A DNA stretch of 54,819 nucleotides, taken from positions 1 through 54,819 of the IMG/VR virus record IMGVR_UViG_3300031965_000715. The stretch is one strand, 5' to 3'. Positions 1 to 54,819 of this stretch are shown here, in pieces. Below the pieces are notes generated by a model, which saw only the letters and a list, made by a program, of their open reading frames with translations, was not told the origin of the DNA and searched no databases. Every line of letters begins with the position of its first letter. Position 1 is the first letter of the stretch. The DNA is from a virus. Taxonomy: Duplodnaviria; Caudoviricetes. A program made the translations under genes and the position numbers.

Positions 1-685
1 AATTAGCACCATACAAGTTAGCATCTTGCAAATTAGCATCTTGCAAATTAGCGTTTCGCAAGTCAGTGTCTTGTAAGTTAGCACTGTACAAATTAGCACC
101 ATACAAGTCAGCACCTCGCAAATTAGCGTTTCGCAAATTAGCACCATACAAGTTAGCATCTTGCAAATTAGCATCATACAAGTTAGCATCTTGCAAATTA
201 GCACCTTGCAAATTAGCATCTTGCAAATTAGCGAATTGCAAGTTAGCGTCTTGTAAATTAGCGAATTGCAAATTAGCGTTTCGCAAGTCAGTGTCTTGTA
301 AGTTAGCACCGTACAAATTAGCACCATACAAATTAGCATCTTGCAAATTAGCGAATTGCAAATAAGCACCACGCAAAATAGCACCTTGCAAAATAGCACC
401 TTGCAAATTAGCGTTTTGCGAGTAAGCGTTATACAAATTAGCACCGTACAAATTAGCACCATACAAGTTAGCGTCTTGTAAATTAGCATATCGCAAATTA
501 GCGTTTCGCAAGTCAGTGTCTTGTAAGTTAGCACTGTACAAATTAGCACCATACAAGTTAGCACCTCGCAAATTAGCATATCGCAAATTAGCGTTTCGCA
601 AAATAGCATCACGCAAATCAACACCTTGTAAAGTTTCTGATTTGACAATTAGTAAAGTCTCATCTTTTTTATTTTTAATTTCCAT
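1..685 (-). CDS. Pentapeptide-repeat protein (3' end runs off the window)
   Basis: Not in the ORF track. Manual minus-strand translation gives MEIKNKKDETLLIVKSETLQGVDLRDAILRNANLRYANLRGANLYGANL..., a continuous A(N/D)Lxx repeat. AAAGGTGA lies upstream of ATG 685, and there is an in-frame alternative ATG at 700. Confidence 0.92.
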   Translation of the reverse strand, partial: MEIKNKKDETLLIVKSETLQGVDLRDAILRNANLRYANLRGANLYGANLYSANLQDTDLRNANLRYANLQDANLYGANLYGANLYNAYSQNANLQGAILQGAILRGAYLQFANLQDANLYGANLYGANLQDTDLRNANLQFANLQDANLQFANLQDANLQGANLQDANLYDANLQDANLYGANLRNANLRGADLYGANLYSANLQDTDLRNANLQDANLQDANLYGAN

Positions 686-717
686 TACTTCACCTTTCAT
701 ATAAAAAAGTCATGAGT

Positions 718-933
718 TCATGACTTGCCCTTACAATGGATATAAGTTTCCCATTTTTCTGTCCTTGTCCAGACAGAACCTATCTGCACAAATTTAGTAT
801 TTTTTTCCTGAGTACGTACACAGCACTCTGGGTTCAACCCTAATTCAAGGGTGTACTGTACGCCAGTTAATCCTGTTATTTCAACTGGAGACAGGTGGCT
901 AATAAGTCCGATTTCAGTTAAGAAATTTACCAT
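718..933 (-). CDS. Hypothetical protein
   Basis: 71-aa ORF with AAGGAG SD, co-oriented with its neighbours. Confidence 0.65.
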   Translation of the reverse strand: MVNFLTEIGLISHLSPVEITGLTGVQYTLELGLNPECCVRTQEKNTKFVQIGSVWTRTEKWETYIHCKGKS

Positions 934-954
934 TGTATTTCTCCTTTAAACATG

Positions 955-1010
955 GACCAGTGACCAGTGACCAGTGACCAGTAACCAGTAACCAGTAATC
1001 AGTAACCAGT
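955..1010. repeat. Tandem heptamer array (G/A)ACCAGT x8
   Basis: GACCAGT x4, AACCAGT x2, AATCAGT, AACCAGT; intergenic. Confidence 0.95.
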
Positions 1011-1039
1011 ATCGGTAGATACTTAAGAAAGTGTTAATA

Positions 1040-2014
1040 TTAACTAGCTTGCCACGACGTACGCTCTTGCGTACAAATCTCACCACTCACTTCCTGTTTC
1101 TCTTCACCAATACTGCACATCTCCAATGCTATTTGAATTGCTTTAGAATTAATATCCTTGTTAGCACCAAACCAGAGACTATTAAGCCTGGTCTCTGGAT
1201 TACGACCAGCCTCAAAATTTAGGTACTCAGTAATAGCATTGAGTGCAGCGTACCATGTGCCTCGCACTTCAATAGCTTGATTACCTGTACCTTGGACAAA
1301 AAGAACTTTGAGCCTCTCAATTTTATTGAGACTTTTGGTTGAAGCGTCCTTTTTAATTTTAAAGACACGCTCAAAGTATTCCTGCAATTCTTCTGGTGTG
1401 GGCCACACCTTAGTAAGAAACTGCAGTTGGCTCACAAACTCATCAACAGACCCCATTGTCTCCTCTATTCTAGTTTTGAGGAGTTTCAGTTTCTCTGCGG
1501 GGTCACCAGTATGCTTGAACTTAATGATTTCAAAGTCACCTTTGTTAAGCATACTAAACATATTGCTGCACCAAACTCTGATAGGTACTACACCAACCAT
1601 GACTTGCGTAGAACCATCGTGTGCATTTACTAGAAGTAAATACATAGCAACACGATCGGAGCCAGCAATATATCTCATTGCTCCATTAATTTCCGCTAGT
1701 ATCCATACCTTTCTCCCTCCATCAATACAGCCTATTGTATCAATAGAACAGACTCTTTCATTTAGTAATGGTTGGAAGAAGGCGAATGCTTCGCCGTTTT
1801 GAAGTGGAACAAATTTAGTTTTACACTGCCCAAGGGCAGCGTTTGTGTCAGTACGTACGATATACTTATAACCATTTGCTTCGTGAAGAATACTGTCTCC
1901 ACTTTTAAAGTAACCTTGCTTAACTTCTACATGGAAAAGGATATTAGCTTCTTCCATGGCGGTAGCTAGGTCGTCGTTAATTGTAATTTTAATTCCAGTT
2001 TCTTTCCAACTCAT
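1040..2014 (-). CDS. DUF932 family phage/plasmid protein
   Basis: VRTDT..LG, PLQN.EAF.FF, GGRKVW, YLLLVNAHDGS, PIRVWCSN, KHT, GTWYAALNAITEY, RLNSLWFG motifs. Confidence 0.88.
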   Translation of the reverse strand: MSWKETGIKITINDDLATAMEEANILFHVEVKQGYFKSGDSILHEANGYKYIVRTDTNAALGQCKTKFVPLQNGEAFAFFQPLLNERVCSIDTIGCIDGGRKVWILAEINGAMRYIAGSDRVAMYLLLVNAHDGSTQVMVGVVPIRVWCSNMFSMLNKGDFEIIKFKHTGDPAEKLKLLKTRIEETMGSVDEFVSQLQFLTKVWPTPEELQEYFERVFKIKKDASTKSLNKIERLKVLFVQGTGNQAIEVRGTWYAALNAITEYLNFEAGRNPETRLNSLWFGANKDINSKAIQIALEMCSIGEEKQEVSGEICTQERTSWQAS

Positions 2015-2166
2015 CGTAACATCCAGTTCGGTTTGTTTCTGTAATTAATACCAGCAGCGTAACCTGCTACAAGGTCGTAGTATTCAAATACTCCTAATTC
2101 CATTGGGATAAATAAATCGTACCCATTTATTGCTGCCTCAAATCCGAATCTAAAATAATGTATCAT
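2011..2166 (-). CDS. Small hypothetical protein (51 aa)
   Basis: Manual translation MIHYFRFGFEAAINGYDLF...NWMLR; fills the gap, and its TGA overlaps the next ATG (ATGA). Confidence 0.55.
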   Translation of the reverse strand: MIHYFRFGFEAAINGYDLFIPMELGVFEYYDLVAGYAAGINYRNKPNWMLR

Positions 2167-2175
2167 CTCCTTGCC

Positions 2176-2607
2176 TTAGTTATCGAACCAAAATACGAAG
2201 CGGAATTCCTCTATCTCTTTAGGATATTCACTCCTATACTCCCTGAAAGAATTAAATCTATTACCAAAAAGAAAACAAAAGTACTCTGATGGGGCAAGAA
2301 ATCTTTTTGGTTCATTTTTAACTAACCATTTACAAACTTTTATTACTTCATCAGTTAGTAGATAGCTAGCTGAATGAGCATCCATGCCCCAATGTACGTA
2401 GTCAAGTTTTGTTGTAAAAGTGACGTCATCAGGTATACCACGAAAACTGGCCACTGGTTCTATATAACCTTCCTGGTCTGGTAGTGGATTACGCACACCA
2501 CCCATTAAAGAAAACAGTTCATAGTTTCGTGGAACTCCAGGGTGATTGTAATGGTGCCAGTGACCAGCAACCTTTATCTCAATATGTAAGTGAATATCAC
2601 ATCCCAT
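2176..2607 (-). CDS. Conserved phage hypothetical protein (MGCDIH...FWFDN type)
   Basis: MGCDIH N-terminus, RNYELF..M.GVR, RGIPDD, HSASYL and C-terminal FVFWFDN are typical of a common phage family. Confidence 0.75.
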   Translation of the reverse strand: MGCDIHLHIEIKVAGHWHHYNHPGVPRNYELFSLMGGVRNPLPDQEGYIEPVASFRGIPDDVTFTTKLDYVHWGMDAHSASYLLTDEVIKVCKWLVKNEPKRFLAPSEYFCFLFGNRFNSFREYRSEYPKEIEEFRFVFWFDN

Positions 2608-2611
2608 AATA

Positions 2612-3616
2612 TTATCTCCCTACCATTTCTCGAAGAAAATCGTCACCTTCCTCAAAAGCTTTGTACTGGTTGTCAAGAGTCTGACAACGTAGTGCTGAGT
2701 CCGAGTACGACATGTTGCGGAAAATATGATTAGAATTAATAATTTCCCACAACTCAGAAAACCTAGCAACACACCGCAGTTGATAAGGCTTGCTAACTAT
2801 GCAGCGGTGTTCAGCCACTCTTATTCTTGGGCAGTCTGGCTCGAATGGTTGACATGCTAATTGGTCAATAGCAGCAATAAAATCACTGCCTACTTCAGCC
2901 CCACATAACCACGCATAGCTAGCTAGTTGTAAAGCCCAATCTTTATCAACATCTTCAAGAAACATACCGACATTAATAAGTATGCCCATATGCTTCATCG
3001 GTTGACATTTTTTGTGGGCTTCGTTGTGAGACCTACTGTGCGGCCCCTCCCACCCATCACGACATTTAAGATAGCCAGGTTTTGGACTAGTATTGTAGTT
3101 ACCACAAAACCCATTAACTTTAAAGTCAAGTATAATAGGAACACCAGACTTATGAATAAAATAAACATCAGGCTTTCCAAGCAACGGAACACCACGGATT
3201 TCTTTTTCGAGTTTGAACTCGAATCTTGGTTCTCCTTGTGCCTCTTGCAGTTGGAGTAGTAAGTCTGCCATTGCTCCCGACCGTTGATACGAGTTAAAGG
3301 CATGTTTTCCGGCTCCCAGTGCCCAGTCACGGTTTTGCTCTTCGACTTGTTCTTCAAATATAGTCGCTAGAGCAAATTGTGGATTAGTTCCTTTACCGAA
3401 TAAGACGTCATGAAAATAGCTCTTAATGTAGGCGTCAAAAGCAGAACCTACGGCCATTGGTTGTGTTTGTGGGATGCGAGGGGGCCTATTATCTGCTAAG
3501 TATTGCAGATAAAATTCTTCTGGATCAGCTTCCCACTTTAGAAGTGACGTTGGTGAAAGATATTTAGGTTTTCTCATTGTCCACATCCTCCAAAGCTCGT
3601 TTAAGTGTAACTCCAC
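2612..3616 (-). CDS. PD-(D/E)XK Cas4/RecB-like exonuclease
   Basis: YLSPTSL, GSAFD, GKPD...ILDFKV, QLASYAW motifs; the true start is probably near 3578-3584. Confidence 0.78.
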   Translation of the reverse strand: MELHLNELWRMWTMRKPKYLSPTSLLKWEADPEEFYLQYLADNRPPRIPQTQPMAVGSAFDAYIKSYFHDVLFGKGTNPQFALATIFEEQVEEQNRDWALGAGKHAFNSYQRSGAMADLLLQLQEAQGEPRFEFKLEKEIRGVPLLGKPDVYFIHKSGVPIILDFKVNGFCGNYNTSPKPGYLKCRDGWEGPHSRSHNEAHKKCQPMKHMGILINVGMFLEDVDKDWALQLASYAWLCGAEVGSDFIAAIDQLACQPFEPDCPRIRVAEHRCIVSKPYQLRCVARFSELWEIINSNHIFRNMSYSDSALRCQTLDNQYKAFEEGDDFLREMVGR

Positions 3617-3653
3617 AAGTCCCTACATACTGGCTTCTTAATCATGTGTACCG

Positions 3654-3914
3654 TTACCTAATTATTTCATCCACTGCTACCTTTGCCCTTTCAATTATTG
3701 CTTCCAGTGGTAGAATACTATAATCTTCATTTGCAAATAGGCCAGCAGTTACTATAGCTGTTAATAGTTGCAAATTTTGGCGATCATCTGTAATATGGAA
3801 ACCTTCTTTTGCTCTTTTTACACGAAGAACACAAGCTCCATCAACACAAACCCAAAGTCTTCCGTCCTTTGAAAGTTGAATACCTACAATTTCGACATCT
3901 TGAAAGTCTAGCAT
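3654..3914 (-). CDS. Hypothetical protein
   Basis: 86-aa ORF with AAGGA SD. Confidence 0.65.
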   Translation of the reverse strand: MLDFQDVEIVGIQLSKDGRLWVCVDGACVLRVKRAKEGFHITDDRQNLQLLTAIVTAGLFANEDYSILPLEAIIERAKVAVDEIIR

Positions 3915-3944
3915 AGCTTAGTTCCTTAATAAAATTAATAGTAA

Positions 3945-4033
3945 CCTAACCCAGTGCCCAGTAACTTTTGTTAAAGCTAGCGTTTGCTAAAATTAATTAT
4001 TTGGTAAAGTTAGTTACTGGGCACTGGGTTAGG
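3945..4033. repeat. Perfect 22-bp inverted repeat whose arms carry the CCAGTGCCCAGT motif
   Basis: CCTAACCCAGTGCCCAGTAACT (3945-3966) and AGTTACTGGGCACTGGGTTAGG (4012-4033). Confidence 0.95.
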
Positions 4034-4034
4034 C

Positions 4035-4089
4035 CCTACTTTGTACAAAGTACAAAGTACAAAGTACAAAGTACAAAGTACAAAGTAGG
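4035..4089. repeat. Tandem heptamer GTACAAA x6 inside a CCTACTTTGTAC/GTACAAAGTAGG inverted repeat
   Basis: Six exact units at 4043-4084, read directly. Confidence 0.95.
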
Positions 4090-4309
4090 ACTGTGTCAAT
4101 ATGCCTGGGCCAGCACTGGATTAAACACTATTGTTTAGGAGCTATCTCCTAACCCTTTCCCAGTCGGGTGATGTCACTAGTGCCCAAACTAACTAATTAA
4201 TGTATGTAACCTAGTATTTATCTTTTCATCTCAACACTTACCTTTCCTCATGCTATTTATGTAATTTTAAAATTCGGCGGATCTCTAATTCTTTTCATAA
4301 ATTTACTCC

Positions 4310-4936
4310 TTACTTCCACAGGTTCTCATCGTCCGCAAAGTGTGGCAACAATAGGTCTCGTTTTCTGGTAAAACCCATTGTAATTTTAATAAGTCTTTCG
4401 GGATTGTGAGAGTTTGACCAAAAGAAACATTTTAACTTTTTCCAACATAAGTTCTGCCCCTCACTGGTAAGCATATAATCCAGTAATTTTTCAGTATATG
4501 CGTACGGGCCGAGTGGGTGCTGAGTATTTCGCATTGAGGTTTCTAGAAACCTGCGAAAGGTACTCATATTTTGCATGACAGAGGCTTCATGATAGGCGTA
4601 AGCAGCATTCCTTTGCTGCATATTTTCACAATAGGTTCTACACCAACTGTCTAGGTGGAAAGTCCTATCCCACCAGTAGCCTTCCCACAGTGTAGGAGTT
4701 GGCAAGTACAAAGTATTTTTACTATGTTCCATAGTAGCTCGACTGTGACCAGCACCAAATTTAGACAAGTGAAACCACTTACCTATTTTACGTGCCCAGT
4801 CAAATGCCTTGCCAAGTGCTGCCTTGAGCCTGATCTCCTTATCCATATTGCCACCAAACGGCAAATTGGAGTCGTCATAATCATCTGGGTACTGAACGAT
4901 ACTGTGTTTTGGCTCGCACATAGTTACTTCCTCCAA
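4310..4936 (-). CDS. Hypothetical protein
   Basis: 208-aa ORF overlapping the ligase stop; no recognised motif. Confidence 0.65.
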   Translation of the reverse strand: MEEVTMCEPKHSIVQYPDDYDDSNLPFGGNMDKEIRLKAALGKAFDWARKIGKWFHLSKFGAGHSRATMEHSKNTLYLPTPTLWEGYWWDRTFHLDSWCRTYCENMQQRNAAYAYHEASVMQNMSTFRRFLETSMRNTQHPLGPYAYTEKLLDYMLTSEGQNLCWKKLKCFFWSNSHNPERLIKITMGFTRKRDLLLPHFADDENLWK

Positions 4937-5943
4937 AAGCGGGCTTCTTTGGGAATACCACTATCGGTTAATTCCCGATACTTAAACGTAACAATACTAC
5001 CTACTGGGAACTGTACATTAAGCACTTTCACAGTAGATACTTCTTCTCCAGGTTCCCCATATGCACGTCCACCATCCCTGCTAGATAGCACACGTTCGGC
5101 TTCAGTAAAGCCGGACAACTCAAAAGTTTTCCCGTGCCACCTAACTACAAGGGCACCCATTAATCCTTCGAGTTTCCCATGGCCCCAAACATAACCAGTG
5201 ACCAGTGCCTCATCGTCGAGCCACTTTTTAATTTTAAGTAAATCATTGTTTCTGCTTGGGTACCAGTATGATGACGGATTACGAAGCACTACGCCTTCTC
5301 CGCCATTAACAGTTACTGTATCGAGAATATTCTCGATAGCTTCCTCAGCCTCAGAAGTCTGCATGGGTAGCCGTATCTGTTCTACGTACTGCCAAATTTT
5401 AGACTCAGGCATTTTTTGAAGCCTTGCGTAGACTTCCCTAAAAGATAAAACCTTGGTTCTACCTGATGGGGCATAACTTTCCAGGTCTAACTCAGCTTTC
5501 CAGTGTGGGACGCTAATATTACCATCTAAAAACATTAATTTGTCAGATGGAATATCAAAAACCTTATAGGTAACATCTTTCCATTCACTGGTCACTGGGT
5601 CAAATTTTTTAACAGTAGACATGAGCTTCTGGAAGTTGCCACGTCCAGCATATAGCTCGCCATCCAAAGGTAGATTTTCTGGAAGCTGATCGAGAAACCA
5701 CTCAGGGGCAGCAATAGGTTTGCCGTATCGCGACCACAAACCGGTACTCCGTGGCGGGGTAATTCGTCTGTAGTCTTTTGTGGTGTTTGCAAATGGTATG
5801 GACGAAGTAAGTATACCTCTGGTGAAACCACCATCCCAGTATGCTCGCATACCATCTAATTTTTCAGAGAGATACCAACCTCCGATACCATGTTTTTTTG
5901 GATCAAAGGTGTGAGCCAGTTGTAGAAACTCACGTCTTGCCAT
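4924..5943 (-). CDS. lig: ATP-dependent DNA ligase
   Basis: SEKLDGMRAYWDG (motif I, KxDG), LDGELY, VFD, EGVVLR, LLKIK and a C-terminal OB fold (TFKYRELTDSGIPKEARF). Confidence 0.95.
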   Translation of the reverse strand: MARREFLQLAHTFDPKKHGIGGWYLSEKLDGMRAYWDGGFTRGILTSSIPFANTTKDYRRITPPRSTGLWSRYGKPIAAPEWFLDQLPENLPLDGELYAGRGNFQKLMSTVKKFDPVTSEWKDVTYKVFDIPSDKLMFLDGNISVPHWKAELDLESYAPSGRTKVLSFREVYARLQKMPESKIWQYVEQIRLPMQTSEAEEAIENILDTVTVNGGEGVVLRNPSSYWYPSRNNDLLKIKKWLDDEALVTGYVWGHGKLEGLMGALVVRWHGKTFELSGFTEAERVLSSRDGGRAYGEPGEEVSTVKVLNVQFPVGSIVTFKYRELTDSGIPKEARFWRK

Positions 5944-6584
5944 TAAGACAACTCCCTTAAAAGTTTTTCTAATAGTCTGTGTTTTATTTGATTTGTTCTA
6001 CGTGTCGAAAGGTGTACTAGTTCAGCTATTTCATAATCTTTGTATCCTCTTTCCAGCGTACATTTTAATATAATTTGCTCGGAATCGTTTTGAGGTATTA
6101 GCTCAATAATCTCATTTAGATCAACAATATCTTGTTGACCTTTTGTTTCAGTTTCCATGTCTGCAAGCAGGACGACTTTAGCTGAGAATCCTTTTTTGAA
6201 TGCAGAGTGCGGGATTGGAACAAGAGTATTTCTCACCATCTCCCGTTTTATATTTTCAATAATTGATTTGTAAATGTAAGAGTGGACATCATTAATGGAT
6301 TCATTAATTTTAATAACAGCCTTGACCACCCCAAGTATTCCTGCTGAAATAAAATCCTCCTTATATGAAACACCAAAACATATCTTTCTTACAACTGACT
6401 TTACAATGGGCACATAAAAACTTATTAGTGCCTCTTGTAAAGTTTTTTTGTAGTTAGGACAAGAATAACATTCCTCTTGTTCTCCACAAATATCACAGTA
6501 CCTATAGTTATTTCCTTTTTTTAGAGCCTCTATAATTTTAGTAATGTCATCTTTGCTTAGCTCCATTTTGCTTCTCCATCGCAA
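5943..6584 (-). CDS. Sigma-70-like RNA polymerase sigma factor with N-terminal Cys cluster
   Basis: Region 2-like EDFISAGILGVVKAV; region 4 HTH YEIAELVHLSTRRTNQIKHRLLEKL; likely start at MELSK (6566). Confidence 0.75.
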   Translation of the reverse strand: MRWRSKMELSKDDITKIIEALKKGNNYRYCDICGEQEECYSCPNYKKTLQEALISFYVPIVKSVVRKICFGVSYKEDFISAGILGVVKAVIKINESINDVHSYIYKSIIENIKREMVRNTLVPIPHSAFKKGFSAKVVLLADMETETKGQQDIVDLNEIIELIPQNDSEQIILKCTLERGYKDYEIAELVHLSTRRTNQIKHRLLEKLLRELS

Positions 6585-6630
6585 AATTAATTTGGCCGAT
6601 TAGTATTAATAAGTTCTGGTCTCCCATTAC

Positions 6631-6659
6631 ATTATACGCTGTGTCCATCCAGAAGACAA
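6631..6659 (-). promoter_or_regulatory. Host sigma-70-type promoter upstream of the sigma factor gene
   Basis: TTGTCT-17 bp-TATAAT on the minus strand in an intergenic gap. Confidence 0.55.
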
Positions 6660-6714
6660 TGGTAAAAATTACTATTTTTCAAAAGTTTTATGGCAAAGTA
6701 AGTTTTTATTAATT

Positions 6715-7221
6715 TCAAAAAATAATATAGGCTATTTCAATTTTGAATAATCTAGAATCGTATTCATAAATAGAGAAGTTTGGATCATATATATATAATC
6801 TATTCCACGCAACAGCGTGAGGTTTGTATGTAGGAAATCCAGAACCTATTAACACACAACGGTATTTCTTCATATATTTTTCTACTCTTTTCAGCCCTCC
6901 GATATTAAAATTAATAATTCTGTCTCCAGCCACACAGCCTTGTGGATTTACTTCTATTGGTGTGACTGACAAATTATGTGCTAAACAAACATCATTTATT
7001 TCTTGAATATGAAAGCTGCGTCTGCAATACGGATCGGAATATTCCGGTGCAATAATATCTGAGCCATCGTGCCCTATAGCTTCAATAAACTGAGACACGG
7101 GTATATGAGCTACCATTGCAAACGCAGTTGGTAAGCAAGACCAATTATTCGGTTGCTTTTGCAACTTCATGCTCATGTTCCTGCTCCAGCATGGATTCAT
7201 CAATTTCAATCCACTGGTCAC
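6715..7221 (-). CDS. C39-like cysteine peptidase
   Basis: Q....SCLPTAFAM, HAVAW and IYDPN give a Cys-His-Asp arrangement; start probably at MKLQKQ. Confidence 0.65.
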   Translation of the reverse strand: MTSGLKLMNPCWSRNMSMKLQKQPNNWSCLPTAFAMVAHIPVSQFIEAIGHDGSDIIAPEYSDPYCRRSFHIQEINDVCLAHNLSVTPIEVNPQGCVAGDRIINFNIGGLKRVEKYMKKYRCVLIGSGFPTYKPHAVAWNRLYIYDPNFSIYEYDSRLFKIEIAYIIF

Positions 7222-7669
7222 ATTCCTCTTTTAGCTCTTTGTTAATACCACACCCCATAACTATAACTCTAATACCTTGCTTTTTTGCCCAGCTAATAAC
7301 TGGGGCAATACTTTTGTTAGAGTTACCAATAATTACTGTGTCCGTTTTATCTATTAAACGGACTATATCCATTGCAATACCAACATCCCAGTCATACCAT
7401 GAGTTTTTCTCAACGAGCCTGTATTGTGGTTCAAATCCCATATGGTGAAGTGCAGTTATGAAAGAGTTTGCATTATCATCAATCTTAGTACCGTAAGCTA
7501 AAGCTCTATCAACATTACCGAAAGTAGCAGCCCTATCAAGATACTTTTTGTAGTCTAGTTTTTTGCCTGGCCACCTCTTACTGATACAGTAAAACTGATT
7601 TCCAACATCAATAAATACCATTACTTTACTAGCCATTTTTACCTCACGGGGCAGAAGCCTGATGAACAT
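7145..7669 (-). CDS. NYN (LabA/DUF88, PIN-like) domain protein
   Basis: VFIDVGN, DVGIAMD, G.RVIVMG and LKEECDQWIEI; likely start MASKV (7636). Confidence 0.85.
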   Translation of the reverse strand: MFIRLLPREVKMASKVMVFIDVGNQFYCISKRWPGKKLDYKKYLDRAATFGNVDRALAYGTKIDDNANSFITALHHMGFEPQYRLVEKNSWYDWDVGIAMDIVRLIDKTDTVIIGNSNKSIAPVISWAKKQGIRVIVMGCGINKELKEECDQWIEIDESMLEQEHEHEVAKATE

Positions 7670-9579
7670 TCTAAATTTTCCTGTAAATTCCGTTCCTCGG
7701 AATCCACTATAGAGTAAATTGATTTGATTGCTGATTCCATTTCTGCATATTGTTCTTTTGTTATCTCCTCATAAGGTGCTTGAGTAAATCCGTGGCCAGA
7801 ATGTAGTAAGAATGAAACTGATTTAATAGAGGTATTGTAATTTTCAGTAAGATACTCTCTAATTTGAGGTATCTCACCTTTGTGATAGTAGCACGTTGCT
7901 GAAACTGAATTATCCGACCAGTATACTTGAGCTAATTCTTGAAATTTTAACTGGTCAATAACTGAGACATCTTTAGCAAGTATAGTTCCAGTTGGAGTTT
8001 TAATTGGAAAACTAATAATCATAGTTTCTAAATTCCTTGAGCCATCCTCATTGATTTTAGGCTCAATAGGATAACCACTTTCTCTACACATTTTAACTAT
8101 GGGGTCGTTAGATGAAAAACGTATACGTCTTACATAGTATTCAGCAAAAGCTGGATGTATTCCAGGCGTAACACCAGGCAACAGTGATAGTGTACCAGAA
8201 GGCTTAACTGTTGTTAGTTTTATCGAAGTACCAGTGCCCAGTAACCGGCTATACTGTGTATCTTCTTCCTCAATAGCCCTATAAACTGTAGTAAGTTTTT
8301 GTGGCTTTCTAACCCACTGACTTTGTAAGATACCAGTCAACCCAATACCTAAACGATGGTTACGCGACACTACTTCATTGACTTTATTATCGCTACATGG
8401 GTAGCATGATATAGTTTTACAAACCTTATAACCAAGTATTGCTGCCGTTATAAGTTCATCCATTGAGTTGAGGTTAGGTGTAAACAACTCAAAAAGATTA
8501 CAAGCTTCATATGGTTCTAATGGTACTTCACCACATGGGTTAGTACCTGTAACACCTGTGTCCGGCCTAGAGTGTTGTACGTCATCAAGCCTGCCATATG
8601 TGCGGCACAAGTCCAAATTAATTAGGCCATATGGCTCACCTGTACCTGAGTAATTTTCCCAAAAAGTCTCTGGTAACTCTCTTACATCATTACATGCAAC
8701 AGAGTTATTACTCATACCACGCCAATTGGGTACAGAAAACTTATCCCAGCTTTTAGCTGTTAAAAATAAATTGTCATCTGGCGAGCCAAGAGCTAACTCA
8801 GCCGATCGTCTAACATTACCGGCAACAACAATATCACCAATTATATTTAAAATATCAAGACAGTCAATAGGTCTAAGTTTCCTACCTACGCGACTCTGCA
8901 TTATACCTACAATTTTAGATATACCTTGAACTAGATTTTCAGAACCTGAGGCAGTACCACCAAAGCTGGAAATAGGTCTGCCTTTAGAGCGTATACATAC
9001 AGTGGAATACTTAAGATTTTTTCCCGTTTCAAAGAAACATCTAAGTGTTTTTCGTAAAAGTTCTACCCATCCCTCCCTATTATCTGGTACTATAAAATCG
9101 ACATCATTTTCATCTACACGGACAACACTAACACCATACTTTACTGTAGGTAATTCATATACAAACTCAGGTTGTATATTAAAACCTACGCCGCCACCAA
9201 GCATAAGTTGATTAAAAGTAAAGCAGAAAGAATGTAGCTCTGTAATAGCTACGTGCCAGCAATTTTGTAGGCTATCGGCTCCAATCCTATGGATATTTGA
9301 TGTGCCTAGCTGCCACAAAGCACGCCCAGAGAAACAGCACCTAAGATTAAAAACATAGTCATAAAGCTGCTGTATCTCTTCACTAGTAAATATGCCACCT
9401 ATATCTAAAATACCTTGACAGCATCTAGCTACAGTTTGCCACCATTCTTCTGTTTCACCACTATCTGTCAATCTAGCGTATGTACGCTTATAAACAACAT
9501 ACCCAAGTGGACCCCAGTTAGGTTGTTTGCCACGGTACTTTTCGATAAAGGAACTATTAAGCGAGTTCACGTAACGCAT
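7639..9579 (-). CDS. nrdJ: Class II (adenosylcobalamin-dependent) ribonucleotide reductase
   Basis: VYKRTYAR, SGRALW, NCW, LMLGGGVGF, VAGNVRRSA, TNPCGE, TVKPSGT and C-terminal CSSGFCP; no beta subunit gene nearby. Confidence 0.95.
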   Translation of the reverse strand: MRYVNSLNSSFIEKYRGKQPNWGPLGYVVYKRTYARLTDSGETEEWWQTVARCCQGILDIGGIFTSEEIQQLYDYVFNLRCCFSGRALWQLGTSNIHRIGADSLQNCWHVAITELHSFCFTFNQLMLGGGVGFNIQPEFVYELPTVKYGVSVVRVDENDVDFIVPDNREGWVELLRKTLRCFFETGKNLKYSTVCIRSKGRPISSFGGTASGSENLVQGISKIVGIMQSRVGRKLRPIDCLDILNIIGDIVVAGNVRRSAELALGSPDDNLFLTAKSWDKFSVPNWRGMSNNSVACNDVRELPETFWENYSGTGEPYGLINLDLCRTYGRLDDVQHSRPDTGVTGTNPCGEVPLEPYEACNLFELFTPNLNSMDELITAAILGYKVCKTISCYPCSDNKVNEVVSRNHRLGIGLTGILQSQWVRKPQKLTTVYRAIEEEDTQYSRLLGTGTSIKLTTVKPSGTLSLLPGVTPGIHPAFAEYYVRRIRFSSNDPIVKMCRESGYPIEPKINEDGSRNLETMIISFPIKTPTGTILAKDVSVIDQLKFQELAQVYWSDNSVSATCYYHKGEIPQIREYLTENYNTSIKSVSFLLHSGHGFTQAPYEEITKEQYAEMESAIKSIYSIVDSEERNLQENLECSSGFCPVR

Positions 9580-9994
9580 TGTAAGCTCCTAATGCCTTAG
9601 CTATTTCACGAAAATCATCTGACCATAAGTCTACTATAAAACGCATTAGGCCAATTTGCTCATCTTTAGAAATGAGACCGTAAATAGGTATACCTCTTGA
9701 CCAAGCAGCCCCTACTTCAGCCCAAGCATCACATCCACTTGGACCAATATAAATAACAGCATCAGATTCAGTAGCACCTTTCGTATCAAATTTAAAAGAG
9801 TGCTGTGCATGTTCGGACTTTATCCACTCTTCAAAATTAACACAGGCATCAGGTTTGTAACTCTCACCAAAAGAGTTTTCAACAAATGACTTAACTTCAT
9901 GGCCTTGAGCACGAAGTATATCTGTCAACATTTCAACAGCATGTTGATTTTTCCAGGAGGAAGCAATATAGATTTGCATAGCTAACTTATCCAT
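9557..9994 (-). CDS. Nucleoside 2-deoxyribosyltransferase-like protein
   Basis: IYIASSW, SDAVI, AWAEVGAA..GIP match the NDT/RCL fold. Confidence 0.7.
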   Translation of the reverse strand: MDKLAMQIYIASSWKNQHAVEMLTDILRAQGHEVKSFVENSFGESYKPDACVNFEEWIKSEHAQHSFKFDTKGATESDAVIYIGPSGCDAWAEVGAAWSRGIPIYGLISKDEQIGLMRFIVDLWSDDFREIAKALGAYNALRELA

Positions 9995-10857
9995 ATAAGA
10001 GTATCGGCTGTAAAACCAGCAGCATTTTTATGCCCACCACCACCAAAGGCTTTAGCTATCTTGCTAACATCAAAGTCACCTCGTGAGCGTAGTGAGTAGA
10101 CAAATTTGCCTTCCTTACTCATGAACCACATTACAGCAAAGCAATGCCCATCAAGACAGAGAGCATCACCTACTTCACTCTGATTTGTTGGGCAATTTAC
10201 TATTGCTGCTGGCCAAGTTAGCCCTTCAGGATTAATAGGGAAAGGCACAACAACAGCACTATTGGCTGCATTTTCAATTTGTCGCTGTTGAAAGTTTAAA
10301 ATAGACTCGCCTCTAAAGACTAAAACCATAAATTCTGTCTGTAAGACTTCTTCAAGTCCATTCCAAATATTAAATTCCAAAGGAAGAGACCTCAGATATG
10401 CACTGATGGCTTTAGAAAATGGCAATTTGAATTCCCATAAATCTCTATCTTGTACATATGCGGCAAGTAATGGTTTCTTATATGAGGGCAAGTGCCCAGT
10501 GCCCAGTGTACAGTTAGCACTAATAGCAATAAAGTAGTCATAAGCTAGGGTTGCACCTGATCTATCCATATCAAAATAAATTTCAACATTGTCATTTACT
10601 TTGTCTGCAAGTTCTGCTGCAGCAGTTTTATGATGGTCTAAAACAACAACTTTCTTGACCATTGTAGATAGTTGATATAATTCAGGTTTCTTAAAACTAA
10701 AATCAACTAAATAAACAATGTCATCGGGTTGCAGGTCACTGGGCACTGGCCATCCATAATGCAATGGAATAAATTTACAGTCTTTAAGAAACTTCCAGAA
10801 GTACAAAGCAGCACAAAAACCATCACTACAACCAGCATGGTAAATTACTACGTTCAT
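9982..10857 (-). CDS. DHH/DHHA1 family phosphoesterase
   Basis: YH..C.DG, VDFS, LDHH, DRDLW, SLRS, GGGGHKNAAGF. Confidence 0.93.
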   Translation of the reverse strand: MNVVIYHAGCSDGFCAALYFWKFLKDCKFIPLHYGWPVPSDLQPDDIVYLVDFSFKKPELYQLSTMVKKVVVLDHHKTAAAELADKVNDNVEIYFDMDRSGATLAYDYFIAISANCTLGTGHLPSYKKPLLAAYVQDRDLWEFKLPFSKAISAYLRSLPLEFNIWNGLEEVLQTEFMVLVFRGESILNFQQRQIENAANSAVVVPFPINPEGLTWPAAIVNCPTNQSEVGDALCLDGHCFAVMWFMSKEGKFVYSLRSRGDFDVSKIAKAFGGGGHKNAAGFTADTLIWIS

Positions 10858-11192
10858 TTCATTACTCCAAGAAACATGTGCCAGTTAGGTGGTCCAAAAA
10901 TAAGATTGTACTGAGTTTCTGTTGCTGCTGTAAGTATCCAGATACCTACACCCTTTGCAGAAAACTCAGGAAATACGTCCATTTGTGCAGGTGTAAAACT
11001 ATAGTGATTAGCAATTTTAACTTCAATCCAGCGTGTTCCATACCTAGTATGACAAGCATAGAAATCTGGAAACCCTGACTGGTATATGTTTCCATGAGTA
11101 TTTCTCACATACCAGTCATGTAATTTAAAGATATTCATTATCTTTTCTTGTAATATGGATTCAGGCTTTTTTTGCTTTTTCAACTTTACCAT
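10854..11192 (-). CDS. VRR-NUC domain nuclease
   Basis: ESILQ, GFPD, WIEVK, TPAQ. Confidence 0.85.
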   Translation of the reverse strand: MVKLKKQKKPESILQEKIMNIFKLHDWYVRNTHGNIYQSGFPDFYACHTRYGTRWIEVKIANHYSFTPAQMDVFPEFSAKGVGIWILTAATETQYNLIFGPPNWHMFLGVMK

Positions 11193-11433
11193 CGCAAAAT
11201 GCTTTCGTTAAAATTAATAACTGAAGAGCGTCATTGATACATGCTGAATAAGCTACAGAACCCTCATTAAGATTACGAGCTTCCATAATCTTTTCCATGG
11301 CTTTTGTAGTCCAATACGACGGGTTGCCAACATCAAGAATTATTTTTTGAACTGATGTTGGTTTGTTTGGATTAAACAGAGCCCCGTTTGCTGCCTTCTT
11401 TAAGTCTCTGAACAACATTTTCAATCTCCTCAA
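11161..11433 (-). CDS. Hypothetical protein
   Basis: ORF in a tightly packed operon; start uncertain. Confidence 0.6.
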   Translation of the reverse strand: MRRLKMLFRDLKKAANGALFNPNKPTSVQKIILDVGNPSYWTTKAMEKIMEARNLNEGSVAYSACINDALQLLILTKAFCDGKVEKAKKA

Positions 11434-11761
11434 TAAGATAAATCTTGTTTAGTCTGTGGTAGTCAGGAATTCTGAGGTTACGACCTATGCCTCTTAACTT
11501 TGCCATATTCATCTTGTAGAATGGCGTTAGCTTATCTACCTCCTTTTTTATTAAAGACTTTAAAGTTAATTTGTCTTCACGCTCAATAGCTTCTTCAATT
11601 CTTTTTCTTGTTTCATTGTCAGCATTTATATATGCCAATTCAAAATTATCACCAGTAACTAACCTATCAATAGACATCATGTTTATGTACTTTGCGTGAA
11701 AACTTTTCCTTAGAGTTTTCAAGCCTGTCACTATCGTTCTCCCACAAATCAAAAACTTCAC
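11372..11761 (-). CDS. Hypothetical protein with Rho-N/HeH-like C-terminus
   Basis: MNMAKLRGIGRNLRIPDYHRLNKIYLIEEI resembles the Rho N-terminal helical motif; start probably near 11680. Confidence 0.55.
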   Translation of the reverse strand: MKFLICGRTIVTGLKTLRKSFHAKYINMMSIDRLVTGDNFELAYINADNETRKRIEEAIEREDKLTLKSLIKKEVDKLTPFYKMNMAKLRGIGRNLRIPDYHRLNKIYLIEEIENVVQRLKEGSKRGSV

Positions 11762-11861
11762 TTAAAAACTTTAAAGCTTTACTATGTAGGGAGCACTCTT
11801 CAGCGGTTTTTGGGTTACGAAAATTAACTACTAAATTTAAAGCTAATTCAAAAATATTCAT
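11667..11861 (-). CDS. Hypothetical protein
   Basis: 64-aa ORF with AGGAG SD directly after the polymerase. Confidence 0.6.
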   Translation of the reverse strand: MNIFELALNLVVNFRNPKTAEECSLHSKALKFLSEVFDLWENDSDRLENSKEKFSRKVHKHDVY

Positions 11862-11872
11862 TTATTTTACTC

Positions 11873-14107
11873 CTACTTATCAGCCCAAGATTCCAGACCA
11901 ATTTTCCAATTCATTTGAATTAGTGGAACCTTTTGCTTAAAAGACTTTACAGTTTCATCCACAATAGCCTTTACATCCCCAGTTTTTTCCGGTATTGTCG
12001 GACACATAATTTCATCATGAATATTCATAGGTTGCACCATCCATTTACCTACGCCAGACGGTTGTATATCCCAAATTTTCCGTTGCACTTTTTTTGTTAT
12101 TTGGGCTCCCGAACTCTGTATTACATGATTACCCGCTGCTCTTGTGCACGATGCTTGTAGTGCAAATGCCGCTGCATACAGTGCCGAGAGCGTAGCCCCT
12201 GAAGTTGTTTGTTCTCGATCTCGTCGTTGTACTTTTTGTTTGTATTTTTTCCAATGCTTAGGCGGTCTTCTTGCTAAATTGAATAAAATTTTACAAATTT
12301 GATTTTCAAGTGTAAAGTATCTTCTGAAACCAAACATTGATTCCATGTATTCTTCTGGATCGTGCCATTCAACAACTGTACCAATACCACCAGGTTGCTT
12401 CATTGAGCAAAACATGTCAATAATTTTCTTTCGCCCCTTACCAATGCCTGAATATTCACTTATAAAACTTTGGTATGCTTTTTCGGCATCCGCCATAGAG
12501 ACACCTAGTCTTGTCTTCAAAGTAAAAGCATTTCCAAAATATATAAGAGCAAAAACAGCAGACTTTGATCGAGTATATTTTTCTTTATCTTTTAAAATTT
12601 CTTCATAACTCATGTTTGGATATACGTGTATACCGAATAAGGCATGTACTTTCTTTCCAGATTTAACAGCATCTGCTAGTTTTTCATCCCCGTAAAAAGC
12701 AATTGCAAGTACAACCTCAAAAGCATCAAAATCTCCACCGCACAATACTAACTCTTCAGTAGCAAGAGGAAATTTCTCTCTAATTTCTGGTGACCTTTTA
12801 ATACCTTGTGGGTTAAGATCATCTCCTCCAGACATACGACTAGACAAAGCACCAATAACTCTAAAGCTGGCGTGAAAACGGCCCGCAATAAGAAGTTTGT
12901 CATATAGATCACATTCCCACTTAGCCATTCTTGCGTCTAAAATTTCTTTTGCTCTTATAGCTGCAGGATGCGGTCCACCTTCATCATTAGTCCACAGAGA
13001 AACTTCTTCAAGTAAAACTTTCTTCGTGGATCTGTCCACAATTATTTTTTCTATATCATCCATTACTTCTGCCAAGTATACTTTTGCTGGTCCTGGTGCT
13101 TTTGGTGCAGAGACAGAAGTAATTTTAGCTTTTTCTCTTAATTCCTCAATTCCTTTTATATCAATTTTAAATCCCTTCCATCTTACAGCACCTACCATAC
13201 ATGCTAATTCGCTATCATCGTCACCTGGCTCTGGTGAATTCAGATGCTCCCATATTTTTCTTGTATAAATAACATCATCTTCAGCATACTTGCGAGCTAA
13301 CTTGTTATTATACCAGTGTCCAATATGCCTATAGATAACTGCCGGCCAACAGAAACCTTTTTTCCACCCTTGCCCTTTTTTAATTTTAGCAATCCAATGT
13401 TTATCAGCAGAGCTAAGTGCCTTAGCAAAGGGGGCATAACCTATTTCAATAGGCCAGAAGTTTCTTTCAACTTCAATGTCACCATACCTAAGAACTTCAT
13501 GCTCAGGTATGCCAAGTGCATGTATGGCTAAATTTTTAAGTGCCGCTGAAGCTTTGAACCTTAATACAATATTTTTAAAATCAACTGTACCTTCTATATC
13601 ATCAACTTGCCATTTGGGAGCATACTTATCTTTACGACGAGCGAAGTAAATATCATCCAGCTTTACAGTATCTTCAAGAGTTTGACAAACATCATCCGCA
13701 ATCTGTGAAGGTACTCTTTTAATAGTAATATTCCGTCTGTCCATAGTAGACTGGTATTTACCTTTACGAGCGTGTAACATTACATCACATGCTTTTCTTG
13801 GCTTAAGACAAGGGCCATCCCTACCAAGTGGCTCAAGCTCAGCTATCTCATTAATAATGTCTTCAGGATATGCGTGACAATCTGATACAAGAGAAAAGAT
13901 AGTATATAATTTACAGAGATGAAAGTGGTCAAATGCTAAATTGAAGCCACAAACATCATTATTCATAAATTCTTCTATTAATTTTAACGTGACAATAATC
14001 TGTTTCTCCCAAACATTGTGTAGATACACTGGTCCATCGTCATACGCATACTGTATTAGTACGCACATTCCATGCAAACCACAAGTTTCAGTATCATAAA
14101 ATATCAT
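11873..14107 (-). CDS. polA: Family A DNA polymerase with N-terminal 3'-5' exonuclease
   Basis: ExoI DTET, ExoII FNLAFD, ExoIII YAEDD; motif A DFDAFE, motif B KSAVFALIYFG, NHVIQSSGA, motif C IHDE. Confidence 0.92.
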   Translation of the reverse strand: MIFYDTETCGLHGMCVLIQYAYDDGPVYLHNVWEKQIIVTLKLIEEFMNNDVCGFNLAFDHFHLCKLYTIFSLVSDCHAYPEDIINEIAELEPLGRDGPCLKPRKACDVMLHARKGKYQSTMDRRNITIKRVPSQIADDVCQTLEDTVKLDDIYFARRKDKYAPKWQVDDIEGTVDFKNIVLRFKASAALKNLAIHALGIPEHEVLRYGDIEVERNFWPIEIGYAPFAKALSSADKHWIAKIKKGQGWKKGFCWPAVIYRHIGHWYNNKLARKYAEDDVIYTRKIWEHLNSPEPGDDDSELACMVGAVRWKGFKIDIKGIEELREKAKITSVSAPKAPGPAKVYLAEVMDDIEKIIVDRSTKKVLLEEVSLWTNDEGGPHPAAIRAKEILDARMAKWECDLYDKLLIAGRFHASFRVIGALSSRMSGGDDLNPQGIKRSPEIREKFPLATEELVLCGGDFDAFEVVLAIAFYGDEKLADAVKSGKKVHALFGIHVYPNMSYEEILKDKEKYTRSKSAVFALIYFGNAFTLKTRLGVSMADAEKAYQSFISEYSGIGKGRKKIIDMFCSMKQPGGIGTVVEWHDPEEYMESMFGFRRYFTLENQICKILFNLARRPPKHWKKYKQKVQRRDREQTTSGATLSALYAAAFALQASCTRAAGNHVIQSSGAQITKKVQRKIWDIQPSGVGKWMVQPMNIHDEIMCPTIPEKTGDVKAIVDETVKSFKQKVPLIQMNWKIGLESWADK

Positions 14108-14348
14108 CTGTCCGTCCCTTTGTATCTATAACTAATGTAGTCATACTATTTGATTTGATATATTCACATACGATAGAAGCAGCATCCTTTTTATCTATTC
14201 CATATGTCTCTGTTAAATTTTTATACATTCTACCCCAAAGTTGCGAAAGGAAATCAGCAGCTATTGCGGAGTCTTGGTCAGATTTAGGTTGATTAATCAT
14301 TGAACCATTAACCCTTTTGAATAGGATCAAGGTGATAAGGTATCTCAT
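14094..14348 (-). CDS. Hypothetical protein
   Basis: Fills the gap between the ParB-like gene and the polymerase; likely start MINQ. Confidence 0.55.
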   Translation of the reverse strand: MRYLITLILFKRVNGSMINQPKSDQDSAIAADFLSQLWGRMYKNLTETYGIDKKDAASIVCEYIKSNSMTTLVIDTKGRTDDIL

Positions 14349-15156
14349 AAATGATATCAGATCTACGTGCGATATTTCTAATATCCCTAAATAAATCGAG
14401 ATCGGTTATCTCACCTGCTGCCCAAGCCAAGCAGCGTGTCCCGAAATTGTTACCAATAGATTCACGAATATGTGTTTGCATCCAAAGAATATCATCTGCT
14501 TTACGCTCTTTGGCTTTAAACATACTACGCTTTGGCTTAATAATGGATGGTATCTTCTCACCACTTTGCTTAGCCTTTTTAATTTTCTTTGCAGCTTCAA
14601 TTTGTTTACGAACATCATCAAGTTTATGTAAATCTCTGATTTGGTTCTGATTGATATAGCCTGCGGCTGCAGCTTCTCTAATAGGTTCAGGTAATTCGAG
14701 AAGCTGAAACCTAATCTTAACCCAAGTAGCTGATTTATTGATCTGTTCGCAGACTTCAGTAACTGAAAAGCCAGATAATTTCAATCTCTCAAGTGCTTTA
14801 GCCTCCTGCATAACATTTAAATCTTTGCGATGAAGATTTTCACCAAGATTTAAAATTAAAGCGTCAGCATCACTTATTTCATCATTAATAACGCAGGGAA
14901 TTTCTTCACGCTGTAGCACAACAAATGCTGTGTACCTACGATGCCCACTAATTACTTTCCACTTGTGATTTGGCTTATGTTTCTCATTTTCTTTAAGAGG
15001 CTTAACAACAATAGGTTGCTGTAGCCCGTGTTTATCAATATCTTTTGAAAGTTCCACAACTGAAATTGGAGAAATGTGTCCTCGACAATTAAAGTTAGGA
15101 TCAGCGTAAATCTCGTCCATTCTAGTTAAAGTTATTTTACTAGCATCAACTGTCAT
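14308..15156 (-). CDS. ParB/Spo0J-like protein (ParB N-domain plus HTH)
   Basis: GLQQPIVV, VISGHRRY (GxRR), ENLHRKDLNVMQEAKAL, HTH VCEQINKSATWV. Confidence 0.9.
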   Translation of the reverse strand: MTVDASKITLTRMDEIYADPNFNCRGHISPISVVELSKDIDKHGLQQPIVVKPLKENEKHKPNHKWKVISGHRRYTAFVVLQREEIPCVINDEISDADALILNLGENLHRKDLNVMQEAKALERLKLSGFSVTEVCEQINKSATWVKIRFQLLELPEPIREAAAAGYINQNQIRDLHKLDDVRKQIEAAKKIKKAKQSGEKIPSIIKPKRSMFKAKERKADDILWMQTHIRESIGNNFGTRCLAWAAGEITDLDLFRDIRNIARRSDIIYEIPYHLDPIQKG

Positions 15157-17050
15157 CTTCTGACTCCTTAAAAGCTTCTCTTAATTCGCCCATAGTAAAA
15201 TTCATTAAGTCACGCTTCTTTTTTAAGTTTGTTAAAATTACTTTATCGACGTTGAGATGGACAATATCTATAATTGTAGCTCCTCTATTACAGTCCATGC
15301 CTGGGCCATAAATACGCTCAATAGCTTGCATTCTATCTTCACTATTGAAACTGTTTGAGTAAAAAAATGCACTTGGAGAAGCTGCCAGATCTATACCCAT
15401 ACCAGCAGCACCTGGTTGTCCAACAAAACAAATTTTCTCAGCGTCTTTTGATGCGAATTTTTTTAGCATATCTTTATTAGATAATGCTAAGCACTTATTA
15501 GTTTTACTACAGTAATAAGCCCAGCCTCTACCATCTGCACGAATTACATCCCATTGGTAGCGTAGTGCTATAGAAACACACTTATCTACACTAGCTTGAA
15601 AACCAGCGTAGACAACAAATCTACCAATAGGGTCATGTTCATCAAGCAAATCAATAAATGCATCCTCCTTAGGGCTTTTTACTTGTTTAGCAACTCTAAT
15701 GATTTTTTTAGCTCTTCCACTTCCGTTACAAGTTGGGCAAACTTCTTTTTGAGCACTATAACTTCTTGGGATTGAAATGTCATCTGATCCATCAGAAACC
15801 TCGTTACTTTTAAAAACCCACTCTGTTGACTTCCCTGTGCCTTTACATCTTTTGCATTCTTCATCCCCATTTTCTTCTTCCGCGTACTGGAATCCATCAG
15901 ATAGCTCCCTTAATAGCATTAAAGCTGTTACTGCTTTCGGTGTAATTTTAGAAATTAATTCAGCCGCACGTAACATTGAGCTAGTAGGCTCAACACGAAT
16001 TAGTCTATACTGAAGCTCAGGTAGGTCTAAGCAATCTTTTTTAAATTTAACAAGAACAAGTCCCTTCATTCTATTATAAAGATTATATACTTCATTTACA
16101 GAAGGCTTATAAGGGTGCCCTTCTTCCTCAAGTGTGGTACCAAAAATATGATCTTCGGAGTATCTGCCACAAATAGCACACTTTTTTTCATCATCAAGCC
16201 AAGTGACCAGTTCTGGGTATACACCACCGTCAATACTTTCTCTCTTGGCTATTATAGCTAATCGCTCTTTAAATTTTTCATACTTCCCTTCACGCAGAAA
16301 ACCGGGGCAAGCTATTTCACACTGATTATACCAGTCTGCTGGGCTCTTAGGTGCAGGTGCCCCAGACATTTCTATAATATAACAATCCTCCCCATGCGTT
16401 TCTAGCATTTCATTACAAATTAATGCGGTTGCTTGTGAGCGTTGCGAAGTAGGAGTTTTAACTTTAGTAGATTCGTCTAAGATGATGCCTTTAGGCAACC
16501 ACATTGTGTCTTCTTGTACTCGCCTACGAAACCTATCATAGGTCATAAATTCAGGAAATATGCGGGCTCCCCACTTTTCAAACTCAAGTTGAACGGCTGC
16601 GATAGCAGACTTTGGACCTAACCATAACCAAGGTTCCACACCTGAGTGCTCAATTATTTCTATTGCAGCAAGAGTTTTACCTGTACGCATTTCACATGCA
16701 AGTATACATCTTTTACGTGTTATTCCATGTCTAATCATCTCTTTCTGATGTTCATATAAAGTCTCTCTATTAAAACTAATATCAGCAAGAGGCTTGTCAT
16801 AGTGCTCATATGGGTTCTTACCCATAAGATATGCTAACTGAAATCTGTTTCTATGACAGTTTTCAATTGACCACTCTTTCTTAGGGTTTTTAGTATCGTA
16901 CCCATGCCACGTTGCACCTTTCATAACTTTAATTTCTTCAAGCAAGGTGCGGTTAAATGGGAAGTTAAGAAATAGTCTGTTCCTATCATGACGAACCATG
17001 ACTGGTACTTTAAACTTTCCGGCTCTTAATTTAATGATTTGGTAGTTCAT
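15146..17050 (-). CDS. SNF2-like SF2 helicase with zinc-finger insertions
   Basis: LYEHQ, EMRTGKT, ILDES, MSGAP, GMGIDL, DRMQAIERI; inserted CKRCKGTG and CPTCNGSG. Confidence 0.88.
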   Translation of the reverse strand: MNYQIIKLRAGKFKVPVMVRHDRNRLFLNFPFNRTLLEEIKVMKGATWHGYDTKNPKKEWSIENCHRNRFQLAYLMGKNPYEHYDKPLADISFNRETLYEHQKEMIRHGITRKRCILACEMRTGKTLAAIEIIEHSGVEPWLWLGPKSAIAAVQLEFEKWGARIFPEFMTYDRFRRRVQEDTMWLPKGIILDESTKVKTPTSQRSQATALICNEMLETHGEDCYIIEMSGAPAPKSPADWYNQCEIACPGFLREGKYEKFKERLAIIAKRESIDGGVYPELVTWLDDEKKCAICGRYSEDHIFGTTLEEEGHPYKPSVNEVYNLYNRMKGLVLVKFKKDCLDLPELQYRLIRVEPTSSMLRAAELISKITPKAVTALMLLRELSDGFQYAEEENGDEECKRCKGTGKSTEWVFKSNEVSDGSDDISIPRSYSAQKEVCPTCNGSGRAKKIIRVAKQVKSPKEDAFIDLLDEHDPIGRFVVYAGFQASVDKCVSIALRYQWDVIRADGRGWAYYCSKTNKCLALSNKDMLKKFASKDAEKICFVGQPGAAGMGIDLAASPSAFFYSNSFNSEDRMQAIERIYGPGMDCNRGATIIDIVHLNVDKVILTNLKKKRDLMNFTMGELREAFKESEDDS

Positions 17051-17586
17051 TTTCTCTCTAATAGAAATGTTTTATCTAATAGTGATTTTTTTCTGTATTC
17101 GTAAAAGAGTTCTCCGAGCCCTTCTTGCTCTAGTAAAATTAATAACTTATCAAAAAGTACACGATAGTTCTTTTCATAAGTTACTACACTACTTAGGTAC
17201 AAAATAATATAATACCACCAATCAAACAAAGGTCCAGTGCCCAGTACACAGTATTTATTGTTCTCCACTTTATTGATACACCACACAATATTTACCATAT
17301 CACGTAATGTATCAAGTGTTTCTTTGTCACACGCTACAAGAAAACTATATTGCAAAAAAGCTAATATGTCACGTGGCATAGTGCGTAATATTTGAAGTGG
17401 ATCTTTAATAATAAAGTCATATTTGAGATATGCTGCAAATATTAAGTATTCTGCTGCTGGAGAAAAGGTCACTGGGCACTGGGCTATAAGACTAGACGGA
17501 GTTAGGTTAGTCGCTACGAAAATATTTTTCCGTAGCGTGGACCAATCAACTTCTGTTTTTGATATTAAAATTACTTCAGGAGTCAT
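17047..17586 (-). CDS. Hypothetical protein, possibly a degenerate ThyX-fold protein
   Basis: Pattern resemblance only (see findings). Confidence 0.55.
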   Translation of the reverse strand: MTPEVILISKTEVDWSTLRKNIFVATNLTPSSLIAQCPVTFSPAAEYLIFAAYLKYDFIIKDPLQILRTMPRDILAFLQYSFLVACDKETLDTLRDMVNIVWCINKVENNKYCVLGTGPLFDWWYYIILYLSSVVTYEKNYRVLFDKLLILLEQEGLGELFYEYRKKSLLDKTFLLERK

Positions 17587-17807
17587 GGAAGCTCTTTAAT
17601 CTCGAAAAGTAAGTCAGTATCGAAGAAGCAATCTTTCATTTTTTCTAAACTATCTGCCCCAATTCCACTAATCCAATCCTCCATATCGATGTTGTCTATA
17701 ACTTTACTATGTAGTTTTAGAGCTTCATACCAAGTGTCAGCTTGGATAAACTCAAGAAACACTTCACTATGAAATAAATCAACTATTACTACAGCCCACT
17801 TATTCAT
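17583..17807 (-). CDS. Hypothetical protein
   Basis: 74-aa acidic ORF with ATGA-type overlaps. Confidence 0.65.
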   Translation of the reverse strand: MNKWAVVIVDLFHSEVFLEFIQADTWYEALKLHSKVIDNIDMEDWISGIGADSLEKMKDCFFDTDLLFEIKELP

Positions 17808-17923
17808 CTGTGTGATCCTTTCCCGTACTTATGCTGTAAGTTCTCTTTTCTAAGTCTTTTTCTAGACTTATTTTGTTTTCGTCCAGCTTGCCTATGTCCT
17901 TTTACCCGCCGTTTTCTCTTCAT
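17804..17923 (-). CDS. Small highly basic peptide (39 aa)
   Basis: Manual translation MKRKRRVKGHRQAGRKQNKSRKRLRKENLQHKYGKGSHR; its stop overlaps the next ATG. Confidence 0.5.
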   Translation of the reverse strand: MKRKRRVKGHRQAGRKQNKSRKRLRKENLQHKYGKGSHR

Positions 17924-17938
17924 ACATCACTATCTTAC

Positions 17939-17979
<41 letters not shown>

Positions 17980-17982
17980 GGG

Positions 17983-18012
17983 AACCGAAGTAGCCCTAGG
18001 GCTACTTCGGTT
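17983..18012 (-). terminator. Perfect 30-bp palindrome, probable intrinsic terminator
   Basis: AACCGAAGTAGCCCT/AGGGCTACTTCGGTT just after the stop at 18026, followed on the minus strand by CCCTTTATTATT. Confidence 0.75.
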
Positions 18013-18025
18013 AATCCCTTGGGTG

Positions 18026-18718
18026 TTAACGAGCACGATCGGAACTTTCACCATCATCAGCTAACTCTACTTTAGAACTAGCAGGGTTCATAAAGTCCCT
18101 ATTTTTAGAAAGCATGTCTTCAATTGATGGTATTTCAAAAGGTGTTGTGCATTCAAAAATCGTAATACCGTGCCAAGTAAACTTGGCTGTCTTAATAAGT
18201 TTGACTTTAGCAGTAGCAGCCTTACCTACAAGTGCTACCATATTGGGAGACTCACGTCTAAGTGTAGGATTTCCCATTAAAAATAGACCATATTTCTGGA
18301 CACTTGGAACATAAAGCAAAAACTCATAGCCGGCAAGGTAGCCTTGCTCTTTAGCTTTTGCTCTGTCCTTAGTGTCCTGAAATTCTGGTCTAGAGCAATC
18401 CCATTCTCTTTTTTCATTATTCCACACACCATAAAACGACACAGGTGTATCTCCTGTGACGATAGAGGCACGTGGACGCTTATTAATAACAAGGCAGTCA
18501 ACCTGCCCACCAAGATCAATAACATTTTCGGCGGTAACATACAGGCCCAAATGGCCCATAGGAAACTTGCCTTCTTTTACAATGGTAGACTCGCTACCAT
18601 ATACACGTATTTGAGGAAGATAGTCGCTGCTTTTTGTCAGTTCGTCATCAAGTGCAGAGTTTTGAGAAATTGCGATTCCAAGTTCTTCGAGTGGAATAAG
18701 TTGATTTTTGTCGTTCAT
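18026..18718 (-). CDS. Hypothetical protein, possible ssDNA-binding protein
   Basis: 230 aa, beta-rich with an acidic tail, located in the replication module; function inferred from context only. Confidence 0.5.
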   Translation of the reverse strand: MNDKNQLIPLEELGIAISQNSALDDELTKSSDYLPQIRVYGSESTIVKEGKFPMGHLGLYVTAENVIDLGGQVDCLVINKRPRASIVTGDTPVSFYGVWNNEKREWDCSRPEFQDTKDRAKAKEQGYLAGYEFLLYVPSVQKYGLFLMGNPTLRRESPNMVALVGKAATAKVKLIKTAKFTWHGITIFECTTPFEIPSIEDMLSKNRDFMNPASSKVELADDGESSDRAR

Positions 18719-18786
18719 TAGTTTTGTCCTTGTTTAAATTTAACAAAATAGAGGGCATCCGTGCCCAGGAGCCGAAAGCAAAGTAT

Positions 18787-19818
18787 CTAGAGAGAGACCT
18801 CAGCAGCCTCTTTTACAGCTTGGATAGCATCCGCTTCCTTCTGTGCTTCTTCCGCTTCTTTTTGCAACTGAGTAGCCTTTTCGGCTGCCTCTTCAGCACG
18901 TTTCTTCTTACGTTCAGCCTTGGCTTTTTCCTTGGCTCGCTCTTTTTCAGCTCGTCGTTCCTCGTCTCTGGCTTTCTGTACTTCAATAGAGTCAGGATCA
19001 AGGCTCAAGGACCAAGCAATACCAAGAGCAAAACCAGCAACAGAGCTATTTACGCTAAATTTATCGCAAAGAGTAGACCCAGCCTCCTGAGTTGCAAGTT
19101 CGATTTCTAACTCTTTCCTAGAGCGGAGAAGTGCAATAGGTCGAAAGTCTTCTGGAGTAACGTCTCTACCTTTACGGTTTGCGTCACGAATCTCCTTAAC
19201 ACGTTGATTGACAGTGGGGGCAAATTGTTGAGGCGTCATTGTCATGGCACGATCAACAAAGTTGATTTGCTCCTCGGAGGGCAGCTTTGCCATAGCGTAA
19301 GCATTGGACAAGCCTATCTTTCCTTCATCAACAAGTTGACCGATTTCATCTGTTAATTTTAACAAACCAAGACGTTCACTAATCCAACTAGTCGTTTTAG
19401 CAAGACGACCTGCTAACTCGGTGCGAGTAAGAAGTGGATTATTCTGCAAGACCTTCAACAAAGCCTTTGAGTATTCAACAGGTTTTGTTTCGATCTTGTG
19501 AACATTCGCCATGATTTGAGCTTCAATAAGCTCGCCATCTTCGCACGAAATAATATGGCAAGGAATATCTTCCTGACCACTATCTTTACTAGCGGAAAAG
19601 CGTTGCAGCCCATCCACCAATCCATAAATCTGCTCACTGCCTTCTTCGACTGGCAGTTCTCTAATTGTAATAGGGTTCATTACGCCCCGCATACGAATTG
19701 ATTCGACAAGACCAAGGTACTCCTCAGTTGACCTGTCAACCTTACGAAGTGCTTCGTCAGGCTCGAAAATTCTTTCAAGTACAATTCGTGCTAATGTGGT
19801 CTTTTCAGACATTCTCAA
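18787..19818 (-). CDS. Second ParB-like protein with C-terminal charged coiled coil
   Basis: LVESIRMRGVMNPITIR, LVDGLQRF, HTH ELAGRLAKTTSWISERLGLL, E/K/A-rich tail; likely start 19812. Confidence 0.88.
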   Translation of the reverse strand: MRMSEKTTLARIVLERIFEPDEALRKVDRSTEEYLGLVESIRMRGVMNPITIRELPVEEGSEQIYGLVDGLQRFSASKDSGQEDIPCHIISCEDGELIEAQIMANVHKIETKPVEYSKALLKVLQNNPLLTRTELAGRLAKTTSWISERLGLLKLTDEIGQLVDEGKIGLSNAYAMAKLPSEEQINFVDRAMTMTPQQFAPTVNQRVKEIRDANRKGRDVTPEDFRPIALLRSRKELEIELATQEAGSTLCDKFSVNSSVAGFALGIAWSLSLDPDSIEVQKARDEERRAEKERAKEKAKAERKKKRAEEAAEKATQLQKEAEEAQKEADAIQAVKEAAEVSL

Positions 19819-19947
19819 TACTCCAAAGTAAAATTAACAAGTGACAGTAAACACCCATTAAAAGTAATAACTCAACCTCCTTTCATTAATTTTTAAAATT
19901 AATAGTAATACCAACAATAGGTCGCTCTAGACCATCCCATAGGTAAC

Positions 19948-20097
19948 AGACCCCCGATTCTGCAAAATGGAAGGTCTGACTGACCCGACTGAGTCTCTTA
20001 CCCCTGAACAATAGGGGACATATATATATGGTCTCAGTAATACAGGGATAGGGTATCGGGTCTAGTCAGTTCTTCCATTTTGCAGAATCGGGGGTCT
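19948..20097. repeat. Perfect 26-bp inverted repeat enclosing a structured spacer; candidate origin or divergent control region
   Basis: AGACCCCCGATTCTGCAAAATGGAAG (19948-19973) and its reverse complement (20072-20097), located at the strand switch before the primase. Confidence 0.9.
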
Positions 20098-20161
20098 TAG
20101 TAGTTGGGGAGTCTGTTAATTGCTTACATTCAATGATTTTATTAATTTTAGGAATTAAAAC

Positions 20162-22855
20162 GTGAAAGTAGTAAGAACAGAAGGAATCAAAAACTTCTTA
20201 TTAAAATTAACACATTTTGACTTAGCTAGTCTTTATAATTTTAATATGGAGTGCCAAGTCAATGTAGCCCAGGATAACGGTGAACGCATAGAAGGTGAGT
20301 ACAAAGGTAAACGCTGGCATGGATGGACGGATGGGCTTACAACGTGGAAATCTTTTCGTATACCTTGGAATGCAGCAACTGAGCCGCATTATGAGGATTC
20401 AAATTTAACATTTAGTTTAACAGATCACGCTGAAGGTATAGGCATGACTGGTTGGGACTGGAAAAACAAAAAGTCTCACTGGGTCGCTTTTGATTTTGAT
20501 TCTATTGTTAGTCATAAAGAGGGCTTAACTCATGAGCAATTAAATTTAATACAGCAGGCGGTAGCAGACATACCTTGGGTATCTATACGTAAATCAACAT
20601 CTGGTAATGGAGTACACTTCTATGTATTCCTTGAACCTGCTGTTAATACTAACAACCATAATGAACACGCCGCACTTGCACGTGCAGTCCTTGGCCAGTT
20701 GGCAGCACTAACTGGATTTGATTTTATTAATAAAGTAGATATTTGTGGCGGTAACATGTGGGTATGGCACCGAAAAATGAATGGAACAGATGGGTTAAAA
20801 TTAATAAAAAATGGAATACCTCTCAACGATCCACCTAAAAACTGGAGTGACCATATTAAAGTTGTCTCAGGCTATCGACGAAAGAATTTGCCACAAGAAA
20901 TAGAAGAACAACAATGTAACGCTTCAGAGATTGATAGGTTATTTTCTGAGCTTACAGGTCAATATGTTAAAGAGCCATTAGACAAGGATCACAGAAAATT
21001 AATAGATTTTCTTAGTGAAAATAATTGTTTATGGTGGTGGGATCAAGATAATAATATGCTTGTTACACATACCTTTCACCTAAGAGAAGCATACGAGGCA
21101 CTTGATTTAAAGGGTATTTTTGCTACCAGTTCTATTGGTAAAGAATATGGTCGAGACCATAATTGCTTTTTATTTCCACTAAGGCGTGGTGGGTGGGTAG
21201 TACGTAGATTTACGCCAGGCGTAAGTGAACACGAATCATGGGATCAAGATGGTGGTGGCTGGACACGTTGTTTCTTAAATATAGATCCAGATCTACCTAC
21301 AGCGTCACGTAGTCACACAGGAGTAGAACACCCAAGTGGTGGTTATGTATTTCGTGAAGCTGAACAAGCTCAAAAAGCTGCATTAAAATTAGGAGCAGAT
21401 TTAGGTTTGCCAAATTGGGCCTTATGCCGTCCAACAAAAATGAAACAACATAAGGATGGGAGACTTATTGTTGAGGTTGATAGAGAATCCTCTGATAACC
21501 CGCAGCAAATGGGTGGATGGGTGGAGGAGCGAGGTAAATGGAAACGTATTTATAATGTAAAGTTAAATAATTTTACTGACTCGGAAAATAGAAACTACGA
21601 TGATATAGTTAGACACTTAGTCACTGAGCAGCATGAAGATTGTGGTTGGTCAATTAAAGCTGATGATAGATGGATTCAGGAACCAGTGACCCATGTCAAG
21701 TTAGCACTTCGCTCATTAAATTTATCAGACAAAGATGTCAGTGGGGTACTTGGCGACAATATTTTTAAACGCTGGACTTTAGTCAACAAACCCTTCCAGC
21801 CTGAATATCCAGGTGATAGACAGTGGAACAAAAATTCTTGTCAATTAATGTTTCACCCTTCTAATAGTGACGAATTACATTATCCTACATGGTTAAAAAT
21901 ATTATCACACGTAGGTGATAGTATTACTCCTTCTCTACACGCTATGCCCTGGGCTGCTAACAACGGTATTGAGACTGGGGCTGATTATCTAAAGTGTTGG
22001 ATAGCTTCCGTATTTCAGCAACCTTTTGAGCCTCTACCATTTCTATTTTTATTTGGTCCAGAGGCCAGTGGCAAGTCTATCTTTCATGAAGCCCTCAGTC
22101 TCTTAATTAGTCCTTCAGGTTATCAAAGAGCAGAAAGTGCATTAACTTCGCAGTCTTTATTTAATGCTGAGCTTCAAAATGCTATTATTTGTGTTGTTGA
22201 AGAAATAAATTTATCACAGAAAAATAAAACTGCATACACTAGAATTAAAGACTGGGTTACGGCTCCACAACTCTCAGTACATAGAAAAAATATAACACCG
22301 TTTATGGCACCGAACACTACTCACTGGATTCATTGTGCTAATGACATTAACGCATGTCCTGTATTTCCAGGTGATACACGTATTACCGTGATACATGTTG
22401 GCTCTATCCCGACGAGTGAGTGGGAAAGTAAGCGTTCACTTATTAATAAGTTAAAGAAGGAAGCTTCTGATTTTCTTGGAGAAATAATGAAGCTGGAGTT
22501 ACCAGAGTCAACAGATAGATTAAATATACCTGTTGCTGAAACGCATGAGAAAAACTTAATACAAAAAATGAATCAAGGTTCTCTAGAGCAGTTTATTGAA
22601 GAGCAGTGCTTTTATGCACCTGGGTATGCTGTTACTTTTAGTGAATTTTTTGAGAAATTTATGAAGTCTCTTGATTCTGCTGAAGTTCTAGACTGGTCAA
22701 AAAAGAAACTAGGCAGACTTATACCATTGCCCTTTGTTAAAGGTCGCTGGAAAAATAATGAATTCTTTATTGGTAATATAAGTTTTGAGGAGCCAGAAGA
22801 GATAAGAAAACCTTTTATCGTTGTAAACAATAAATTAGCAGTTAAAGGAGATTGA
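20162..22855 (+). CDS. Primase-helicase (AEP-like N-terminus, D5/DUF5906-like P-loop C-terminus)
   Basis: AFDFD and STSGNGVHFY primase motifs; Walker A GPEASGKS, VVEE, IKDWVT. Confidence 0.87.
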   Translation: MKVVRTEGIKNFLLKLTHFDLASLYNFNMECQVNVAQDNGERIEGEYKGKRWHGWTDGLTTWKSFRIPWNAATEPHYEDSNLTFSLTDHAEGIGMTGWDWKNKKSHWVAFDFDSIVSHKEGLTHEQLNLIQQAVADIPWVSIRKSTSGNGVHFYVFLEPAVNTNNHNEHAALARAVLGQLAALTGFDFINKVDICGGNMWVWHRKMNGTDGLKLIKNGIPLNDPPKNWSDHIKVVSGYRRKNLPQEIEEQQCNASEIDRLFSELTGQYVKEPLDKDHRKLIDFLSENNCLWWWDQDNNMLVTHTFHLREAYEALDLKGIFATSSIGKEYGRDHNCFLFPLRRGGWVVRRFTPGVSEHESWDQDGGGWTRCFLNIDPDLPTASRSHTGVEHPSGGYVFREAEQAQKAALKLGADLGLPNWALCRPTKMKQHKDGRLIVEVDRESSDNPQQMGGWVEERGKWKRIYNVKLNNFTDSENRNYDDIVRHLVTEQHEDCGWSIKADDRWIQEPVTHVKLALRSLNLSDKDVSGVLGDNIFKRWTLVNKPFQPEYPGDRQWNKNSCQLMFHPSNSDELHYPTWLKILSHVGDSITPSLHAMPWAANNGIETGADYLKCWIASVFQQPFEPLPFLFLFGPEASGKSIFHEALSLLISPSGYQRAESALTSQSLFNAELQNAIICVVEEINLSQKNKTAYTRIKDWVTAPQLSVHRKNITPFMAPNTTHWIHCANDINACPVFPGDTRITVIHVGSIPTSEWESKRSLINKLKKEASDFLGEIMKLELPESTDRLNIPVAETHEKNLIQKMNQGSLEQFIEEQCFYAPGYAVTFSEFFEKFMKSLDSAEVLDWSKKKLGRLIPLPFVKGRWKNNEFFIGNISFEEPEEIRKPFIVVNNKLAVKGD

Positions 22856-23502
22856 AAGTGTTGTTGCTAAAACCATCATTTGTAATAGAGCAACTAAAAC
22901 CAAGAGAAGATATATTACGAAATCTTGAAACATTTGGTAGAGTTTGTTATAAATCAGAAGACTTAATATCACTAGATTCAGCCAGTAAATTTTGTTCTAT
23001 GATATTAAAAAGAAATCATCTTTCAGTTATTGAGCATGAATCAATGACTGTTAGATTTATTTGTGATCGTGGATTTACTCACGAGCTAGTAAGGCATAGA
23101 CTTGCTAGCTTTTCTCAAGAAAGTACAAGATATTGTAACTACTCAAAGAAGGGAGTAGCTTTTATTTTACCTCCTTGGGTAGAAATAGAGCCAGGCAACT
23201 ATATAGATATTATCTGTAGGCATGAAGTTTTTGCAGTTAATGATTATATTTGGTACTTATCCCTAAAACAGGCAGAGGATAGATATATTAAATTAATTGA
23301 AAATGGATGGTCACCACAGCAAGCACGCTCTATACTTCCAAATAGTCTTAAAACAGAGATAATAGTTACTGCTAATCTTAGAGAGTGGCAACATATTTTT
23401 ACTCTACGTTGTAACTCATCAGCTCATCCACAAATGCAGGAGCTAATGGTGCCTTTGCGAAACACGCTACGAGGCCATTTGCCGGAGATTTTTAATGTCT
23501 GA
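22852..23502 (+). CDS. thyX: FAD-dependent thymidylate synthase
   Basis: HLSVIEH, THELVRHRLASFSQESTRY, ARSILPN, NLREWQH, AHPQM. Confidence 0.97.
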   Translation: MKVLLLKPSFVIEQLKPREDILRNLETFGRVCYKSEDLISLDSASKFCSMILKRNHLSVIEHESMTVRFICDRGFTHELVRHRLASFSQESTRYCNYSKKGVAFILPPWVEIEPGNYIDIICRHEVFAVNDYIWYLSLKQAEDRYIKLIENGWSPQQARSILPNSLKTEIIVTANLREWQHIFTLRCNSSAHPQMQELMVPLRNTLRGHLPEIFNV

Positions 23503-23827
23503 GAAAGCCGCAAGATATAGTGATGGAAAACCTCAATTAAGTTACATTTTGCACTTCCCTACTTCGGTTACTTGTTTAGGACGGATAATGGAATATGGTG
23601 CTAAGAAATACGCACCTATGAATTGGAAAAAAGGAGGCAAACCAGATCAAGAATACCTTGACTCATGCTTGCGTCACCTGTACATATGGATGAGAGGCCA
23701 ACAGTACGATGAGGAATCAGGTTGTAACCATATTGGACATGCTATCTGGAATCTAATGGCTTTATTAGATTTAAATTACCCTAACGAAGCTATCAATATC
23801 GAAGAGTTTGGAAAGGAAAAGAAATAA
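23495..23827 (+). CDS. dATP/dGTP diphosphohydrolase domain protein (DUF5664-like)
   Basis: DGKP, YGAKKYAPMNWKKG, SCLRHL, DEESGCNHIGHAIWN. Confidence 0.88.
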   Translation: MSEKAARYSDGKPQLSYILHFPTSVTCLGRIMEYGAKKYAPMNWKKGGKPDQEYLDSCLRHLYIWMRGQQYDEESGCNHIGHAIWNLMALLDLNYPNEAINIEEFGKEKK

Positions 23828-24438
23828 TGCTTCATTTAAATGGTAATGTATTAGTTGTTTGCGACGTTGAAACCACTGGTCTACGTGCAGGCTATAATGA
23901 AATTACCCAAGTGGCTTTTCTTCCACTTGGGCCAGATTTAAAACCTAAGAGGGATATTGTTCCCTTTGATCTATTATTAAAAATAGAACATGAGGAAAGA
24001 ATTGACTGGGATGCCTTACGTGTTACAAAAACTGACTTCTTCAAACATCAGCAAGTAGCGATGTGTAAATATGAAGCTGCTGATTTATTTGAAGATTGGG
24101 TTCAGAAGTTGAAACTACCGGAGCGGAAAAGAATTAGCCCACTTGCACATAACTGGAAATTTGACCAAAGTTTTATTGTTGATTGGTTAGGCCATGCAAG
24201 CTTTGAGTTATTTTTTGATGGTCGTGCAAGAGACACTATGGAAGCGGCCCTGTATATTAATGATGTATATGATAACAGAAATGAGCCCATCCCATTTCCT
24301 AAAGTTAATCTTTCCTATATCGCTTCCATGTTAAAAATACCACATGATAGGGCTCATAACGCTTTAGCAGACTGTGTCATTACGGCAGAAGTTTACAGGT
24401 TACTGGTCGCTGGAAAATATCTTGAAGCAGTGGAATAG
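23827..24438 (+). CDS. DEDDh (DnaQ-like) 3'-5' exonuclease
   Basis: DVETTG, AHNWKFD, DTM, AHNALAD. Confidence 0.92.
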   Translation: MLHLNGNVLVVCDVETTGLRAGYNEITQVAFLPLGPDLKPKRDIVPFDLLLKIEHEERIDWDALRVTKTDFFKHQQVAMCKYEAADLFEDWVQKLKLPERKRISPLAHNWKFDQSFIVDWLGHASFELFFDGRARDTMEAALYINDVYDNRNEPIPFPKVNLSYIASMLKIPHDRAHNALADCVITAEVYRLLVAGKYLEAVE

Positions 24439-24440
24439 AC

Positions 24441-25070
24441 ATGAAGTCTCTTATTGAAGCCTACCATAAAAATAAAAAACTTTTATCTCAGAAGGAGATA
24501 GAGGATATATACCCTTTAGCTGTTGAAGGGAATTCTGTAGCTATAGAAAAGCTCTTCTGGGCAAGTTGTGGGCTTATATTAAAACTTGCTGCTAAACACA
24601 CAAAAGGAAGTAGCTCTTGCACATTTGAGGAGTTTATTTCTTCTGGTTACTTAGGTTTTTTACAAGGTATAAAGACAGGTGGATTTAATGCTAACAAAGG
24701 GTCATGGTCAACTTATATTTACTATTACATTGATGGGCACATGAGGTTTGAAAAATTAAACACTACAGTTATACATTTTCCATATTACCTTAAAGGAAAA
24801 GCCCCTTATAAAGTAGAAAACTTGGACTCTCTAGAGTCTCCTGTTTTTCTTGTTATTGAAGAAGAAGAAGAACGATATCCTTATAAAAAGGAACTAATTG
24901 ATAAAGCTTTTAAAACACTGCCTAAAAGAGAACAGTTTATTATTAAGGAACTATTTCTTAAGCAGAAAACACTAGCTGAAGTAGGTAAAAAGTTAGGTAT
25001 ATCTAGAGAAAGAGTAAGACAAATTAAAGAAGAAGCTCTTAAAAAAGTAAAAAAGCTACTTCCCTCTTAA
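24441..25070 (+). CDS. Sigma-70 family sigma factor
   Basis: LSQKE, EEFISSGYLGFLQGI, STYIYYYI, region 4 TLAEVGKKLGISRERVRQIKEEALKK. Confidence 0.9.
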   Translation: MKSLIEAYHKNKKLLSQKEIEDIYPLAVEGNSVAIEKLFWASCGLILKLAAKHTKGSSSCTFEEFISSGYLGFLQGIKTGGFNANKGSWSTYIYYYIDGHMRFEKLNTTVIHFPYYLKGKAPYKVENLDSLESPVFLVIEEEEERYPYKKELIDKAFKTLPKREQFIIKELFLKQKTLAEVGKKLGISRERVRQIKEEALKKVKKLLPS

Positions 25071-25253
25071 GCTGACTTCTGTTTTAGTAATAAAACGTAA
25101 CACTATATTTAACATACCCATTATTGTACCTAATATAGCTACAGTTTCTGGGTTTTTAGCTATCCAACTTTCACCTTGTAACAGTAAAAGTATAGACGCT
25201 ATTGAAGTTAACACGTTAGCCCAAACAGTTTTACTTTTCCACCAAGGTTTCAT
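25056..25253 (-). CDS. Putative holin (two TM helices)
   Basis: KPWWKSKTVWAN N-terminus, two hydrophobic segments, LRFITK. Confidence 0.65.
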   Translation of the reverse strand: MKPWWKSKTVWANVLTSIASILLLLQGESWIAKNPETVAILGTIMGMLNIVLRFITKTEVSLRGK

Positions 25254-25255
25254 GG

Positions 25256-26170
25256 CTAATCACAGATAAAAAGGTAAGATGTATTGAACCTGTTAAAGAG
25301 TCTCTGGCCGGGATTCCAGTCACTTAAGTCAGACCAGTAGTGCCAATTAGTTGCACTACCAGTCATAAGAATCCAACCACCAGCTATAGCTTGTGGGGCA
25401 GTTAATGGTATAGTTGAGGAAGATATGGTTGGGGCAGTTGCGTAATAAGGAACACCAATTAGTCTCCCATCAACAATAGTACCAGATTGACTTAATGTCC
25501 AGTAAGGGGTAAATATACTATGTCCCCATCTATCTGATGGCGTATCATCTTCATCACCACTATCAGTACCACTAGGTATATCATCAAAATTTCCATTTGA
25601 GGTATTATTATAAGATAGTGTATAAATACGCCACTCGTCATGTCCAGAGTAATCAATATAAAGTGGACAAATTTCTACATCAGGATTAAGCCCTTCGTTG
25701 ACTTTATAAAGTATTTCGTCAGTAATTAACTGATACTGATAATTATAAAACTCAGGAGTTATAGCTGTACTATTTAAGTAATAATTCACACCATAAGGTG
25801 GCAATACTCCAGGTACTGGGTTGTAAGGCTTGTCTATAATTAGAGTTCTCAGCAACATTCCCGCGTAATTTCCCCAAGGTATAAGTTGTGAAGGTGGATA
25901 GAAGCTAGGAAATTCAGTTTCTGTATTTTTCATGCCTACTACAACTATATCATTAGCATAAAAATCATCTTCAAGATCAAGATGCTCAATTAAATAGTCA
26001 TATCTATTTCTAAATAGAGCCCCTTTCATTGGACTATTTTGTACTGTTTCAAGATTATTTGGATTTCCTATTGTCGTTGCTGTCCAGTTTTTAAGCCATA
26101 CTGTATCCTCAGTATCAACAATACTTTGTCCAGGAACAACTATACGCAAATGTGTAGGATTTACAGCCAT
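25256..26170 (-). CDS. Putative tail tip/receptor-binding protein
   Basis: Aromatic- and Pro-rich protein, last gene of the tail operon; positional inference. Confidence 0.5.
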   Translation of the reverse strand: MAVNPTHLRIVVPGQSIVDTEDTVWLKNWTATTIGNPNNLETVQNSPMKGALFRNRYDYLIEHLDLEDDFYANDIVVVGMKNTETEFPSFYPPSQLIPWGNYAGMLLRTLIIDKPYNPVPGVLPPYGVNYYLNSTAITPEFYNYQYQLITDEILYKVNEGLNPDVEICPLYIDYSGHDEWRIYTLSYNNTSNGNFDDIPSGTDSGDEDDTPSDRWGHSIFTPYWTLSQSGTIVDGRLIGVPYYATAPTISSSTIPLTAPQAIAGGWILMTGSATNWHYWSDLSDWNPGQRLFNRFNTSYLFICD

Positions 26171-26685
26171 ACTGGAACCTGCATAGTATATTCTTCGTAG
26201 TTTGTTCCATTTTCAGTCCACTGACTTAGCCCCACCATTACCCACGTATTTGCTGGTATATCTTCCCAGTTGGCAAGTTGTAACTGTGTAGCTTGCACTG
26301 TTTCTGGGTCACCGGACAAACCATTCTTATAAACATCAACTAAGTAAACAGCAGGCGAAGTACCGTAACCTGTCCCTTCTCTTGAGACAAAACTTACAAT
26401 TTTACCTGGCATATAGGAGGTTGCCGCACCAGTGCTTTCTTCAACTTCAGGCTCAGGATAGGTATACGTACCAAAAACAATATTGTATTGAGGTTCAGCA
26501 ATAGGCCCAAGTGGTATTGAATGAAATTTAGGTACAGGTTTGACATCGTTGAGATCAGATGGTATCTGCTCCCCCCAATCCCGTCCCTGTATTCTTGCAC
26601 CATTAGACTCAAGTTCGGACTTAGGTTCATTCCCAAAAATATCCCTCAACGCTTGTACCTGGTCCGTTACCTCCTGCGTAACCAT
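26161..26685 (-). CDS. Putative minor tail protein
   Basis: Position in the tail operon, GAGGA SD, C-terminal OB-like beta segment. Confidence 0.55.
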   Translation of the reverse strand: MVTQEVTDQVQALRDIFGNEPKSELESNGARIQGRDWGEQIPSDLNDVKPVPKFHSIPLGPIAEPQYNIVFGTYTYPEPEVEESTGAATSYMPGKIVSFVSREGTGYGTSPAVYLVDVYKNGLSGDPETVQATQLQLANWEDIPANTWVMVGLSQWTENGTNYEEYTMQVPVWL

Positions 26686-28741
26686 TACTTATTTCCTCAT
26701 TAGTCGGAAAAAACAATTCAACTGATATGTTTTGTGGTTTTGCGAAATTATAAGATAACATATCTCCACAACGCACAGGCAACCAAGCTTCAAAACTTAT
26801 TAATTTTGCATTAGAATCATAGCTAACTTGTGTAATAGTGCCTTTTACATCCTCATTAGCAATATAGTTTGTATTAAAATCAAAGAGAACAGTGTCAAAA
26901 GTTTCAATAGCCAATTTATCAAGATACGTATTAAAATTAATACTTTTCCAAACATTGGCAAAACGGATAAGCCAGAAAGTAGCTGACTTAATAACTAATT
27001 CCTGTATGTTATAAATATAAAAATCTATTTCTCTTTCTAATGTACCATACTTTTTAACATTATGCCTAAGAACTACTTTATTTTTACTAGTTTTAGCTAG
27101 ATTATCTGTCCAAGTAGCTGTTAGTTTTGTTACAATTTCCTCAGTGTTTGTTGTGTTGATAACAAGAGAACCAACATCAATGTCTGCTTCCGTTATTGTG
27201 TCAATACTTGCTTCGTCCTCTGATAAGTATTTTAAATAAAAAATGCCCTCGGAAATCCATATTGAACAACGTGCTTGAAAAGCTATTTCTTCAAGCAGAG
27301 TCATTATATTTTTTCTATCAAGCAATGCAAAGTGCGATGGGTAATTATCTATATAAGTTCGTACTGCATTAAAAGTAGTAACATCATAACTTAAATCAGT
27401 ATAGGTTTCAATTAGCCAGATCATAATGTCTACTGTATTAGGTCCTACAGTAGACTCTATAGTTGCATAGATATCATCACTAAAAGTTTCATCAAAGCTA
27501 CTTAGTGGCTTTGAAAACTCTACATAAGTTATAGTGTAATCACCAACTATTGTTTGCTTTACCTCAAAATATTCTCCTGGCACACCCGTAAGTACACGCC
27601 CATTTTCTACTTGCTTATACGCTTGTAGAAATAAATTTGTTGATGGAAGTAAATTTAACACATAAATAATTGGCAATTCAGACTGTATAGATATTGTCGA
27701 GCCTTCAGCTTTCCAGGTAAAACCAAATGGATTTCCAGTATAGCCTGGATAATCTGTAACTTCTCGTGTTTCTATATGTAAGACATTACCGCTTACATAA
27801 CCAGTTAATATAACATTTCCTATTTCAAATGATAGTGTTGTATTTTGAGGAAACTTGCTACCATCTACTAAATTTATTGTATCTGTTTCGTATCCCTGCT
27901 GTTCCTGGTATTTTTCTAATAAATCGCTACGTTCATCCTGGGCTCGTACTAATTCACTTGAGATAGAAGCAATAGTGGACTGTAACTGTAAAGCTACGCT
28001 AGCTGCAGCCGAGCGTTGCCCCTCAGTGTCTCCATAGTCTGCTGTATATTCTGCTTGTGCCAATGCGTAAACGTATAATTGTAGCAGTGTTTGGAAATCT
28101 GATATAATTCCAATTAATTCATCAAGTCTTTCTTTGACTGAGGGATCAGCTACTGCTACTGGATTTGAAGTAAGTGTATTTGGGATTTCACTGAGTAGTG
28201 TTGCAGGTACATTTTGAACTGTGCCAAAAACTAATGGCCAGGGGACACCAACAGCTTCCTCTGGCAAATATGGAAAATAACCTTCTTCTGGTGAGAAGCC
28301 TACTTCTTTGTCTGTTAATTTTGTTACAACTTCAAAACTTAATGTTCGATCACCTTCACTCCATTTAATAGGGCTAGAAATTTGCCCCTCATAAAGTTTG
28401 AAACTCTCAGCTACTTGTACTCCTTCAAACCACTGATGCAGCTTACAGTGTTTACCATGTATATCATAGCTGTTAAATATTTCTTTCAAGTCTCCTTCTA
28501 CATCGCTTAATACTACGCTGATGCCTTGTGTTTGACCTTGCTGATCTAATTTTACAACACTTTCAAGAGCACTTAGTGATAGAATTTTACCCTTAACTTG
28601 CTCCTCATAACTAGATATTTCCTTATCAGCGTACTTTAAATATTGTCCTCCTTCAACCCACTGTACCTCTAGTATATTTACAGGCTCAGTACCGAAGGAT
28701 TGTGCTAGTAAGCTTTGAATTGCTGAGCTAAGAGTTTTCAT
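26627..28741 (-). CDS. Tail hub/tip protein
   Basis: 704 aa downstream of the tape measure; GVPWPLVFGTVQNVPA motif typical of tail-tip proteins; internal coiled coil. Confidence 0.7.
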   Translation of the reverse strand: MKTLSSAIQSLLAQSFGTEPVNILEVQWVEGGQYLKYADKEISSYEEQVKGKILSLSALESVVKLDQQGQTQGISVVLSDVEGDLKEIFNSYDIHGKHCKLHQWFEGVQVAESFKLYEGQISSPIKWSEGDRTLSFEVVTKLTDKEVGFSPEEGYFPYLPEEAVGVPWPLVFGTVQNVPATLLSEIPNTLTSNPVAVADPSVKERLDELIGIISDFQTLLQLYVYALAQAEYTADYGDTEGQRSAAASVALQLQSTIASISSELVRAQDERSDLLEKYQEQQGYETDTINLVDGSKFPQNTTLSFEIGNVILTGYVSGNVLHIETREVTDYPGYTGNPFGFTWKAEGSTISIQSELPIIYVLNLLPSTNLFLQAYKQVENGRVLTGVPGEYFEVKQTIVGDYTITYVEFSKPLSSFDETFSDDIYATIESTVGPNTVDIMIWLIETYTDLSYDVTTFNAVRTYIDNYPSHFALLDRKNIMTLLEEIAFQARCSIWISEGIFYLKYLSEDEASIDTITEADIDVGSLVINTTNTEEIVTKLTATWTDNLAKTSKNKVVLRHNVKKYGTLEREIDFYIYNIQELVIKSATFWLIRFANVWKSINFNTYLDKLAIETFDTVLFDFNTNYIANEDVKGTITQVSYDSNAKLISFEAWLPVRCGDMLSYNFAKPQNISVELFFPTNEEISNGYAGGNGPGTSVEGYFWE

Positions 28742-29664
28742 CAGCCAGTGACCTCCAACTCAAAGCCAGCACTAAATCCAGTTTTGTTTGGTTCTGATAT
28801 AGCTTCACTTGGTGTTAAAATTATACCTTTCCATTCTCTACTCTCAAAATCTAACACTTTAATTTCCTGACCCAGTGACCAGTGAATAAAATTAAGCAAT
28901 GCTACAATAGTAGCCTCTGATAAATTAGTAAAAGAAAATATTAGTCGCTGGGCACTGGGCCAGGTATAATCACTATAGATTTCTAGATCACCTCCTCTAG
29001 TACGCCTGTTAATTCTACGTGGCTCAAATTGTTCCACATTGTCAAAATTTGGGTTCCTTAGTTCCAATTCTAGTGTAGAACTAGTATACGGCCAGTAAAG
29101 AATTGTGGTATTTCTCCTTATTAAAGTAGGTGGTGTAACTCCTAAATTATAGGAGCAGTAGTTAAAAGTAAAGTAAGAGACTGCACTCTCTATACTAAGA
29201 CTATTACTTACTGATTTATAAATAACTCCATCAGTAGTGACATTTTGTGTTAAATTTAATACGCTAGCAACCTCGTACCCAACCCAAGCTTCTACAGCCT
29301 GAGTGATATTTAATTGGCTTTCAACAGTTTCATGTAAGATTATTTCTACAGAATCTGTTATATTTAATATATGTTGATAGTTTAAAGGAATAGCATTTTT
29401 AACAAAACTGCCCAAGCCCAACTGGCTTTCGACAGATATACTTAGTATCATATTTAGTGAAATATTTTGACGAAGACCTTTATCTACTAATAATGCAGCT
29501 ACAGCATCTTCATCGTACACATCTACGTTAATTAGTTCATTAGGGTCTATATCCGAAGCACTGGCTTGTAAATTAGTATCTACGGTTACGTAAATAGGTC
29601 CCATATAACTCATTAATTGAGCTATACTAAGTTCTGAGGTTATAGTTTCTGTGTAAATAGACAT
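28741..29664 (-). CDS. Putative distal-tail-like protein with N-terminal beta repeats
   Basis: Repeats of ETVESQLNITQ type followed by a domain similar to the C-terminus of 46406..47683. Confidence 0.55.
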   Translation of the reverse strand: MSIYTETITSELSIAQLMSYMGPIYVTVDTNLQASASDIDPNELINVDVYDEDAVAALLVDKGLRQNISLNMILSISVESQLGLGSFVKNAIPLNYQHILNITDSVEIILHETVESQLNITQAVEAWVGYEVASVLNLTQNVTTDGVIYKSVSNSLSIESAVSYFTFNYCSYNLGVTPPTLIRRNTTILYWPYTSSTLELELRNPNFDNVEQFEPRRINRRTRGGDLEIYSDYTWPSAQRLIFSFTNLSEATIVALLNFIHWSLGQEIKVLDFESREWKGIILTPSEAISEPNKTGFSAGFELEVTG

Positions 29665-29666
29665 CG

Positions 29667-30323
29667 TTATGCACTAACTGAGTAAGTGAGTTTCAGTTGG
29701 TCTCCACTGGTCACTGGTACAGAAGCAGAAAACAAACCAGTTGACCAAAGTGTACCACTTCCACCAGATTTAGAACTGTTAGAAACAACAAATATTCCTC
29801 TTACAGTGCCACCTGCTCCACTAATATTAAAAGTAATAGGTGAAGCATTTGTTACTGTCTGACCAGAAGAAGCTCCTGAACCCCAAGCAACTCTTGTTGT
29901 TTCTGAATAATTAGTAAATTCTGTCCAACCTGTATGGCTGGCCATTGTGTCAGCATCAGCTAAAGCTGTAAAACCTGAGTTGTCAATAAGGCCAACAAAC
30001 CAGCTATTATTAGCAATTTGTGTAACATCATTAAACATTACATCAAGAAGCAAGTCTTTCCCAACATCTGTTTCAGCGTTAGGAAAATCGTAAATTGCCT
30101 TTAGATTACCAAAGAGATCACGATGTTCAATGTGAAATTGTCCTTTAAGATTTAAAATAGAGTTCATTGGGTTTTTTACCTCCGAAGAGTCTCCACAGTG
30201 TTCACAACGAATAAGCCACTCACGCTTGTTTCCACACTTTCTGCAAGTTACTGGAAATTCTAACTTTTGTTGTTTCCGAATAACTTGTACATCGATAGTT
30301 TGATTTAAGCCAATCTTATTCAT
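29667..30323 (-). CDS. Virion beta-sandwich fibre-type protein with N-terminal CxxC..CxxC
   Basis: N..T..G..LLD, ADTMASHTGWTE, TNASPITF, GDQLKLTY resemble a common phage structural family. Confidence 0.65.
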   Translation of the reverse strand: MNKIGLNQTIDVQVIRKQQKLEFPVTCRKCGNKREWLIRCEHCGDSSEVKNPMNSILNLKGQFHIEHRDLFGNLKAIYDFPNAETDVGKDLLLDVMFNDVTQIANNSWFVGLIDNSGFTALADADTMASHTGWTEFTNYSETTRVAWGSGASSGQTVTNASPITFNISGAGGTVRGIFVVSNSSKSGGSGTLWSTGLFSASVPVTSGDQLKLTYSVSA

Positions 30324-33300
30324 TAATTTAATCTCGCTGTTCCCCTACGCATTTCTCTACGTAAGGCTTGAGCAATTGTTCTGGCAGTAGTTTCAGATGA
30401 ACCACCGCCTTGAACAGTGACATTGATGTCACCGACATTATTATTAATAACTTCGCCACCTGTATTAAATCTGGCTGCACCGGAGTTCATAGCTATTAGT
30501 GAAGGTAGATATCTTCTAGCAGAGATTGAATTCATAACAAATTCGCCAGGCGACAACAAGGTTTGTATAGAGTCAGATGCGACAGAGCCTCCGCCAGTAA
30601 ATCGTCGTATATTGCCACCTGTCCATTCCTTTATAACTATTGCAGTTCTTGAATCCCTTAGTATCTTATATTCCTCTGGCGAAAGTTGCATAATGACTTT
30701 AACATCGTTAGCAATCTTACTTGTTAATTTGGAAAGTGCTTCCATTCTAACTCTTAATTCTTCATATTTCCCTACACCTATAGTCGGGGCATCAACGAAA
30801 GCAAACTGTATAAATTCTCTGTAGCCTGTAGCTTCGCCAATTGCATTTTTAAATCTATCAAAAGTTTCAGCTAATGTACGTATATCAGCATGACTTCTTT
30901 GTAGATTTAGTCCAATAGAATTAATTTCTTTAATTGCTTCTGTTACACCAGGCAAATAGGTGTCCCCAATTTGGTTAAGCAAATATTTTGCTTGACCAAG
31001 TTGTTCAGTTATATAGGAGCTACTATATTCCCCCGTCTTATCACCTAATGCTAGTTCAGAATCTATTATTTTTATTGTCTCTAGCAATTCTTTATATTTA
31101 GCTAGTTTGGGATCAGTTTTTTTTGCACCGTATCCCTGTTTAAAACGTAATGAATCCTGAAAAAAAAGTTCTTTTATCGCTGCTGAAAGCAATCTAACTT
31201 GTTCAATATTTTTAGAAAAATCTAATGTTCTCTTTTCTAAATCCTTACCTATTTTTGTACCTTTTTCAAAATACTCCTGTAATGCTTTAGTATTTTTCTT
31301 AAGTTGTTCCTCTTCTTCTTCTAGTTGTTTTACATAATTTATATTTCTAATATCACCTTTTTTAAGATTAATACTATGTGTTTCTTCAACAATCTCTTTT
31401 AGCTTTTTAAGATATTCATCTGCATTTTTTATACCCCAACCTTCAATACCGATAGTTTTTCCACCTTTTCTTGTATATGTAATTACTTCACTTTGTACTT
31501 TCTTAAGCTGTTTAAATTCACTAATTAGCCCTCTTATCTCACTAACTGTGGAAGAATAATCCTCTCTATCGGTAATATCTGGTAGCCTAACTAATAATTC
31601 TTTTATTCTATTTTCAAGTATTGCTCCTTTTTGTATATTTGATTTTGCTAAATCTAGTTTTATATCATGTAAAAGTTTCTCTCCTTCAATTTGCTTTTGT
31701 TGTAGTTTTATATTTGCTTCAATATCTTTACGTATATTAGCAGATGCTTGCTGAATTGTTTGCATAATTCTTCTAGCTGCTGCACCGTATACTTTAACAG
31801 TATTATGCAAGTTATAAGCGTGCGAAGCCAATGCTTTACTATTTATTTGTGTTATTGCTTCTTCTAAATCACCCATTATTTCTTCTAGACTTCTACTTGC
31901 TTTTTCAGTTATATCAAGTATCTTACTCATACCATAATAACCAGCTAACCCAACTAGTAAAAATAAATTTGGTGTTGTTAATAAAATTCTTTTTATATTT
32001 GCTAGTGAAAATGAAAGTAAATTTGCTTCAGCAGCGGCTGTTACTGATGCAGCACCTAAAACTCGTGTTCCTATTGCAGTTGAAATTAACTGAACTCTTA
32101 AGGCAGCCAAAAGCGTGTTTAACCCAACTAAAGATTTTCCTAATAAATAAAGCCCACCAGATACAACTAAAAACTCAAGGCTTTTACTTAGGGCAATTAC
32201 TGCTTTGTCTAAGCCATTAATAGCATCAGCAATATTTACAAATATTGTTAAAAACTTTTTACCAAAGTCGACAGTAAAAACGTTTTTCATTTTTTGTATT
32301 TCTTTTCTAAATCTAAATCCTAAATTTTCTAACATTTCTTCTAATGCGGCATTAGCATTATCTGCACCATGTTCTATTTCGTATAAATTATCCTCAAACT
32401 TGTCAAATGCTCCTACAAGTCCTGTTACACCAACAATAGCCCTAATACGTTGGAAGAGTTCACCTAGCTCCTCAATAGGCTCTCCTGTAATCTCAACTTG
32501 CTCAGCCAATTTTCTTAAAACACCAACAAATCCATATGTTTCAATAGCTTGTTGACCAGTTGCTACACCCCATTCAGCAAATAGTTCTTTCATTGCGTCT
32601 GTTGGGCGTATTAATTTTAACATAACATTTCTAAGACCAGTTGTAGCATGTGATGAATTCAAACCTTGTATAGTTAATGTTGCTATAGCAGCATTGATTT
32701 CACCAATTGATATTTTAAGTTGTGAACCTACTGCACCTAATTGTCCAAAACTATTAACTAACTCACTACCACGAATACGGCCTAACTCAATAGTCTTAAA
32801 GAACTGATTCGATAAATCTCTAGCATCATCAATGCTTAAATTATATGCATTTAGTGCACCTGATAATAAATTAACTGAATCCTCTGAGCTTGCTAAAGCT
32901 ATAACTGCAAAGCGGTGTGCCTCGGCCATAAATTTTGTTGTTTCAGTACCTTCTGAAATCTGATTTGATAGTGTTTGATAAAAGCCTTCAGCAGTATCTA
33001 GTAAATCAGATCCATATAAATCAGAAAGCTTTCTTACCTCGTTAGACCAACGCCCAATTAAAAGTTGATTATGTTGAGATATAGTTCTTATTTCACCAAG
33101 CCTTAATTGAAACTCTTGAGCATTTTCTACCATATCATAAAACTGCCGCATCATAGCTCCTATAACTCTAGCTATTGTGGAGCCAATTATAATCCGCTGG
33201 ACACTGTGCCAACTTATAAGAGTACTCCTTGAGTGCGTAGCAAATTGTTTAATTTGTTGATTGGCAGCAACTAAATTTGTTGCTGTTTTAGCAGTATTTT

Positions 33301-33676
33301 GTGCTGTTTGATTTGTTGCAGTTGCCATACCTAAGTATGCGGCAACAGCGGCATTGGTAGTATTACCTTCTGTTGTACCCTTACCTGTATAAGTTCCAGT
33401 TCCTAAGTAAGCGGCAGTTCTAAGTGCTGTTATTTTTCGAGCTTGTAACTCAAGGTGCTTATTGACCCCTAATAAGGTATTAACATCACTTGCTGCCTTC
33501 CTGGCACTTGTGCTAATCCCTATGAAAGGATCTTTCACATTGCCAACAGAGTGTAGAGACTTTGCTAGTTCTAAATTAGCTCTTGATAATTCATTTGATA
33601 AGGACGCAGCTTGTTTTAGCTCTTTTAAGCCTTCAACAACAAATCTCAAAATTGTTTCAGCAGTTTCATCAGCCAT
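30323..33676 (-). CDS. Tail tape measure protein (TP901-type core)
   Basis: 1117 aa, helical; YQTLS, LNAYNL, TIELG, ATLTIQG...ATTGLR; C-terminal GGSV..DSI.TLLSPGEFVMN. Confidence 0.92.
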   Translation of the reverse strand: MADETAETILRFVVEGLKELKQAASLSNELSRANLELAKSLHSVGNVKDPFIGISTSARKAASDVNTLLGVNKHLELQARKITALRTAAYLGTGTYTGKGTTEGNTTNAAVAAYLGMATATNQTAQNTAKTATNLVAANQQIKQFATHSRSTLISWHSVQRIIIGSTIARVIGAMMRQFYDMVENAQEFQLRLGEIRTISQHNQLLIGRWSNEVRKLSDLYGSDLLDTAEGFYQTLSNQISEGTETTKFMAEAHRFAVIALASSEDSVNLLSGALNAYNLSIDDARDLSNQFFKTIELGRIRGSELVNSFGQLGAVGSQLKISIGEINAAIATLTIQGLNSSHATTGLRNVMLKLIRPTDAMKELFAEWGVATGQQAIETYGFVGVLRKLAEQVEITGEPIEELGELFQRIRAIVGVTGLVGAFDKFEDNLYEIEHGADNANAALEEMLENLGFRFRKEIQKMKNVFTVDFGKKFLTIFVNIADAINGLDKAVIALSKSLEFLVVSGGLYLLGKSLVGLNTLLAALRVQLISTAIGTRVLGAASVTAAAEANLLSFSLANIKRILLTTPNLFLLVGLAGYYGMSKILDITEKASRSLEEIMGDLEEAITQINSKALASHAYNLHNTVKVYGAAARRIMQTIQQASANIRKDIEANIKLQQKQIEGEKLLHDIKLDLAKSNIQKGAILENRIKELLVRLPDITDREDYSSTVSEIRGLISEFKQLKKVQSEVITYTRKGGKTIGIEGWGIKNADEYLKKLKEIVEETHSINLKKGDIRNINYVKQLEEEEEQLKKNTKALQEYFEKGTKIGKDLEKRTLDFSKNIEQVRLLSAAIKELFFQDSLRFKQGYGAKKTDPKLAKYKELLETIKIIDSELALGDKTGEYSSSYITEQLGQAKYLLNQIGDTYLPGVTEAIKEINSIGLNLQRSHADIRTLAETFDRFKNAIGEATGYREFIQFAFVDAPTIGVGKYEELRVRMEALSKLTSKIANDVKVIMQLSPEEYKILRDSRTAIVIKEWTGGNIRRFTGGGSVASDSIQTLLSPGEFVMNSISARRYLPSLIAMNSGAARFNTGGEVINNNVGDINVTVQGGGSSETTARTIAQALRREMRRGTARLN

Positions 33677-34233
33677 TAGCGTACCTTAACAATCGTTGGC
33701 CTAAAACTGTTTTTGACTTCAGCTAATCGTTTTGGAACACTATTTAACAAGTATTGTTGCCAATCCCATGCCCCAAGGGAAAAAGCGTGCCAGATACTAG
33801 GCTCTGTTAAGTGAAATTTAGATGGTGCTTGAAGATAATCATTAAATTTAAGATAAAAAAGATCGGTGTAAAATGTAAATTCCATTTCAAAAGCAGGATA
33901 GCTTTTTTTAGTTATTTTATGGAAACCAGCTACTTTACCGAAACCAGTCTCTATTCGCCTACTATTGTAGTAAATATATTTCTTTTGAGCAGCTCGTTTT
34001 GCATTAGTCGGTCCACCACGTGGACCAATTTTATGGACTGCTCTATGTAATGATTTGCCCACAGATACAAAAACACCTCTAGCTGTACCTGTATATGTTG
34101 GAATTTGAGCAAGAGCACTTTTTAACCATACCCTAAGAGCTTGCTTAAAATGCGACTCTAACGCACTCTCTAAGGTTTTAGTCAACTTAACTTTATTAAT
34201 TTTAAAAGTTGCTACTTGTCCACTTGTTTTCAT
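33676..34233 (-). CDS. Putative tail completion/neck protein
   Basis: Basic 185-aa protein with IPTYTGTAR (PxxTG) motif, HK97 gp10-like pattern. Confidence 0.55.
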   Translation of the reverse strand: MKTSGQVATFKINKVKLTKTLESALESHFKQALRVWLKSALAQIPTYTGTARGVFVSVGKSLHRAVHKIGPRGGPTNAKRAAQKKYIYYNSRRIETGFGKVAGFHKITKKSYPAFEMEFTFYTDLFYLKFNDYLQAPSKFHLTEPSIWHAFSLGAWDWQQYLLNSVPKRLAEVKNSFRPTIVKVR

Positions 34234-34463
34234 TTTAATATTTTCCTTACAAATTTACCCATAGCAAGTTCAGCTTCCTCAAGTTCTCTTATTTGTTCAT
34301 AAGCTAATAGTCTTGCTATTGTATAACTAGAATTATCGTAAAAGTTCTCCTTTATTGTAGGTAGTGTTAAATTAAATCTTTCACAAATTCGCCAAGTATA
34401 GTACAGCAATGTTCTTCCGGGGGCTAAATTTATTTTTCTTCCGCCCCCAGACCAGCTAAAAAA
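34230..34463 (-). CDS. Tail assembly chaperone C-terminal extension (gpT-like), expressed by -1 frameshift
   Basis: Open -1 frame from the slippery T TTT TTA to a TGA that overlaps the next ATG; not in the ORF track. Confidence 0.85.
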   Translation of the reverse strand, partial: FFSWSGGGRKINLAPGRTLLYYTWRICERFNLTLPTIKENFYDNSSYTIARLLAYEQIRELEEAELAMGKFVRKILK

Positions 34464-34900
34464 TCTTGCCTCGCTTGCTCAATCATTGCTTCATCAAGAG
34501 CATTAGCTTTCATAACTCCTCTAATTATACGCCCTTGTTCAATATCTGTTAAATTAGCTTCTTTTAACTCTTTTTTAAAATTGCTCCATGTTTCAGGCTT
34601 ACTAAAATCTACTGTTTCCCACTCTAAGTCTTTAGTAGCGAGCAGAGACTTTAATACAATATAATTAATTCTGTTTGTAGCATACTCATCCAAAGCTTTT
34701 TTATACTCAGGATTATTTGGGTCTGATACTTTTTGCCCACCTTTAACAAGTTTTACAGGTGGTTTTGGTTCTGGACATAGTTTATCAAATTCTTCAAAAT
34801 CTTCTACTGCTTCAGCAATAAAGATAAGATTTTCGCCAGGTCTTGTAATAGGAATAATCTCCAAATTCCTACCTTCAACCTTTTTGCCTTTGTACTTCAT
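34430..34900 (-). CDS. Tail assembly chaperone (gpG-like)
   Basis: Lies between the tail tube and tape measure genes; AAGGAG SD supports the start MKYKG at 34900 rather than 35032. Confidence 0.85.
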   Translation of the reverse strand: MKYKGKKVEGRNLEIIPITRPGENLIFIAEAVEDFEEFDKLCPEPKPPVKLVKGGQKVSDPNNPEYKKALDEYATNRINYIVLKSLLATKDLEWETVDFSKPETWSNFKKELKEANLTDIEQGRIIRGVMKANALDEAMIEQARQDFLAGLGAEEK

Positions 34901-34925
34901 TTTATAATCTCCTTGGGTGTTAATT

Positions 34926-35741
34926 TTAACCAATATCAGCATTAAGCACACGTCGTGCCGTCGCTTCTTTGCGGTTACATCGGCCAGAAGTTGAGATAGT
35001 TCCTTCACGAAGATCATGATCGAGAGATTCATAGTAATACTCTTCGAGCATAATTATCTCATCTTGGATACCTGTACAATTTGGTGCATTCCATACTTCA
35101 ATATCAATACAGAAAGGCTGACATGCATCATCAGCAGTTGTCAACCATGCAGCAGCCTCGCTGCGATTTTTTAATACATCTTCAATAGTTGGCGTACCAC
35201 CAGTTATTGATGTGATGTATTCCCATGTTGCATCAAGGGAAACATCGAGAGGTTCTTCATCAGCCTCTCGAACAGTATCTAAGATACCGCGATCTCTTGT
35301 GAATTCAACATTTCTATGTTCACTATAGGTAAGGTTTCCTTCACCAATTTTAACACTGATGCTGTTTTGACCATCAAGAGTAGTTTCAGCAATAGCATCA
35401 ACGATACCTGCACCTGCTGTTTCAAGAGCAACAGTTACAAGTGCATTAGCAGTAGCATTAGCCTCAATAGCGGTTTTAATAAGTGCTGCTGTGCTACTAA
35501 TAGCACTTGTTGCGTCAGTAGCTAACGTAATTGTAATCTTACGCCCTGTGACAGAAACTGCTAATGCTCCACTAGCAGCAGAAGGATCTATCATTTCAAC
35601 GCTAACTTTATCACTGCCTATATGTTTGCTTTTAGCAGTAAAAGTAAGATCGGCATCTGAAGCAGCACTATCTAAGATAGCTGTGCCTAAGGTGCCATCA
35701 AAGATTCTAATTTCCGCTTCTTTAAGATCAATTTGAGCCAT
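34926..35741 (-). CDS. Major tail tube protein with inserted Ig-like domain
   Basis: Position before the chaperone; Ala/Thr-rich insertion (about aa 18-122) within an acidic beta core. Confidence 0.75.
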   Translation of the reverse strand: MAQIDLKEAEIRIFDGTLGTAILDSAASDADLTFTAKSKHIGSDKVSVEMIDPSAASGALAVSVTGRKITITLATDATSAISSTAALIKTAIEANATANALVTVALETAGAGIVDAIAETTLDGQNSISVKIGEGNLTYSEHRNVEFTRDRGILDTVREADEEPLDVSLDATWEYITSITGGTPTIEDVLKNRSEAAAWLTTADDACQPFCIDIEVWNAPNCTGIQDEIIMLEEYYYESLDHDLREGTISTSGRCNRKEATARRVLNADIG

Positions 35742-35745
35742 TTAC

Positions 35746-36300
35746 TTAACTCCTTAACTTCCAAATTTCCAAACGATAGTGGCCTTCGACTGTTGATTGC
35801 ATGAGTCTTACATCAGGCTTAATTATTCCATAGTTATTAATATTAATAGCTTCACGTAAATCCCTTTGTAAATGTAGACACTCTATTAAAGAACCATCGT
35901 CAAGTGGACCATCCCCATAAGCATAAATTGAAATGCTATTTGTAAAAGCTTTTGAAAATATACCAATGGCTGTTTGTATATTATATAGGTTCTGTAAGTC
36001 TGGGTGGGCCTGAATTAAAATATTTATTTCTAAGTCAAGGTAATAGAGCCCTTTTTGTGGTACTAGTATGAAAGGGCCATCTATTCTTAATTCTGCAAAC
36101 TCAGCATTATCTTGCTGGGTACGTTCATCACCTTCTAAATACAAATTAGAAATACTTCTTCTATCTATGAAATGTTTATTTATTGATGCTGTTATCCATC
36201 TTTGCCAATCAGCATGTACCTCATATGGATCAAGCTGTAGAATATTGCTTGAAGTTACTTCTAACTGATTCTCAACCTGCGGTCTTACTACCTTTGCCAT
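35746..36300 (-). CDS. Putative tail terminator
   Basis: Synteny and size. Confidence 0.55.
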   Translation of the reverse strand: MAKVVRPQVENQLEVTSSNILQLDPYEVHADWQRWITASINKHFIDRRSISNLYLEGDERTQQDNAEFAELRIDGPFILVPQKGLYYLDLEINILIQAHPDLQNLYNIQTAIGIFSKAFTNSISIYAYGDGPLDDGSLIECLHLQRDLREAININNYGIIKPDVRLMQSTVEGHYRLEIWKLRS

Positions 36301-36863
36301 TAAGGTACCTCACTTATTTCATGTGTTAAATTTAATATAGTTTCAACTGTTCTTGTTAAAGAATCAGTTATTGTATTTGATACTTCAGTTGTTATATCTA
36401 AGATAGAAATAACACTTTCTATTCGCATAATTGGGGCACCTCTTAGTTTTCTGACTAGAAGAGCCCATCCATAATTATCTTCAAAATGGTAAATTTCCTT
36501 TACATCGTACCTATGGTCTTGGAATACTATAAAGTCCTCTCCTGTAGGTTCAAAATTAATAGGAGTATCAGAAGCTTCAATAAGAATTTGCCTATCTTCA
36601 GGGTCAAAGAAAGCACCTGTAGTAAAATCTTTATTAGCTGAAATATAAGCTAAATCATAAACGAAGCTTCTGAACTCCCTTGCTCTTAAAACAATAGCTT
36701 TCGATATATCTGTCTTACTATATTCAGTAATTTTTTCACCTGTCTCAGGACTAGTCGTACTACTGGTAACTCTGTAATACTGTATAGGCAGACCGTAAGA
36801 CCTCTTCAGTTTATAGAAGACATTCTTAATAAATCTAAGTTTGTTTCTCAACATTTTAGCCAC
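36300..36863 (-). CDS. Putative head-closure protein
   Basis: Follows the capsid gene; SPETGE...EPTGEDFIVFQDHRYDV pattern. Confidence 0.6.
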   Translation of the reverse strand: MAKMLRNKLRFIKNVFYKLKRSYGLPIQYYRVTSSTTSPETGEKITEYSKTDISKAIVLRAREFRSFVYDLAYISANKDFTTGAFFDPEDRQILIEASDTPINFEPTGEDFIVFQDHRYDVKEIYHFEDNYGWALLVRKLRGAPIMRIESVISILDITTEVSNTITDSLTRTVETILNLTHEISEVP

Positions 36864-36878
36864 TGTTTGAAATGATGA

Positions 36879-38297
36879 TTAACCAATCATTGGGGCACCA
36901 AGTGCTGTCTCAAGCACTTTGAGACCACAAAGTAAATCAACAGTAACGAGAACGCCTTGCGTCGTTCCATTATAAGTCATAGTAACACGGATACCAACGC
37001 CACCAAAACTAGCGACAGACGAAAGTGCTAGTCTCGAAGGTGCAGGTGCAAGAGGTCGGCTAACCAAAGCAATAGCATTACGATGGAAAGCGAAATTGTG
37101 TTGGGCCGGAGGACCAAAGTGAACCTCGTCATCCTCTACAAGTGCTACTCCAAGTGGCTTATTAAGAGTAATACCAATAGTATTACCAGAAGACTCCGTT
37201 GTTTCAATAACTGAGTAAATACCAGCCTTAATTACGTTAGGCGTACCAGGAGTAGCAAACGTAACTAATGAACCAACAGGAATGGCACCAGTAATACCAT
37301 CAACAACGATCTCTTTTGAATAATTTGCTGCATAGCCAGCGGCAAGATTAACTGCACCCTCGTCACCAATAGTAACAGCATCATCGTCAGCAACAGCAAC
37401 ACGCAATGCAGGGCTAATAGTGACATCAATATCTTCAGTAGTCAAAGTGCCCAAGGCAGTCACCTGATGAACAACGCCACCAACACTGATCCAGTGACCA
37501 ACTTTGAGGGCTGAGCCAGCAGTATCAACGTGAATAACGGATGCCCCAATAGCATACCCAGCAGCAAGATCAATAAGTGGAGCACTTGCATTAACAGGGA
37601 TACCAACAGTATCAGGTGCGTTTTGGCACATAAAGAATTCAAAACCGAACTTTTGGCCGAGAGAAGCCTTTCGCAGTGCCGTACCATCATCACCAACTTT
37701 GTCAGCTTCGTGAAACGTGGACACTTGCAAGGCAACGGCTTCTGTTGTAGGTGTTAAAATAAAATTACGCCCTTCCTCGGTCGCTTTGTTAATATTCATT
37801 CGCTTTCGTGTCTCAACAATATACTGAATAATATTGCTTGTAGTAAGACCACCAGCAATACCTTCAGCATTAGAGTAAAATGCGTGCACCTCGCCAAGTA
37901 ACACACGGTCAACAGCACGCCCAATAGATAAAACAGCAGGTGAAAGATATTCATCTGTAAGCTGTTTAAAGCTTTTTGTTTCCTCACCATCCTTAATCAT
38001 AAAGGAGGTATGGAAGTGCTGATCCAAAGGCACCTGTAGGTTAGTTGCACTTGCATCCTGCACTGTAACAGAGTCAGCATTAACTTTACGCTTTGCTGTA
38101 AATTCAGCAGGCTTGCGTGTATTAACAAGGTCACCAAAACTTGCAACTTCTTCGGAGAAGTCACGGTGAACAAGGTTAGCAATAACCATGTTTTCAACAA
38201 GAATCTGAATGGACTCTTGTGCCCACAACTCAGGAATAAAAGCATCCAGGCTGTTATCATAAACAAGATTAAAGGGTTTTGCTGCAAGAGAAAACAT
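36879..38297 (-). CDS. Major capsid protein (P22 coat-like) with inserted beta domains
   Basis: IPELWAQE, VHRDF, GDLVNTRKP, NFAFHRNAIALVSRPL, DLLCG. Confidence 0.9.
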   Translation of the reverse strand: MFSLAAKPFNLVYDNSLDAFIPELWAQESIQILVENMVIANLVHRDFSEEVASFGDLVNTRKPAEFTAKRKVNADSVTVQDASATNLQVPLDQHFHTSFMIKDGEETKSFKQLTDEYLSPAVLSIGRAVDRVLLGEVHAFYSNAEGIAGGLTTSNIIQYIVETRKRMNINKATEEGRNFILTPTTEAVALQVSTFHEADKVGDDGTALRKASLGQKFGFEFFMCQNAPDTVGIPVNASAPLIDLAAGYAIGASVIHVDTAGSALKVGHWISVGGVVHQVTALGTLTTEDIDVTISPALRVAVADDDAVTIGDEGAVNLAAGYAANYSKEIVVDGITGAIPVGSLVTFATPGTPNVIKAGIYSVIETTESSGNTIGITLNKPLGVALVEDDEVHFGPPAQHNFAFHRNAIALVSRPLAPAPSRLALSSVASFGGVGIRVTMTYNGTTQGVLVTVDLLCGLKVLETALGAPMIG

Positions 38298-38300
38298 TAT

Positions 38301-39116
38301 TTACTTCCTCAACTTAGAAATGTCAAGATCGGGGTTCTTTTTACGCCACTCTCGATACTTAACTGGGTCGCTAAGAATATCTTTCATTGATGCTGTAGTT
38401 TCTGATCCTTGCGAACCAGCACCACCCATGCCGCTATTTGCAGCACCTTTAAATAAGTTACCATATAAGTCAGGTAATTCCTTCATTCTTTTTATAGCAT
38501 CTTCCGGTGACAACTCAAGTGTCACCCGCTCACCAGAATCATTTACATCTTTAAATCTAACAAGTGTTTTGTATTCACCTGTAGGTTGCCCAGTAGCATC
38601 GAGAACCTCACCTAAGTGAGTAGAATTCCCGAGAATCGAAACAATTTGCTCAGGTCTGATAGCTTCGCCTGTGACTGCTGCATCTGTTAATGACCTTTGA
38701 ATTGTGGCAATTGTGTATCTACCACGCCATGAGTCTCGTTCCCCGGTAAGATTTTCAACTTCCTGTTTATGTCTTTTACTGGCTTTTTCAGCCTCTCGCC
38801 TAGCCAGTTCTTCTTTTGACATATACTGTTCTTGAAGCTGTTCAATTCTAGTTTCAAGATCAGCTCTATTTTCTTCTGACATACGAGTTTCGTCACGCAA
38901 CTTTTTTAATTGCGTAACTAGTTCTTCATTTTGTTTAGTTAATTTTCTTTTATTATCAGCCATCATTTTATTAAGCTCATCCTGAGTGAGAGTAATTTTT
39001 TTACCCTCACCAGTACCTCCGGCATTACCTTCACTTCCGGCATTACCTTCGCCTTCGTCTCCGGCATCACCTTCATTGTCATAAACTAAGTGAAAATAGT
39101 TTTTAAAAATAAACAT
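38301..39116 (-). CDS. Capsid scaffolding protein
   Basis: Gly/Glu N-terminus, TQDELNKMM, coiled coil, NLFKG...GG tail; directly upstream of the capsid gene. Confidence 0.85.
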   Translation of the reverse strand: MFIFKNYFHLVYDNEGDAGDEGEGNAGSEGNAGGTGEGKKITLTQDELNKMMADNKRKLTKQNEELVTQLKKLRDETRMSEENRADLETRIEQLQEQYMSKEELARREAEKASKRHKQEVENLTGERDSWRGRYTIATIQRSLTDAAVTGEAIRPEQIVSILGNSTHLGEVLDATGQPTGEYKTLVRFKDVNDSGERVTLELSPEDAIKRMKELPDLYGNLFKGAANSGMGGAGSQGSETTASMKDILSDPVKYREWRKKNPDLDISKLRK

Positions 39117-39126
39117 AGCAATCTCC

Positions 39127-39906
39127 TTACGAAACCCTACTAATCCTTACTGAACGTGAGTCACGTAGAAATGGGTACAAATATTCCCATGCTTCTATAC
39201 TTGGAATACCAGCCCTAACGTGCTCAGCGACAAAGTCTCCGTCGTAGGTAGTACGGACACTTGAGTACGATTCTGAAAGAACACCTATAGTTTGGATTTC
39301 CTGATCTTGGTTGTAGCCATCAAGAAGAACCAATACTATTTCGTAGCACGCAAATTCAATTTCAATAGGCACCTCTGCATCGTTGTTCCTTGGAAACTGC
39401 AACGATTGACTTGAGTCAGCTTTATCACCAGCAAAATTTAACTTGTCAATTGTACGTGTTGCTTGTATAAGGGCTGCTTCTCTATCACTATAGACAGCGG
39501 TATCCCATGATCTAGTGTTTAATCTTCTGCTAAAGTAAACATTGGCTCTGGATATTGTGCCATAAAAATACCACGTTAAATCATCTTCAGTGACTACACT
39601 TTCAGTGGTCGCTGGTACATAAGTTTTCTCTACTGGCTCAACAATAGTTTTAATAATAAAATGTTGAGGTACTGCACTTGGGTGTAAAAATAATAAGCCT
39701 AATATATCAGCGTACATTTCGGCTGATGAGAAATTTACTGTCCACTGCCCATTTCCTTCAGACACAGGGACCATTGATAATGTTTCTTGGTCTCCACCGT
39801 CTTTAGTAATATACCCAGAGACAACACCTGTTGAAACAGGTACTCCTGCTGGTGTAACCATTTCAAAAGGAAAACCTACAACAGCTTGGCCTTTTATAAA
39901 ATCCAT
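39127..39906 (-). CDS. Head-tail adaptor (DnaT-like domain) with N-terminal Ig-like domain
   Basis: ANVYFSRR, ALIQATRTID, GDK....QSLQFPR, VPIEIEFACYE. Confidence 0.75.
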   Translation of the reverse strand: MDFIKGQAVVGFPFEMVTPAGVPVSTGVVSGYITKDGGDQETLSMVPVSEGNGQWTVNFSSAEMYADILGLLFLHPSAVPQHFIIKTIVEPVEKTYVPATTESVVTEDDLTWYFYGTISRANVYFSRRLNTRSWDTAVYSDREAALIQATRTIDKLNFAGDKADSSQSLQFPRNNDAEVPIEIEFACYEIVLVLLDGYNQDQEIQTIGVLSESYSSVRTTYDGDFVAEHVRAGIPSIEAWEYLYPFLRDSRSVRISRVS

Positions 39907-42056
39907 TAGTCTAACAACCTATTAATTGTTGTGAACAACCAAGGAACAATTTGTCCATACGACCTTAAATCACCATATATATTAACTGTAGCTTCAACGT
40001 CAGTAGATATATTTCTAGTTCTTATTATCACCGCTGTACTTTCACCAGTAGCTGCTAAATCTAATGTAAAGTGGCGTATTCTCTTAAAACTACTTTCCAG
40101 TAAAGTAGAGCAACTTACGTCTGAAGAGAAGTTCTTAATTTTAGTTAAATTGGCCGCAACTAGGCCAGTTGTTGAAATATATGAAGCTAGTTGCCTCTCT
40201 CTATCTAACTTACTAGCTGTTACTGCAGCAGATACTATTATACTTGCTGACGGTCTACTTGTTTTTATAATAGCACAAGTAGTATTTGCACTAGCTGATA
40301 TACTAGCTACTAATCTTTGACTTGATGTTTTTATAACATTAGCTGATATAGTGGCACTTGTTAATATATTAGAACTAAAGCTAATAGTTCTTTTAAGACT
40401 AGCTGCAACTGTTGTACTTGCTGATATAGCAGCAGATGGTCTCGCTGTTTTAATTAAAATTGTTGAAAGACTACTGCTAGCAGTTACACTAGCAGAAAAT
40501 CCAGCAGTTTTAATTAAGACTGCTGTTGCATTACTACTTGTTACTATTGCAGTTGTTAAATATTTATTAGATGTTGCAATAATGTTAGCAGTAGATGTAC
40601 CACTTGTATTTATAACTCCATTAAATCTAACAGTTCTTTTAAGACTAGCTGCAACTGTTGTATTTGCTGATATAGCAGCAGATGGTCTCGCTGTTTTTGT
40701 TAAATTAGCTGTAGCAAGAGCATTTGCTGATATAGCTGCTACAAGTATAGCTTGTCCACTTTTAGTTAAATCAGCAGTTACAGTACCGCTTACACTTATA
40801 CTAGTTGATAATAACCGTGTCCTATCTAACTTAGAAGCAGTTACAGTACCGCTTATACTTATACTAGTTGATAATAACCGTATCCTATCTAACTTAGAAG
40901 CAGTTACAGTACCACTTACACTTATAGCTGCTGAAGGTCTTGCAATCTTAGTTAAAGCACTAGTTATATTGCCACTTGTACTTATAGCTGCTACTAGTGG
41001 CTCTGTTTGACCTACACCTACTTCTGTTAGATCTGCTGTTACAGTGCCAGTGCCACTTATAACTGCTACTAGTGGCTCTAACACATATAATTGTACAGTA
41101 ATAACGCCAGTATCTGTAAGTCCTAGGTTATCTGTAACTTCAACTGTTAATAACCAAGTGTCTCCTGATACTAAGTTAGAATTATTATTTATAGTAATTT
41201 CACCAGTGCTAGAATTAATAATAAAAGGTTGTACCAAATTAGCTGTTACTAAGCAACTTGTGGCTATTGTACTGCTTAAATTTGCTTGCTTAGATAAAAG
41301 ACTTGTGATAGTGCTGGTACTGTTTACGCTTGCATTTAACTCTCTTACACGATCTAACTTAGAAGCAGTAGCTGTCCCAGTGCCGTTTACGCTTGTATTT
41401 AATTCTCTTACACGATCTAACTTAGAAGCAGTAGTTGTGCCAGTGGCATTTATAGCTGTTGAAAGTCTTGTAGCTTCACTTAGACTTGCTACAACAGTAC
41501 AAGTGCCACTTATTCCTGCTACTAGTGGCTCTGTAACACCAACAGTAATAGGTGTCTCTAAATATGTATCTGGATCATCTAAAAATATGCCAAGAATTTG
41601 TGCATCTTTAGTATTAGAATTAGTAGCCTCTATATACATTTCTATTCGATCTGATGAAGACCCAGCCGCCGGGTCCCAACTAACACTACCAGTTTTTATA
41701 CCTGTTCCAGATAAGCTAGCTCCTATATTAGTTGACTCATTGTCTACTGTCAAGCTATTAGGAACAATAGCTAAGTGGCCACCATTTGGATCGTCTAGAC
41801 CATATGTTAAATTTGCACCAGCAGTATTAACGTCTAAAGAAAAAGTCCAAGTACCACCTGGTATGTCTGCTAATCCCGGCACACCAGCTACTGTAGTAAA
41901 TAAGAAAGCACCTTTAGTAGAATTTTTATTAATACTAGACTGTACTTCCGTACTGCTACCATAAGTGTCAGTCATTTGTAGCTCATTAATAGCTACATGG
42001 ACACCTGAAGCTAAGGCAGTGTTATTTGGGAAGTATTTTACAGCCATTCTCTCCAA
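39906..42056 (-). CDS. Ser/Thr/Ala-rich repetitive virion fibre or scaffold protein
   Basis: More than 20 repeats of about 20-21 aa (LVAAISASGTVTASKLDR..); 63-bp DNA periodicity; partial cadherin-like segment. Confidence 0.7.
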   Translation of the reverse strand: MERMAVKYFPNNTALASGVHVAINELQMTDTYGSSTEVQSSINKNSTKGAFLFTTVAGVPGLADIPGGTWTFSLDVNTAGANLTYGLDDPNGGHLAIVPNSLTVDNESTNIGASLSGTGIKTGSVSWDPAAGSSSDRIEMYIEATNSNTKDAQILGIFLDDPDTYLETPITVGVTEPLVAGISGTCTVVASLSEATRLSTAINATGTTTASKLDRVRELNTSVNGTGTATASKLDRVRELNASVNSTSTITSLLSKQANLSSTIATSCLVTANLVQPFIINSSTGEITINNNSNLVSGDTWLLTVEVTDNLGLTDTGVITVQLYVLEPLVAVISGTGTVTADLTEVGVGQTEPLVAAISTSGNITSALTKIARPSAAISVSGTVTASKLDRIRLLSTSISISGTVTASKLDRTRLLSTSISVSGTVTADLTKSGQAILVAAISANALATANLTKTARPSAAISANTTVAASLKRTVRFNGVINTSGTSTANIIATSNKYLTTAIVTSSNATAVLIKTAGFSASVTASSSLSTILIKTARPSAAISASTTVAASLKRTISFSSNILTSATISANVIKTSSQRLVASISASANTTCAIIKTSRPSASIIVSAAVTASKLDRERQLASYISTTGLVAANLTKIKNFSSDVSCSTLLESSFKRIRHFTLDLAATGESTAVIIRTRNISTDVEATVNIYGDLRSYGQIVPWLFTTINRLLD

Positions 42057-42562
42057 CCTACCTGACTGCGTACATCTTTATGTACTTCGTATAACTCATC
42101 AGACATCCAAATACCGTGCATAGTAACTGAGTCAGCCGGTTTCACGAATTCTGACCAGTGACCAGTATACTGTAAAATATCGATATTTAATTTTTTAATA
42201 CTTTCTCTACGTTTCTCTGACTCATAATAGCCAATCCAACTTTGCTTTGTATTTTCAACTACTTCGTGAAAAGTCCATTCTATTGCTTTAAAATCACCAG
42301 GATGGTCTTCTGGGTCATCGTCCCAACATATTAATTTTATAAAGTTATCAAAATGGATGATGGCGTAATGATCGTAACAAGAAAATATTATTCCTTGTAT
42401 ATTTATTGCATTGATGTAGAAAAAATTATTAGAATTAATAGAATTAGATAATAGTGACTGGTCACTGGGCACTGGTGCCTTTGGCAATGCAGCCCACTTA
42501 ATTGAATCCATTAAAATCCAATTTTTGGGGCTAAGTTCAGCTCTCTGTACTAAAACTTTCAT
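42038..42562 (-). CDS. Hypothetical protein
   Basis: 174 aa, Trp-rich, translationally coupled. Confidence 0.7.
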   Translation of the reverse strand: MKVLVQRAELSPKNWILMDSIKWAALPKAPVPSDQSLLSNSINSNNFFYINAINIQGIIFSCYDHYAIIHFDNFIKLICWDDDPEDHPGDFKAIEWTFHEVVENTKQSWIGYYESEKRRESIKKLNIDILQYTGHWSEFVKPADSVTMHGIWMSDELYEVHKDVRSQVGWREWL

Positions 42563-43443
42563 TGTCTCACTTCTGAAAGTATTTTAAAACTATATGGTGA
42601 TGTGCCACCAATTACTTGCACTGTTCCAATAGGCTCGGCATTATCATATGGCGATGCGTTTCTAAATGTGTCTTCAGTTACAAATGGATTAGAAACTACA
42701 GCCGTGGGCCATTCCGCCGGTTCAAGCGGCTCGATCAGCCCGGACAGCGACCAGTTATCGGGGCGGGCTAGTTGCTTGATTTCGGTGTCCGAAGGTGGTC
42801 GCTTGAAAACCAAAACATCAGATATTTTACCCAGCCATTTATTTGCCCCTGCCGATGTTGACGAAATACTGCACACATCCAGCGTGCCGGCAGTGGCAGA
42901 AGCAGTAGCGGTCTGTTGAACACCATCTATGTATAGATAGGTCGTTCCACCCCGCGTGACAACAGCAACATGTGTCCAGCGGTTAGCTATAGCACCATCG
43001 TTAGAGACAACCTCCGCATAAGCCCCCCCTCGCCACTTTGAAGTCGCCAGTTCTTTTAGCCCTATAGACGCTACTTTCCACACGTCCGGGGCATCATAAG
43101 CGGCGAAAGCGTTTCCACGGTTCCATGACACGGAAGACGGATTAGCCCACAAGCAAACAGAAGTGGTGGGCATATTAAGATTAAGAGCCGGGAGAAGTAC
43201 GTAATTGGTACTCCCGTCAAAATCCAAGCACCACCGCCCCAGGTAATCACTCCAAACCCAGTCAGTCGGGTCCATATTCGTGAGCGTGCCGTGGTTCTTC
43301 ACGCGACCAGGCATTCCGTCGCCATCGCGGGCGATATTCGAGCCGGCCATCCAGCCGCCCATGTGGAACACCAGCCCACGCTTGGCCCAATGCGGCCGCG
43401 GTGTGTATCGCCAGTCTCTGGGGCGTTCACGTAAAGCGATCAT
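42559..43443 (-). CDS. LamG/concanavalin A-like jelly-roll protein
   Basis: NHGTLTNM, LDFDGSTNYV, WTHVAVV, LYIDGVQ, GKISDVLVFKR..SDTEIKQL. Confidence 0.88.
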   Translation of the reverse strand: MIALRERPRDWRYTPRPHWAKRGLVFHMGGWMAGSNIARDGDGMPGRVKNHGTLTNMDPTDWVWSDYLGRWCLDFDGSTNYVLLPALNLNMPTTSVCLWANPSSVSWNRGNAFAAYDAPDVWKVASIGLKELATSKWRGGAYAEVVSNDGAIANRWTHVAVVTRGGTTYLYIDGVQQTATASATAGTLDVCSISSTSAGANKWLGKISDVLVFKRPPSDTEIKQLARPDNWSLSGLIEPLEPAEWPTAVVSNPFVTEDTFRNASPYDNAEPIGTVQVIGGTSPYSFKILSEVRQ

Positions 43444-44033
43444 GCGTTTTGGAACTCGTCAATTACCGGGTCAAACACGACATGAGACTCGACCGCGTCG
43501 GTGTGGAATGCCGCCCCGCTCTCGTTCCGGACGACCAACGCACCGTAGCGCTCCGTCGCCAAAAACATTCCCACCTCGGCAACCTGAATGGTCGCGGTCG
43601 CCTGCACCGTGCAAATGAAATCGCCGATGTGAACCAGTTGATTCACGGCACTATCGCCGTTCGCCGAATAGCCGTCGTACGCTGAGTCGGCACCGCTCAC
43701 GCCGCCCGGATTCGCAGTTCCAGCGGTCGCGGACCAGGACGGTGCCCAGTACAGTGATATAACATCACCTGCCGTCGGCGTTGCCGCCAGCTCAAACGCG
43801 GCCCGCACCATATAGGCTGCCGCTCGATCGGCACCCAAGTCGACCTTTGTGCTCTGGCGGTAGGCTGAATCCGCCAGGCTCGTCAGGTCCAACTGTACAT
43901 CGGTTTCCTGGCTGCCGTCCGTGGTCTTGCGAAGGTCATTTGCCGCCGTCGGGTTGAAATCGGTGGCGTGATCCGCGAAGCAGACTTGCTTCGGCGTGCC
44001 GTCCATCTCAGTCAGGAGGATCTTAGTCGCCAT
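43440..44033 (-). CDS. Putative virion beta-sandwich protein
   Basis: Start MATKILL (44033) has a GAAAGGGA SD and overlaps the upstream ORF; 197 aa. Confidence 0.7.
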   Translation of the reverse strand: MATKILLTEMDGTPKQVCFADHATDFNPTAANDLRKTTDGSQETDVQLDLTSLADSAYRQSTKVDLGADRAAAYMVRAAFELAATPTAGDVISLYWAPSWSATAGTANPGGVSGADSAYDGYSANGDSAVNQLVHIGDFICTVQATATIQVAEVGMFLATERYGALVVRNESGAAFHTDAVESHVVFDPVIDEFQNA

Positions 44034-44187
44034 CGGTTCCCTTTCCGAAATAAAGATTAGCAGCCATCTCCCTCGCAGCCGCCGCGAGGTTGGACCGCAT
44101 CGTAGCCTGATCTTCGTCCCACTCACGAACACCGCTCTTGCGGATCAGTTCCACGGCAATTGCGAGTACCATTTCATTGATCGTCAT
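44023..44187 (-). CDS. Small hypothetical protein (54 aa)
   Basis: MTINEMVLAIAVELIRK...; its ATG overlaps the upstream TGA. Confidence 0.6.
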   Translation of the reverse strand: MTINEMVLAIAVELIRKSGVREWDEDQATMRSNLAAAAREMAANLYFGKGTDGD

Positions 44188-44642
44188 GGTGTGTATTGCC
44201 TCGCTGAAGCGATATCGGAAGGGGTGACGTAACCGCCCACTTCGAGCAGCCCTTGGCGGTACATCTGCTCGACGCGATTCACCGCTTCGATTATGATAGA
44301 TGCCATCCCAATGCGGGTCACAGTTCCCGCTGCAAAACAAGCCAACAAGCCAGCCTTCACTTGTCCGGTATTGTCCATGTCGATGCTGCCGGTCTGCATC
44401 TGCATCAAGATCCATTGTCGCTGTTGGTCCGACAACGCAGCGAATTCGTCGAGCTTGATCTGCTGTGCCAACTCGTTGACCGGAATCGCCTTGCGGTCGA
44501 CCTGCTGAGATTCCAATACCTCATTGAGTAAAACAGCATTTCCTACGTCGTTAATCGCCGGGGGTGGCATCAATCCGAGCGTGTTGGGGTCTGTCGTCAA
44601 CTCCGTATACAGTACCGCAATGTCTGCTTGTGAGCGTGCCAT
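44184..44642 (-). CDS. Hypothetical protein
   Basis: 152 aa with AAGGAG/AAAGG SD; ELTTDP...ND..A..LN pattern is seen in phage fibre-associated genes. Confidence 0.7.
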   Translation of the reverse strand: MARSQADIAVLYTELTTDPNTLGLMPPPAINDVGNAVLLNEVLESQQVDRKAIPVNELAQQIKLDEFAALSDQQRQWILMQMQTGSIDMDNTGQVKAGLLACFAAGTVTRIGMASIIIEAVNRVEQMYRQGLLEVGGYVTPSDIASARQYTP

Positions 44643-44669
44643 GTTCAGCCTTTCTCTCCTTTATTAAAA

Positions 44670-45533
44670 TTAACAAGGTGAATACGCTAACTTGTAACCG
44701 TATCTTTTCATATATTCTCCATGATCTTTTTCAATTTGTTTAATTTGTTTCTTAGTTAATTTTTCACGCCACTGGTTTGATTTACCTACTCTAAAAAATT
44801 CTTCTCCTGAACCTTTTTCTCTAAATGTATTGTCTTTTTCAAGCTGTTGTAAGTTTTCAAATTTTGTTTGCTCTAGTGCAAACTTAAATTTTTCCTCATC
44901 TATAATAGAAAACCCTAAGGCTTTCAATATTTTTCTAAATTCTCTCTCTGGACTTTCTAACATATTTTCATATTTAATTATAATTGTTGGTATATCCTTG
45001 TTAGTATCAGTCCATGATTTAACATGTGTAGACCATGTAGTTAAAACATGAATCAATTTTGAGATTGCGTGCTCAGCAATATGTTGCATAAAATTCATTT
45101 TTTCTATACAAATATCTATTGTTACACCCATATGATGTGCGTAACTTATTGCTATATCACGTGGATCGCGTATTATATATACTGCACCTTTACTAAGTAT
45201 TGGAGGCACCATTACAAAACCGTCAGCATGTACCTTTGCATTATGCGTTTTTAAAACTATGTTACAAGTTGGACTTGTACTTATTATATTCATAAGCATA
45301 GCTGACCTATAACAAAACTGCTCTATACTTGTCAGCTTATCTGATGGTCTAGCAGATACTAATTGCATATGTCCAGGATTAAGATCGCCCATAGCATATT
45401 GAAATGCAGAATTAATATCTAATGGAAAACCAGTTACATATGCATTCATAAACATACGCACCCAAGTATTTCCAGATTTTGGATAACTTGCAATCCATAA
45501 AATTTTACGTTCACTTACATCTACAGTCGTCAT
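44670..45533 (-). CDS. PAPS-dependent sulfotransferase (Sulfotransfer_1 family)
   Basis: 5'-PSB ASYPKSGNTW, catalytic KTH, 3'-PB IIRDPRDIAIS, W..HVKSW, KYENM, FFRVGKSNQW. Confidence 0.95.
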   Translation of the reverse strand: MTTVDVSERKILWIASYPKSGNTWVRMFMNAYVTGFPLDINSAFQYAMGDLNPGHMQLVSARPSDKLTSIEQFCYRSAMLMNIISTSPTCNIVLKTHNAKVHADGFVMVPPILSKGAVYIIRDPRDIAISYAHHMGVTIDICIEKMNFMQHIAEHAISKLIHVLTTWSTHVKSWTDTNKDIPTIIIKYENMLESPEREFRKILKALGFSIIDEEKFKFALEQTKFENLQQLEKDNTFREKGSGEEFFRVGKSNQWREKLTKKQIKQIEKDHGEYMKRYGYKLAYSPC

Positions 45534-45551
45534 TATACTACGTACTATGTA

Positions 45552-45989
45552 CTATGCAAAGGTTACAGTAATTGCACCAGCAGCAAATTCTGCTGTATCA
45601 CCATTATCAATAGCTCTACTAGTATCAACATTTGAGTAAAATAACATATTTCCAGAGTCATAAGTAGAGCTATCAACAATAGCCATATCACTAACAGTGC
45701 CCCATGAGCCTGTAGCTTGTGTAAAAGTAATAGCTGCTGTATTAGCAGTTACACCATCACCACCAACAGCGGCATCCCAATTAGCATCTAATGGATTACG
45801 TTCCACACGAGCATAAGCACCAGCATTAGTAACTTCAACGCCGGTTCCAGTAGTAAATTGACCAGTATCTCCATCAACAGCACCAGTTGTTAAGAGTGCA
45901 ATAGCAAGTACACTTGGTGCTGTAAAACTACCTGTCCGAAAAATGTGAAGAATTAACTGTTCCTCCAAATAATTTGACATTTCGCTCAT
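45552..45989 (-). CDS. Small fibre-type virion protein (MSNYLE family)
   Basis: MSNYLE, YARV, NTAAITF.QATGSWGTV, GNMLFY, GDT..FAAGAITV. Confidence 0.75.
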   Translation of the reverse strand: MSEMSNYLEEQLILHIFRTGSFTAPSVLAIALLTTGAVDGDTGQFTTGTGVEVTNAGAYARVERNPLDANWDAAVGGDGVTANTAAITFTQATGSWGTVSDMAIVDSSTYDSGNMLFYSNVDTSRAIDNGDTAEFAAGAITVTFA

Positions 45990-46413
45990 TTTTTAGCTCC
46001 GATGTCCTTTTTAAGGGCTCTTCAAGAAGAAAATCAACAGAAAGTAGATTATTTTCTACAAGTACCTTTGATCTTTTAATAAAATCCTTCAACTCCATTC
46101 CATACACCCAAATTTCAACTGGGTCTTTAGTTGCATCAACCCAGCACATTCTTTTGTCACCAACAGGTTCTCCTATAAGTATGCTAGCGTGCGTTAATCT
46201 TAATATTTCTGAATCATGTTGTTCTTGTTCTGTTAAATCTAATCCTTCTATAACTCGTAAGCCATTACTATAAAAAGTTATCTGTCTTCCTAATAGTTGG
46301 CGTTTTGCTATACTTTTATATTTAGTTCCCTCAGATACATCACACTTATGTTCTACCATTCTTTTCATTAATAATGATGGCCTGCAATGTGCTATAAGTA
46401 ATTGTTTAGCCAT
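45928..46413 (-). CDS. Hypothetical protein
   Basis: 161-aa ORF in the operon. Confidence 0.6.
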   Translation of the reverse strand: MAKQLLIAHCRPSLLMKRMVEHKCDVSEGTKYKSIAKRQLLGRQITFYSNGLRVIEGLDLTEQEQHDSEILRLTHASILIGEPVGDKRMCWVDATKDPVEIWVYGMELKDFIKRSKVLVENNLLSVDFLLEEPLKRTSELKNERNVKLFGGTVNSSHFSDR

Positions 46414-47683
46414 TCAATTTTACCCCCTCTAACTCAATATTAAGTTCTGTTCTATCACCATTAAAACTAGATCGTCTCGTTTGAATAAAATCTAGTGGAT
46501 TATTTGCTATTTTTACTTTCCAAATTTCACCTTTCCAATTTATCATTTTTAAATATTCACTATTATAATTTTTAAAAAAAGCCTCCATTTCAAGACCTTT
46601 CAACCTATCTACACTAAAAGTATATTTTAATCTTCTATTTCTACTAGACTTAACGTATGTTTTTAAATTTCCAGCCATACTTCTATATATTGCTATATTC
46701 GATATTAAGTTTTCTGTATCACCCATTAGCGGTGCTGGTGTGACCATTGATGTTTTTATAAATTTAAAAGGTGCTTGAAAAATTACAAAATTTTTCGTGC
46801 CTATTATAATATTAAATATATTTTGGTCGAGATAAGTTTCATCTTTAACCGAAAAATTCAAAACATAATTAGTTTCAATATTTTGATTTATATTTAATAC
46901 ATCACTTACTTCTAAATAATATGTAGAATCTGTTGAAAGTATTGAGCTAACAAGTGAAAGCTCACTCTCTACAGTTTCCACTGCTAGTATTATTGTAAAA
47001 CTACCTATACGTGCAAGATTTCCACGAGCACTTATTGTAGCCGAAATGTACTTTATATTTTCTCTTAAATTAGCACTAAGTAATACAGAAGTACTTATAG
47101 CAGATACAATAGCTGTTTGTCTTTGAATAGCTATATCTAGGCTACATGAGCAAGTTATACTGGTACTTAAAGCAGTTGTTGTTTGAAAGTCACCTACTAA
47201 AAACCCTGATCCATTTAAGGAACTAGTCAAATACTTTATATTTTCTCTTAGGTTAGCACTTACTGCTATCGAAGTATTGATACTAGCAGCAATATTTCTT
47301 TGTCTGTTAAAATCACCTATTAAAAATGCAAATAAAGATGCTCTCGCAGAAAAACTTCTTTGTCTGGTAAAAGTAGCTTCTACTTGAGCCGAGAGATTTA
47401 TTTCCGAAAAAATAGGTTCATATTCACTTACTATGGGATTTCCTGACACAAGGTAAGGTAGATATGTTCCTACTGGCCCAATATCACCATACCAACATGG
47501 ATATTCGTAATCAATTCCTCCCTTAGTCTCTGATATTGACCAGATACCTATAGTTATTGATTTTACAAGCCAGTAGCCATTATCTTCTCTTACATAAGCA
47601 TTCTCTCCACCATAAGTGCCACTTTCATTATATATACCAGTACAATCTGGATTTGGAGTACCGGTAACAAAATAACTACTCAT
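46406..47683 (-). CDS. Modular virion protein (N-terminal domain, Ser/Thr repeats, distal-tail-like C-terminal domain)
   Basis: Contains both repeat types seen in other virion genes. Confidence 0.6.
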   Translation of the reverse strand: MSSYFVTGTPNPDCTGIYNESGTYGGENAYVREDNGYWLVKSITIGIWSISETKGGIDYEYPCWYGDIGPVGTYLPYLVSGNPIVSEYEPIFSEINLSAQVEATFTRQRSFSARASLFAFLIGDFNRQRNIAASINTSIAVSANLRENIKYLTSSLNGSGFLVGDFQTTTALSTSITCSCSLDIAIQRQTAIVSAISTSVLLSANLRENIKYISATISARGNLARIGSFTIILAVETVESELSLVSSILSTDSTYYLEVSDVLNINQNIETNYVLNFSVKDETYLDQNIFNIIIGTKNFVIFQAPFKFIKTSMVTPAPLMGDTENLISNIAIYRSMAGNLKTYVKSSRNRRLKYTFSVDRLKGLEMEAFFKNYNSEYLKMINWKGEIWKVKIANNPLDFIQTRRSSFNGDRTELNIELEGVKLNG

Positions 47684-49413
47684 TATGCCTCTCCCCTTGT
47701 TTTAGGTTTTGGCACAACTTCTCCATCTTTATCCATTTTCTCATCCCGGCTAGCATTTGATATCCCACCCAAATCAGTTGTCCCTCTAGCTTTAGTTTGG
47801 GATTCTGCTATTCTTTTAACTCTTTCAGCGTGATCCTTGGCAGCCTTTTCAACCGACCCTTGTGGGTATCCTTTAGCCTTACTTGCTGTTTCAAGATCAA
47901 TAAGTCCTAATTCTATATCTCTTTGTAATTCTTCGGGATTAACAATTACTTCTGATCCATCGATTTCTTTTTTAATTTTAGCAAGTATTTCCATTGACAC
48001 TTTTGAACCAAGCGTAATATCAGCAACCTCCTTAAATACTTCTTTTCTATATGTTACTGAAGAAATTGTTTTTGAGGTTTGTAATAAATCTTTTGCTTCA
48101 TCTCGGCGATCTTTATCTGACTGAAGACTATATTTTTGTGGATACTTCACAGTGGCAACTGTAGTTCCACCCTCATACATATTCCAATATTTTGCTATAA
48201 GTTTTTCCCCATGTTCTAATTCAAGACCTATTGCACTCAGACCTGCTTCAAGACCTCTCTCATCATAATTCTTACTTTCTGCCGAAGCCATTTTTGGACT
48301 TAAATTTGATATTGCTAATTTTAATAATTGTCGAATATCTCTCTTAAGAGCCTCTTGTTTCTGCATGGAAGCTAGTAAAGGATCTGATGATGGGTGTATA
48401 TATTGAGGCAATTCAAGTCCTTTTGGGACACGTCTACCTTTTAATGCACCAATTTCAACTTCGTAATTTTTTGCAGCTATGGAATCATTTCGTTCACCAC
48501 CTTGAATAATTTCTACGCCACTATCACCTGATCCCACATTTTCATGCCCGACTGGTCTTCGATAGAGATTATCAACTCTTGGATCAAATTGCTCAACATA
48601 AAATGGAAAATTGCTATGTATAGCATAAGACATATCTGATGATGCCAAATTTAACATGGCAATTTGATAACTAGAAATATCACGTAAAAGGCTATCGGAT
48701 ATTTCAAAATTGACAAAAGGTATTATTGGTATATTTAAAACCAAGGGTGCTTTTACCTCGATTGAGTTTTCATCAAACACCCTAACTATAACTTTTTTAT
48801 CGACAACTTTTAACAATCTGTACCGTGATTGAAGAGATTTTGGGAGACCAGTATCTTTATCTCTTTCATATTCAAAATCCCGTAATAGTAACATCGTATA
48901 AATAGTTTTGTTTTTAGGGTCAACATCCCAATTCAAGATATTTTCAGTTTGATAGTGGTAAATATATGGCTGTATTCCCTGTTGCTCTCTTAAAGTCAGC
49001 CCTATATTACTTGGCATATCAACCAATACACCTACTCTCTTCATAGGAAGTAGTTCTGGTAAAATCCAAGTACCAATAAAACTATTCATTGTTGTGCCAG
49101 CAGCATCTACTCCACCATCTACACCAGATACTGCACTCTGATATGTTTTTGACCCACCCTCGCGAGTAACATCTGCAATACGTTGAAAAATCGAATCTAT
49201 AACTTCGTTTACGCCAGATTTTGCAAATGTTGGTATATTAGTAATATTTTTTCTATCTTCAAAATCGCTGTCTGTTTCTCTGTCACTATATTTAATAAGG
49301 TACTCTTCGACAAAGTCTTCTCCGCCTTGGTAGACAAGTCGCCACTTTTCCCAATCATCATAATACCCTTGGTATTCTGGATGAGTTAAATTAGCTATAT
49401 CTGTAATAGCCAT
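47683..49413 (-). CDS. Portal protein
   Basis: HPEY..YYDDWEKWRLVYQGG..YL.KYSDRETDSDFEDR, GVLVDMP, NILNW; follows TerL. Confidence 0.9.
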   Translation of the reverse strand: MAITDIANLTHPEYQGYYDDWEKWRLVYQGGEDFVEEYLIKYSDRETDSDFEDRKNITNIPTFAKSGVNEVIDSIFQRIADVTREGGSKTYQSAVSGVDGGVDAAGTTMNSFIGTWILPELLPMKRVGVLVDMPSNIGLTLREQQGIQPYIYHYQTENILNWDVDPKNKTIYTMLLLRDFEYERDKDTGLPKSLQSRYRLLKVVDKKVIVRVFDENSIEVKAPLVLNIPIIPFVNFEISDSLLRDISSYQIAMLNLASSDMSYAIHSNFPFYVEQFDPRVDNLYRRPVGHENVGSGDSGVEIIQGGERNDSIAAKNYEVEIGALKGRRVPKGLELPQYIHPSSDPLLASMQKQEALKRDIRQLLKLAISNLSPKMASAESKNYDERGLEAGLSAIGLELEHGEKLIAKYWNMYEGGTTVATVKYPQKYSLQSDKDRRDEAKDLLQTSKTISSVTYRKEVFKEVADITLGSKVSMEILAKIKKEIDGSEVIVNPEELQRDIELGLIDLETASKAKGYPQGSVEKAAKDHAERVKRIAESQTKARGTTDLGGISNASRDEKMDKDGEVVPKPKTRGEA

Positions 49414-51062
49414 TAGTACGCCTTTATGCTTTGTGAGGCTCCAAGAGACACTGCTAGAGGTAAAGCTATCTCTGAATAAGTACGTGAATGGGCAAAGTGA
49501 TCTTCCTCTTGCCCTCTAACATACTTTGCAATTGGATTCCCATCTTGATCTTTCTCATAAACTCTAACAAGAGCCTTCATATGATTTTTATATTCTCGTG
49601 GAATATCTTTTGGCAATATAATCATTTGTGACTTAAATCTACTTAGTGCCATATCTATCCATGATGTTCTATCAACAGTTACACTTAATTCGTTATTTGT
49701 ATCTTCATCAGAACTTAAATGTATTTGTTTTCCCTGTATACTACGTCCATAGTAGCAAAGCCTAACTTTTCCCCAAAATCTAGATGCAAATTCATAAGCT
49801 TTACGTCGTTCTGGTAGCATATCTACAATACAAAATAAAACATTATATTTAAACATAAACTGATCTAATTCTTCAAAGTGGTTAAGTTTTGCAACTGCTA
49901 AAACTTGGCACTTTGCTTCAGAGTTTATATCAACAACATTATTGCCTATGTGCCACTTATCTATTTCCACATGCAAATAGTTTCCAACATCAACACCCAT
50001 TGTTATAAGACCGGTACTGTTGGCCATTTGTGTTATATGATCTCCTATACAGTTATCAATATCTTTATCTGTAATTCTTGCACCTTCAACAACATGTGGC
50101 TTACCTAACTTTGAGTTAAAGAACTCCTGTTCATCGGCGGGGTTTGTTTTTGCTTTATAGTATTGATATACGATTTTACCTGGATGGACAGTTGATGAAT
50201 AAAGTTGACTTATTCCCCAACCAGCAATACTTCTATTTTCAAATTGGGATATCCATCTTCCTGTTTCTAACCATAAATACTTTTCCTCATGTGGTATTTT
50301 AACATAACAAAGTGGACATTTTATATAAGATTCAGTAATCCTTGGGTCATCATAGCCTTCACCAATTATTTCGATAGCATCCGGCCATGTTAAATTTATA
50401 TAACGTGAACAACTTTTACATCTAAAGAAAAATTCATTTTGTGTAGATTGATTAAAAGTTTCATTAATACCAAATCCATCAATAGTAGGAGTACTAATTT
50501 CCCATGTTTTATTTAAATCATACCCTGACTGTCTTTCTCTAGCCAGTGGTATGTTATCTTGATTCATCTCATCTTTTTCATCAAAAACTAATACACCTAC
50601 TGGAACAGACTTTAATCCCGATCGTGATTTTGCACCACGTAAGTAAAAATTTGTGTTTCCAGCTCTCTTATGACCAACATTTTTAACGTTGGAAAACATA
50701 CGCCGTAAATGCGGTGACAGTTCAAGGGCAGCATCAAATCGTGCCGCTGAAAAATCTGAAGCATCAGGTGTTTTTGATGGCAAGACGTACAGAACATCAA
50801 CTCCATGAACATCAATATAAAAGAAACAGATATTAAGTACAGTCTCAGTAAAGCCCATTTGAGCAGCTTTTTGACCAACATTAATATCTGCCTCTGAATT
50901 ATGCATACCACGGAGCCAGGGATGTTTTTTAAAAGTCCAAGGCCCAGCAAATGGTCTGCCCATTATTCGATAAGCCGTCGCCCAGCGTGCAGGATCAACT
51001 ATACTTTTTCGTTTCAATCCTGAAACAAGACGATCAGATAATAAATTAGCTAAAGTATGCAT
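49413..51062 (-). CDS. terL: Terminase large subunit (lambda GpA-like)
   Basis: KAAQMGFTE, FDEKD, ISTPT, CKSC/CPLC, FFNSKLG, MGVDVG, DHFAH. Confidence 0.93.
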   Translation of the reverse strand: MHTLANLLSDRLVSGLKRKSIVDPARWATAYRIMGRPFAGPWTFKKHPWLRGMHNSEADINVGQKAAQMGFTETVLNICFFYIDVHGVDVLYVLPSKTPDASDFSAARFDAALELSPHLRRMFSNVKNVGHKRAGNTNFYLRGAKSRSGLKSVPVGVLVFDEKDEMNQDNIPLARERQSGYDLNKTWEISTPTIDGFGINETFNQSTQNEFFFRCKSCSRYINLTWPDAIEIIGEGYDDPRITESYIKCPLCYVKIPHEEKYLWLETGRWISQFENRSIAGWGISQLYSSTVHPGKIVYQYYKAKTNPADEQEFFNSKLGKPHVVEGARITDKDIDNCIGDHITQMANSTGLITMGVDVGNYLHVEIDKWHIGNNVVDINSEAKCQVLAVAKLNHFEELDQFMFKYNVLFCIVDMLPERRKAYEFASRFWGKVRLCYYGRSIQGKQIHLSSDEDTNNELSVTVDRTSWIDMALSRFKSQMIILPKDIPREYKNHMKALVRVYEKDQDGNPIAKYVRGQEEDHFAHSRTYSEIALPLAVSLGASQSIKAY

Positions 51063-51616
51063 TAATCTTCTAATGGATTTTCAATTGCAAGAGTAGCCTG
51101 AGCCATTTCTTGGCTTATAGACTCAATAATATCTGGGTCCGATACATAATTATTAATAATTTGAACATATGTTGATGCAAGCTGTAAAACAGAAGATTTA
51201 TTTAATAATAATCCCATCCTGTTTTCTAATTTATCACAACTGGTCACTAGTCTCTCTATCTTCATAACTAAATCAGACATTTTTTGTGAGTAAAGCAAAA
51301 TATCTAAGCTTGTCTCACATTGATTTAGCATTTCTTCTAATACCATACGAAGAATACCTACTTCTTCGCGTAAGCTTTTAATATTATCATTGTCTGCAAA
51401 TTCACTTATTCTATTTTGCCATCTTTGTAACCTGTAGTTTCGTTGAATTTCAGTTTTTCTGGCATTTTCACCACTATTTGCACCATGCATTTCGCAATGA
51501 TTAGTGCTTCTAGCTTTTTTATATGGACACTGACCACTTTTTACAGTAGCTTCGCACCTTTCTCGTGGGTGATCTGTTTTTACATTCCAACGAACAAATT
51601 TATTATCAACTACCAT
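51062..51616 (-). CDS. terS: Putative terminase small subunit
   Basis: RCEA....GQC......CEMHG zinc motif, SLREEVGILR; directly upstream of TerL. Confidence 0.7.
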   Translation of the reverse strand: MVVDNKFVRWNVKTDHPRERCEATVKSGQCPYKKARSTNHCEMHGANSGENARKTEIQRNYRLQRWQNRISEFADNDNIKSLREEVGILRMVLEEMLNQCETSLDILLYSQKMSDLVMKIERLVTSCDKLENRMGLLLNKSSVLQLASTYVQIINNYVSDPDIIESISQEMAQATLAIENPLED

Positions 51617-51632
51617 AAATTAGTCCTAAAAT

Positions 51633-51665
51633 CCCCAGGTAGTGGACTAGTCCAGCTACCCGGGG
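51633..51665 (-). terminator. GC-rich hairpin, probable terminator
   Basis: CCCCAGGTAGTGGACTAGTCCAGCTACCCGGGG, followed by ATTTT on the minus strand. Confidence 0.65.
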
Positions 51666-51680
51666 CACCCAAGGAGATTG

Positions 51681-52028
51681 TTAGCTTGTAAAGATTTTTT
51701 CTAGAAAGAAAAATGCAAGAGTTATAACTCCAGTACCAAGAGCCCCTATAGTTAAAAATAGATACTTTTCTTTACTTTGACTTTTATCTTCGAGTTTTGC
51801 AACTCTTGTTCTGAAACCACTACGATCAGCTTCGCCATCAATATCTGTTTCTAGTCGTATAACTTTTTTTTCTATATTTACAAAGCGTTCCATACATACT
51901 GAGCCTCTATTTTCACATGTAGTTTTTATAATTTTAACATCTGTGTATATAGCGTTCATTAATTTTATAGCTTCCTCAACTCTTTCATCAAGTCGATCAA
52001 CACGTTTTTCAATTGCTTCATCTATCAT
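51681..52028 (-). CDS. Coiled-coil protein with C-terminal TM helix
   Basis: Heptad pattern followed by YLFLTIGALGTGVITLAFFFL. Confidence 0.7.
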   Translation of the reverse strand: MIDEAIEKRVDRLDERVEEAIKLMNAIYTDVKIIKTTCENRGSVCMERFVNIEKKVIRLETDIDGEADRSGFRTRVAKLEDKSQSKEKYLFLTIGALGTGVITLAFFFLEKIFTS

Positions 52029-52030
52029 AC

Positions 52031-52324
52031 CTAATTATTCCTTTGAAGCAAAGGAAATAGTTTTGGCCGAGTCAATAAATTTTTACGACACTGTTCATTT
52101 TCGCAGGAAGAAGTAGCTGCTTTAGGTGTCTCTTTAATTTGATTAGGTACTGGGAGTACCATTTCTATTTGTTTTGGCACCACCGCCTCTACTTCTACCT
52201 GCTCAACCACATAGCGATTTCTTTTTATCGCTATTGAAGAACAAATTAATCCACGCCACCGTCCAGCCTCTGCAATTGATGGGGCGACAAGTATCACAAT
52301 TGTTAAAAGTAGCAACTTTTTCAT
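52031..52324 (-). CDS. Small secreted protein
   Basis: Signal peptide MKKLLLLTIVILVAPSIAEA; C-terminal CENEQC plus basic tail. Confidence 0.7.
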   Translation of the reverse strand: MKKLLLLTIVILVAPSIAEAGRWRGLICSSIAIKRNRYVVEQVEVEAVVPKQIEMVLPVPNQIKETPKAATSSCENEQCRKNLLTRPKLFPLLQRNN

Positions 52325-53334
52325 TAGAGGAAACTCCCTGTTCCATAATTAGGAATAGTTTTTGCGGGAAAACCATCAATATCACTATAAAAATATATTG
52401 ATCTGCCTCCCAGAAAATACTGCTCCCAAACATCACCGTGAACTGTTATCATCCCATCAAAGGGAAAACCTACAAGTTTCTGAATTTCAATATCATTAAG
52501 CCATTTAGACCATTGCTGATTCCAAGTAGCCCAGCTATTAGCTACAAAGTAGACTCTAACAGGCCAGATTTCTCTGGTGTCATCATACCCAACAGTAGCC
52601 ATATCATGGTTCCACGTACCTTGTTTTGCGTGAATACCATTAGAGGTTGGAGTACTATTAAATCCTACATTCTGTCCAGAGTGGCAAGCATATCCATTTT
52701 GAAATAATGCTATGGCTTCATCAGATGTTTCAGGCACCAGATATTTGCCTACAGCGTGTTTTTTACACAAATCAAGAACTTCTTGTGGTGGGCCACTACC
52801 TCCCCACCTAGCTCCTGTATTTGAGTTATACTTAGTTAAGTCAACTACGCCCTCATAGTTTTGTCTAACTAAAAAGCCATACTCAGTGACAAATCGAGCG
52901 GCTCTGGCAGGGTCCATTCCCTGTCCGCCATGACCTCGATAGCCATAAGTAGGCTCTGTAGCACCTCTTTTATAGTATTCTTCAGCTTCACCTTTAATAT
53001 GTATTTCTATACTACGTGTAGTGTCTCTGGCACTTCTATCTCCATGTGAGGTACAGTCACCAGTAGTCTGTGATTCTTGTCCATAAGCCCCTGGATCAAA
53101 TAATTCTCGACTTCTATAGAGGCAAGCTCTTTTATTATTACCTGGATTAGTACGCAGTAGCTCTTCTACTGCATCAGGACCAAGGACAATACCGTCAGTA
53201 AATAATTTCTCGTACTCTATTGGATTTGTAGGTGCTCCAGGAAAACCGTTCTCGTATAATTTTAATAACTCTTGGGGGCTTGCCCCAGAGCCCAGTGACC
53301 AGTTCACTTTTGACCTCCTTTCCAGAAAGCCCAA
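52324..53334 (-). CDS. Papain-like (C1) cysteine peptidase
   Basis: QTTGDCTSH (oxyanion Q and catalytic C), WNHDMATVGYD (His), VANSW (Asn). Confidence 0.85.
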   Translation of the reverse strand: MGFLERRSKVNWSLGSGASPQELLKLYENGFPGAPTNPIEYEKLFTDGIVLGPDAVEELLRTNPGNNKRACLYRSRELFDPGAYGQESQTTGDCTSHGDRSARDTTRSIEIHIKGEAEEYYKRGATEPTYGYRGHGGQGMDPARAARFVTEYGFLVRQNYEGVVDLTKYNSNTGARWGGSGPPQEVLDLCKKHAVGKYLVPETSDEAIALFQNGYACHSGQNVGFNSTPTSNGIHAKQGTWNHDMATVGYDDTREIWPVRVYFVANSWATWNQQWSKWLNDIEIQKLVGFPFDGMITVHGDVWEQYFLGGRSIYFYSDIDGFPAKTIPNYGTGSFL

Positions 53335-54053
53335 GAAATTGCTTCAAAAATTTTACCCGTGGTCACTGGGTCAATAGATTTTACTTCTAACCCAATTTGC
53401 TCGGCTAAAATACCATCGATAATTTCAGGTAACCCAGCGTACTTACCGCGAATACCTGTATCTTCAAAAAATAATTTACCAGCCTCTACATAAGAGTCTC
53501 TTAACTGTGAGTTTGTAAGAGTTCCAGTTTGGGCGACCACTGAAGCAAAATCGCTATAAAACTCAATTAAGTTTTCACGATCTTTTGTACTGATATCAAG
53601 CTTATACTCTGTAAGCGAGGCTACAGCTTGCTTTAAATTAGGGGTAGGCTCTGGTGGACCTGGTACGGGTGGCACGGGCACGGGTGGCACGGGCACGGGC
53701 ACAGAACCGCCATAATTTACTTTATGCTCATACAAATTAAGTGTAGGTGGTCCACCTGTATTATTTGTAGCAACAATTAAGGTAAAGGTTTTAGTGCCAG
53801 CGACCAGTGACCAGTAGATGTTGATAGGGGTTCCATTTCTATCATACATTTCTATCCAAACATCGTCCTTAGACTCAGGGAAGATCCTCCATAGTGTGGT
53901 ACAGGTGTCATTGGAAGGTAAGCCTACAGTCAGTAACTGTATTGGCTGTTTAAGTACAGCTTCACTAGGTCCTACTATTTTTACTTCCTGTGCGAAAAGA
54001 GTTATCGGGAGAAGTAAAAATAGGAAAGTGAGAGTTCTATGGTTACTGGTCAC
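53304..54053 (-). CDS. Secreted protein with Ig-like domain, Pro-rich linker and helical C-domain
   Basis: Signal peptide; PVPVPPVPVPPVPGPPEPTP. Confidence 0.75.
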   Translation of the reverse strand: MTSNHRTLTFLFLLLPITLFAQEVKIVGPSEAVLKQPIQLLTVGLPSNDTCTTLWRIFPESKDDVWIEMYDRNGTPINIYWSLVAGTKTFTLIVATNNTGGPPTLNLYEHKVNYGGSVPVPVPPVPVPPVPGPPEPTPNLKQAVASLTEYKLDISTKDRENLIEFYSDFASVVAQTGTLTNSQLRDSYVEAGKLFFEDTGIRGKYAGLPEIIDGILAEQIGLEVKSIDPVTTGKIFEAISWAFWKGGQK

Positions 54054-54084
54054 TGGATTAGTCTCCTATTAATTTTAATAAAAG

Positions 54085-54360
54085 TTACACGCCAAAAATG
54101 GCAAGAAGTTGCAAGATAATAGGAAGCAATTTTTCTATAAAAGCAATAATAGAACTCAAGTCGATGCCTGGTTCAGATTCCCGTAATTGTGGCAAACTTT
54201 TGCCTATAATTTTTTCTAGAATTTTTTCAGCAATTTCTCGCCTTGTTGTTGGTTCAAAATCTGGATCAGAAGTAACTTCTTTAGCGGCTCTTAAAACGCT
54301 AATAAAGTTAACACCGAAACGTCTTCGATCTGAGGCAGCCATCTTGAAATCTCCTTGCAC
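54085..54360 (-). CDS. Small protein with C-terminal amphipathic/hydrophobic helix
   Basis: IDLSSIIAFIEKLLPIILQLLAIFGV; likely start MAASD (54342) after AAGGAG. Confidence 0.7.
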   Translation of the reverse strand: MQGDFKMAASDRRRFGVNFISVLRAAKEVTSDPDFEPTTRREIAEKILEKIIGKSLPQLRESEPGIDLSSIIAFIEKLLPIILQLLAIFGV

Positions 54361-54487
54361 GGTTTTTGCAACAAAAAAATTCTGAGATTTTTGGAGTGTT
54401 TTTCAACTCCAGATTTCTCTACATTAGATACAGACTACATAAATTGGAAATAAGTAATAGAATTTTTTTGTTATAAAAACCGTGCAA
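54355..54487. repeat. 29-bp inverted repeat (27/29) in the late-operon leader
   Basis: TTGCACGGTTTTTGCAACAAAAAAATTCT (54355-54383) and AGAATTTTTTTGTTATAAAAACCGTGCAA (54459-54487). Confidence 0.9.
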
Positions 54488-54564
54488 AAATAATTCAAAA
54501 TTTTCTTAGTCAATAGAGGGGGAGTGGACATGCGTTCAAGTAGTGACTTTACCCCATGATTATA

Positions 54565-54780
54565 ACCCCCTACCTGTACCAGTGACCAGTGTACAGATAC
54601 ACATACATGTACAGATACCCCCTACCTGTACCAGTGACCAGTGTACCAGTGTACATGTGTACATGTGTACATGTGCTCATATATAGAGCAAAGCTATCAG
54701 GTATCACTACACTGGGTAGGTACAAGTAGTGTAAACTACCTCTGGTAACTTTACACTGGCCACTGGGCACTTGTCACTTG
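54565..54780. repeat. Repeat cluster: two 30-bp direct repeats, GTACATGT x3 and reverse-oriented heptads
   Basis: ACCCCCTACCTGTACCAGTGACCAGTGTAC at 54565-54594 and 54617-54646; ACTGGCCACTGGGCACTTGTCACTTG from 54755. Confidence 0.9.
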
Positions 54781-54819
54781 ATAATAAATTCATACTAAAA
54801 ATGTAAAAACCCTATAAAA

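Follow-up and report, generated by a model that had tools for sequence, protein, structure and literature searches.

We report on a phage from soil or sediment in whose genome a 7-base repeat occurs in two-unit form at about 25 places, mostly within genes, and in which copies of opposite orientation stand as facing pairs in one fixed order. The window, by which we mean the whole stretch of 54,819 nt that was analysed, is a complete tailed-phage genome, circle-closing. An earlier note on this DNA had described a genome-wide motif written into coding sequence; that observation is confirmed and the interpretation attached to it is partly supported, and we add to it the facing-pair organisation and a kinship with tandem heptamer repeats of the STRR type.

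Distribution of the repeat in the phage genome

The motif CCAGTG(A/C)CCAGT (CCAGTGMCCAGT) has 23 exact matches in the window against 0 expected (no match in any of 100 dinucleotide-preserving shuffles), a density of 420 per Mb, and 36 matches with at most one mismatch against 0.26 expected. Each exact copy lies where the earlier note had placed it, as do its one-mismatch copies at 2557, 28947, 51239 and 54755, and further one-mismatch copies stand at 2446, 16200, 24402, 10489, 53285, 53797, 54762, 978 and 985; the GC content, taken there as about 35%, is 37.9%. An unbiased ranking of 7-mers is headed only by rotations of the motif unit (e.g. GACCAGT, 33 versus 6.1 expected), and the entire excess of period-7 runs (72 versus 48) belongs to the motif family, which contributes 26 runs. 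A decaying third unit adjoins each two-unit site. With its two units, the motif represents the minimal tandem repeat of a heptamer, CCAGTGA or CCAGTGC.

The sites are unevenly spread (Table 1). One 19-kb arm, 35% of the genome, holds 20 of 27 sites (P=4e-5), and eight of the nine C-type sites lie within 3.3-17.5 kb. Non-coding DNA makes up 5.3% of the genome and holds 8 of the 23 exact copies, which are thus over-represented there. Exact copies are missing from the plus-strand operon (20162-25070) and from the high-GC island (about 42.5-44.6 kb), as had been claimed before; the constrained structural block at 30-42 kb has none either. About eight sites stand alone. The array at 956-1011 is composed of four GACCAGT units followed by AACCAGT/AATCAGT variants; in the minus-strand transcript the array appears as (ACUGGUY)8, with its end ~20 nt ahead of a ribosome-binding site, AAGGAG, downstream of which an ATG starts a 71-aa ORF (718-933).

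Table 1. Copies of the motif in the window and the features that they form.
Feature	Position	Strand	Remarks
Exact forward copies	957/964/971 (array), 3316, 3951, 5195, 8231, 10496, 17234, 28872, 42155, 53292, 53804, 54579, 54631	+	
Exact reverse copies	4016, 5587, 10738, 17471, 29706, 42457/42464, 54045	-	
Tandem array, 8 heptamer units, intergenic	956..1011	+	period 7, 8.0 copies, 93% matches
Variant copy CCAGTGGCCAGT within ORF 2176-2607	2446..2457	-	
One-mismatch copy within ORF 2176-2607	2557..2568	+	
Exact C-type copy, PD-(D/E)XK nuclease gene	3316..3327	+	peptide DWALG; extends conserved RDWA motif
Perfect intergenic hairpin, motif in arms	3945..4033		3951 forward, 4016 reverse; 100% complementary, pairing probability 1.00
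Facing pair, ATP-dependent DNA ligase gene	5195..5598		5195 forward (ALVTG), 5587 reverse (PVTSE); spacer 381 nt
Lone C-type copy, class II ribonucleotide reductase (RNR) gene	8231..8242	+	LLGTG; variable loop
Facing pair, DHH phosphoesterase gene	10489..10749		10489-10507 forward, 10738-10749 reverse; outer length 254 nt
One-mismatch copy, helicase gene	16200..16211	+	
Facing pair, ORF 17047-17586 (179 aa, no family match)	17234..17482		outer length 249 nt
One-mismatch copy, sole copy in plus-strand operon	24402..24413	-	orientation flips together with gene orientation
Short facing pair, ORF 28741-29664	28872..28958		28872 forward exact, 28947 reverse one mismatch; spacer 64 nt; pairing probability 0.83
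Exact copy near 3' end of ORF 29667-30323	29706..29717	-	~45 nt ahead of next gene's start
Facing pair, ORF 42038-42562, high-GC island edge	42155..42475		42155 forward, 42457-42475 reverse (2.7 units)
One-mismatch copy, ORF 51062-51616	51239..51250	-	ORF adjoins large terminase gene
Copy at junction of ORF 53304-54053 and ORF 52324-53334	53285..53303	+	
Facing pair, ORF 53304-54053	53797..54056		outer length 253-260 nt
Non-coding control-like region	54567..54780		two 30-nt direct repeats each with motif (54579, 54631, forward); facing reverse copy 54755-54773

Constraint on the nucleotide sequence

Fifteen of the 23 exact copies lie in coding sequence. The codon-preserving control that the earlier note had suggested bears out this excess: 1000 synonymous-codon shuffles of 59 ORFs (52,374 nt) average 0.14 coding copies and never exceed 2, and the same control yields 9.6 for an observed 7-mer count of 34 and 105 for the 156 occurrences of CCAGT/ACTGG. 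The coding copies use all three reading frames and encode LVTG, PVTS/PVPS, LGTG, W(S/A)L, TGHW and QCPV, in keeping with the varied peptides listed before. Among the carriers named in the earlier note, the ligase, RNR and DHH genes stand and tail genes are plausible from their position beside the tape-measure gene; for the peptidase, no supporting family match was found in any motif-bearing ORF. Alignment with homologues, likewise proposed there, places the sites in the ligase, DHH and RNR proteins in variable or indel-prone loops, where the homologues carry other residues.

A sister phage, L158, shares ~73% DNA identity with the window, and three of the five alignable window sites are identical in it, against 0.097 expected from the share of identical 12-nt windows (DHH 9/840, RNR 106/1927, ligase 10/995; P=1.4e-4). 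Both arms of the DHH pair are identical though the gene is 64% identical in DNA and has 3-nt indels at the motif edges, and the RNR site at 8231 is identical too; neither arm of the ligase pair is present, the two sites differing at 6-7 of 12-15 positions. Because the copies use three frames, exceed the codon-shuffle control, sit in variable loops and are conserved as nucleotides in the sister phage, the action is at the DNA level: selection or drive on the nucleotide sequence and not on the protein, as the earlier note had argued, is supported.

Facing pairs and predicted folding

The paired copies share one layout, with forward CCAGTGMCCAGT first and reverse ACTGGKCACTGG second (CCAGTG…→ ←…CACTGG). 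For arms within 400 nt in the window, this order occurs seven times and the opposite order never (P of 1e-4 by orientation shuffle and <5e-5 by random positions). It prevails by 7 to 0 in the related phage G411, 6 to 1 in G406 and 2 to 0 in L158, and by 5 to 0 in the cyanobacterial genome G002 among the matches listed (100 places), a total of 27 to 1 over the five data sets when the G002 share is counted among the matches listed. The distance between paired arms ranges from 28 to 380 nt; spacers recur at ~28, 84-138 and 205-240 nt, and an outer length of ~250 nt recurs among pairs. The A/C variant agrees between both arms in 6-7 exact pairs; since C-type sites cluster regionally and three variant pairs mismatch, this agreement is not independent evidence.

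Where pairs are short and intergenic, the predicted folds are strong. The hairpin at 3945-4033 has 22-nt arms and a 45-nt loop, and the segment 3915-4100 folds with an MFE of -73.8 (z -9.0); on the minus strand the hairpin gives way to a U-rich stretch, after which come a ribosome-binding site and the start of ORF 3654-3914. In the matching place of L158 there are hairpins with z -5.1, and in both phages motif-built stems enclose unrelated loops, with the same succession of U-rich tract, ribosome-binding site and start codon after them. All conserved arms are identical, which leaves no compensatory changes to score. An array of another heptamer, (GTACAAA)6.4, follows the hairpin in the window at 4043-4087. 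The arms in the region 54567-54780 pair with a probability of 0.91, and the copy at 29706 has 18-nt complementarity to 28867-28884. In ORF 17047-17586 the arm closer to the start is at codon 35, and the reverse arm at 54045-54056 holds the GTG start codon of ORF 53304-54053, with AGGAG 9 nt upstream. Long pairs are predicted to fold poorly, with arm pairing of at most 0.05 in the isolated transcript for five of the nine window pairs tested (5195/5598, 10496/10749, 17234/17482, 42155/42475 and 53804/54056), and stems inside genes would also be opened by translating ribosomes.

Tandem heptamers in cyanobacteria and in related phages

The motif is not private to the phage and is abundant in some cyanobacterial genomes; in a few cyanobacteria the same heptamer forms long intergenic arrays. 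Mazel et al. reportedly described STRR sequences, with units such as CCCCAGT, in 1990. Of 401 genomes sampled from the cyanobacterial phylum, 4 are rich in the 12-mer (22-140 per Mb) and 262 lack it, and five motif-bearing cyanobacterial genomes hold 14-134 matches per Mb. A 19-mer scan of named genomes gives 36 cyanobacterial stretches out of 80 among the matches listed, with Scytonema, Aliterella, Chroococcidiopsis and others as array-bearing genera within that same set. The matches in genome G205 gather in a few long arrays, with ~24 clusters on the forward strand over 1.53 Mb among the matches listed. None of 45 cyanobacterial clusters lies within an ORF of at least 100 aa, and 15 of 19 'single' sites fall outside such ORFs; since cellular arrays are almost never in genes, the coding copies of the phage are without cellular precedent. 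The spacers of cellular pairs are mutually unrelated. In metagenomes containing the phage, the array has a k-mer depth far above that of the phage itself (e.g. 346 versus 30). The earlier note had considered a host signature, to be recognised by equal abundance in the host chromosome; the heptamer is indeed abundant in some cyanobacteria, but the phage is three times denser than the richest of ~405 genomes (at most 140 per Mb).

The phage motif shares with STRR sequences a head-to-tail 7-nt unit, many dispersed copies far above chance and a unit that is arrayed in cyanobacteria, and departs from them in not being confined to the space between genes. As far as the available text of PMC4679880 and bioRxiv 10.1101/2022.06.06.494920 goes, the TAACTGA repeats of the former and the Nostoc heptamer repeats of the latter are tandem heptamer repeats of cyanobacteria, with a tandem 7-nt unit and a patchy distribution (cyanobacteria and a few other phyla) like that of our motif; they form intergenic arrays, often just ahead of start codons, and their function is unsettled, with a binding protein postulated. 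Unlike these, the present repeat is phage-borne, occurs mostly as two-unit sites with the majority in genes, and forms facing pairs. We found no paper linking heptamer repeats with cyanophage, and related heptamers may stand in the supplementary tables of PMC4679880.

Among related phages the presence of the motif does not track relatedness. G411, which is more distantly related (ParB1 55% identity), carries it at 727 per Mb, and L159 and L175, which are closer (polymerase 68% and 65%), have 1 match each in 16-19 kb. Some relatives have other heptamers in a like layout, e.g. CCAGGGC and CCAGCGA. In G406, 11 of 19 sites are intergenic or at gene edges, and pairs span gene junctions and a start codon. 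None of the 401 sampled cyanobacterial genomes is rich in the variant heptamers of G406 and G407 (maximum 24 matches in 7 Mb), so the host link is weaker for these two phages.

Discussion

We tentatively propose that these sites are short tandem heptamer repeats of the STRR type which act as stem-forming signals read by a host-tied factor, a reading we regard as quite possible. The two-unit sites are kept by selection or drive on DNA, in this phage and independently in some relatives. Pairs would signal on their own molecule and be recognised when folded, in transcripts or single-stranded DNA; the fixed arm order is unexplained by base pairing alone, so a factor that reads the fold would be needed, and this factor may follow the host and not phage ancestry. 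Intergenic pairs are predicted to fold into strong hairpins immediately upstream of the following gene's ribosome-binding site and could provide transcript punctuation (termination, processing or stability) or mask the start codon. Because non-coding DNA amounts to only about 5% of the genome, the majority of copies sit in genes for early and replication proteins, at loops that tolerate them.

The main rival is a neutral molecular drive, in which a host process writes the heptamer into any replicating DNA and purifying selection clears it from constrained sequence, the copies being of no use to the phage; candidates for that process are biased repair, an uptake-sequence-like bias and templated short-patch conversion from heptamer arrays. 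The presence of the heptamer in cellular genomes, the restriction of sites to tolerant protein loops with an excess in non-coding DNA, the empty structural block and the independence from phage relatedness all fit such a drive, and the divergence of the ligase sites from L158 is what a patch event would yield. A host-wide process sits poorly with a density in the phage above that of any genome examined, where the matches gather in a few long arrays and avoid genes. It does not predict the strict pair order or the recurring ~250-nt outer length, and no methyltransferase was found among 50 ORFs scanned against Pfam. Identity of three of five sites across ~27% DNA divergence also speaks against it, although continuing drive could give that too. 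We consider this explanation doubtful on balance.

The DNA uptake sequences (DUS/USS) of Neisseria and Haemophilus are 9-12-mers present at hundreds per Mb, in genes in all frames at tolerant positions; their inverted intergenic pairs act as terminators, and they occur in phages of those hosts. Our motif shares their density, tolerant in-gene placement in all frames, inverted pairs and phage occurrence, and differs in that the chromosome is the richest carrier of DUS/USS, whereas here it is the phage, and the unit is a tandem heptamer. We know of no uptake specificity for the candidate hosts. HIP1 (GCGATCGC) of cyanobacteria is a palindromic, methylation-linked octamer of debated cause, and resembles our motif in being hyper-abundant, lineage-specific and found also within genes. 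The methylation-directed, HIP1-like alternative of the earlier note is not borne out: the motif is non-palindromic, the 50 ORFs scanned contain no methyltransferase family, and HIP1 itself has 0 copies in the phage genome.

The earlier note had also thought of a parS- or matS-like site. Here the copies would be double-stranded DNA sites for a phage protein with a role in segregation, compaction or early-region regulation, two heptamer units being a minimal cooperative site and the A and C subtypes perhaps serving two paralogues. The phage does encode two candidates with ParB_N and HTH_ParB domains (14308-15156 and 18787-19818), and the ~25 dispersed sites with their concentration in one arm speak for it too; the relatives' own heptamer variants are what co-evolving protein/site pairs would show. 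ParB-parS, Noc and MatP sets likewise comprise tens of dispersed sites with one reader protein; on chromosomes, sites of the ParB and Noc types can fall within genes, and heptamers make up P1 parS and the pSM19035 omega operators. The parS consensus, however, is a ~16-bp palindrome with few copies, close to the par genes, whereas our site is a direct, non-palindromic repeat with no copy in or beside either ParB gene. Orthologues of ParB1 and ParB2 (46-68% identity) occur in L159, L175, G408 and G410, which have few or no sites, the identical heptamer fills cellular genomes, and none of 10 small ORFs encodes a ribbon-helix-helix protein; we judge this reading clearly unlikely.

That the pairs are tiny mobile elements akin to REPINs, MITEs or small dispersed repeats, copied by a transposase from elsewhere, is very improbable. 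The likeness is to REP/REPIN sequences, which in the available text of PMC3116915 are short, over-represented and arranged as inverted doublets in a preferred order (93% of 430 doublets inverted) with predicted hairpins in single-stranded DNA or mRNA; the set pair lengths and the folding of our short pairs recall them. REPINs as described there lie outside genes, have a conserved spacer and are associated with a RAYT transposase (PMC3116915). In the phage, by contrast, the spacers consist of normal coding sequence that aligns with homologues and shows no insertion against them, identity is equal inside and outside the DHH pair, and the spacers of cellular pairs are unrelated. A scan of 50 phage ORFs gave no match to a Y1 transposase (PF01797), and the motif lies within 1.5 kb of none of 12 Y1-transposase loci in motif-rich cyanobacterial genomes. 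The mobile-element reading thus fails three defining tests. A pac or cos signal read by terminase, the packaging site of the earlier note, is extremely unlikely: a one-mismatch copy lies in the ORF adjoining the large terminase gene and copies are dense in the non-coding 54.4-54.8 kb, but packaging sites are single or tightly clustered, and these are spread over at least 19 kb on both strands with no cluster at the terminase genes. They turn up in cellular genomes as well, and in relatives they also lie between genes.

A bolder reading, which we offer as speculation and think rather unlikely, is that in this clade of soil and sediment phages the facing two-unit heptamer pairs are a programmable address code, each phage or phage-host pairing having its own version (CCAGTGM, CCAGGGC, CCAGCGA), and that a dedicated protein reads the fold and marks early-region cistrons for processing, silencing or protection. 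If this were true, the phage would be copying a 'self' or regulatory mark of its host, and the cyanobacterial STRR arrays, unexplained since 1990, would be the cellular side of that recognition system.

Phage genome and gene content

The entire assembly is a single 54,819-bp contig. A pentapeptide-repeat open reading frame (ORF) is completed when the two ends are joined, its stop codon falling 5 nt beyond the junction, and we therefore take the genome to be complete and circular or circularly permuted. It is that of a tailed phage, with structural and replication genes (see table) as well as genes for a PD-(D/E)XK nuclease, an NYN-domain protein and two proteins each of ParB-like and sigma-like type. 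The phage collection yielded no close relative at the DNA level, and its protein matches are remote (23-36% identity); near-identical DNA is present in soil and sediment metagenomes of four studies, one of them possibly the source, and none of the matches listed in public sequencing runs is an RNA data set. Scans of the genome returned no Rfam family and no tRNA.

Metagenome k-mer depth over the first 700 nt far exceeds the phage's own depth. The ThyX gene, the two genes that follow it and the deoxyribosyltransferase-like ORF together hint that nucleotide pools are edited or a base is modified; no PurZ-like gene was found among the ORFs scanned. The high-GC island together with the sulfotransferase region looks like a swapped-in host-recognition module, and the inverted repeat beside the primase operon is a candidate origin or operator. 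The (TAA)13 microsatellite is skipped as a repeat by read and contig alignments.

Genes and sequence features of the phage genome, with coordinates
Feature	Position	Strand	Remarks
Large terminase	49413-51062		structural gene
Portal	47683-49413		structural gene
Major head protein	36879-38297		structural gene
Tape measure	30323-33676		structural gene
DNA polymerase	11873-14107		replication gene
Helicase	15146-17050		replication gene
Primase	20162-22855		replication gene
Class II ribonucleotide reductase (RNR)	7639-9579		replication gene
ATP-dependent ligase	4924-5943		replication gene
DHH phosphoesterase	9982-10857		replication gene
Pentapeptide-repeat protein	1-700	minus	Pfam Pentapeptide, E=9e-71; 15/45/90-nt tandem periodicity; crosses assembly junction
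ThyX, then PF18909 protein and RNase T-like exonuclease	22852-24438	plus	PF18909: N-terminal domain of dATP/dGTP diphosphohydrolase, E=1e-25
Nucleoside 2-deoxyribosyltransferase-like ORF	9557-9994		weak match
High-GC island	42500-44600		GC 0.45-0.63 (genome 0.38)
LamG/concanavalin-like domain protein	42559-43443		within high-GC island
Sulfotransferase	44670-45533		AT-rich; after high-GC island
Inverted repeat	19948-20097		34-nt arms, 94% complementary, 82-nt spacer; divergent region, ParB-like gene/primase operon
(TAA)13 microsatellite	17940-17978		perfect; in intergenic gap 17587-18025
63-nt tandem repeats (two)	40773-40926, 41322-41452		2.1-2.4 copies, 91-95% matches; both inside ORF 39906-42056 (716 aa; no family match)
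Motif array	956-1011		eight heptamer units
(GTACAAA)6.4 array	4043-4087		perfect; adjoins motif hairpin; unrelated to motif
Inverted repeat	54341-54501		43-nt arms, 84%; in non-coding region of 450 nt
30-nt direct repeats (two)	54567-54648		CCCCCTACCTGTACCAGTGACCAGTGTACA; same non-coding region

A tandem heptamer written into coding and non-coding DNA

The two-unit heptamer CCAGTGMCCAGT (A type or C type, after the base at its variable position) occurs in 23 exact copies, against none in 100 shuffles, and in 36 copies with at most one mismatch, against 0.26 expected. The earlier note had listed the positions of the motif and proposed a comparison with codon-preserving shuffles; a recount reproduced all of its coordinates, and the comparison bears out the enrichment, with 15 coding copies against a mean of 0.14 and a maximum of 2 in synonymous-codon shuffles of 59 ORFs. 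The coding copies use three reading frames and both orientations. When all 7-mers are ranked under an order-2 Markov model, the top places are taken by rotations of the motif unit only.

The motif is a tandem heptamer and forms one eight-unit array; sites outside the array consist of two perfect units and an adjacent, decaying third. Runs of period 7 number 72 across the genome, against about 48-52 in shuffles, and the excess comes entirely from the motif's heptamer family. Only 5.3% of the genome is non-coding, yet 8 of the 23 copies lie there, and 20 of 27 sites fall within the 35% that runs from 53.2 kb through the junction to 17.6 kb (P=4e-5), the arm of early and replication genes. Homologue alignments place the ligase, DHH and RNR sites in variable or indel-prone loops, and these sites have arisen mostly by substitution, some with a one-codon indel at the motif edge. 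Read on the transcript, the array ends about 20 nt ahead of a ribosome-binding site and start codon; two sources describe heptamer repeats so placed in Beggiatoaceae, cyanobacteria and Nostoc (PMC4679880; bioRxiv 10.1101/2022.06.06.494920).

The genome's second heptamer array, (GTACAAA)6.4, forms a hairpin of its own with its flanks, and metagenome contigs break there. Near the end of the contig, an 8-nt array, TGTACCAG/GTGTACAT, follows the two 30-nt direct repeats.

Facing pairs and predicted hairpins

Neighbouring motif copies at most 400 nt apart are arranged as facing pairs, an organisation absent from the earlier note: the forward copy precedes the reverse copy in seven cases and the opposite order does not occur (P=1e-4 by orientation shuffle; P<5e-5 with random positions). 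The order is identical read from either DNA strand, so that a transcript of either direction encounters CCAGUG… before …CACUGG. Outer lengths close to 250 nt are found repeatedly: 254, 249 and 253 nt in this genome and 254 nt in L158, a sister phage. The arms of the short pairs and of the intergenic pair at 3945-4033 pair with each other at a predicted probability of 0.83-1.00, the intergenic fold having a z-score of -9.0; five longer in-gene pairs have no predicted fold (pairing probability at most 0.05). A simple terminator scan of the genome left the motif hairpins unflagged because it allowed only loops of 3-8 nt. Agreement of the A/C variant between arms was rejected as evidence of pairing, the C type being regionally clustered and the comparison thus confounded.

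Conservation in a sister phage

L158 is a 12.2-kb metagenome contig with seven motif copies, the same gene order and about 73% DNA identity to the phage genome; amino-acid identity is 84% for the polymerase, 82% for RNR and 60% for DHH. The RNR site and both arms of the DHH pair are identical in the two phages, and the two ligase sites are absent from L158, so that conservation holds at three of five sites, where 0.097 would be expected (P=1.4e-4). Within the DHH gene, otherwise 64% identical, no DNA is better conserved than the motif sites, and just 9 of 840 12-nt windows match exactly in the two phages. Intergenic hairpins with motif stems stand at the matching place in both, with unrelated loops. 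Exchange of a cassette between the arms was rejected, as DHH amino-acid identity to L158 is equal before, between and after them (0.61, 0.59 and 0.59).

Distribution among phage relatives and cellular genomes

The comparison covered nine phage relatives and 401 genomes of the cyanobacterial phylum. The more distant relative L251 (ParB1 55%, helicase 51%) carries 26 motif copies in 35.7 kb, almost all C-type, with facing pairs in the order 7 to 0; L159 and L175, which are closer relatives (polymerase 68% and 65%), show a single copy apiece over 16-19 kb. L251 is left unplaced by the polymerase, ParB1 and helicase trees, so that independence of the motif from descent is judged only by identity ranks and path lengths.

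At 8633-8909 of L251 a facing pair surrounds a whole 78-aa ORF, whose N-terminal QKPVPS repeats are imposed by two motif copies, and its 3' arm lies 22 nt ahead of the helicase start codon. We rejected the L251 pair at 8660-8909 as a counterpart of the pair in ORF 17047-17586 of our phage, since the positions differ and another small ORF is bracketed.

In further relatives the layout recurs with different heptamers. CCAGGGC and CCAAGGC stand at 20 sites in G406, where the facing-pair order is 6 to 1 and 11 of 19 sites are intergenic or at the margins of genes; the heptamer of G407 is CCAGCGA, and it carries, at 60551-60734, an array of about 26 CCCGTGC units, one base from the C-type unit, which shows that long arrays occur in this phage group besides two-unit sites. 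G408 and G410 each have a weak heptamer family of their own. None of the 401 cellular genomes is rich in the G406 and G407 variants.

At least 120 stretches in reference genomes match a 19-mer drawn from the repeat; among the matches listed, 36 of 80 are cyanobacterial, chiefly Scytonema (13), Aliterella (6) and Chroococcidiopsis (5), and the others are spread over many phyla. The 12-mer is rich in 4 of the 401 genomes (G001, 134 per Mb; G205, 140; G317, 37; G357, 22), against 420 per Mb in the phage, and absent from 262; for the A type the reversed pattern is no valid control of these counts, because it amounts to that tandem unit in rotated form. Cellular copies form long arrays outside genes (none of 45 clusters lies in an ORF of at least 100 aa), and 15 of 19 'single' sites are also outside long open frames. 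In the cellular genome G002, pair order matches the phage 5 to 0 among the matches listed, with mutually unrelated spacers of 100-140 nt between facing arrays. Polarity by chromosome replication arm was rejected, both strands being intermixed in G205.

Discussion

The motif, its pairs and its distribution among relatives and cells are securely described. The motif is common to cells and to phages that are not one another's nearest kin, and is missing from closer relatives, which points to a host-associated determinant. The chief rival account of the sites, in our judgement an unlikely one, is a neutral process driven by the host. Conservation of motif sites in the sister phage speaks for constraint and not for a transient mutational signature. 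We tentatively favour, as possible though short of an even chance, the reading that the sites are stem-forming signals of the STRR type, the tandem heptamer repeats of cyanobacteria, displaced into coding DNA. Recognition of the motif in folded form is an inference, which agrees with the constant order of the arms and with the conserved motif-stemmed hairpins before start codons. As stems, the pairs would punctuate or mask cistrons, and a shortage of non-coding space would have driven copies into genes.

A set of binding sites for a ParB-type protein of the phage ranks after the neutral process and is distinctly improbable, since relatives without the motif have ParB orthologues too. No ribbon-helix-helix or omega-like binding protein was found among 10 small ORFs. 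REPIN-like mobility failed three defining tests, and a search for a RAYT transposase or REPIN link found none; the sites are too dispersed to suit a packaging signal.

Few features of cyanobacterial genomes have gone unexplained for as long as tandem heptamer repeats. In two sources their binding partner is still only postulated (PMC4679880; bioRxiv 10.1101/2022.06.06.494920). Our searches found no literature linking heptamer repeats with cyanophage; heptamers akin to these may figure in the supplementary tables of PMC4679880. The full name of STRR with cyanophage returned unrelated work only, and the literal 12-mers returned unrelated papers among the matches listed, by title and start of abstract. 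Unlike the cellular arrays, the phage sites show a minimal two-heptamer unit, a fixed geometry of facing pairs often of about 250 nt outer length, and direct evidence that the DNA itself is constrained.

These features turn an open descriptive question on heptamer repeats into one testable within a 55-kb genome. Short conserved peptides in these proteins, PVPSD and LGTG among them, are dictated by the DNA, a warning for annotation, and the motif may serve as a sequence marker for pairing uncultured phages with their hosts.

What the first reader, a model, noticed from the sequence alone, without database searches (positions are those of the whole stretch)
3951..54056. Motif copies form ordered inverted pairs, three spaced 237-242 bp
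Seen: each exact reverse (ACTGG) copy is preceded within about 0.85 kb by a forward (CCAGT) copy. Start-to-start spacings are 10496/10738 (242), 17234/17471 (237), 53804/54045 (241), 42155/42457 (302), 5195/5587 (392), 3951/4016 (65), 28872/28947 (75, one mismatch) and 28872/29706 (834). The fixed polarity and repeated ~240-bp spacing, each within a single ORF, suggest communication between sites. Inference: the pairs support DNA looping or bridging by a dimeric or filamentous protein, orientation-dependent loading of a sliding clamp or translocase, or long-range pairing in ssDNA or mRNA.
Basis: partly seen in the sequence, partly recalled or inferred. Interest (0 to 1): 0.8.

Follow-up and report, generated by a model that had tools for sequence, protein, structure and literature searches.

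The report
Facing heptamer-word pairs in a phage
A soil/sediment phage carries many copies of a 12-letter word, built from a 7-letter repeat typical of cyanobacteria and arranged as facing inverted pairs that a diverged relative keeps at the same positions, which points to an undescribed structural or regulatory signal and not to chance.

Summary
CCAGTGNCCAGT (two CCAGTGN heptads) occurs 25 times, against 0.01 expected. Merged into 22 sites, every minus-strand site directly follows a plus-strand site. Within 1 kb there are 8 convergent and 2 divergent neighbour pairs (label-shuffle P=8e-4). X…rc(X) reads the same on both strands, so the "polarity" means convergent, not strand-specific. The variable base matches between arms in 7 of 8 pairs (P=0.009).

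The window is a whole tailed-phage contig. The word belongs to a heptamer tandem-repeat family concentrated in cyanobacteria. It sits in all three reading frames and was written into existing codons without indels. A relative with about 70% nucleotide identity keeps 5 of 7 sites at identical positions (P≈9e-7), including both arms of the 242-bp pair. A more distant relative reproduces the rule (P≈4e-4) and shows the basic unit: a hairpin of about 52 nt in front of genes. Independent assemblies rule out an artefact.

The ~240-bp spacing is suggestive, not established.

My best reading (0.38) is a selected cis-element whose arms base-pair in single-stranded nucleic acid, probably mRNA. The rivals are DNA bridging by a protein, selfish repeat spread, and recombination boundaries.

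I file it as a new variant of a known kind.

The parts
955..1011 (.). Heptamer tandem array on the + strand: GACCAGT x4, then AACCAGT and AATCAGT units. In mRNA sense (minus strand) it ends 5 nt before an AAGGAG ribosome-binding site for the ATG at 933.
   Evidence: contigs from other runs break here
2446..2457 (-). Single site with N=G, inside ORF 2176-2607. There is no forward copy within 0.85 kb upstream. A 1-mismatch forward copy lies at 2557.
3316..3327 (+). Single site with N=C, inside the exonuclease-like ORF 2612-3616.
3945..4033 (.). Intergenic hairpin. The 12-mers at 3951-3962 (+) and 4016-4027 (-) extend to 22-bp complementary arms. In mRNA sense the right arm lies about 37 nt upstream of the ATG at 3914. 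Both arms are conserved in L146.
   Evidence: (pair probability 1.0)
4043..4087 (.). A second heptamer array, GTACAAA x6.4, next to the hairpin. In mRNA sense it is preceded by a TTGACA.
   Evidence: contig breaks
5195..5598 (.). Long-range pair (392 bp, N=A/A) inside the ATP-dependent DNA ligase gene. Both arms are absent from L146, which has same-length codons there. Neither arm has a local partner.
8231..8242 (+). Single site with N=C, inside the class II ribonucleotide reductase gene. Conserved at the same codons in L146.
10489..10749 (.). Long-range pair (242 bp, N=C/C) inside the DHH phosphoesterase gene, encoding LGTG and PVPS. Both arms are conserved at identical codons in L146 (spacing 241-242 bp).
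17234..17482 (.). Long-range pair (237 bp, N=C/C) inside ORF179 (17047-17586), just upstream of the helicase gene. The ortholog in the distant relative lacks the arms.
   Evidence: confirmed by an independent contig
28872..28958 (.). Probable local hairpin inside ORF 28741-29664: an exact + arm at 28872 and a - arm at 28947 that matches 10 of 12 as its complement (1 mismatch to the N-tolerant pattern).
29706..29717 (-). Site with N=A near the 3' end of ORF 29667-30323. It is probably single.
42155..42475 (.). Long-range pair (302 bp, N=A/A) inside ORF174 (42038-42562). The - arm is a double site, 42457 and 42464. The arms pair in the predicted fold (probability 0.97).
53285..53369 (.). Site 53292-53303 (+), with a 1-mismatch copy at 53285 and a 10-of-12 complementary partner about 54 nt away. 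In mRNA sense it lies directly after a likely GTG start that overlaps the upstream TGA stop.
53804..54056 (.). Long-range pair (241 bp, N=A/A) in ORF249 (53304-54053). In mRNA sense the upstream arm contains the GTG start, 6 nt after an AGGAG.
54579..54773 (.). Non-coding cluster at the contig's right end: + sites at 54579 and 54631, inside a direct repeat of about 52 bp, and a - site at 54755 (N=G) with a 1-mismatch copy at 54762.
7145..7669 (-). NYN-domain (PIN-like RNase) gene. A candidate factor if the arms act in RNA. It is a candidate only; nothing links it to the motif.
   Evidence: PF01936, E=1.4e-21; ortholog in L146
14308..15156 (-). ParB-like protein 1 (ParB_N plus ParB HTH). A candidate factor if the word is bound as duplex DNA. 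Candidate only.
   Evidence: orthologs in L146 and the distant relative
18787..19818 (-). ParB-like protein 2 (ParB_N plus ParB HTH). Candidate only.
   Evidence: ortholog in the distant relative

Best explanation
The 12-mer is a two-unit word from a heptamer tandem-repeat family that is common in cyanobacteria. A small clade of soil/sediment tailed phages, whose host is probably a cyanobacterium, keeps this word under selection as a dispersed cis-element.

It works as complementary arms. Between genes, two arms with a loop of about 28-60 nt form a hairpin that sits just upstream of a ribosome-binding site or start codon. Inside genes, the same word has been written into existing codons by substitution, as two exactly complementary arms 237-392 nt apart.

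The most likely mechanism is that the arms base-pair in single-stranded nucleic acid, most plausibly the polycistronic mRNA. That gives a GC-rich stem of fixed sequence. A structure- or sequence-specific factor would then recognise or cut the stem, controlling mRNA processing or stability, or access to nearby start codons. Candidate factors are the phage's own NYN-domain RNase or a host double-strand RNase.

Shown here: the over-representation, the convergent rule, the matching of the variable base between arms, origin by substitution, positional conservation, the hairpin unit in a relative, and the reality of the sites in independent assemblies.

Inferred: that pairing happens at all, that it happens in RNA and not in ssDNA, and which factor is involved.
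For: 1. Over-representation: 25 exact copies against 0.01 expected.
2. Convergent rule in the window: label-shuffle P=8e-4. In the whole 35.7-kb record of a distant relative, 9 of 10 minus sites directly follow a plus site, P=4e-4. In IMG/VR the convergent pattern at a 215-245 bp gap hit 4 pairs, and the divergent pattern hit 0.
3. The arms are exact complements including N in 7 of 8 pairs, P=0.009.
4. Intergenic pairs extend their complementarity beyond the word: 22 bp at 3945-4033, and about 15-31 bp in the relative.
5. The arms pair in the minimum-free-energy fold for 10 of 17 pairs.
6. The signal is not at the protein level. The word occurs in all three frames. There is no 4-codon insertion in the DHH alignment. 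The ligase arms replace same-length codons.
7. Constraint: 5 of 7 sites are perfectly conserved in L146, against 3.4% of all 12-mers (363 of 10,729), P=9e-7. The two longest exact nucleotide runs in the DHH gene alignment are the two arms.
8. Position next to translation starts: four window sites and the relative's right arms, 17-30 nt upstream of an ATG.
9. Precedent: in the Nostoc trnL intron, heptanucleotide repeats base-pair into a hairpin (PMC3488679, passage read).
10. Not an artefact: independent contigs from other studies span the sites in 1-20000 with no differences reported at them.
Against: 1. The arms do not pair in the predicted fold for 7 of 17 pairs. That includes all 3 pairs spaced 392 nt or more, and two of the three ~240-nt window pairs (17234/17471 and 53804/54045).
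2. Translating ribosomes would melt stems that lie inside ORFs.
3. A site with no partner is conserved in the RNR gene. So the word matters by itself, which fits recognition by a protein at least as well as stem formation.
4. Pairing does not predict a recurring spacing of about 240 bp.
5. Among the degenerate partners I inspected by eye there was no clear excess of G-U-compatible changes; I made no formal count.
6. No expression data are available, and the library search found no factor known to recognise such stems.
Confidence: 0.38

Rival explanations
1. The word is a duplex-DNA binding site for a phage or host protein, for example one of the two phage ParB/Spo0J/Noc-type proteins. Convergent copies are bridged or looped by a dimer or higher oligomer. 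The class of spacings near 240 bp would reflect a preferred loop size.
For: 1. A partner-less site is conserved, so the word has value by itself.
2. The phage has two ParB_N+HTH proteins, with orthologs in the relatives: both in the distant relative, ParB-1 (partial) in L146.
3. No canonical parS was found that could otherwise serve them: 1 hit at 3 mismatches, against 0.42 expected.
4. Spacings of 237-252 bp recur in non-orthologous places in two phages.
5. Five long-range window pairs have no local partner.
Against: 1. The word is a direct heptad repeat, not a palindrome like the parS/NBS sites bound by this ParB type (site type recalled from memory).
2. A duplex-binding model needs neither the matching of N between arms nor the outward extension of complementarity in the intergenic hairpins.
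3. Hairpin loops of 28-60 nt are too short for protein-mediated looping of stiff duplex DNA (general knowledge).
4. A 30-bp perfect palindrome at 17983-18012, between the ParB genes, is a more conventional candidate site, although the relatives do not share it.
5. No binding data exist.
Confidence: 0.22
2. A selfish or purely mutational repeat. A REPIN- or MITE-like palindromic mini-element, together with heptamer slippage or conversion, spreads through host and phage DNA. The copies inside genes are tolerated passengers with no function for the phage.
For: 1. The same heptamer forms hundreds to about 1,500 12-mer hits per genome in the three cyanobacterial genomes scanned.
2. In Aliterella, convergent arrays flank short intergenic segments. 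By eye, two of these share an interior of about 115 bp in opposite orientation.
3. In the distant relative, the hairpin units of about 57 nt resemble each other beyond the arms: 79-95% identity, with loops of 27-28 nt in five units. Some enclose small ORFs that the window lacks.
4. Positions are not conserved at 40-55% protein identity.
Against: 1. 5 of 7 sites are perfectly conserved at about 70% nucleotide identity, where only 3.4% of 12-mers are. Neutral passengers should decay like synonymous sites, and only 54% of third positions at conserved codons are identical.
2. The intragenic arms are substitutions without indels inside conserved domains, not insertions.
3. No transposase or RAYT-like gene appeared among the 48 window ORFs scanned (2 of them in two libraries); about 19 small ORFs were not scanned.
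4. The phage carries 3 to 10 times as many sites per Mb as the three sampled cyanobacterial genomes. A 788-kb Scytonema sample has no inverted pair within 1 kb among 58 sites.
Confidence: 0.18
3. The words are short homology points for modular exchange between co-infecting phages, like the PeSL promoter/stem-loop cassettes of T4-type phages. The inverted orientation would let a double crossover swap the interior while avoiding deletion.
For: 1. In the distant relative, pairs bracket small extra ORFs between conserved genes.
2. Both arms of the ligase pair differ together between the window and L146. The interior is the least similar part of that gene: 0.57-0.67 identity, against 0.69-0.75 on the flanks.
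3. There is a PeSL precedent (PMC4122927, abstract read).
Against: 1. Identity does not step at the DHH, RNR or intergenic sites.
2. 12 bp is very short for homologous exchange (general knowledge).
3. The DHH interior is present and collinear in all 14 aligned homologs.
4. The drop in identity inside the ligase gene is within the range seen elsewhere along the alignment.
Confidence: 0.1
4. Chance, a protein-coding repeat, or an assembly or amplification artefact such as primer sequence built into amplicon ends, which would also give X…rc(X) substitution patches.
For: 1. The X…rc(X) geometry with same-length replacement is what single-primer amplicons would look like (my own reasoning).
2. Some unrelated GC-rich contigs carry coincidental pairs.
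Against: 1. 25 copies against 0.01 expected.
2. All three reading frames are used.
3. Contigs from three further studies carry the same sites with no differences reported there.
4. A relative with 64% nucleotide identity in that gene, from another metagenome, has the same pair at the same codons.
5. The same heptamer arrays occur in genomes of named cyanobacterial strains.
Confidence: 0.01

Closest known systems
Heptanucleotide tandem repeats of cyanobacteria (STRR-type repeats; TAACTGA-type repeats)
   Same: A 7-nt unit, repeated in tandem (window arrays at 955-1011 and 4043-4087). The same unit forms arrays in Scytonema, Aliterella, Chroococcidiopsis, Microcystis and other cyanobacteria. Repeats often lie a few nucleotides upstream of start codons, as MacGregor 2015 reports for TAACTGA (PMC4679880, abstract and sections 3 and 11 read). 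In the Nostoc trnL intron such repeats pair into a hairpin (PMC3488679, passage read). [quoted passage not shown]
   Different: Here the carrier is a phage, with 3-10 times as many sites per Mb as the three sampled cyanobacterial genomes. Most copies are only two units long, lie inside protein-coding genes in all three frames, and form convergent pairs up to about 400 bp apart. They are positionally conserved between diverged genomes. The unit is not identical to the classical STRR units as I recall them. My four library searches found no paper describing this.
REPINs (REP doublets forming hairpins) mobilised by RAYT transposases
   Same: Short repeated words in a fixed inverted (convergent) doublet that can fold into a hairpin. 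They are dispersed in many copies, and the doublet rather than the single word is the unit (PMC3116915, abstract and passages read).
   Different: REPINs are extragenic and are linked to a RAYT gene. Here most window copies are intragenic substitutions, arm spacing reaches hundreds of bp, and no RAYT or transposase gene appeared among the 48 ORFs scanned.
PeSL (promoter-early stem-loop) cassettes of T4-type phages
   Same: A conserved short regulatory stem-loop that recurs between small ORFs in the plastic early region of a phage genome. In the distant relative, hairpin units precede each small gene. The abstract of PMC4122927 was read.
   Different: PeSLs combine a promoter with a terminator-like stem-loop and act as direct repeats for homologous exchange. 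Here no promoter or terminator signal accompanies the word, the arms are inverted, and many copies are intragenic.
parS/ParB-type partition or clamp-loading sites
   Same: The phage encodes two ParB/Spo0J/Noc-type proteins. ParB systems use short repeated DNA words and can bridge DNA (recalled).
   Different: The word is not a palindrome. About 20 sites are dispersed through genes, not gathered at one or a few loci. No parS-like consensus is present. Binding has not been tested.

Membership tests
Cyanobacterial heptanucleotide tandem repeats (STRR-like) | A unit of exactly 7 nt, repeated head to tail | tested here: met
   Arrays at 956-1011 (period 7, 8 copies) and 4043-4087 (period 7, 6.4 copies). 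The 12-mer itself is two units.
Cyanobacterial heptanucleotide tandem repeats (STRR-like) | The same unit is abundant in cyanobacterial genomes | tested here: met
   36 of the 80 listed loci for the three-unit 19-mer come from cyanobacteria, 13 of them from one Scytonema genome. Counts of the 12-mer per genome are 1,514, 286 and 283.
Cyanobacterial heptanucleotide tandem repeats (STRR-like) | Unit sequence identical to one of the named STRR1-3 units | not testable with these tools
   The defining paper (Mazel et al. 1990, recalled) is not in the library. From memory the units differ by about one base, so I call it STRR-like, not STRR.
REPIN | Two inverted copies of a short repeat that form a hairpin, in a fixed relative orientation | tested here: met
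   Within 1 kb: 8 convergent against 2 divergent. In the relative, within 300 bp: 7 against 0. Hairpins are predicted with pair probability 1.0 for the short pairs.
REPIN | Extragenic location | tested here: not met
   19 of 22 window sites lie fully inside called ORFs. Some of those ORF calls are doubtful, but at least the DHH, ligase, RNR, ORF179 and ORF174 sites are truly intragenic.
REPIN | An associated RAYT (IS200/IS605-type) transposase | tested here: inconclusive
   No such family appeared among the 48 window ORFs scanned against PHROGs or Pfam. About 19 small ORFs were not scanned, the contig is about 58% complete, and a host enzyme could act in trans.
MITE or other inserted element | The interior plus arms is an insertion relative to homologs (an empty site exists) | tested here: not met
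   The DHH region between the arms aligns without an extra segment in 14 of 14 aligned sequences. At both ligase arms L146 has same-length codons. The ORF179 ortholog aligns over its full length without arms. For the relative's small extra ORFs the test is inconclusive.
Protein-level repeat | The motif always encodes the same peptide in one frame | tested here: not met
   It is read as PVTS/PVPS, QCPV, SDQ, LGTG/LVTG, WSL/WAL and TGHW in frames 0, 1 and 2, and it also occurs in non-coding DNA.
parS (ParB loading site) | A palindrome of about 16 bp resembling the parS consensus | tested here: not met
   The word is a direct repeat. A scan with the consensus gave 1 hit at 3 mismatches against 0.42 expected.
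parS (ParB loading site) | A cognate ParB protein is encoded and binds the site | not testable with these tools
   Two ParB_N+HTH proteins are encoded. Binding cannot be computed here.
Intrinsic terminator | A short-loop GC-rich stem followed by a T run | tested here: not met
   None of the 42 terminator-like sites in 1-20000 and 40000-54819 coincides with a motif pair. The tails after the right arms are not T runs.
PeSL-type promoter/stem-loop cassette | A sigma-70-type early promoter fused to the stem-loop | tested here: inconclusive
   Promoter-like hits are no more frequent than in shuffles: 57 against 56.6, and 50 against 45.5. Only the site at 54579 overlaps a good one, TGGTCA-18-TATAAT. 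The phage has sigma-like proteins of its own whose promoters are unknown.

The most novel reading that the evidence does not exclude
A small phage clade has taken a host-type heptamer word and turned it into a genome-wide system of paired sites. A dedicated factor reads the sites: either a ParB-type protein that bridges convergent words into DNA loops of about 240 bp, or an RNase or RNA-binding protein that reads fixed-sequence long-range stems inside coding regions. The word is imposed on codons at the cost of amino-acid changes. If so, this would be the first case in which a cyanobacterial heptamer repeat, whose function MacGregor 2015 still discusses only as candidate roles, has a demonstrable selected role. 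It would also be a new kind of intragenic cis-code in a virus.
Probability: 0.2. Interest if true: 0.85.

Novelty: new variant of a known kind. Interest (0 to 1): 0.62.

Why it matters
Heptamer tandem repeats have been known in cyanobacteria for decades, and as far as I can tell no function has been established. MacGregor 2015 still discusses only candidate roles.

In this phage the same kind of word sits in a compact genome where three things can be measured: selection (5 of 7 sites conserved, where 3.4% of 12-mers are), coupling (the arms match at the variable base), and cost (the word is written over codons). That turns an old descriptive puzzle into a testable one. The test objects are a 12-nt word, a handful of candidate factors encoded next to it, and clear recoding experiments.

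It also shows that phage coding sequences can carry a second, nucleic-acid-level signal dense enough to shape amino-acid sequence. That matters for annotation, for codon-based evolutionary tests, and for host prediction from shared repeat words.

Tried and rejected
1. Inserted element (MITE, intron, intein). Rejected for the intragenic pairs. There is no extra segment in the DHH alignment, the ligase arms replace same-length codons, and the ORF179 ortholog is full length.
2. Protein repeat. Rejected, because all three frames are used.
3. Artefact. Rejected.
4. Similarity among the ~240-bp interiors. None found; blastn-short gave only short hits of 13-14 nt.
5. Promoter or terminator association. 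None.
6. Known RNA families and tRNAs. None.
7. Mosaic boundaries. Identity between the window and L146 shows no step at the sites, apart from an unremarkable dip inside the ligase pair.
8. Degenerate partners for single sites. No consistent excess on the convergent side.
9. The idea that the window's long-range pairs are decayed local hairpins. Rejected for five pairs, whose best local match is 6-8 of 12, the null level. Accepted for 28872/28947 and 53292, and for several 'pairs' in the relative.
10. Universality in hosts. A 788-kb Scytonema sample has 58 sites and no inverted pair within 1 kb. The listed part of Aliterella has 5 close convergent pairs and 0 divergent. So the rule is lineage-specific.
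11. Other TerL relatives carry other heptamers and words of their own, mostly in one orientation.
12. A sharp 240-bp peak in IMG/VR. Not seen. The gap windows 184-214, 215-245 and 246-276 gave 1, 4 and 3 pairs. The 1 reuses a site already counted. The 3 are one locus in three contigs that are identical over that region, GC-rich, unrelated and mismatched at N.
13. The last IMG/VR scan, with a 14-mer, returned 118 new loci, none with a second site.
14. Canonical parS. Absent. The 30-bp palindrome at 17983-18012 is not shared by relatives.
15. Phage-collection megablast with 20 kb of the window. No match.
16. Inversions or deletions between arms. The contigs of four runs show no joints. Contigs drop rare variants, so this does not show absence.
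17. No RNA holder is listed for this stretch, so nothing can be said about expression.
19. Elhai et al. 2008 and Vioque 1997 are not held. Supplements were not consulted.
20. No structure or complex prediction was run, because none would bear on a nucleic-acid motif.

Full report
WHAT THE SEQUENCE IS

The window is one complete IMG/VR viral record of 54,819 bp, linear, estimated about 58% complete, with 37.9% G+C. It is a tailed phage. PHROGs and Pfam identify:
- terminase large subunit (49413-51062), portal (47683-49413), major head protein (36879-38297) and tape measure protein (30323-33676);
- DNA polymerase (11873-14107), helicase (15146-17050), primase (20162-22855), ATP-dependent DNA ligase (4924-5943) and a DHH phosphoesterase (9982-10857);
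- class II ribonucleotide reductase (7639-9579), a NYN-domain RNase (7145-7669) and two ParB_N+HTH proteins (14308-15156, 18787-19818);
- ThyX, a dATP/dGTP diphosphohydrolase, an RNase T-like exonuclease and sigma-factor-like proteins.
Nearly all genes lie on the minus strand. A 20-kb megablast against the GenBank phage collection found nothing.

THE OBSERVATION

It occurs 25 times exactly, against 0.01 expected, and 40 times with up to one mismatch, against 0.47 expected.

Merging overlapping hits gives 22 sites, 13 plus and 9 minus, in the order +-++-+-++-+-+-+-++-++-. Every minus site directly follows a plus site (P=0.0014). Within 1 kb there are 8 convergent, 2 divergent and 3 same-direction neighbour pairs. 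Label shuffling gives P=0.0008, and none of 200,000 random placements reaches 8 convergent pairs.

Convergent start-to-start distances are 65, 124, 237, 241, 242, 302, 392, 834 and 1489 bp. Divergent distances are all 534 bp or more.

One reverse copy (2446, N=G) has no forward copy within 0.85 kb.

X…rc(X) reads identically on both strands. The polarity is therefore 'convergent as opposed to divergent' and says nothing about strand or direction of transcription.

The variable base N matches between the two arms in 7 of 8 pairs (A with A, or C with C; permutation P=0.009). So the arms are exact complements of each other.

NOT A PROTEIN SIGNAL, NOT AN INSERTION, NOT AN ARTEFACT

The word is read in all three frames, as PVTS/PVPS, QCPV, SDQ, LGTG/LVTG, WSL and TGHW, and also lies between genes.

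In the DHH phosphoesterase, both arms overlie residues that align with homologs without any 4-codon insertion (14 sequences).

Contigs from three further studies (soil and sediment metagenomes) carry the phage. They span all sites in 1-20000 with no differences reported at them. No joints were reported, and the contigs break only at the two long heptamer arrays.

WHAT FAMILY THE WORD BELONGS TO

The window also has true heptamer tandem arrays. One is at 955-1011 (GACCAGT and AACCAGT units). The other is at 4043-4087 (GTACAAA x6.4).

A three-unit version of the word hit at least 120 stretches in the species-representative genome collection. Of the 80 listed loci, 36 come from cyanobacteria: 13 from one Scytonema genome, 6 from Aliterella, 5 from Chroococcidiopsis, and others from Microcystis, Prochloron, Rivularia and more. 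The remaining 44 are scattered, mostly one to three loci per genome. Whole-genome counts of the 12-mer are 1,514 in 11.3 Mb, 286 in 5.3 Mb and 283 in 6.0 Mb. That is 47-134 per Mb, against 456 per Mb in the phage.

Heptamer tandem repeats are a known, sporadically distributed feature that is especially rich in cyanobacteria. Only candidate roles have been proposed for them; MacGregor 2015, for example, notes TAACTGA repeats just upstream of start codons (PMC4679880, abstract and sections 3 and 11 read). [quoted passage not shown]

A pentapeptide-repeat ORF at the left end (a 15-nt unit repeated about 40 times) fits a cyanobacterial host, since I recall that protein type as very common in cyanobacteria. 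The host assignment is nevertheless an inference.

CONSERVATION

The closest DHH homolog (59% identity) lies on a 12.2-kb metagenome contig, L146. L146 is collinear with window 4316-14916, with proteins 52-89% identical.

L146 carries the same pair at the same codons, spaced 241-242 bp. The DHH genes are 64% identical in nucleotides, and third positions of conserved codons are 54% identical. The two longest exact runs in the gene alignment, 16 and 14 nt, are exactly the two arms.

Across the shared 10 kb, 5 of the window's 7 sites are perfectly conserved at identical alignment columns: both DHH arms, the single site in the RNR gene, and both arms of the intergenic hairpin. Only 363 of 10,729 background 12-mers (3.4%) are conserved in that way (binomial P=9e-7).

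The ligase pair is window-only. L146 has unrelated codons of the same length at both arms (PVDE for PVTS, ASVIG for ALVTG). So arms arise or vanish by substitution, and in this case both together.

A SECOND, MORE DISTANT RELATIVE

Scanning IMG/VR for the convergent arrangement with a 215-245 bp gap found 4 pairs in 2 contigs. The divergent arrangement found none.

One of those contigs, IMGVR_UViG_3300020163_000009 (G004, 35.7 kb), has proteins 40-55% identical to the window's. It carries 26 sites, 24 of them CCAGTGCCCAGT, with the extended consensus tAAG-CCAGTGCCCAGT. Nine of its 10 minus sites directly follow a plus site. Within 300 bp there are 7 convergent, 0 divergent and 4 same-direction pairs (label shuffle P=0.0016; P=0.0004 at 1 kb).

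Here most sites are intergenic. The unit is a hairpin of about 52-57 nt, made of a left arm, a loop of about 28 nt and a right arm. Copies resemble one another beyond the arms. The right arm plus CTTAG lies 17-30 nt upstream of the next ATG.

Individual positions are not conserved at this distance. The window's ORF179 has a full-length ortholog without arms, and the relative's own pair upstream of the helicase encloses an extra small ORF.

The other contigs hit by the gapped scans are GC-rich and unrelated, and the L210-L212 arms are mismatched at N. A final single-site scan returned 118 loci, none with a second site. As far as sampled, the system is confined to this small clade.

Other TerL relatives carry different heptamers and words of their own, mostly in one orientation.

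TWO CLASSES OF PAIR IN THE WINDOW

Local hairpins exist in three places:
- 3945-4033, with 22-bp arms, intergenic;
- 28872/28947, where the partner matches 10 of 12;
- 53292, with a 10-of-12 partner 54 nt away.

The arms of the five long-range pairs (237, 241, 242, 302 and 392 bp, all inside genes) have no local partner above the null level. They are therefore not decayed hairpins.

In mRNA sense, four window sites sit at translation starts:
- the 955-1011 array ends 5 nt before an AAGGAG for the ATG at 933;
- the right arm of the hairpin lies about 37 nt before the ATG at 3914;
- the 53292 site follows a likely GTG start that overlaps the upstream stop;
- the 54045 arm contains the GTG start itself.

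THE ~240-BP SPACING

Three window pairs within 5 bp of each other has P between 0.007 and 0.07, depending on the null model, and the triple was chosen after the fact.

The distant relative has gaps of 236, 238, 244, 249 and 252 bp. The ascertainment-corrected P is about 0.006 for three convergent pairs in the 227-257 bp class. But at least two of these come from hairpins spaced one small gene apart, or from arms that have local partners.

The neighbouring gap windows in IMG/VR gave 1 and 3 pairs, against 4 in the central window. The 1 reuses a site, and the 3 are a single unrelated locus.

I treat the spacing class as suggestive (about 35-40% that it is real), not as established.

MECHANISM

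Predicted folds of the mRNA-sense strand pair the arms in 10 of 17 cases. Most of these have spacings up to about 300 nt. None of the three pairs at 392 nt or more pairs, and two of the three ~240-nt window pairs do not pair either.

For pairing in single-stranded nucleic acid: the arms are exact complements including N, complementarity extends beyond the word in the intergenic copies, the hairpins sit just before starts, and there is the trnL precedent.

Against it, or for recognition of the word itself: a partner-less site is conserved, intragenic stems would be melted by ribosomes, and a preferred spacing is not predicted.

The phage offers candidate readers: a NYN RNase for RNA, and two ParB/Spo0J/Noc-type proteins for DNA. 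No canonical parS is present. A 30-bp palindrome between the ParB genes is a more conventional ParB target, but the relatives do not share it.

A purely selfish-spread model is hard to reconcile with the conservation result and with the substitution-only origin. It does fit the family-like hairpin units of the distant relative and the convergent arrays in Aliterella that flank short segments. A 788-kb Scytonema sample has no inverted pair within 1 kb among 58 sites. The convergent rule is therefore not a general property of the repeat family.

VERDICT

The sites are coupled and under constraint.

The best-supported reading is a selected cis-element made from a host-type heptamer word, whose arms pair (0.38). 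The rivals are duplex-DNA bridging by a protein (0.22), selfish spread (0.18), recombination boundaries (0.10) and artefact or chance (0.01).

It is closest to STRR-type heptamer repeats and to REPIN-like doublets. It differs from both in being phage-borne, mostly intragenic, long-range and positionally conserved. I file it as a new variant of a known kind.

Noticed in passing
window 1-700: A 15-nt unit repeated about 40 times (with higher-order periods of 45 and 90 nt). On the minus strand it reads as A(N/D)LXX pentapeptide repeats. The ORF runs off the contig's left end. I recall this protein type as very common in cyanobacteria.
   Followed up: partly
window 22852-24438: ThyX, a dATP/dGTP diphosphohydrolase N-terminal domain protein (PF18909, E=1e-25) and an RNase T-like exonuclease sit together, close to a class II RNR and a weak hit to nucleoside 2-deoxyribosyltransferase. 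As I recall, that diphosphohydrolase family is linked to phages with modified purines. No PurZ-like gene was seen in this 58%-complete contig.
   Followed up: no
window 4043-4110 (mRNA sense, minus strand): In mRNA sense the GTACAAA x6.4 array is immediately preceded by a perfect TTGACA. A change in copy number could alter promoter geometry. Contigs from other runs end inside this array.
   Followed up: no
window 17983-18012: A perfect 30-bp palindrome in the gap between the two ParB-like genes. The scan also flags it as terminator-like (13-bp stem). The relatives examined do not share it. A TAA x13 microsatellite lies just beside it, at 17940-17978.
   Followed up: partly
window 14308-15156 and 18787-19818; 5943-6584 and 24441-25070: Two ParB/Spo0J/Noc-type paralogs and two sigma-factor-like proteins in one phage. 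Both ParB paralogs are kept in the distant relative.
   Followed up: partly
window 54559-54643: A direct repeat of about 52 bp, each copy carrying the word flanked by GTAC…GTAC and followed by GGTAGGGGGT. The copy at 54579 overlaps the best promoter-like match in the region (TGGTCA-18-TATAAT, 10 of 12).
   Followed up: no
window 40773-40926 and 41322-41452: Two 63-nt tandem repeats (2.4 and 2.1 copies, 91-95% matches) inside the 716-aa ORF of unknown function at 39906-42056.
   Followed up: no
window, left arms in mRNA sense: Six of 8 left-arm hits that lie in credible ORFs are read in the same frame, as P-V-x-S. One other frame would create a TGA stop when N=A. This suggests codon-level limits on where the word can be placed.
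   Followed up: no
L141 and L143 (Aliterella atlantica, G002:C3:91100-91500 and G002:C6:98250-98650): Convergent CCAGTGA arrays flank an interior of about 115 bp. By eye it is the same sequence in the two loci but in opposite orientation, like a small invertible or mobile element with heptamer-array ends.
   Followed up: partly
G001 (Scytonema) contigs C252 and C253: Heptamer arrays keep the same strand over long runs of sites (for example --+-------++++++++----). This hints at an orientation bias tied to replication or to gene direction.
   Followed up: no
L010 1792-5927 and 6930-6994: A TerL relative (67% identical) carries a different heptamer array (ATCGTTC x9) and a 12-nt word (AAGCAACCATCC) at 9 places, 8 in one orientation. 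It may be a promoter-like signal specific to that phage.
   Followed up: no
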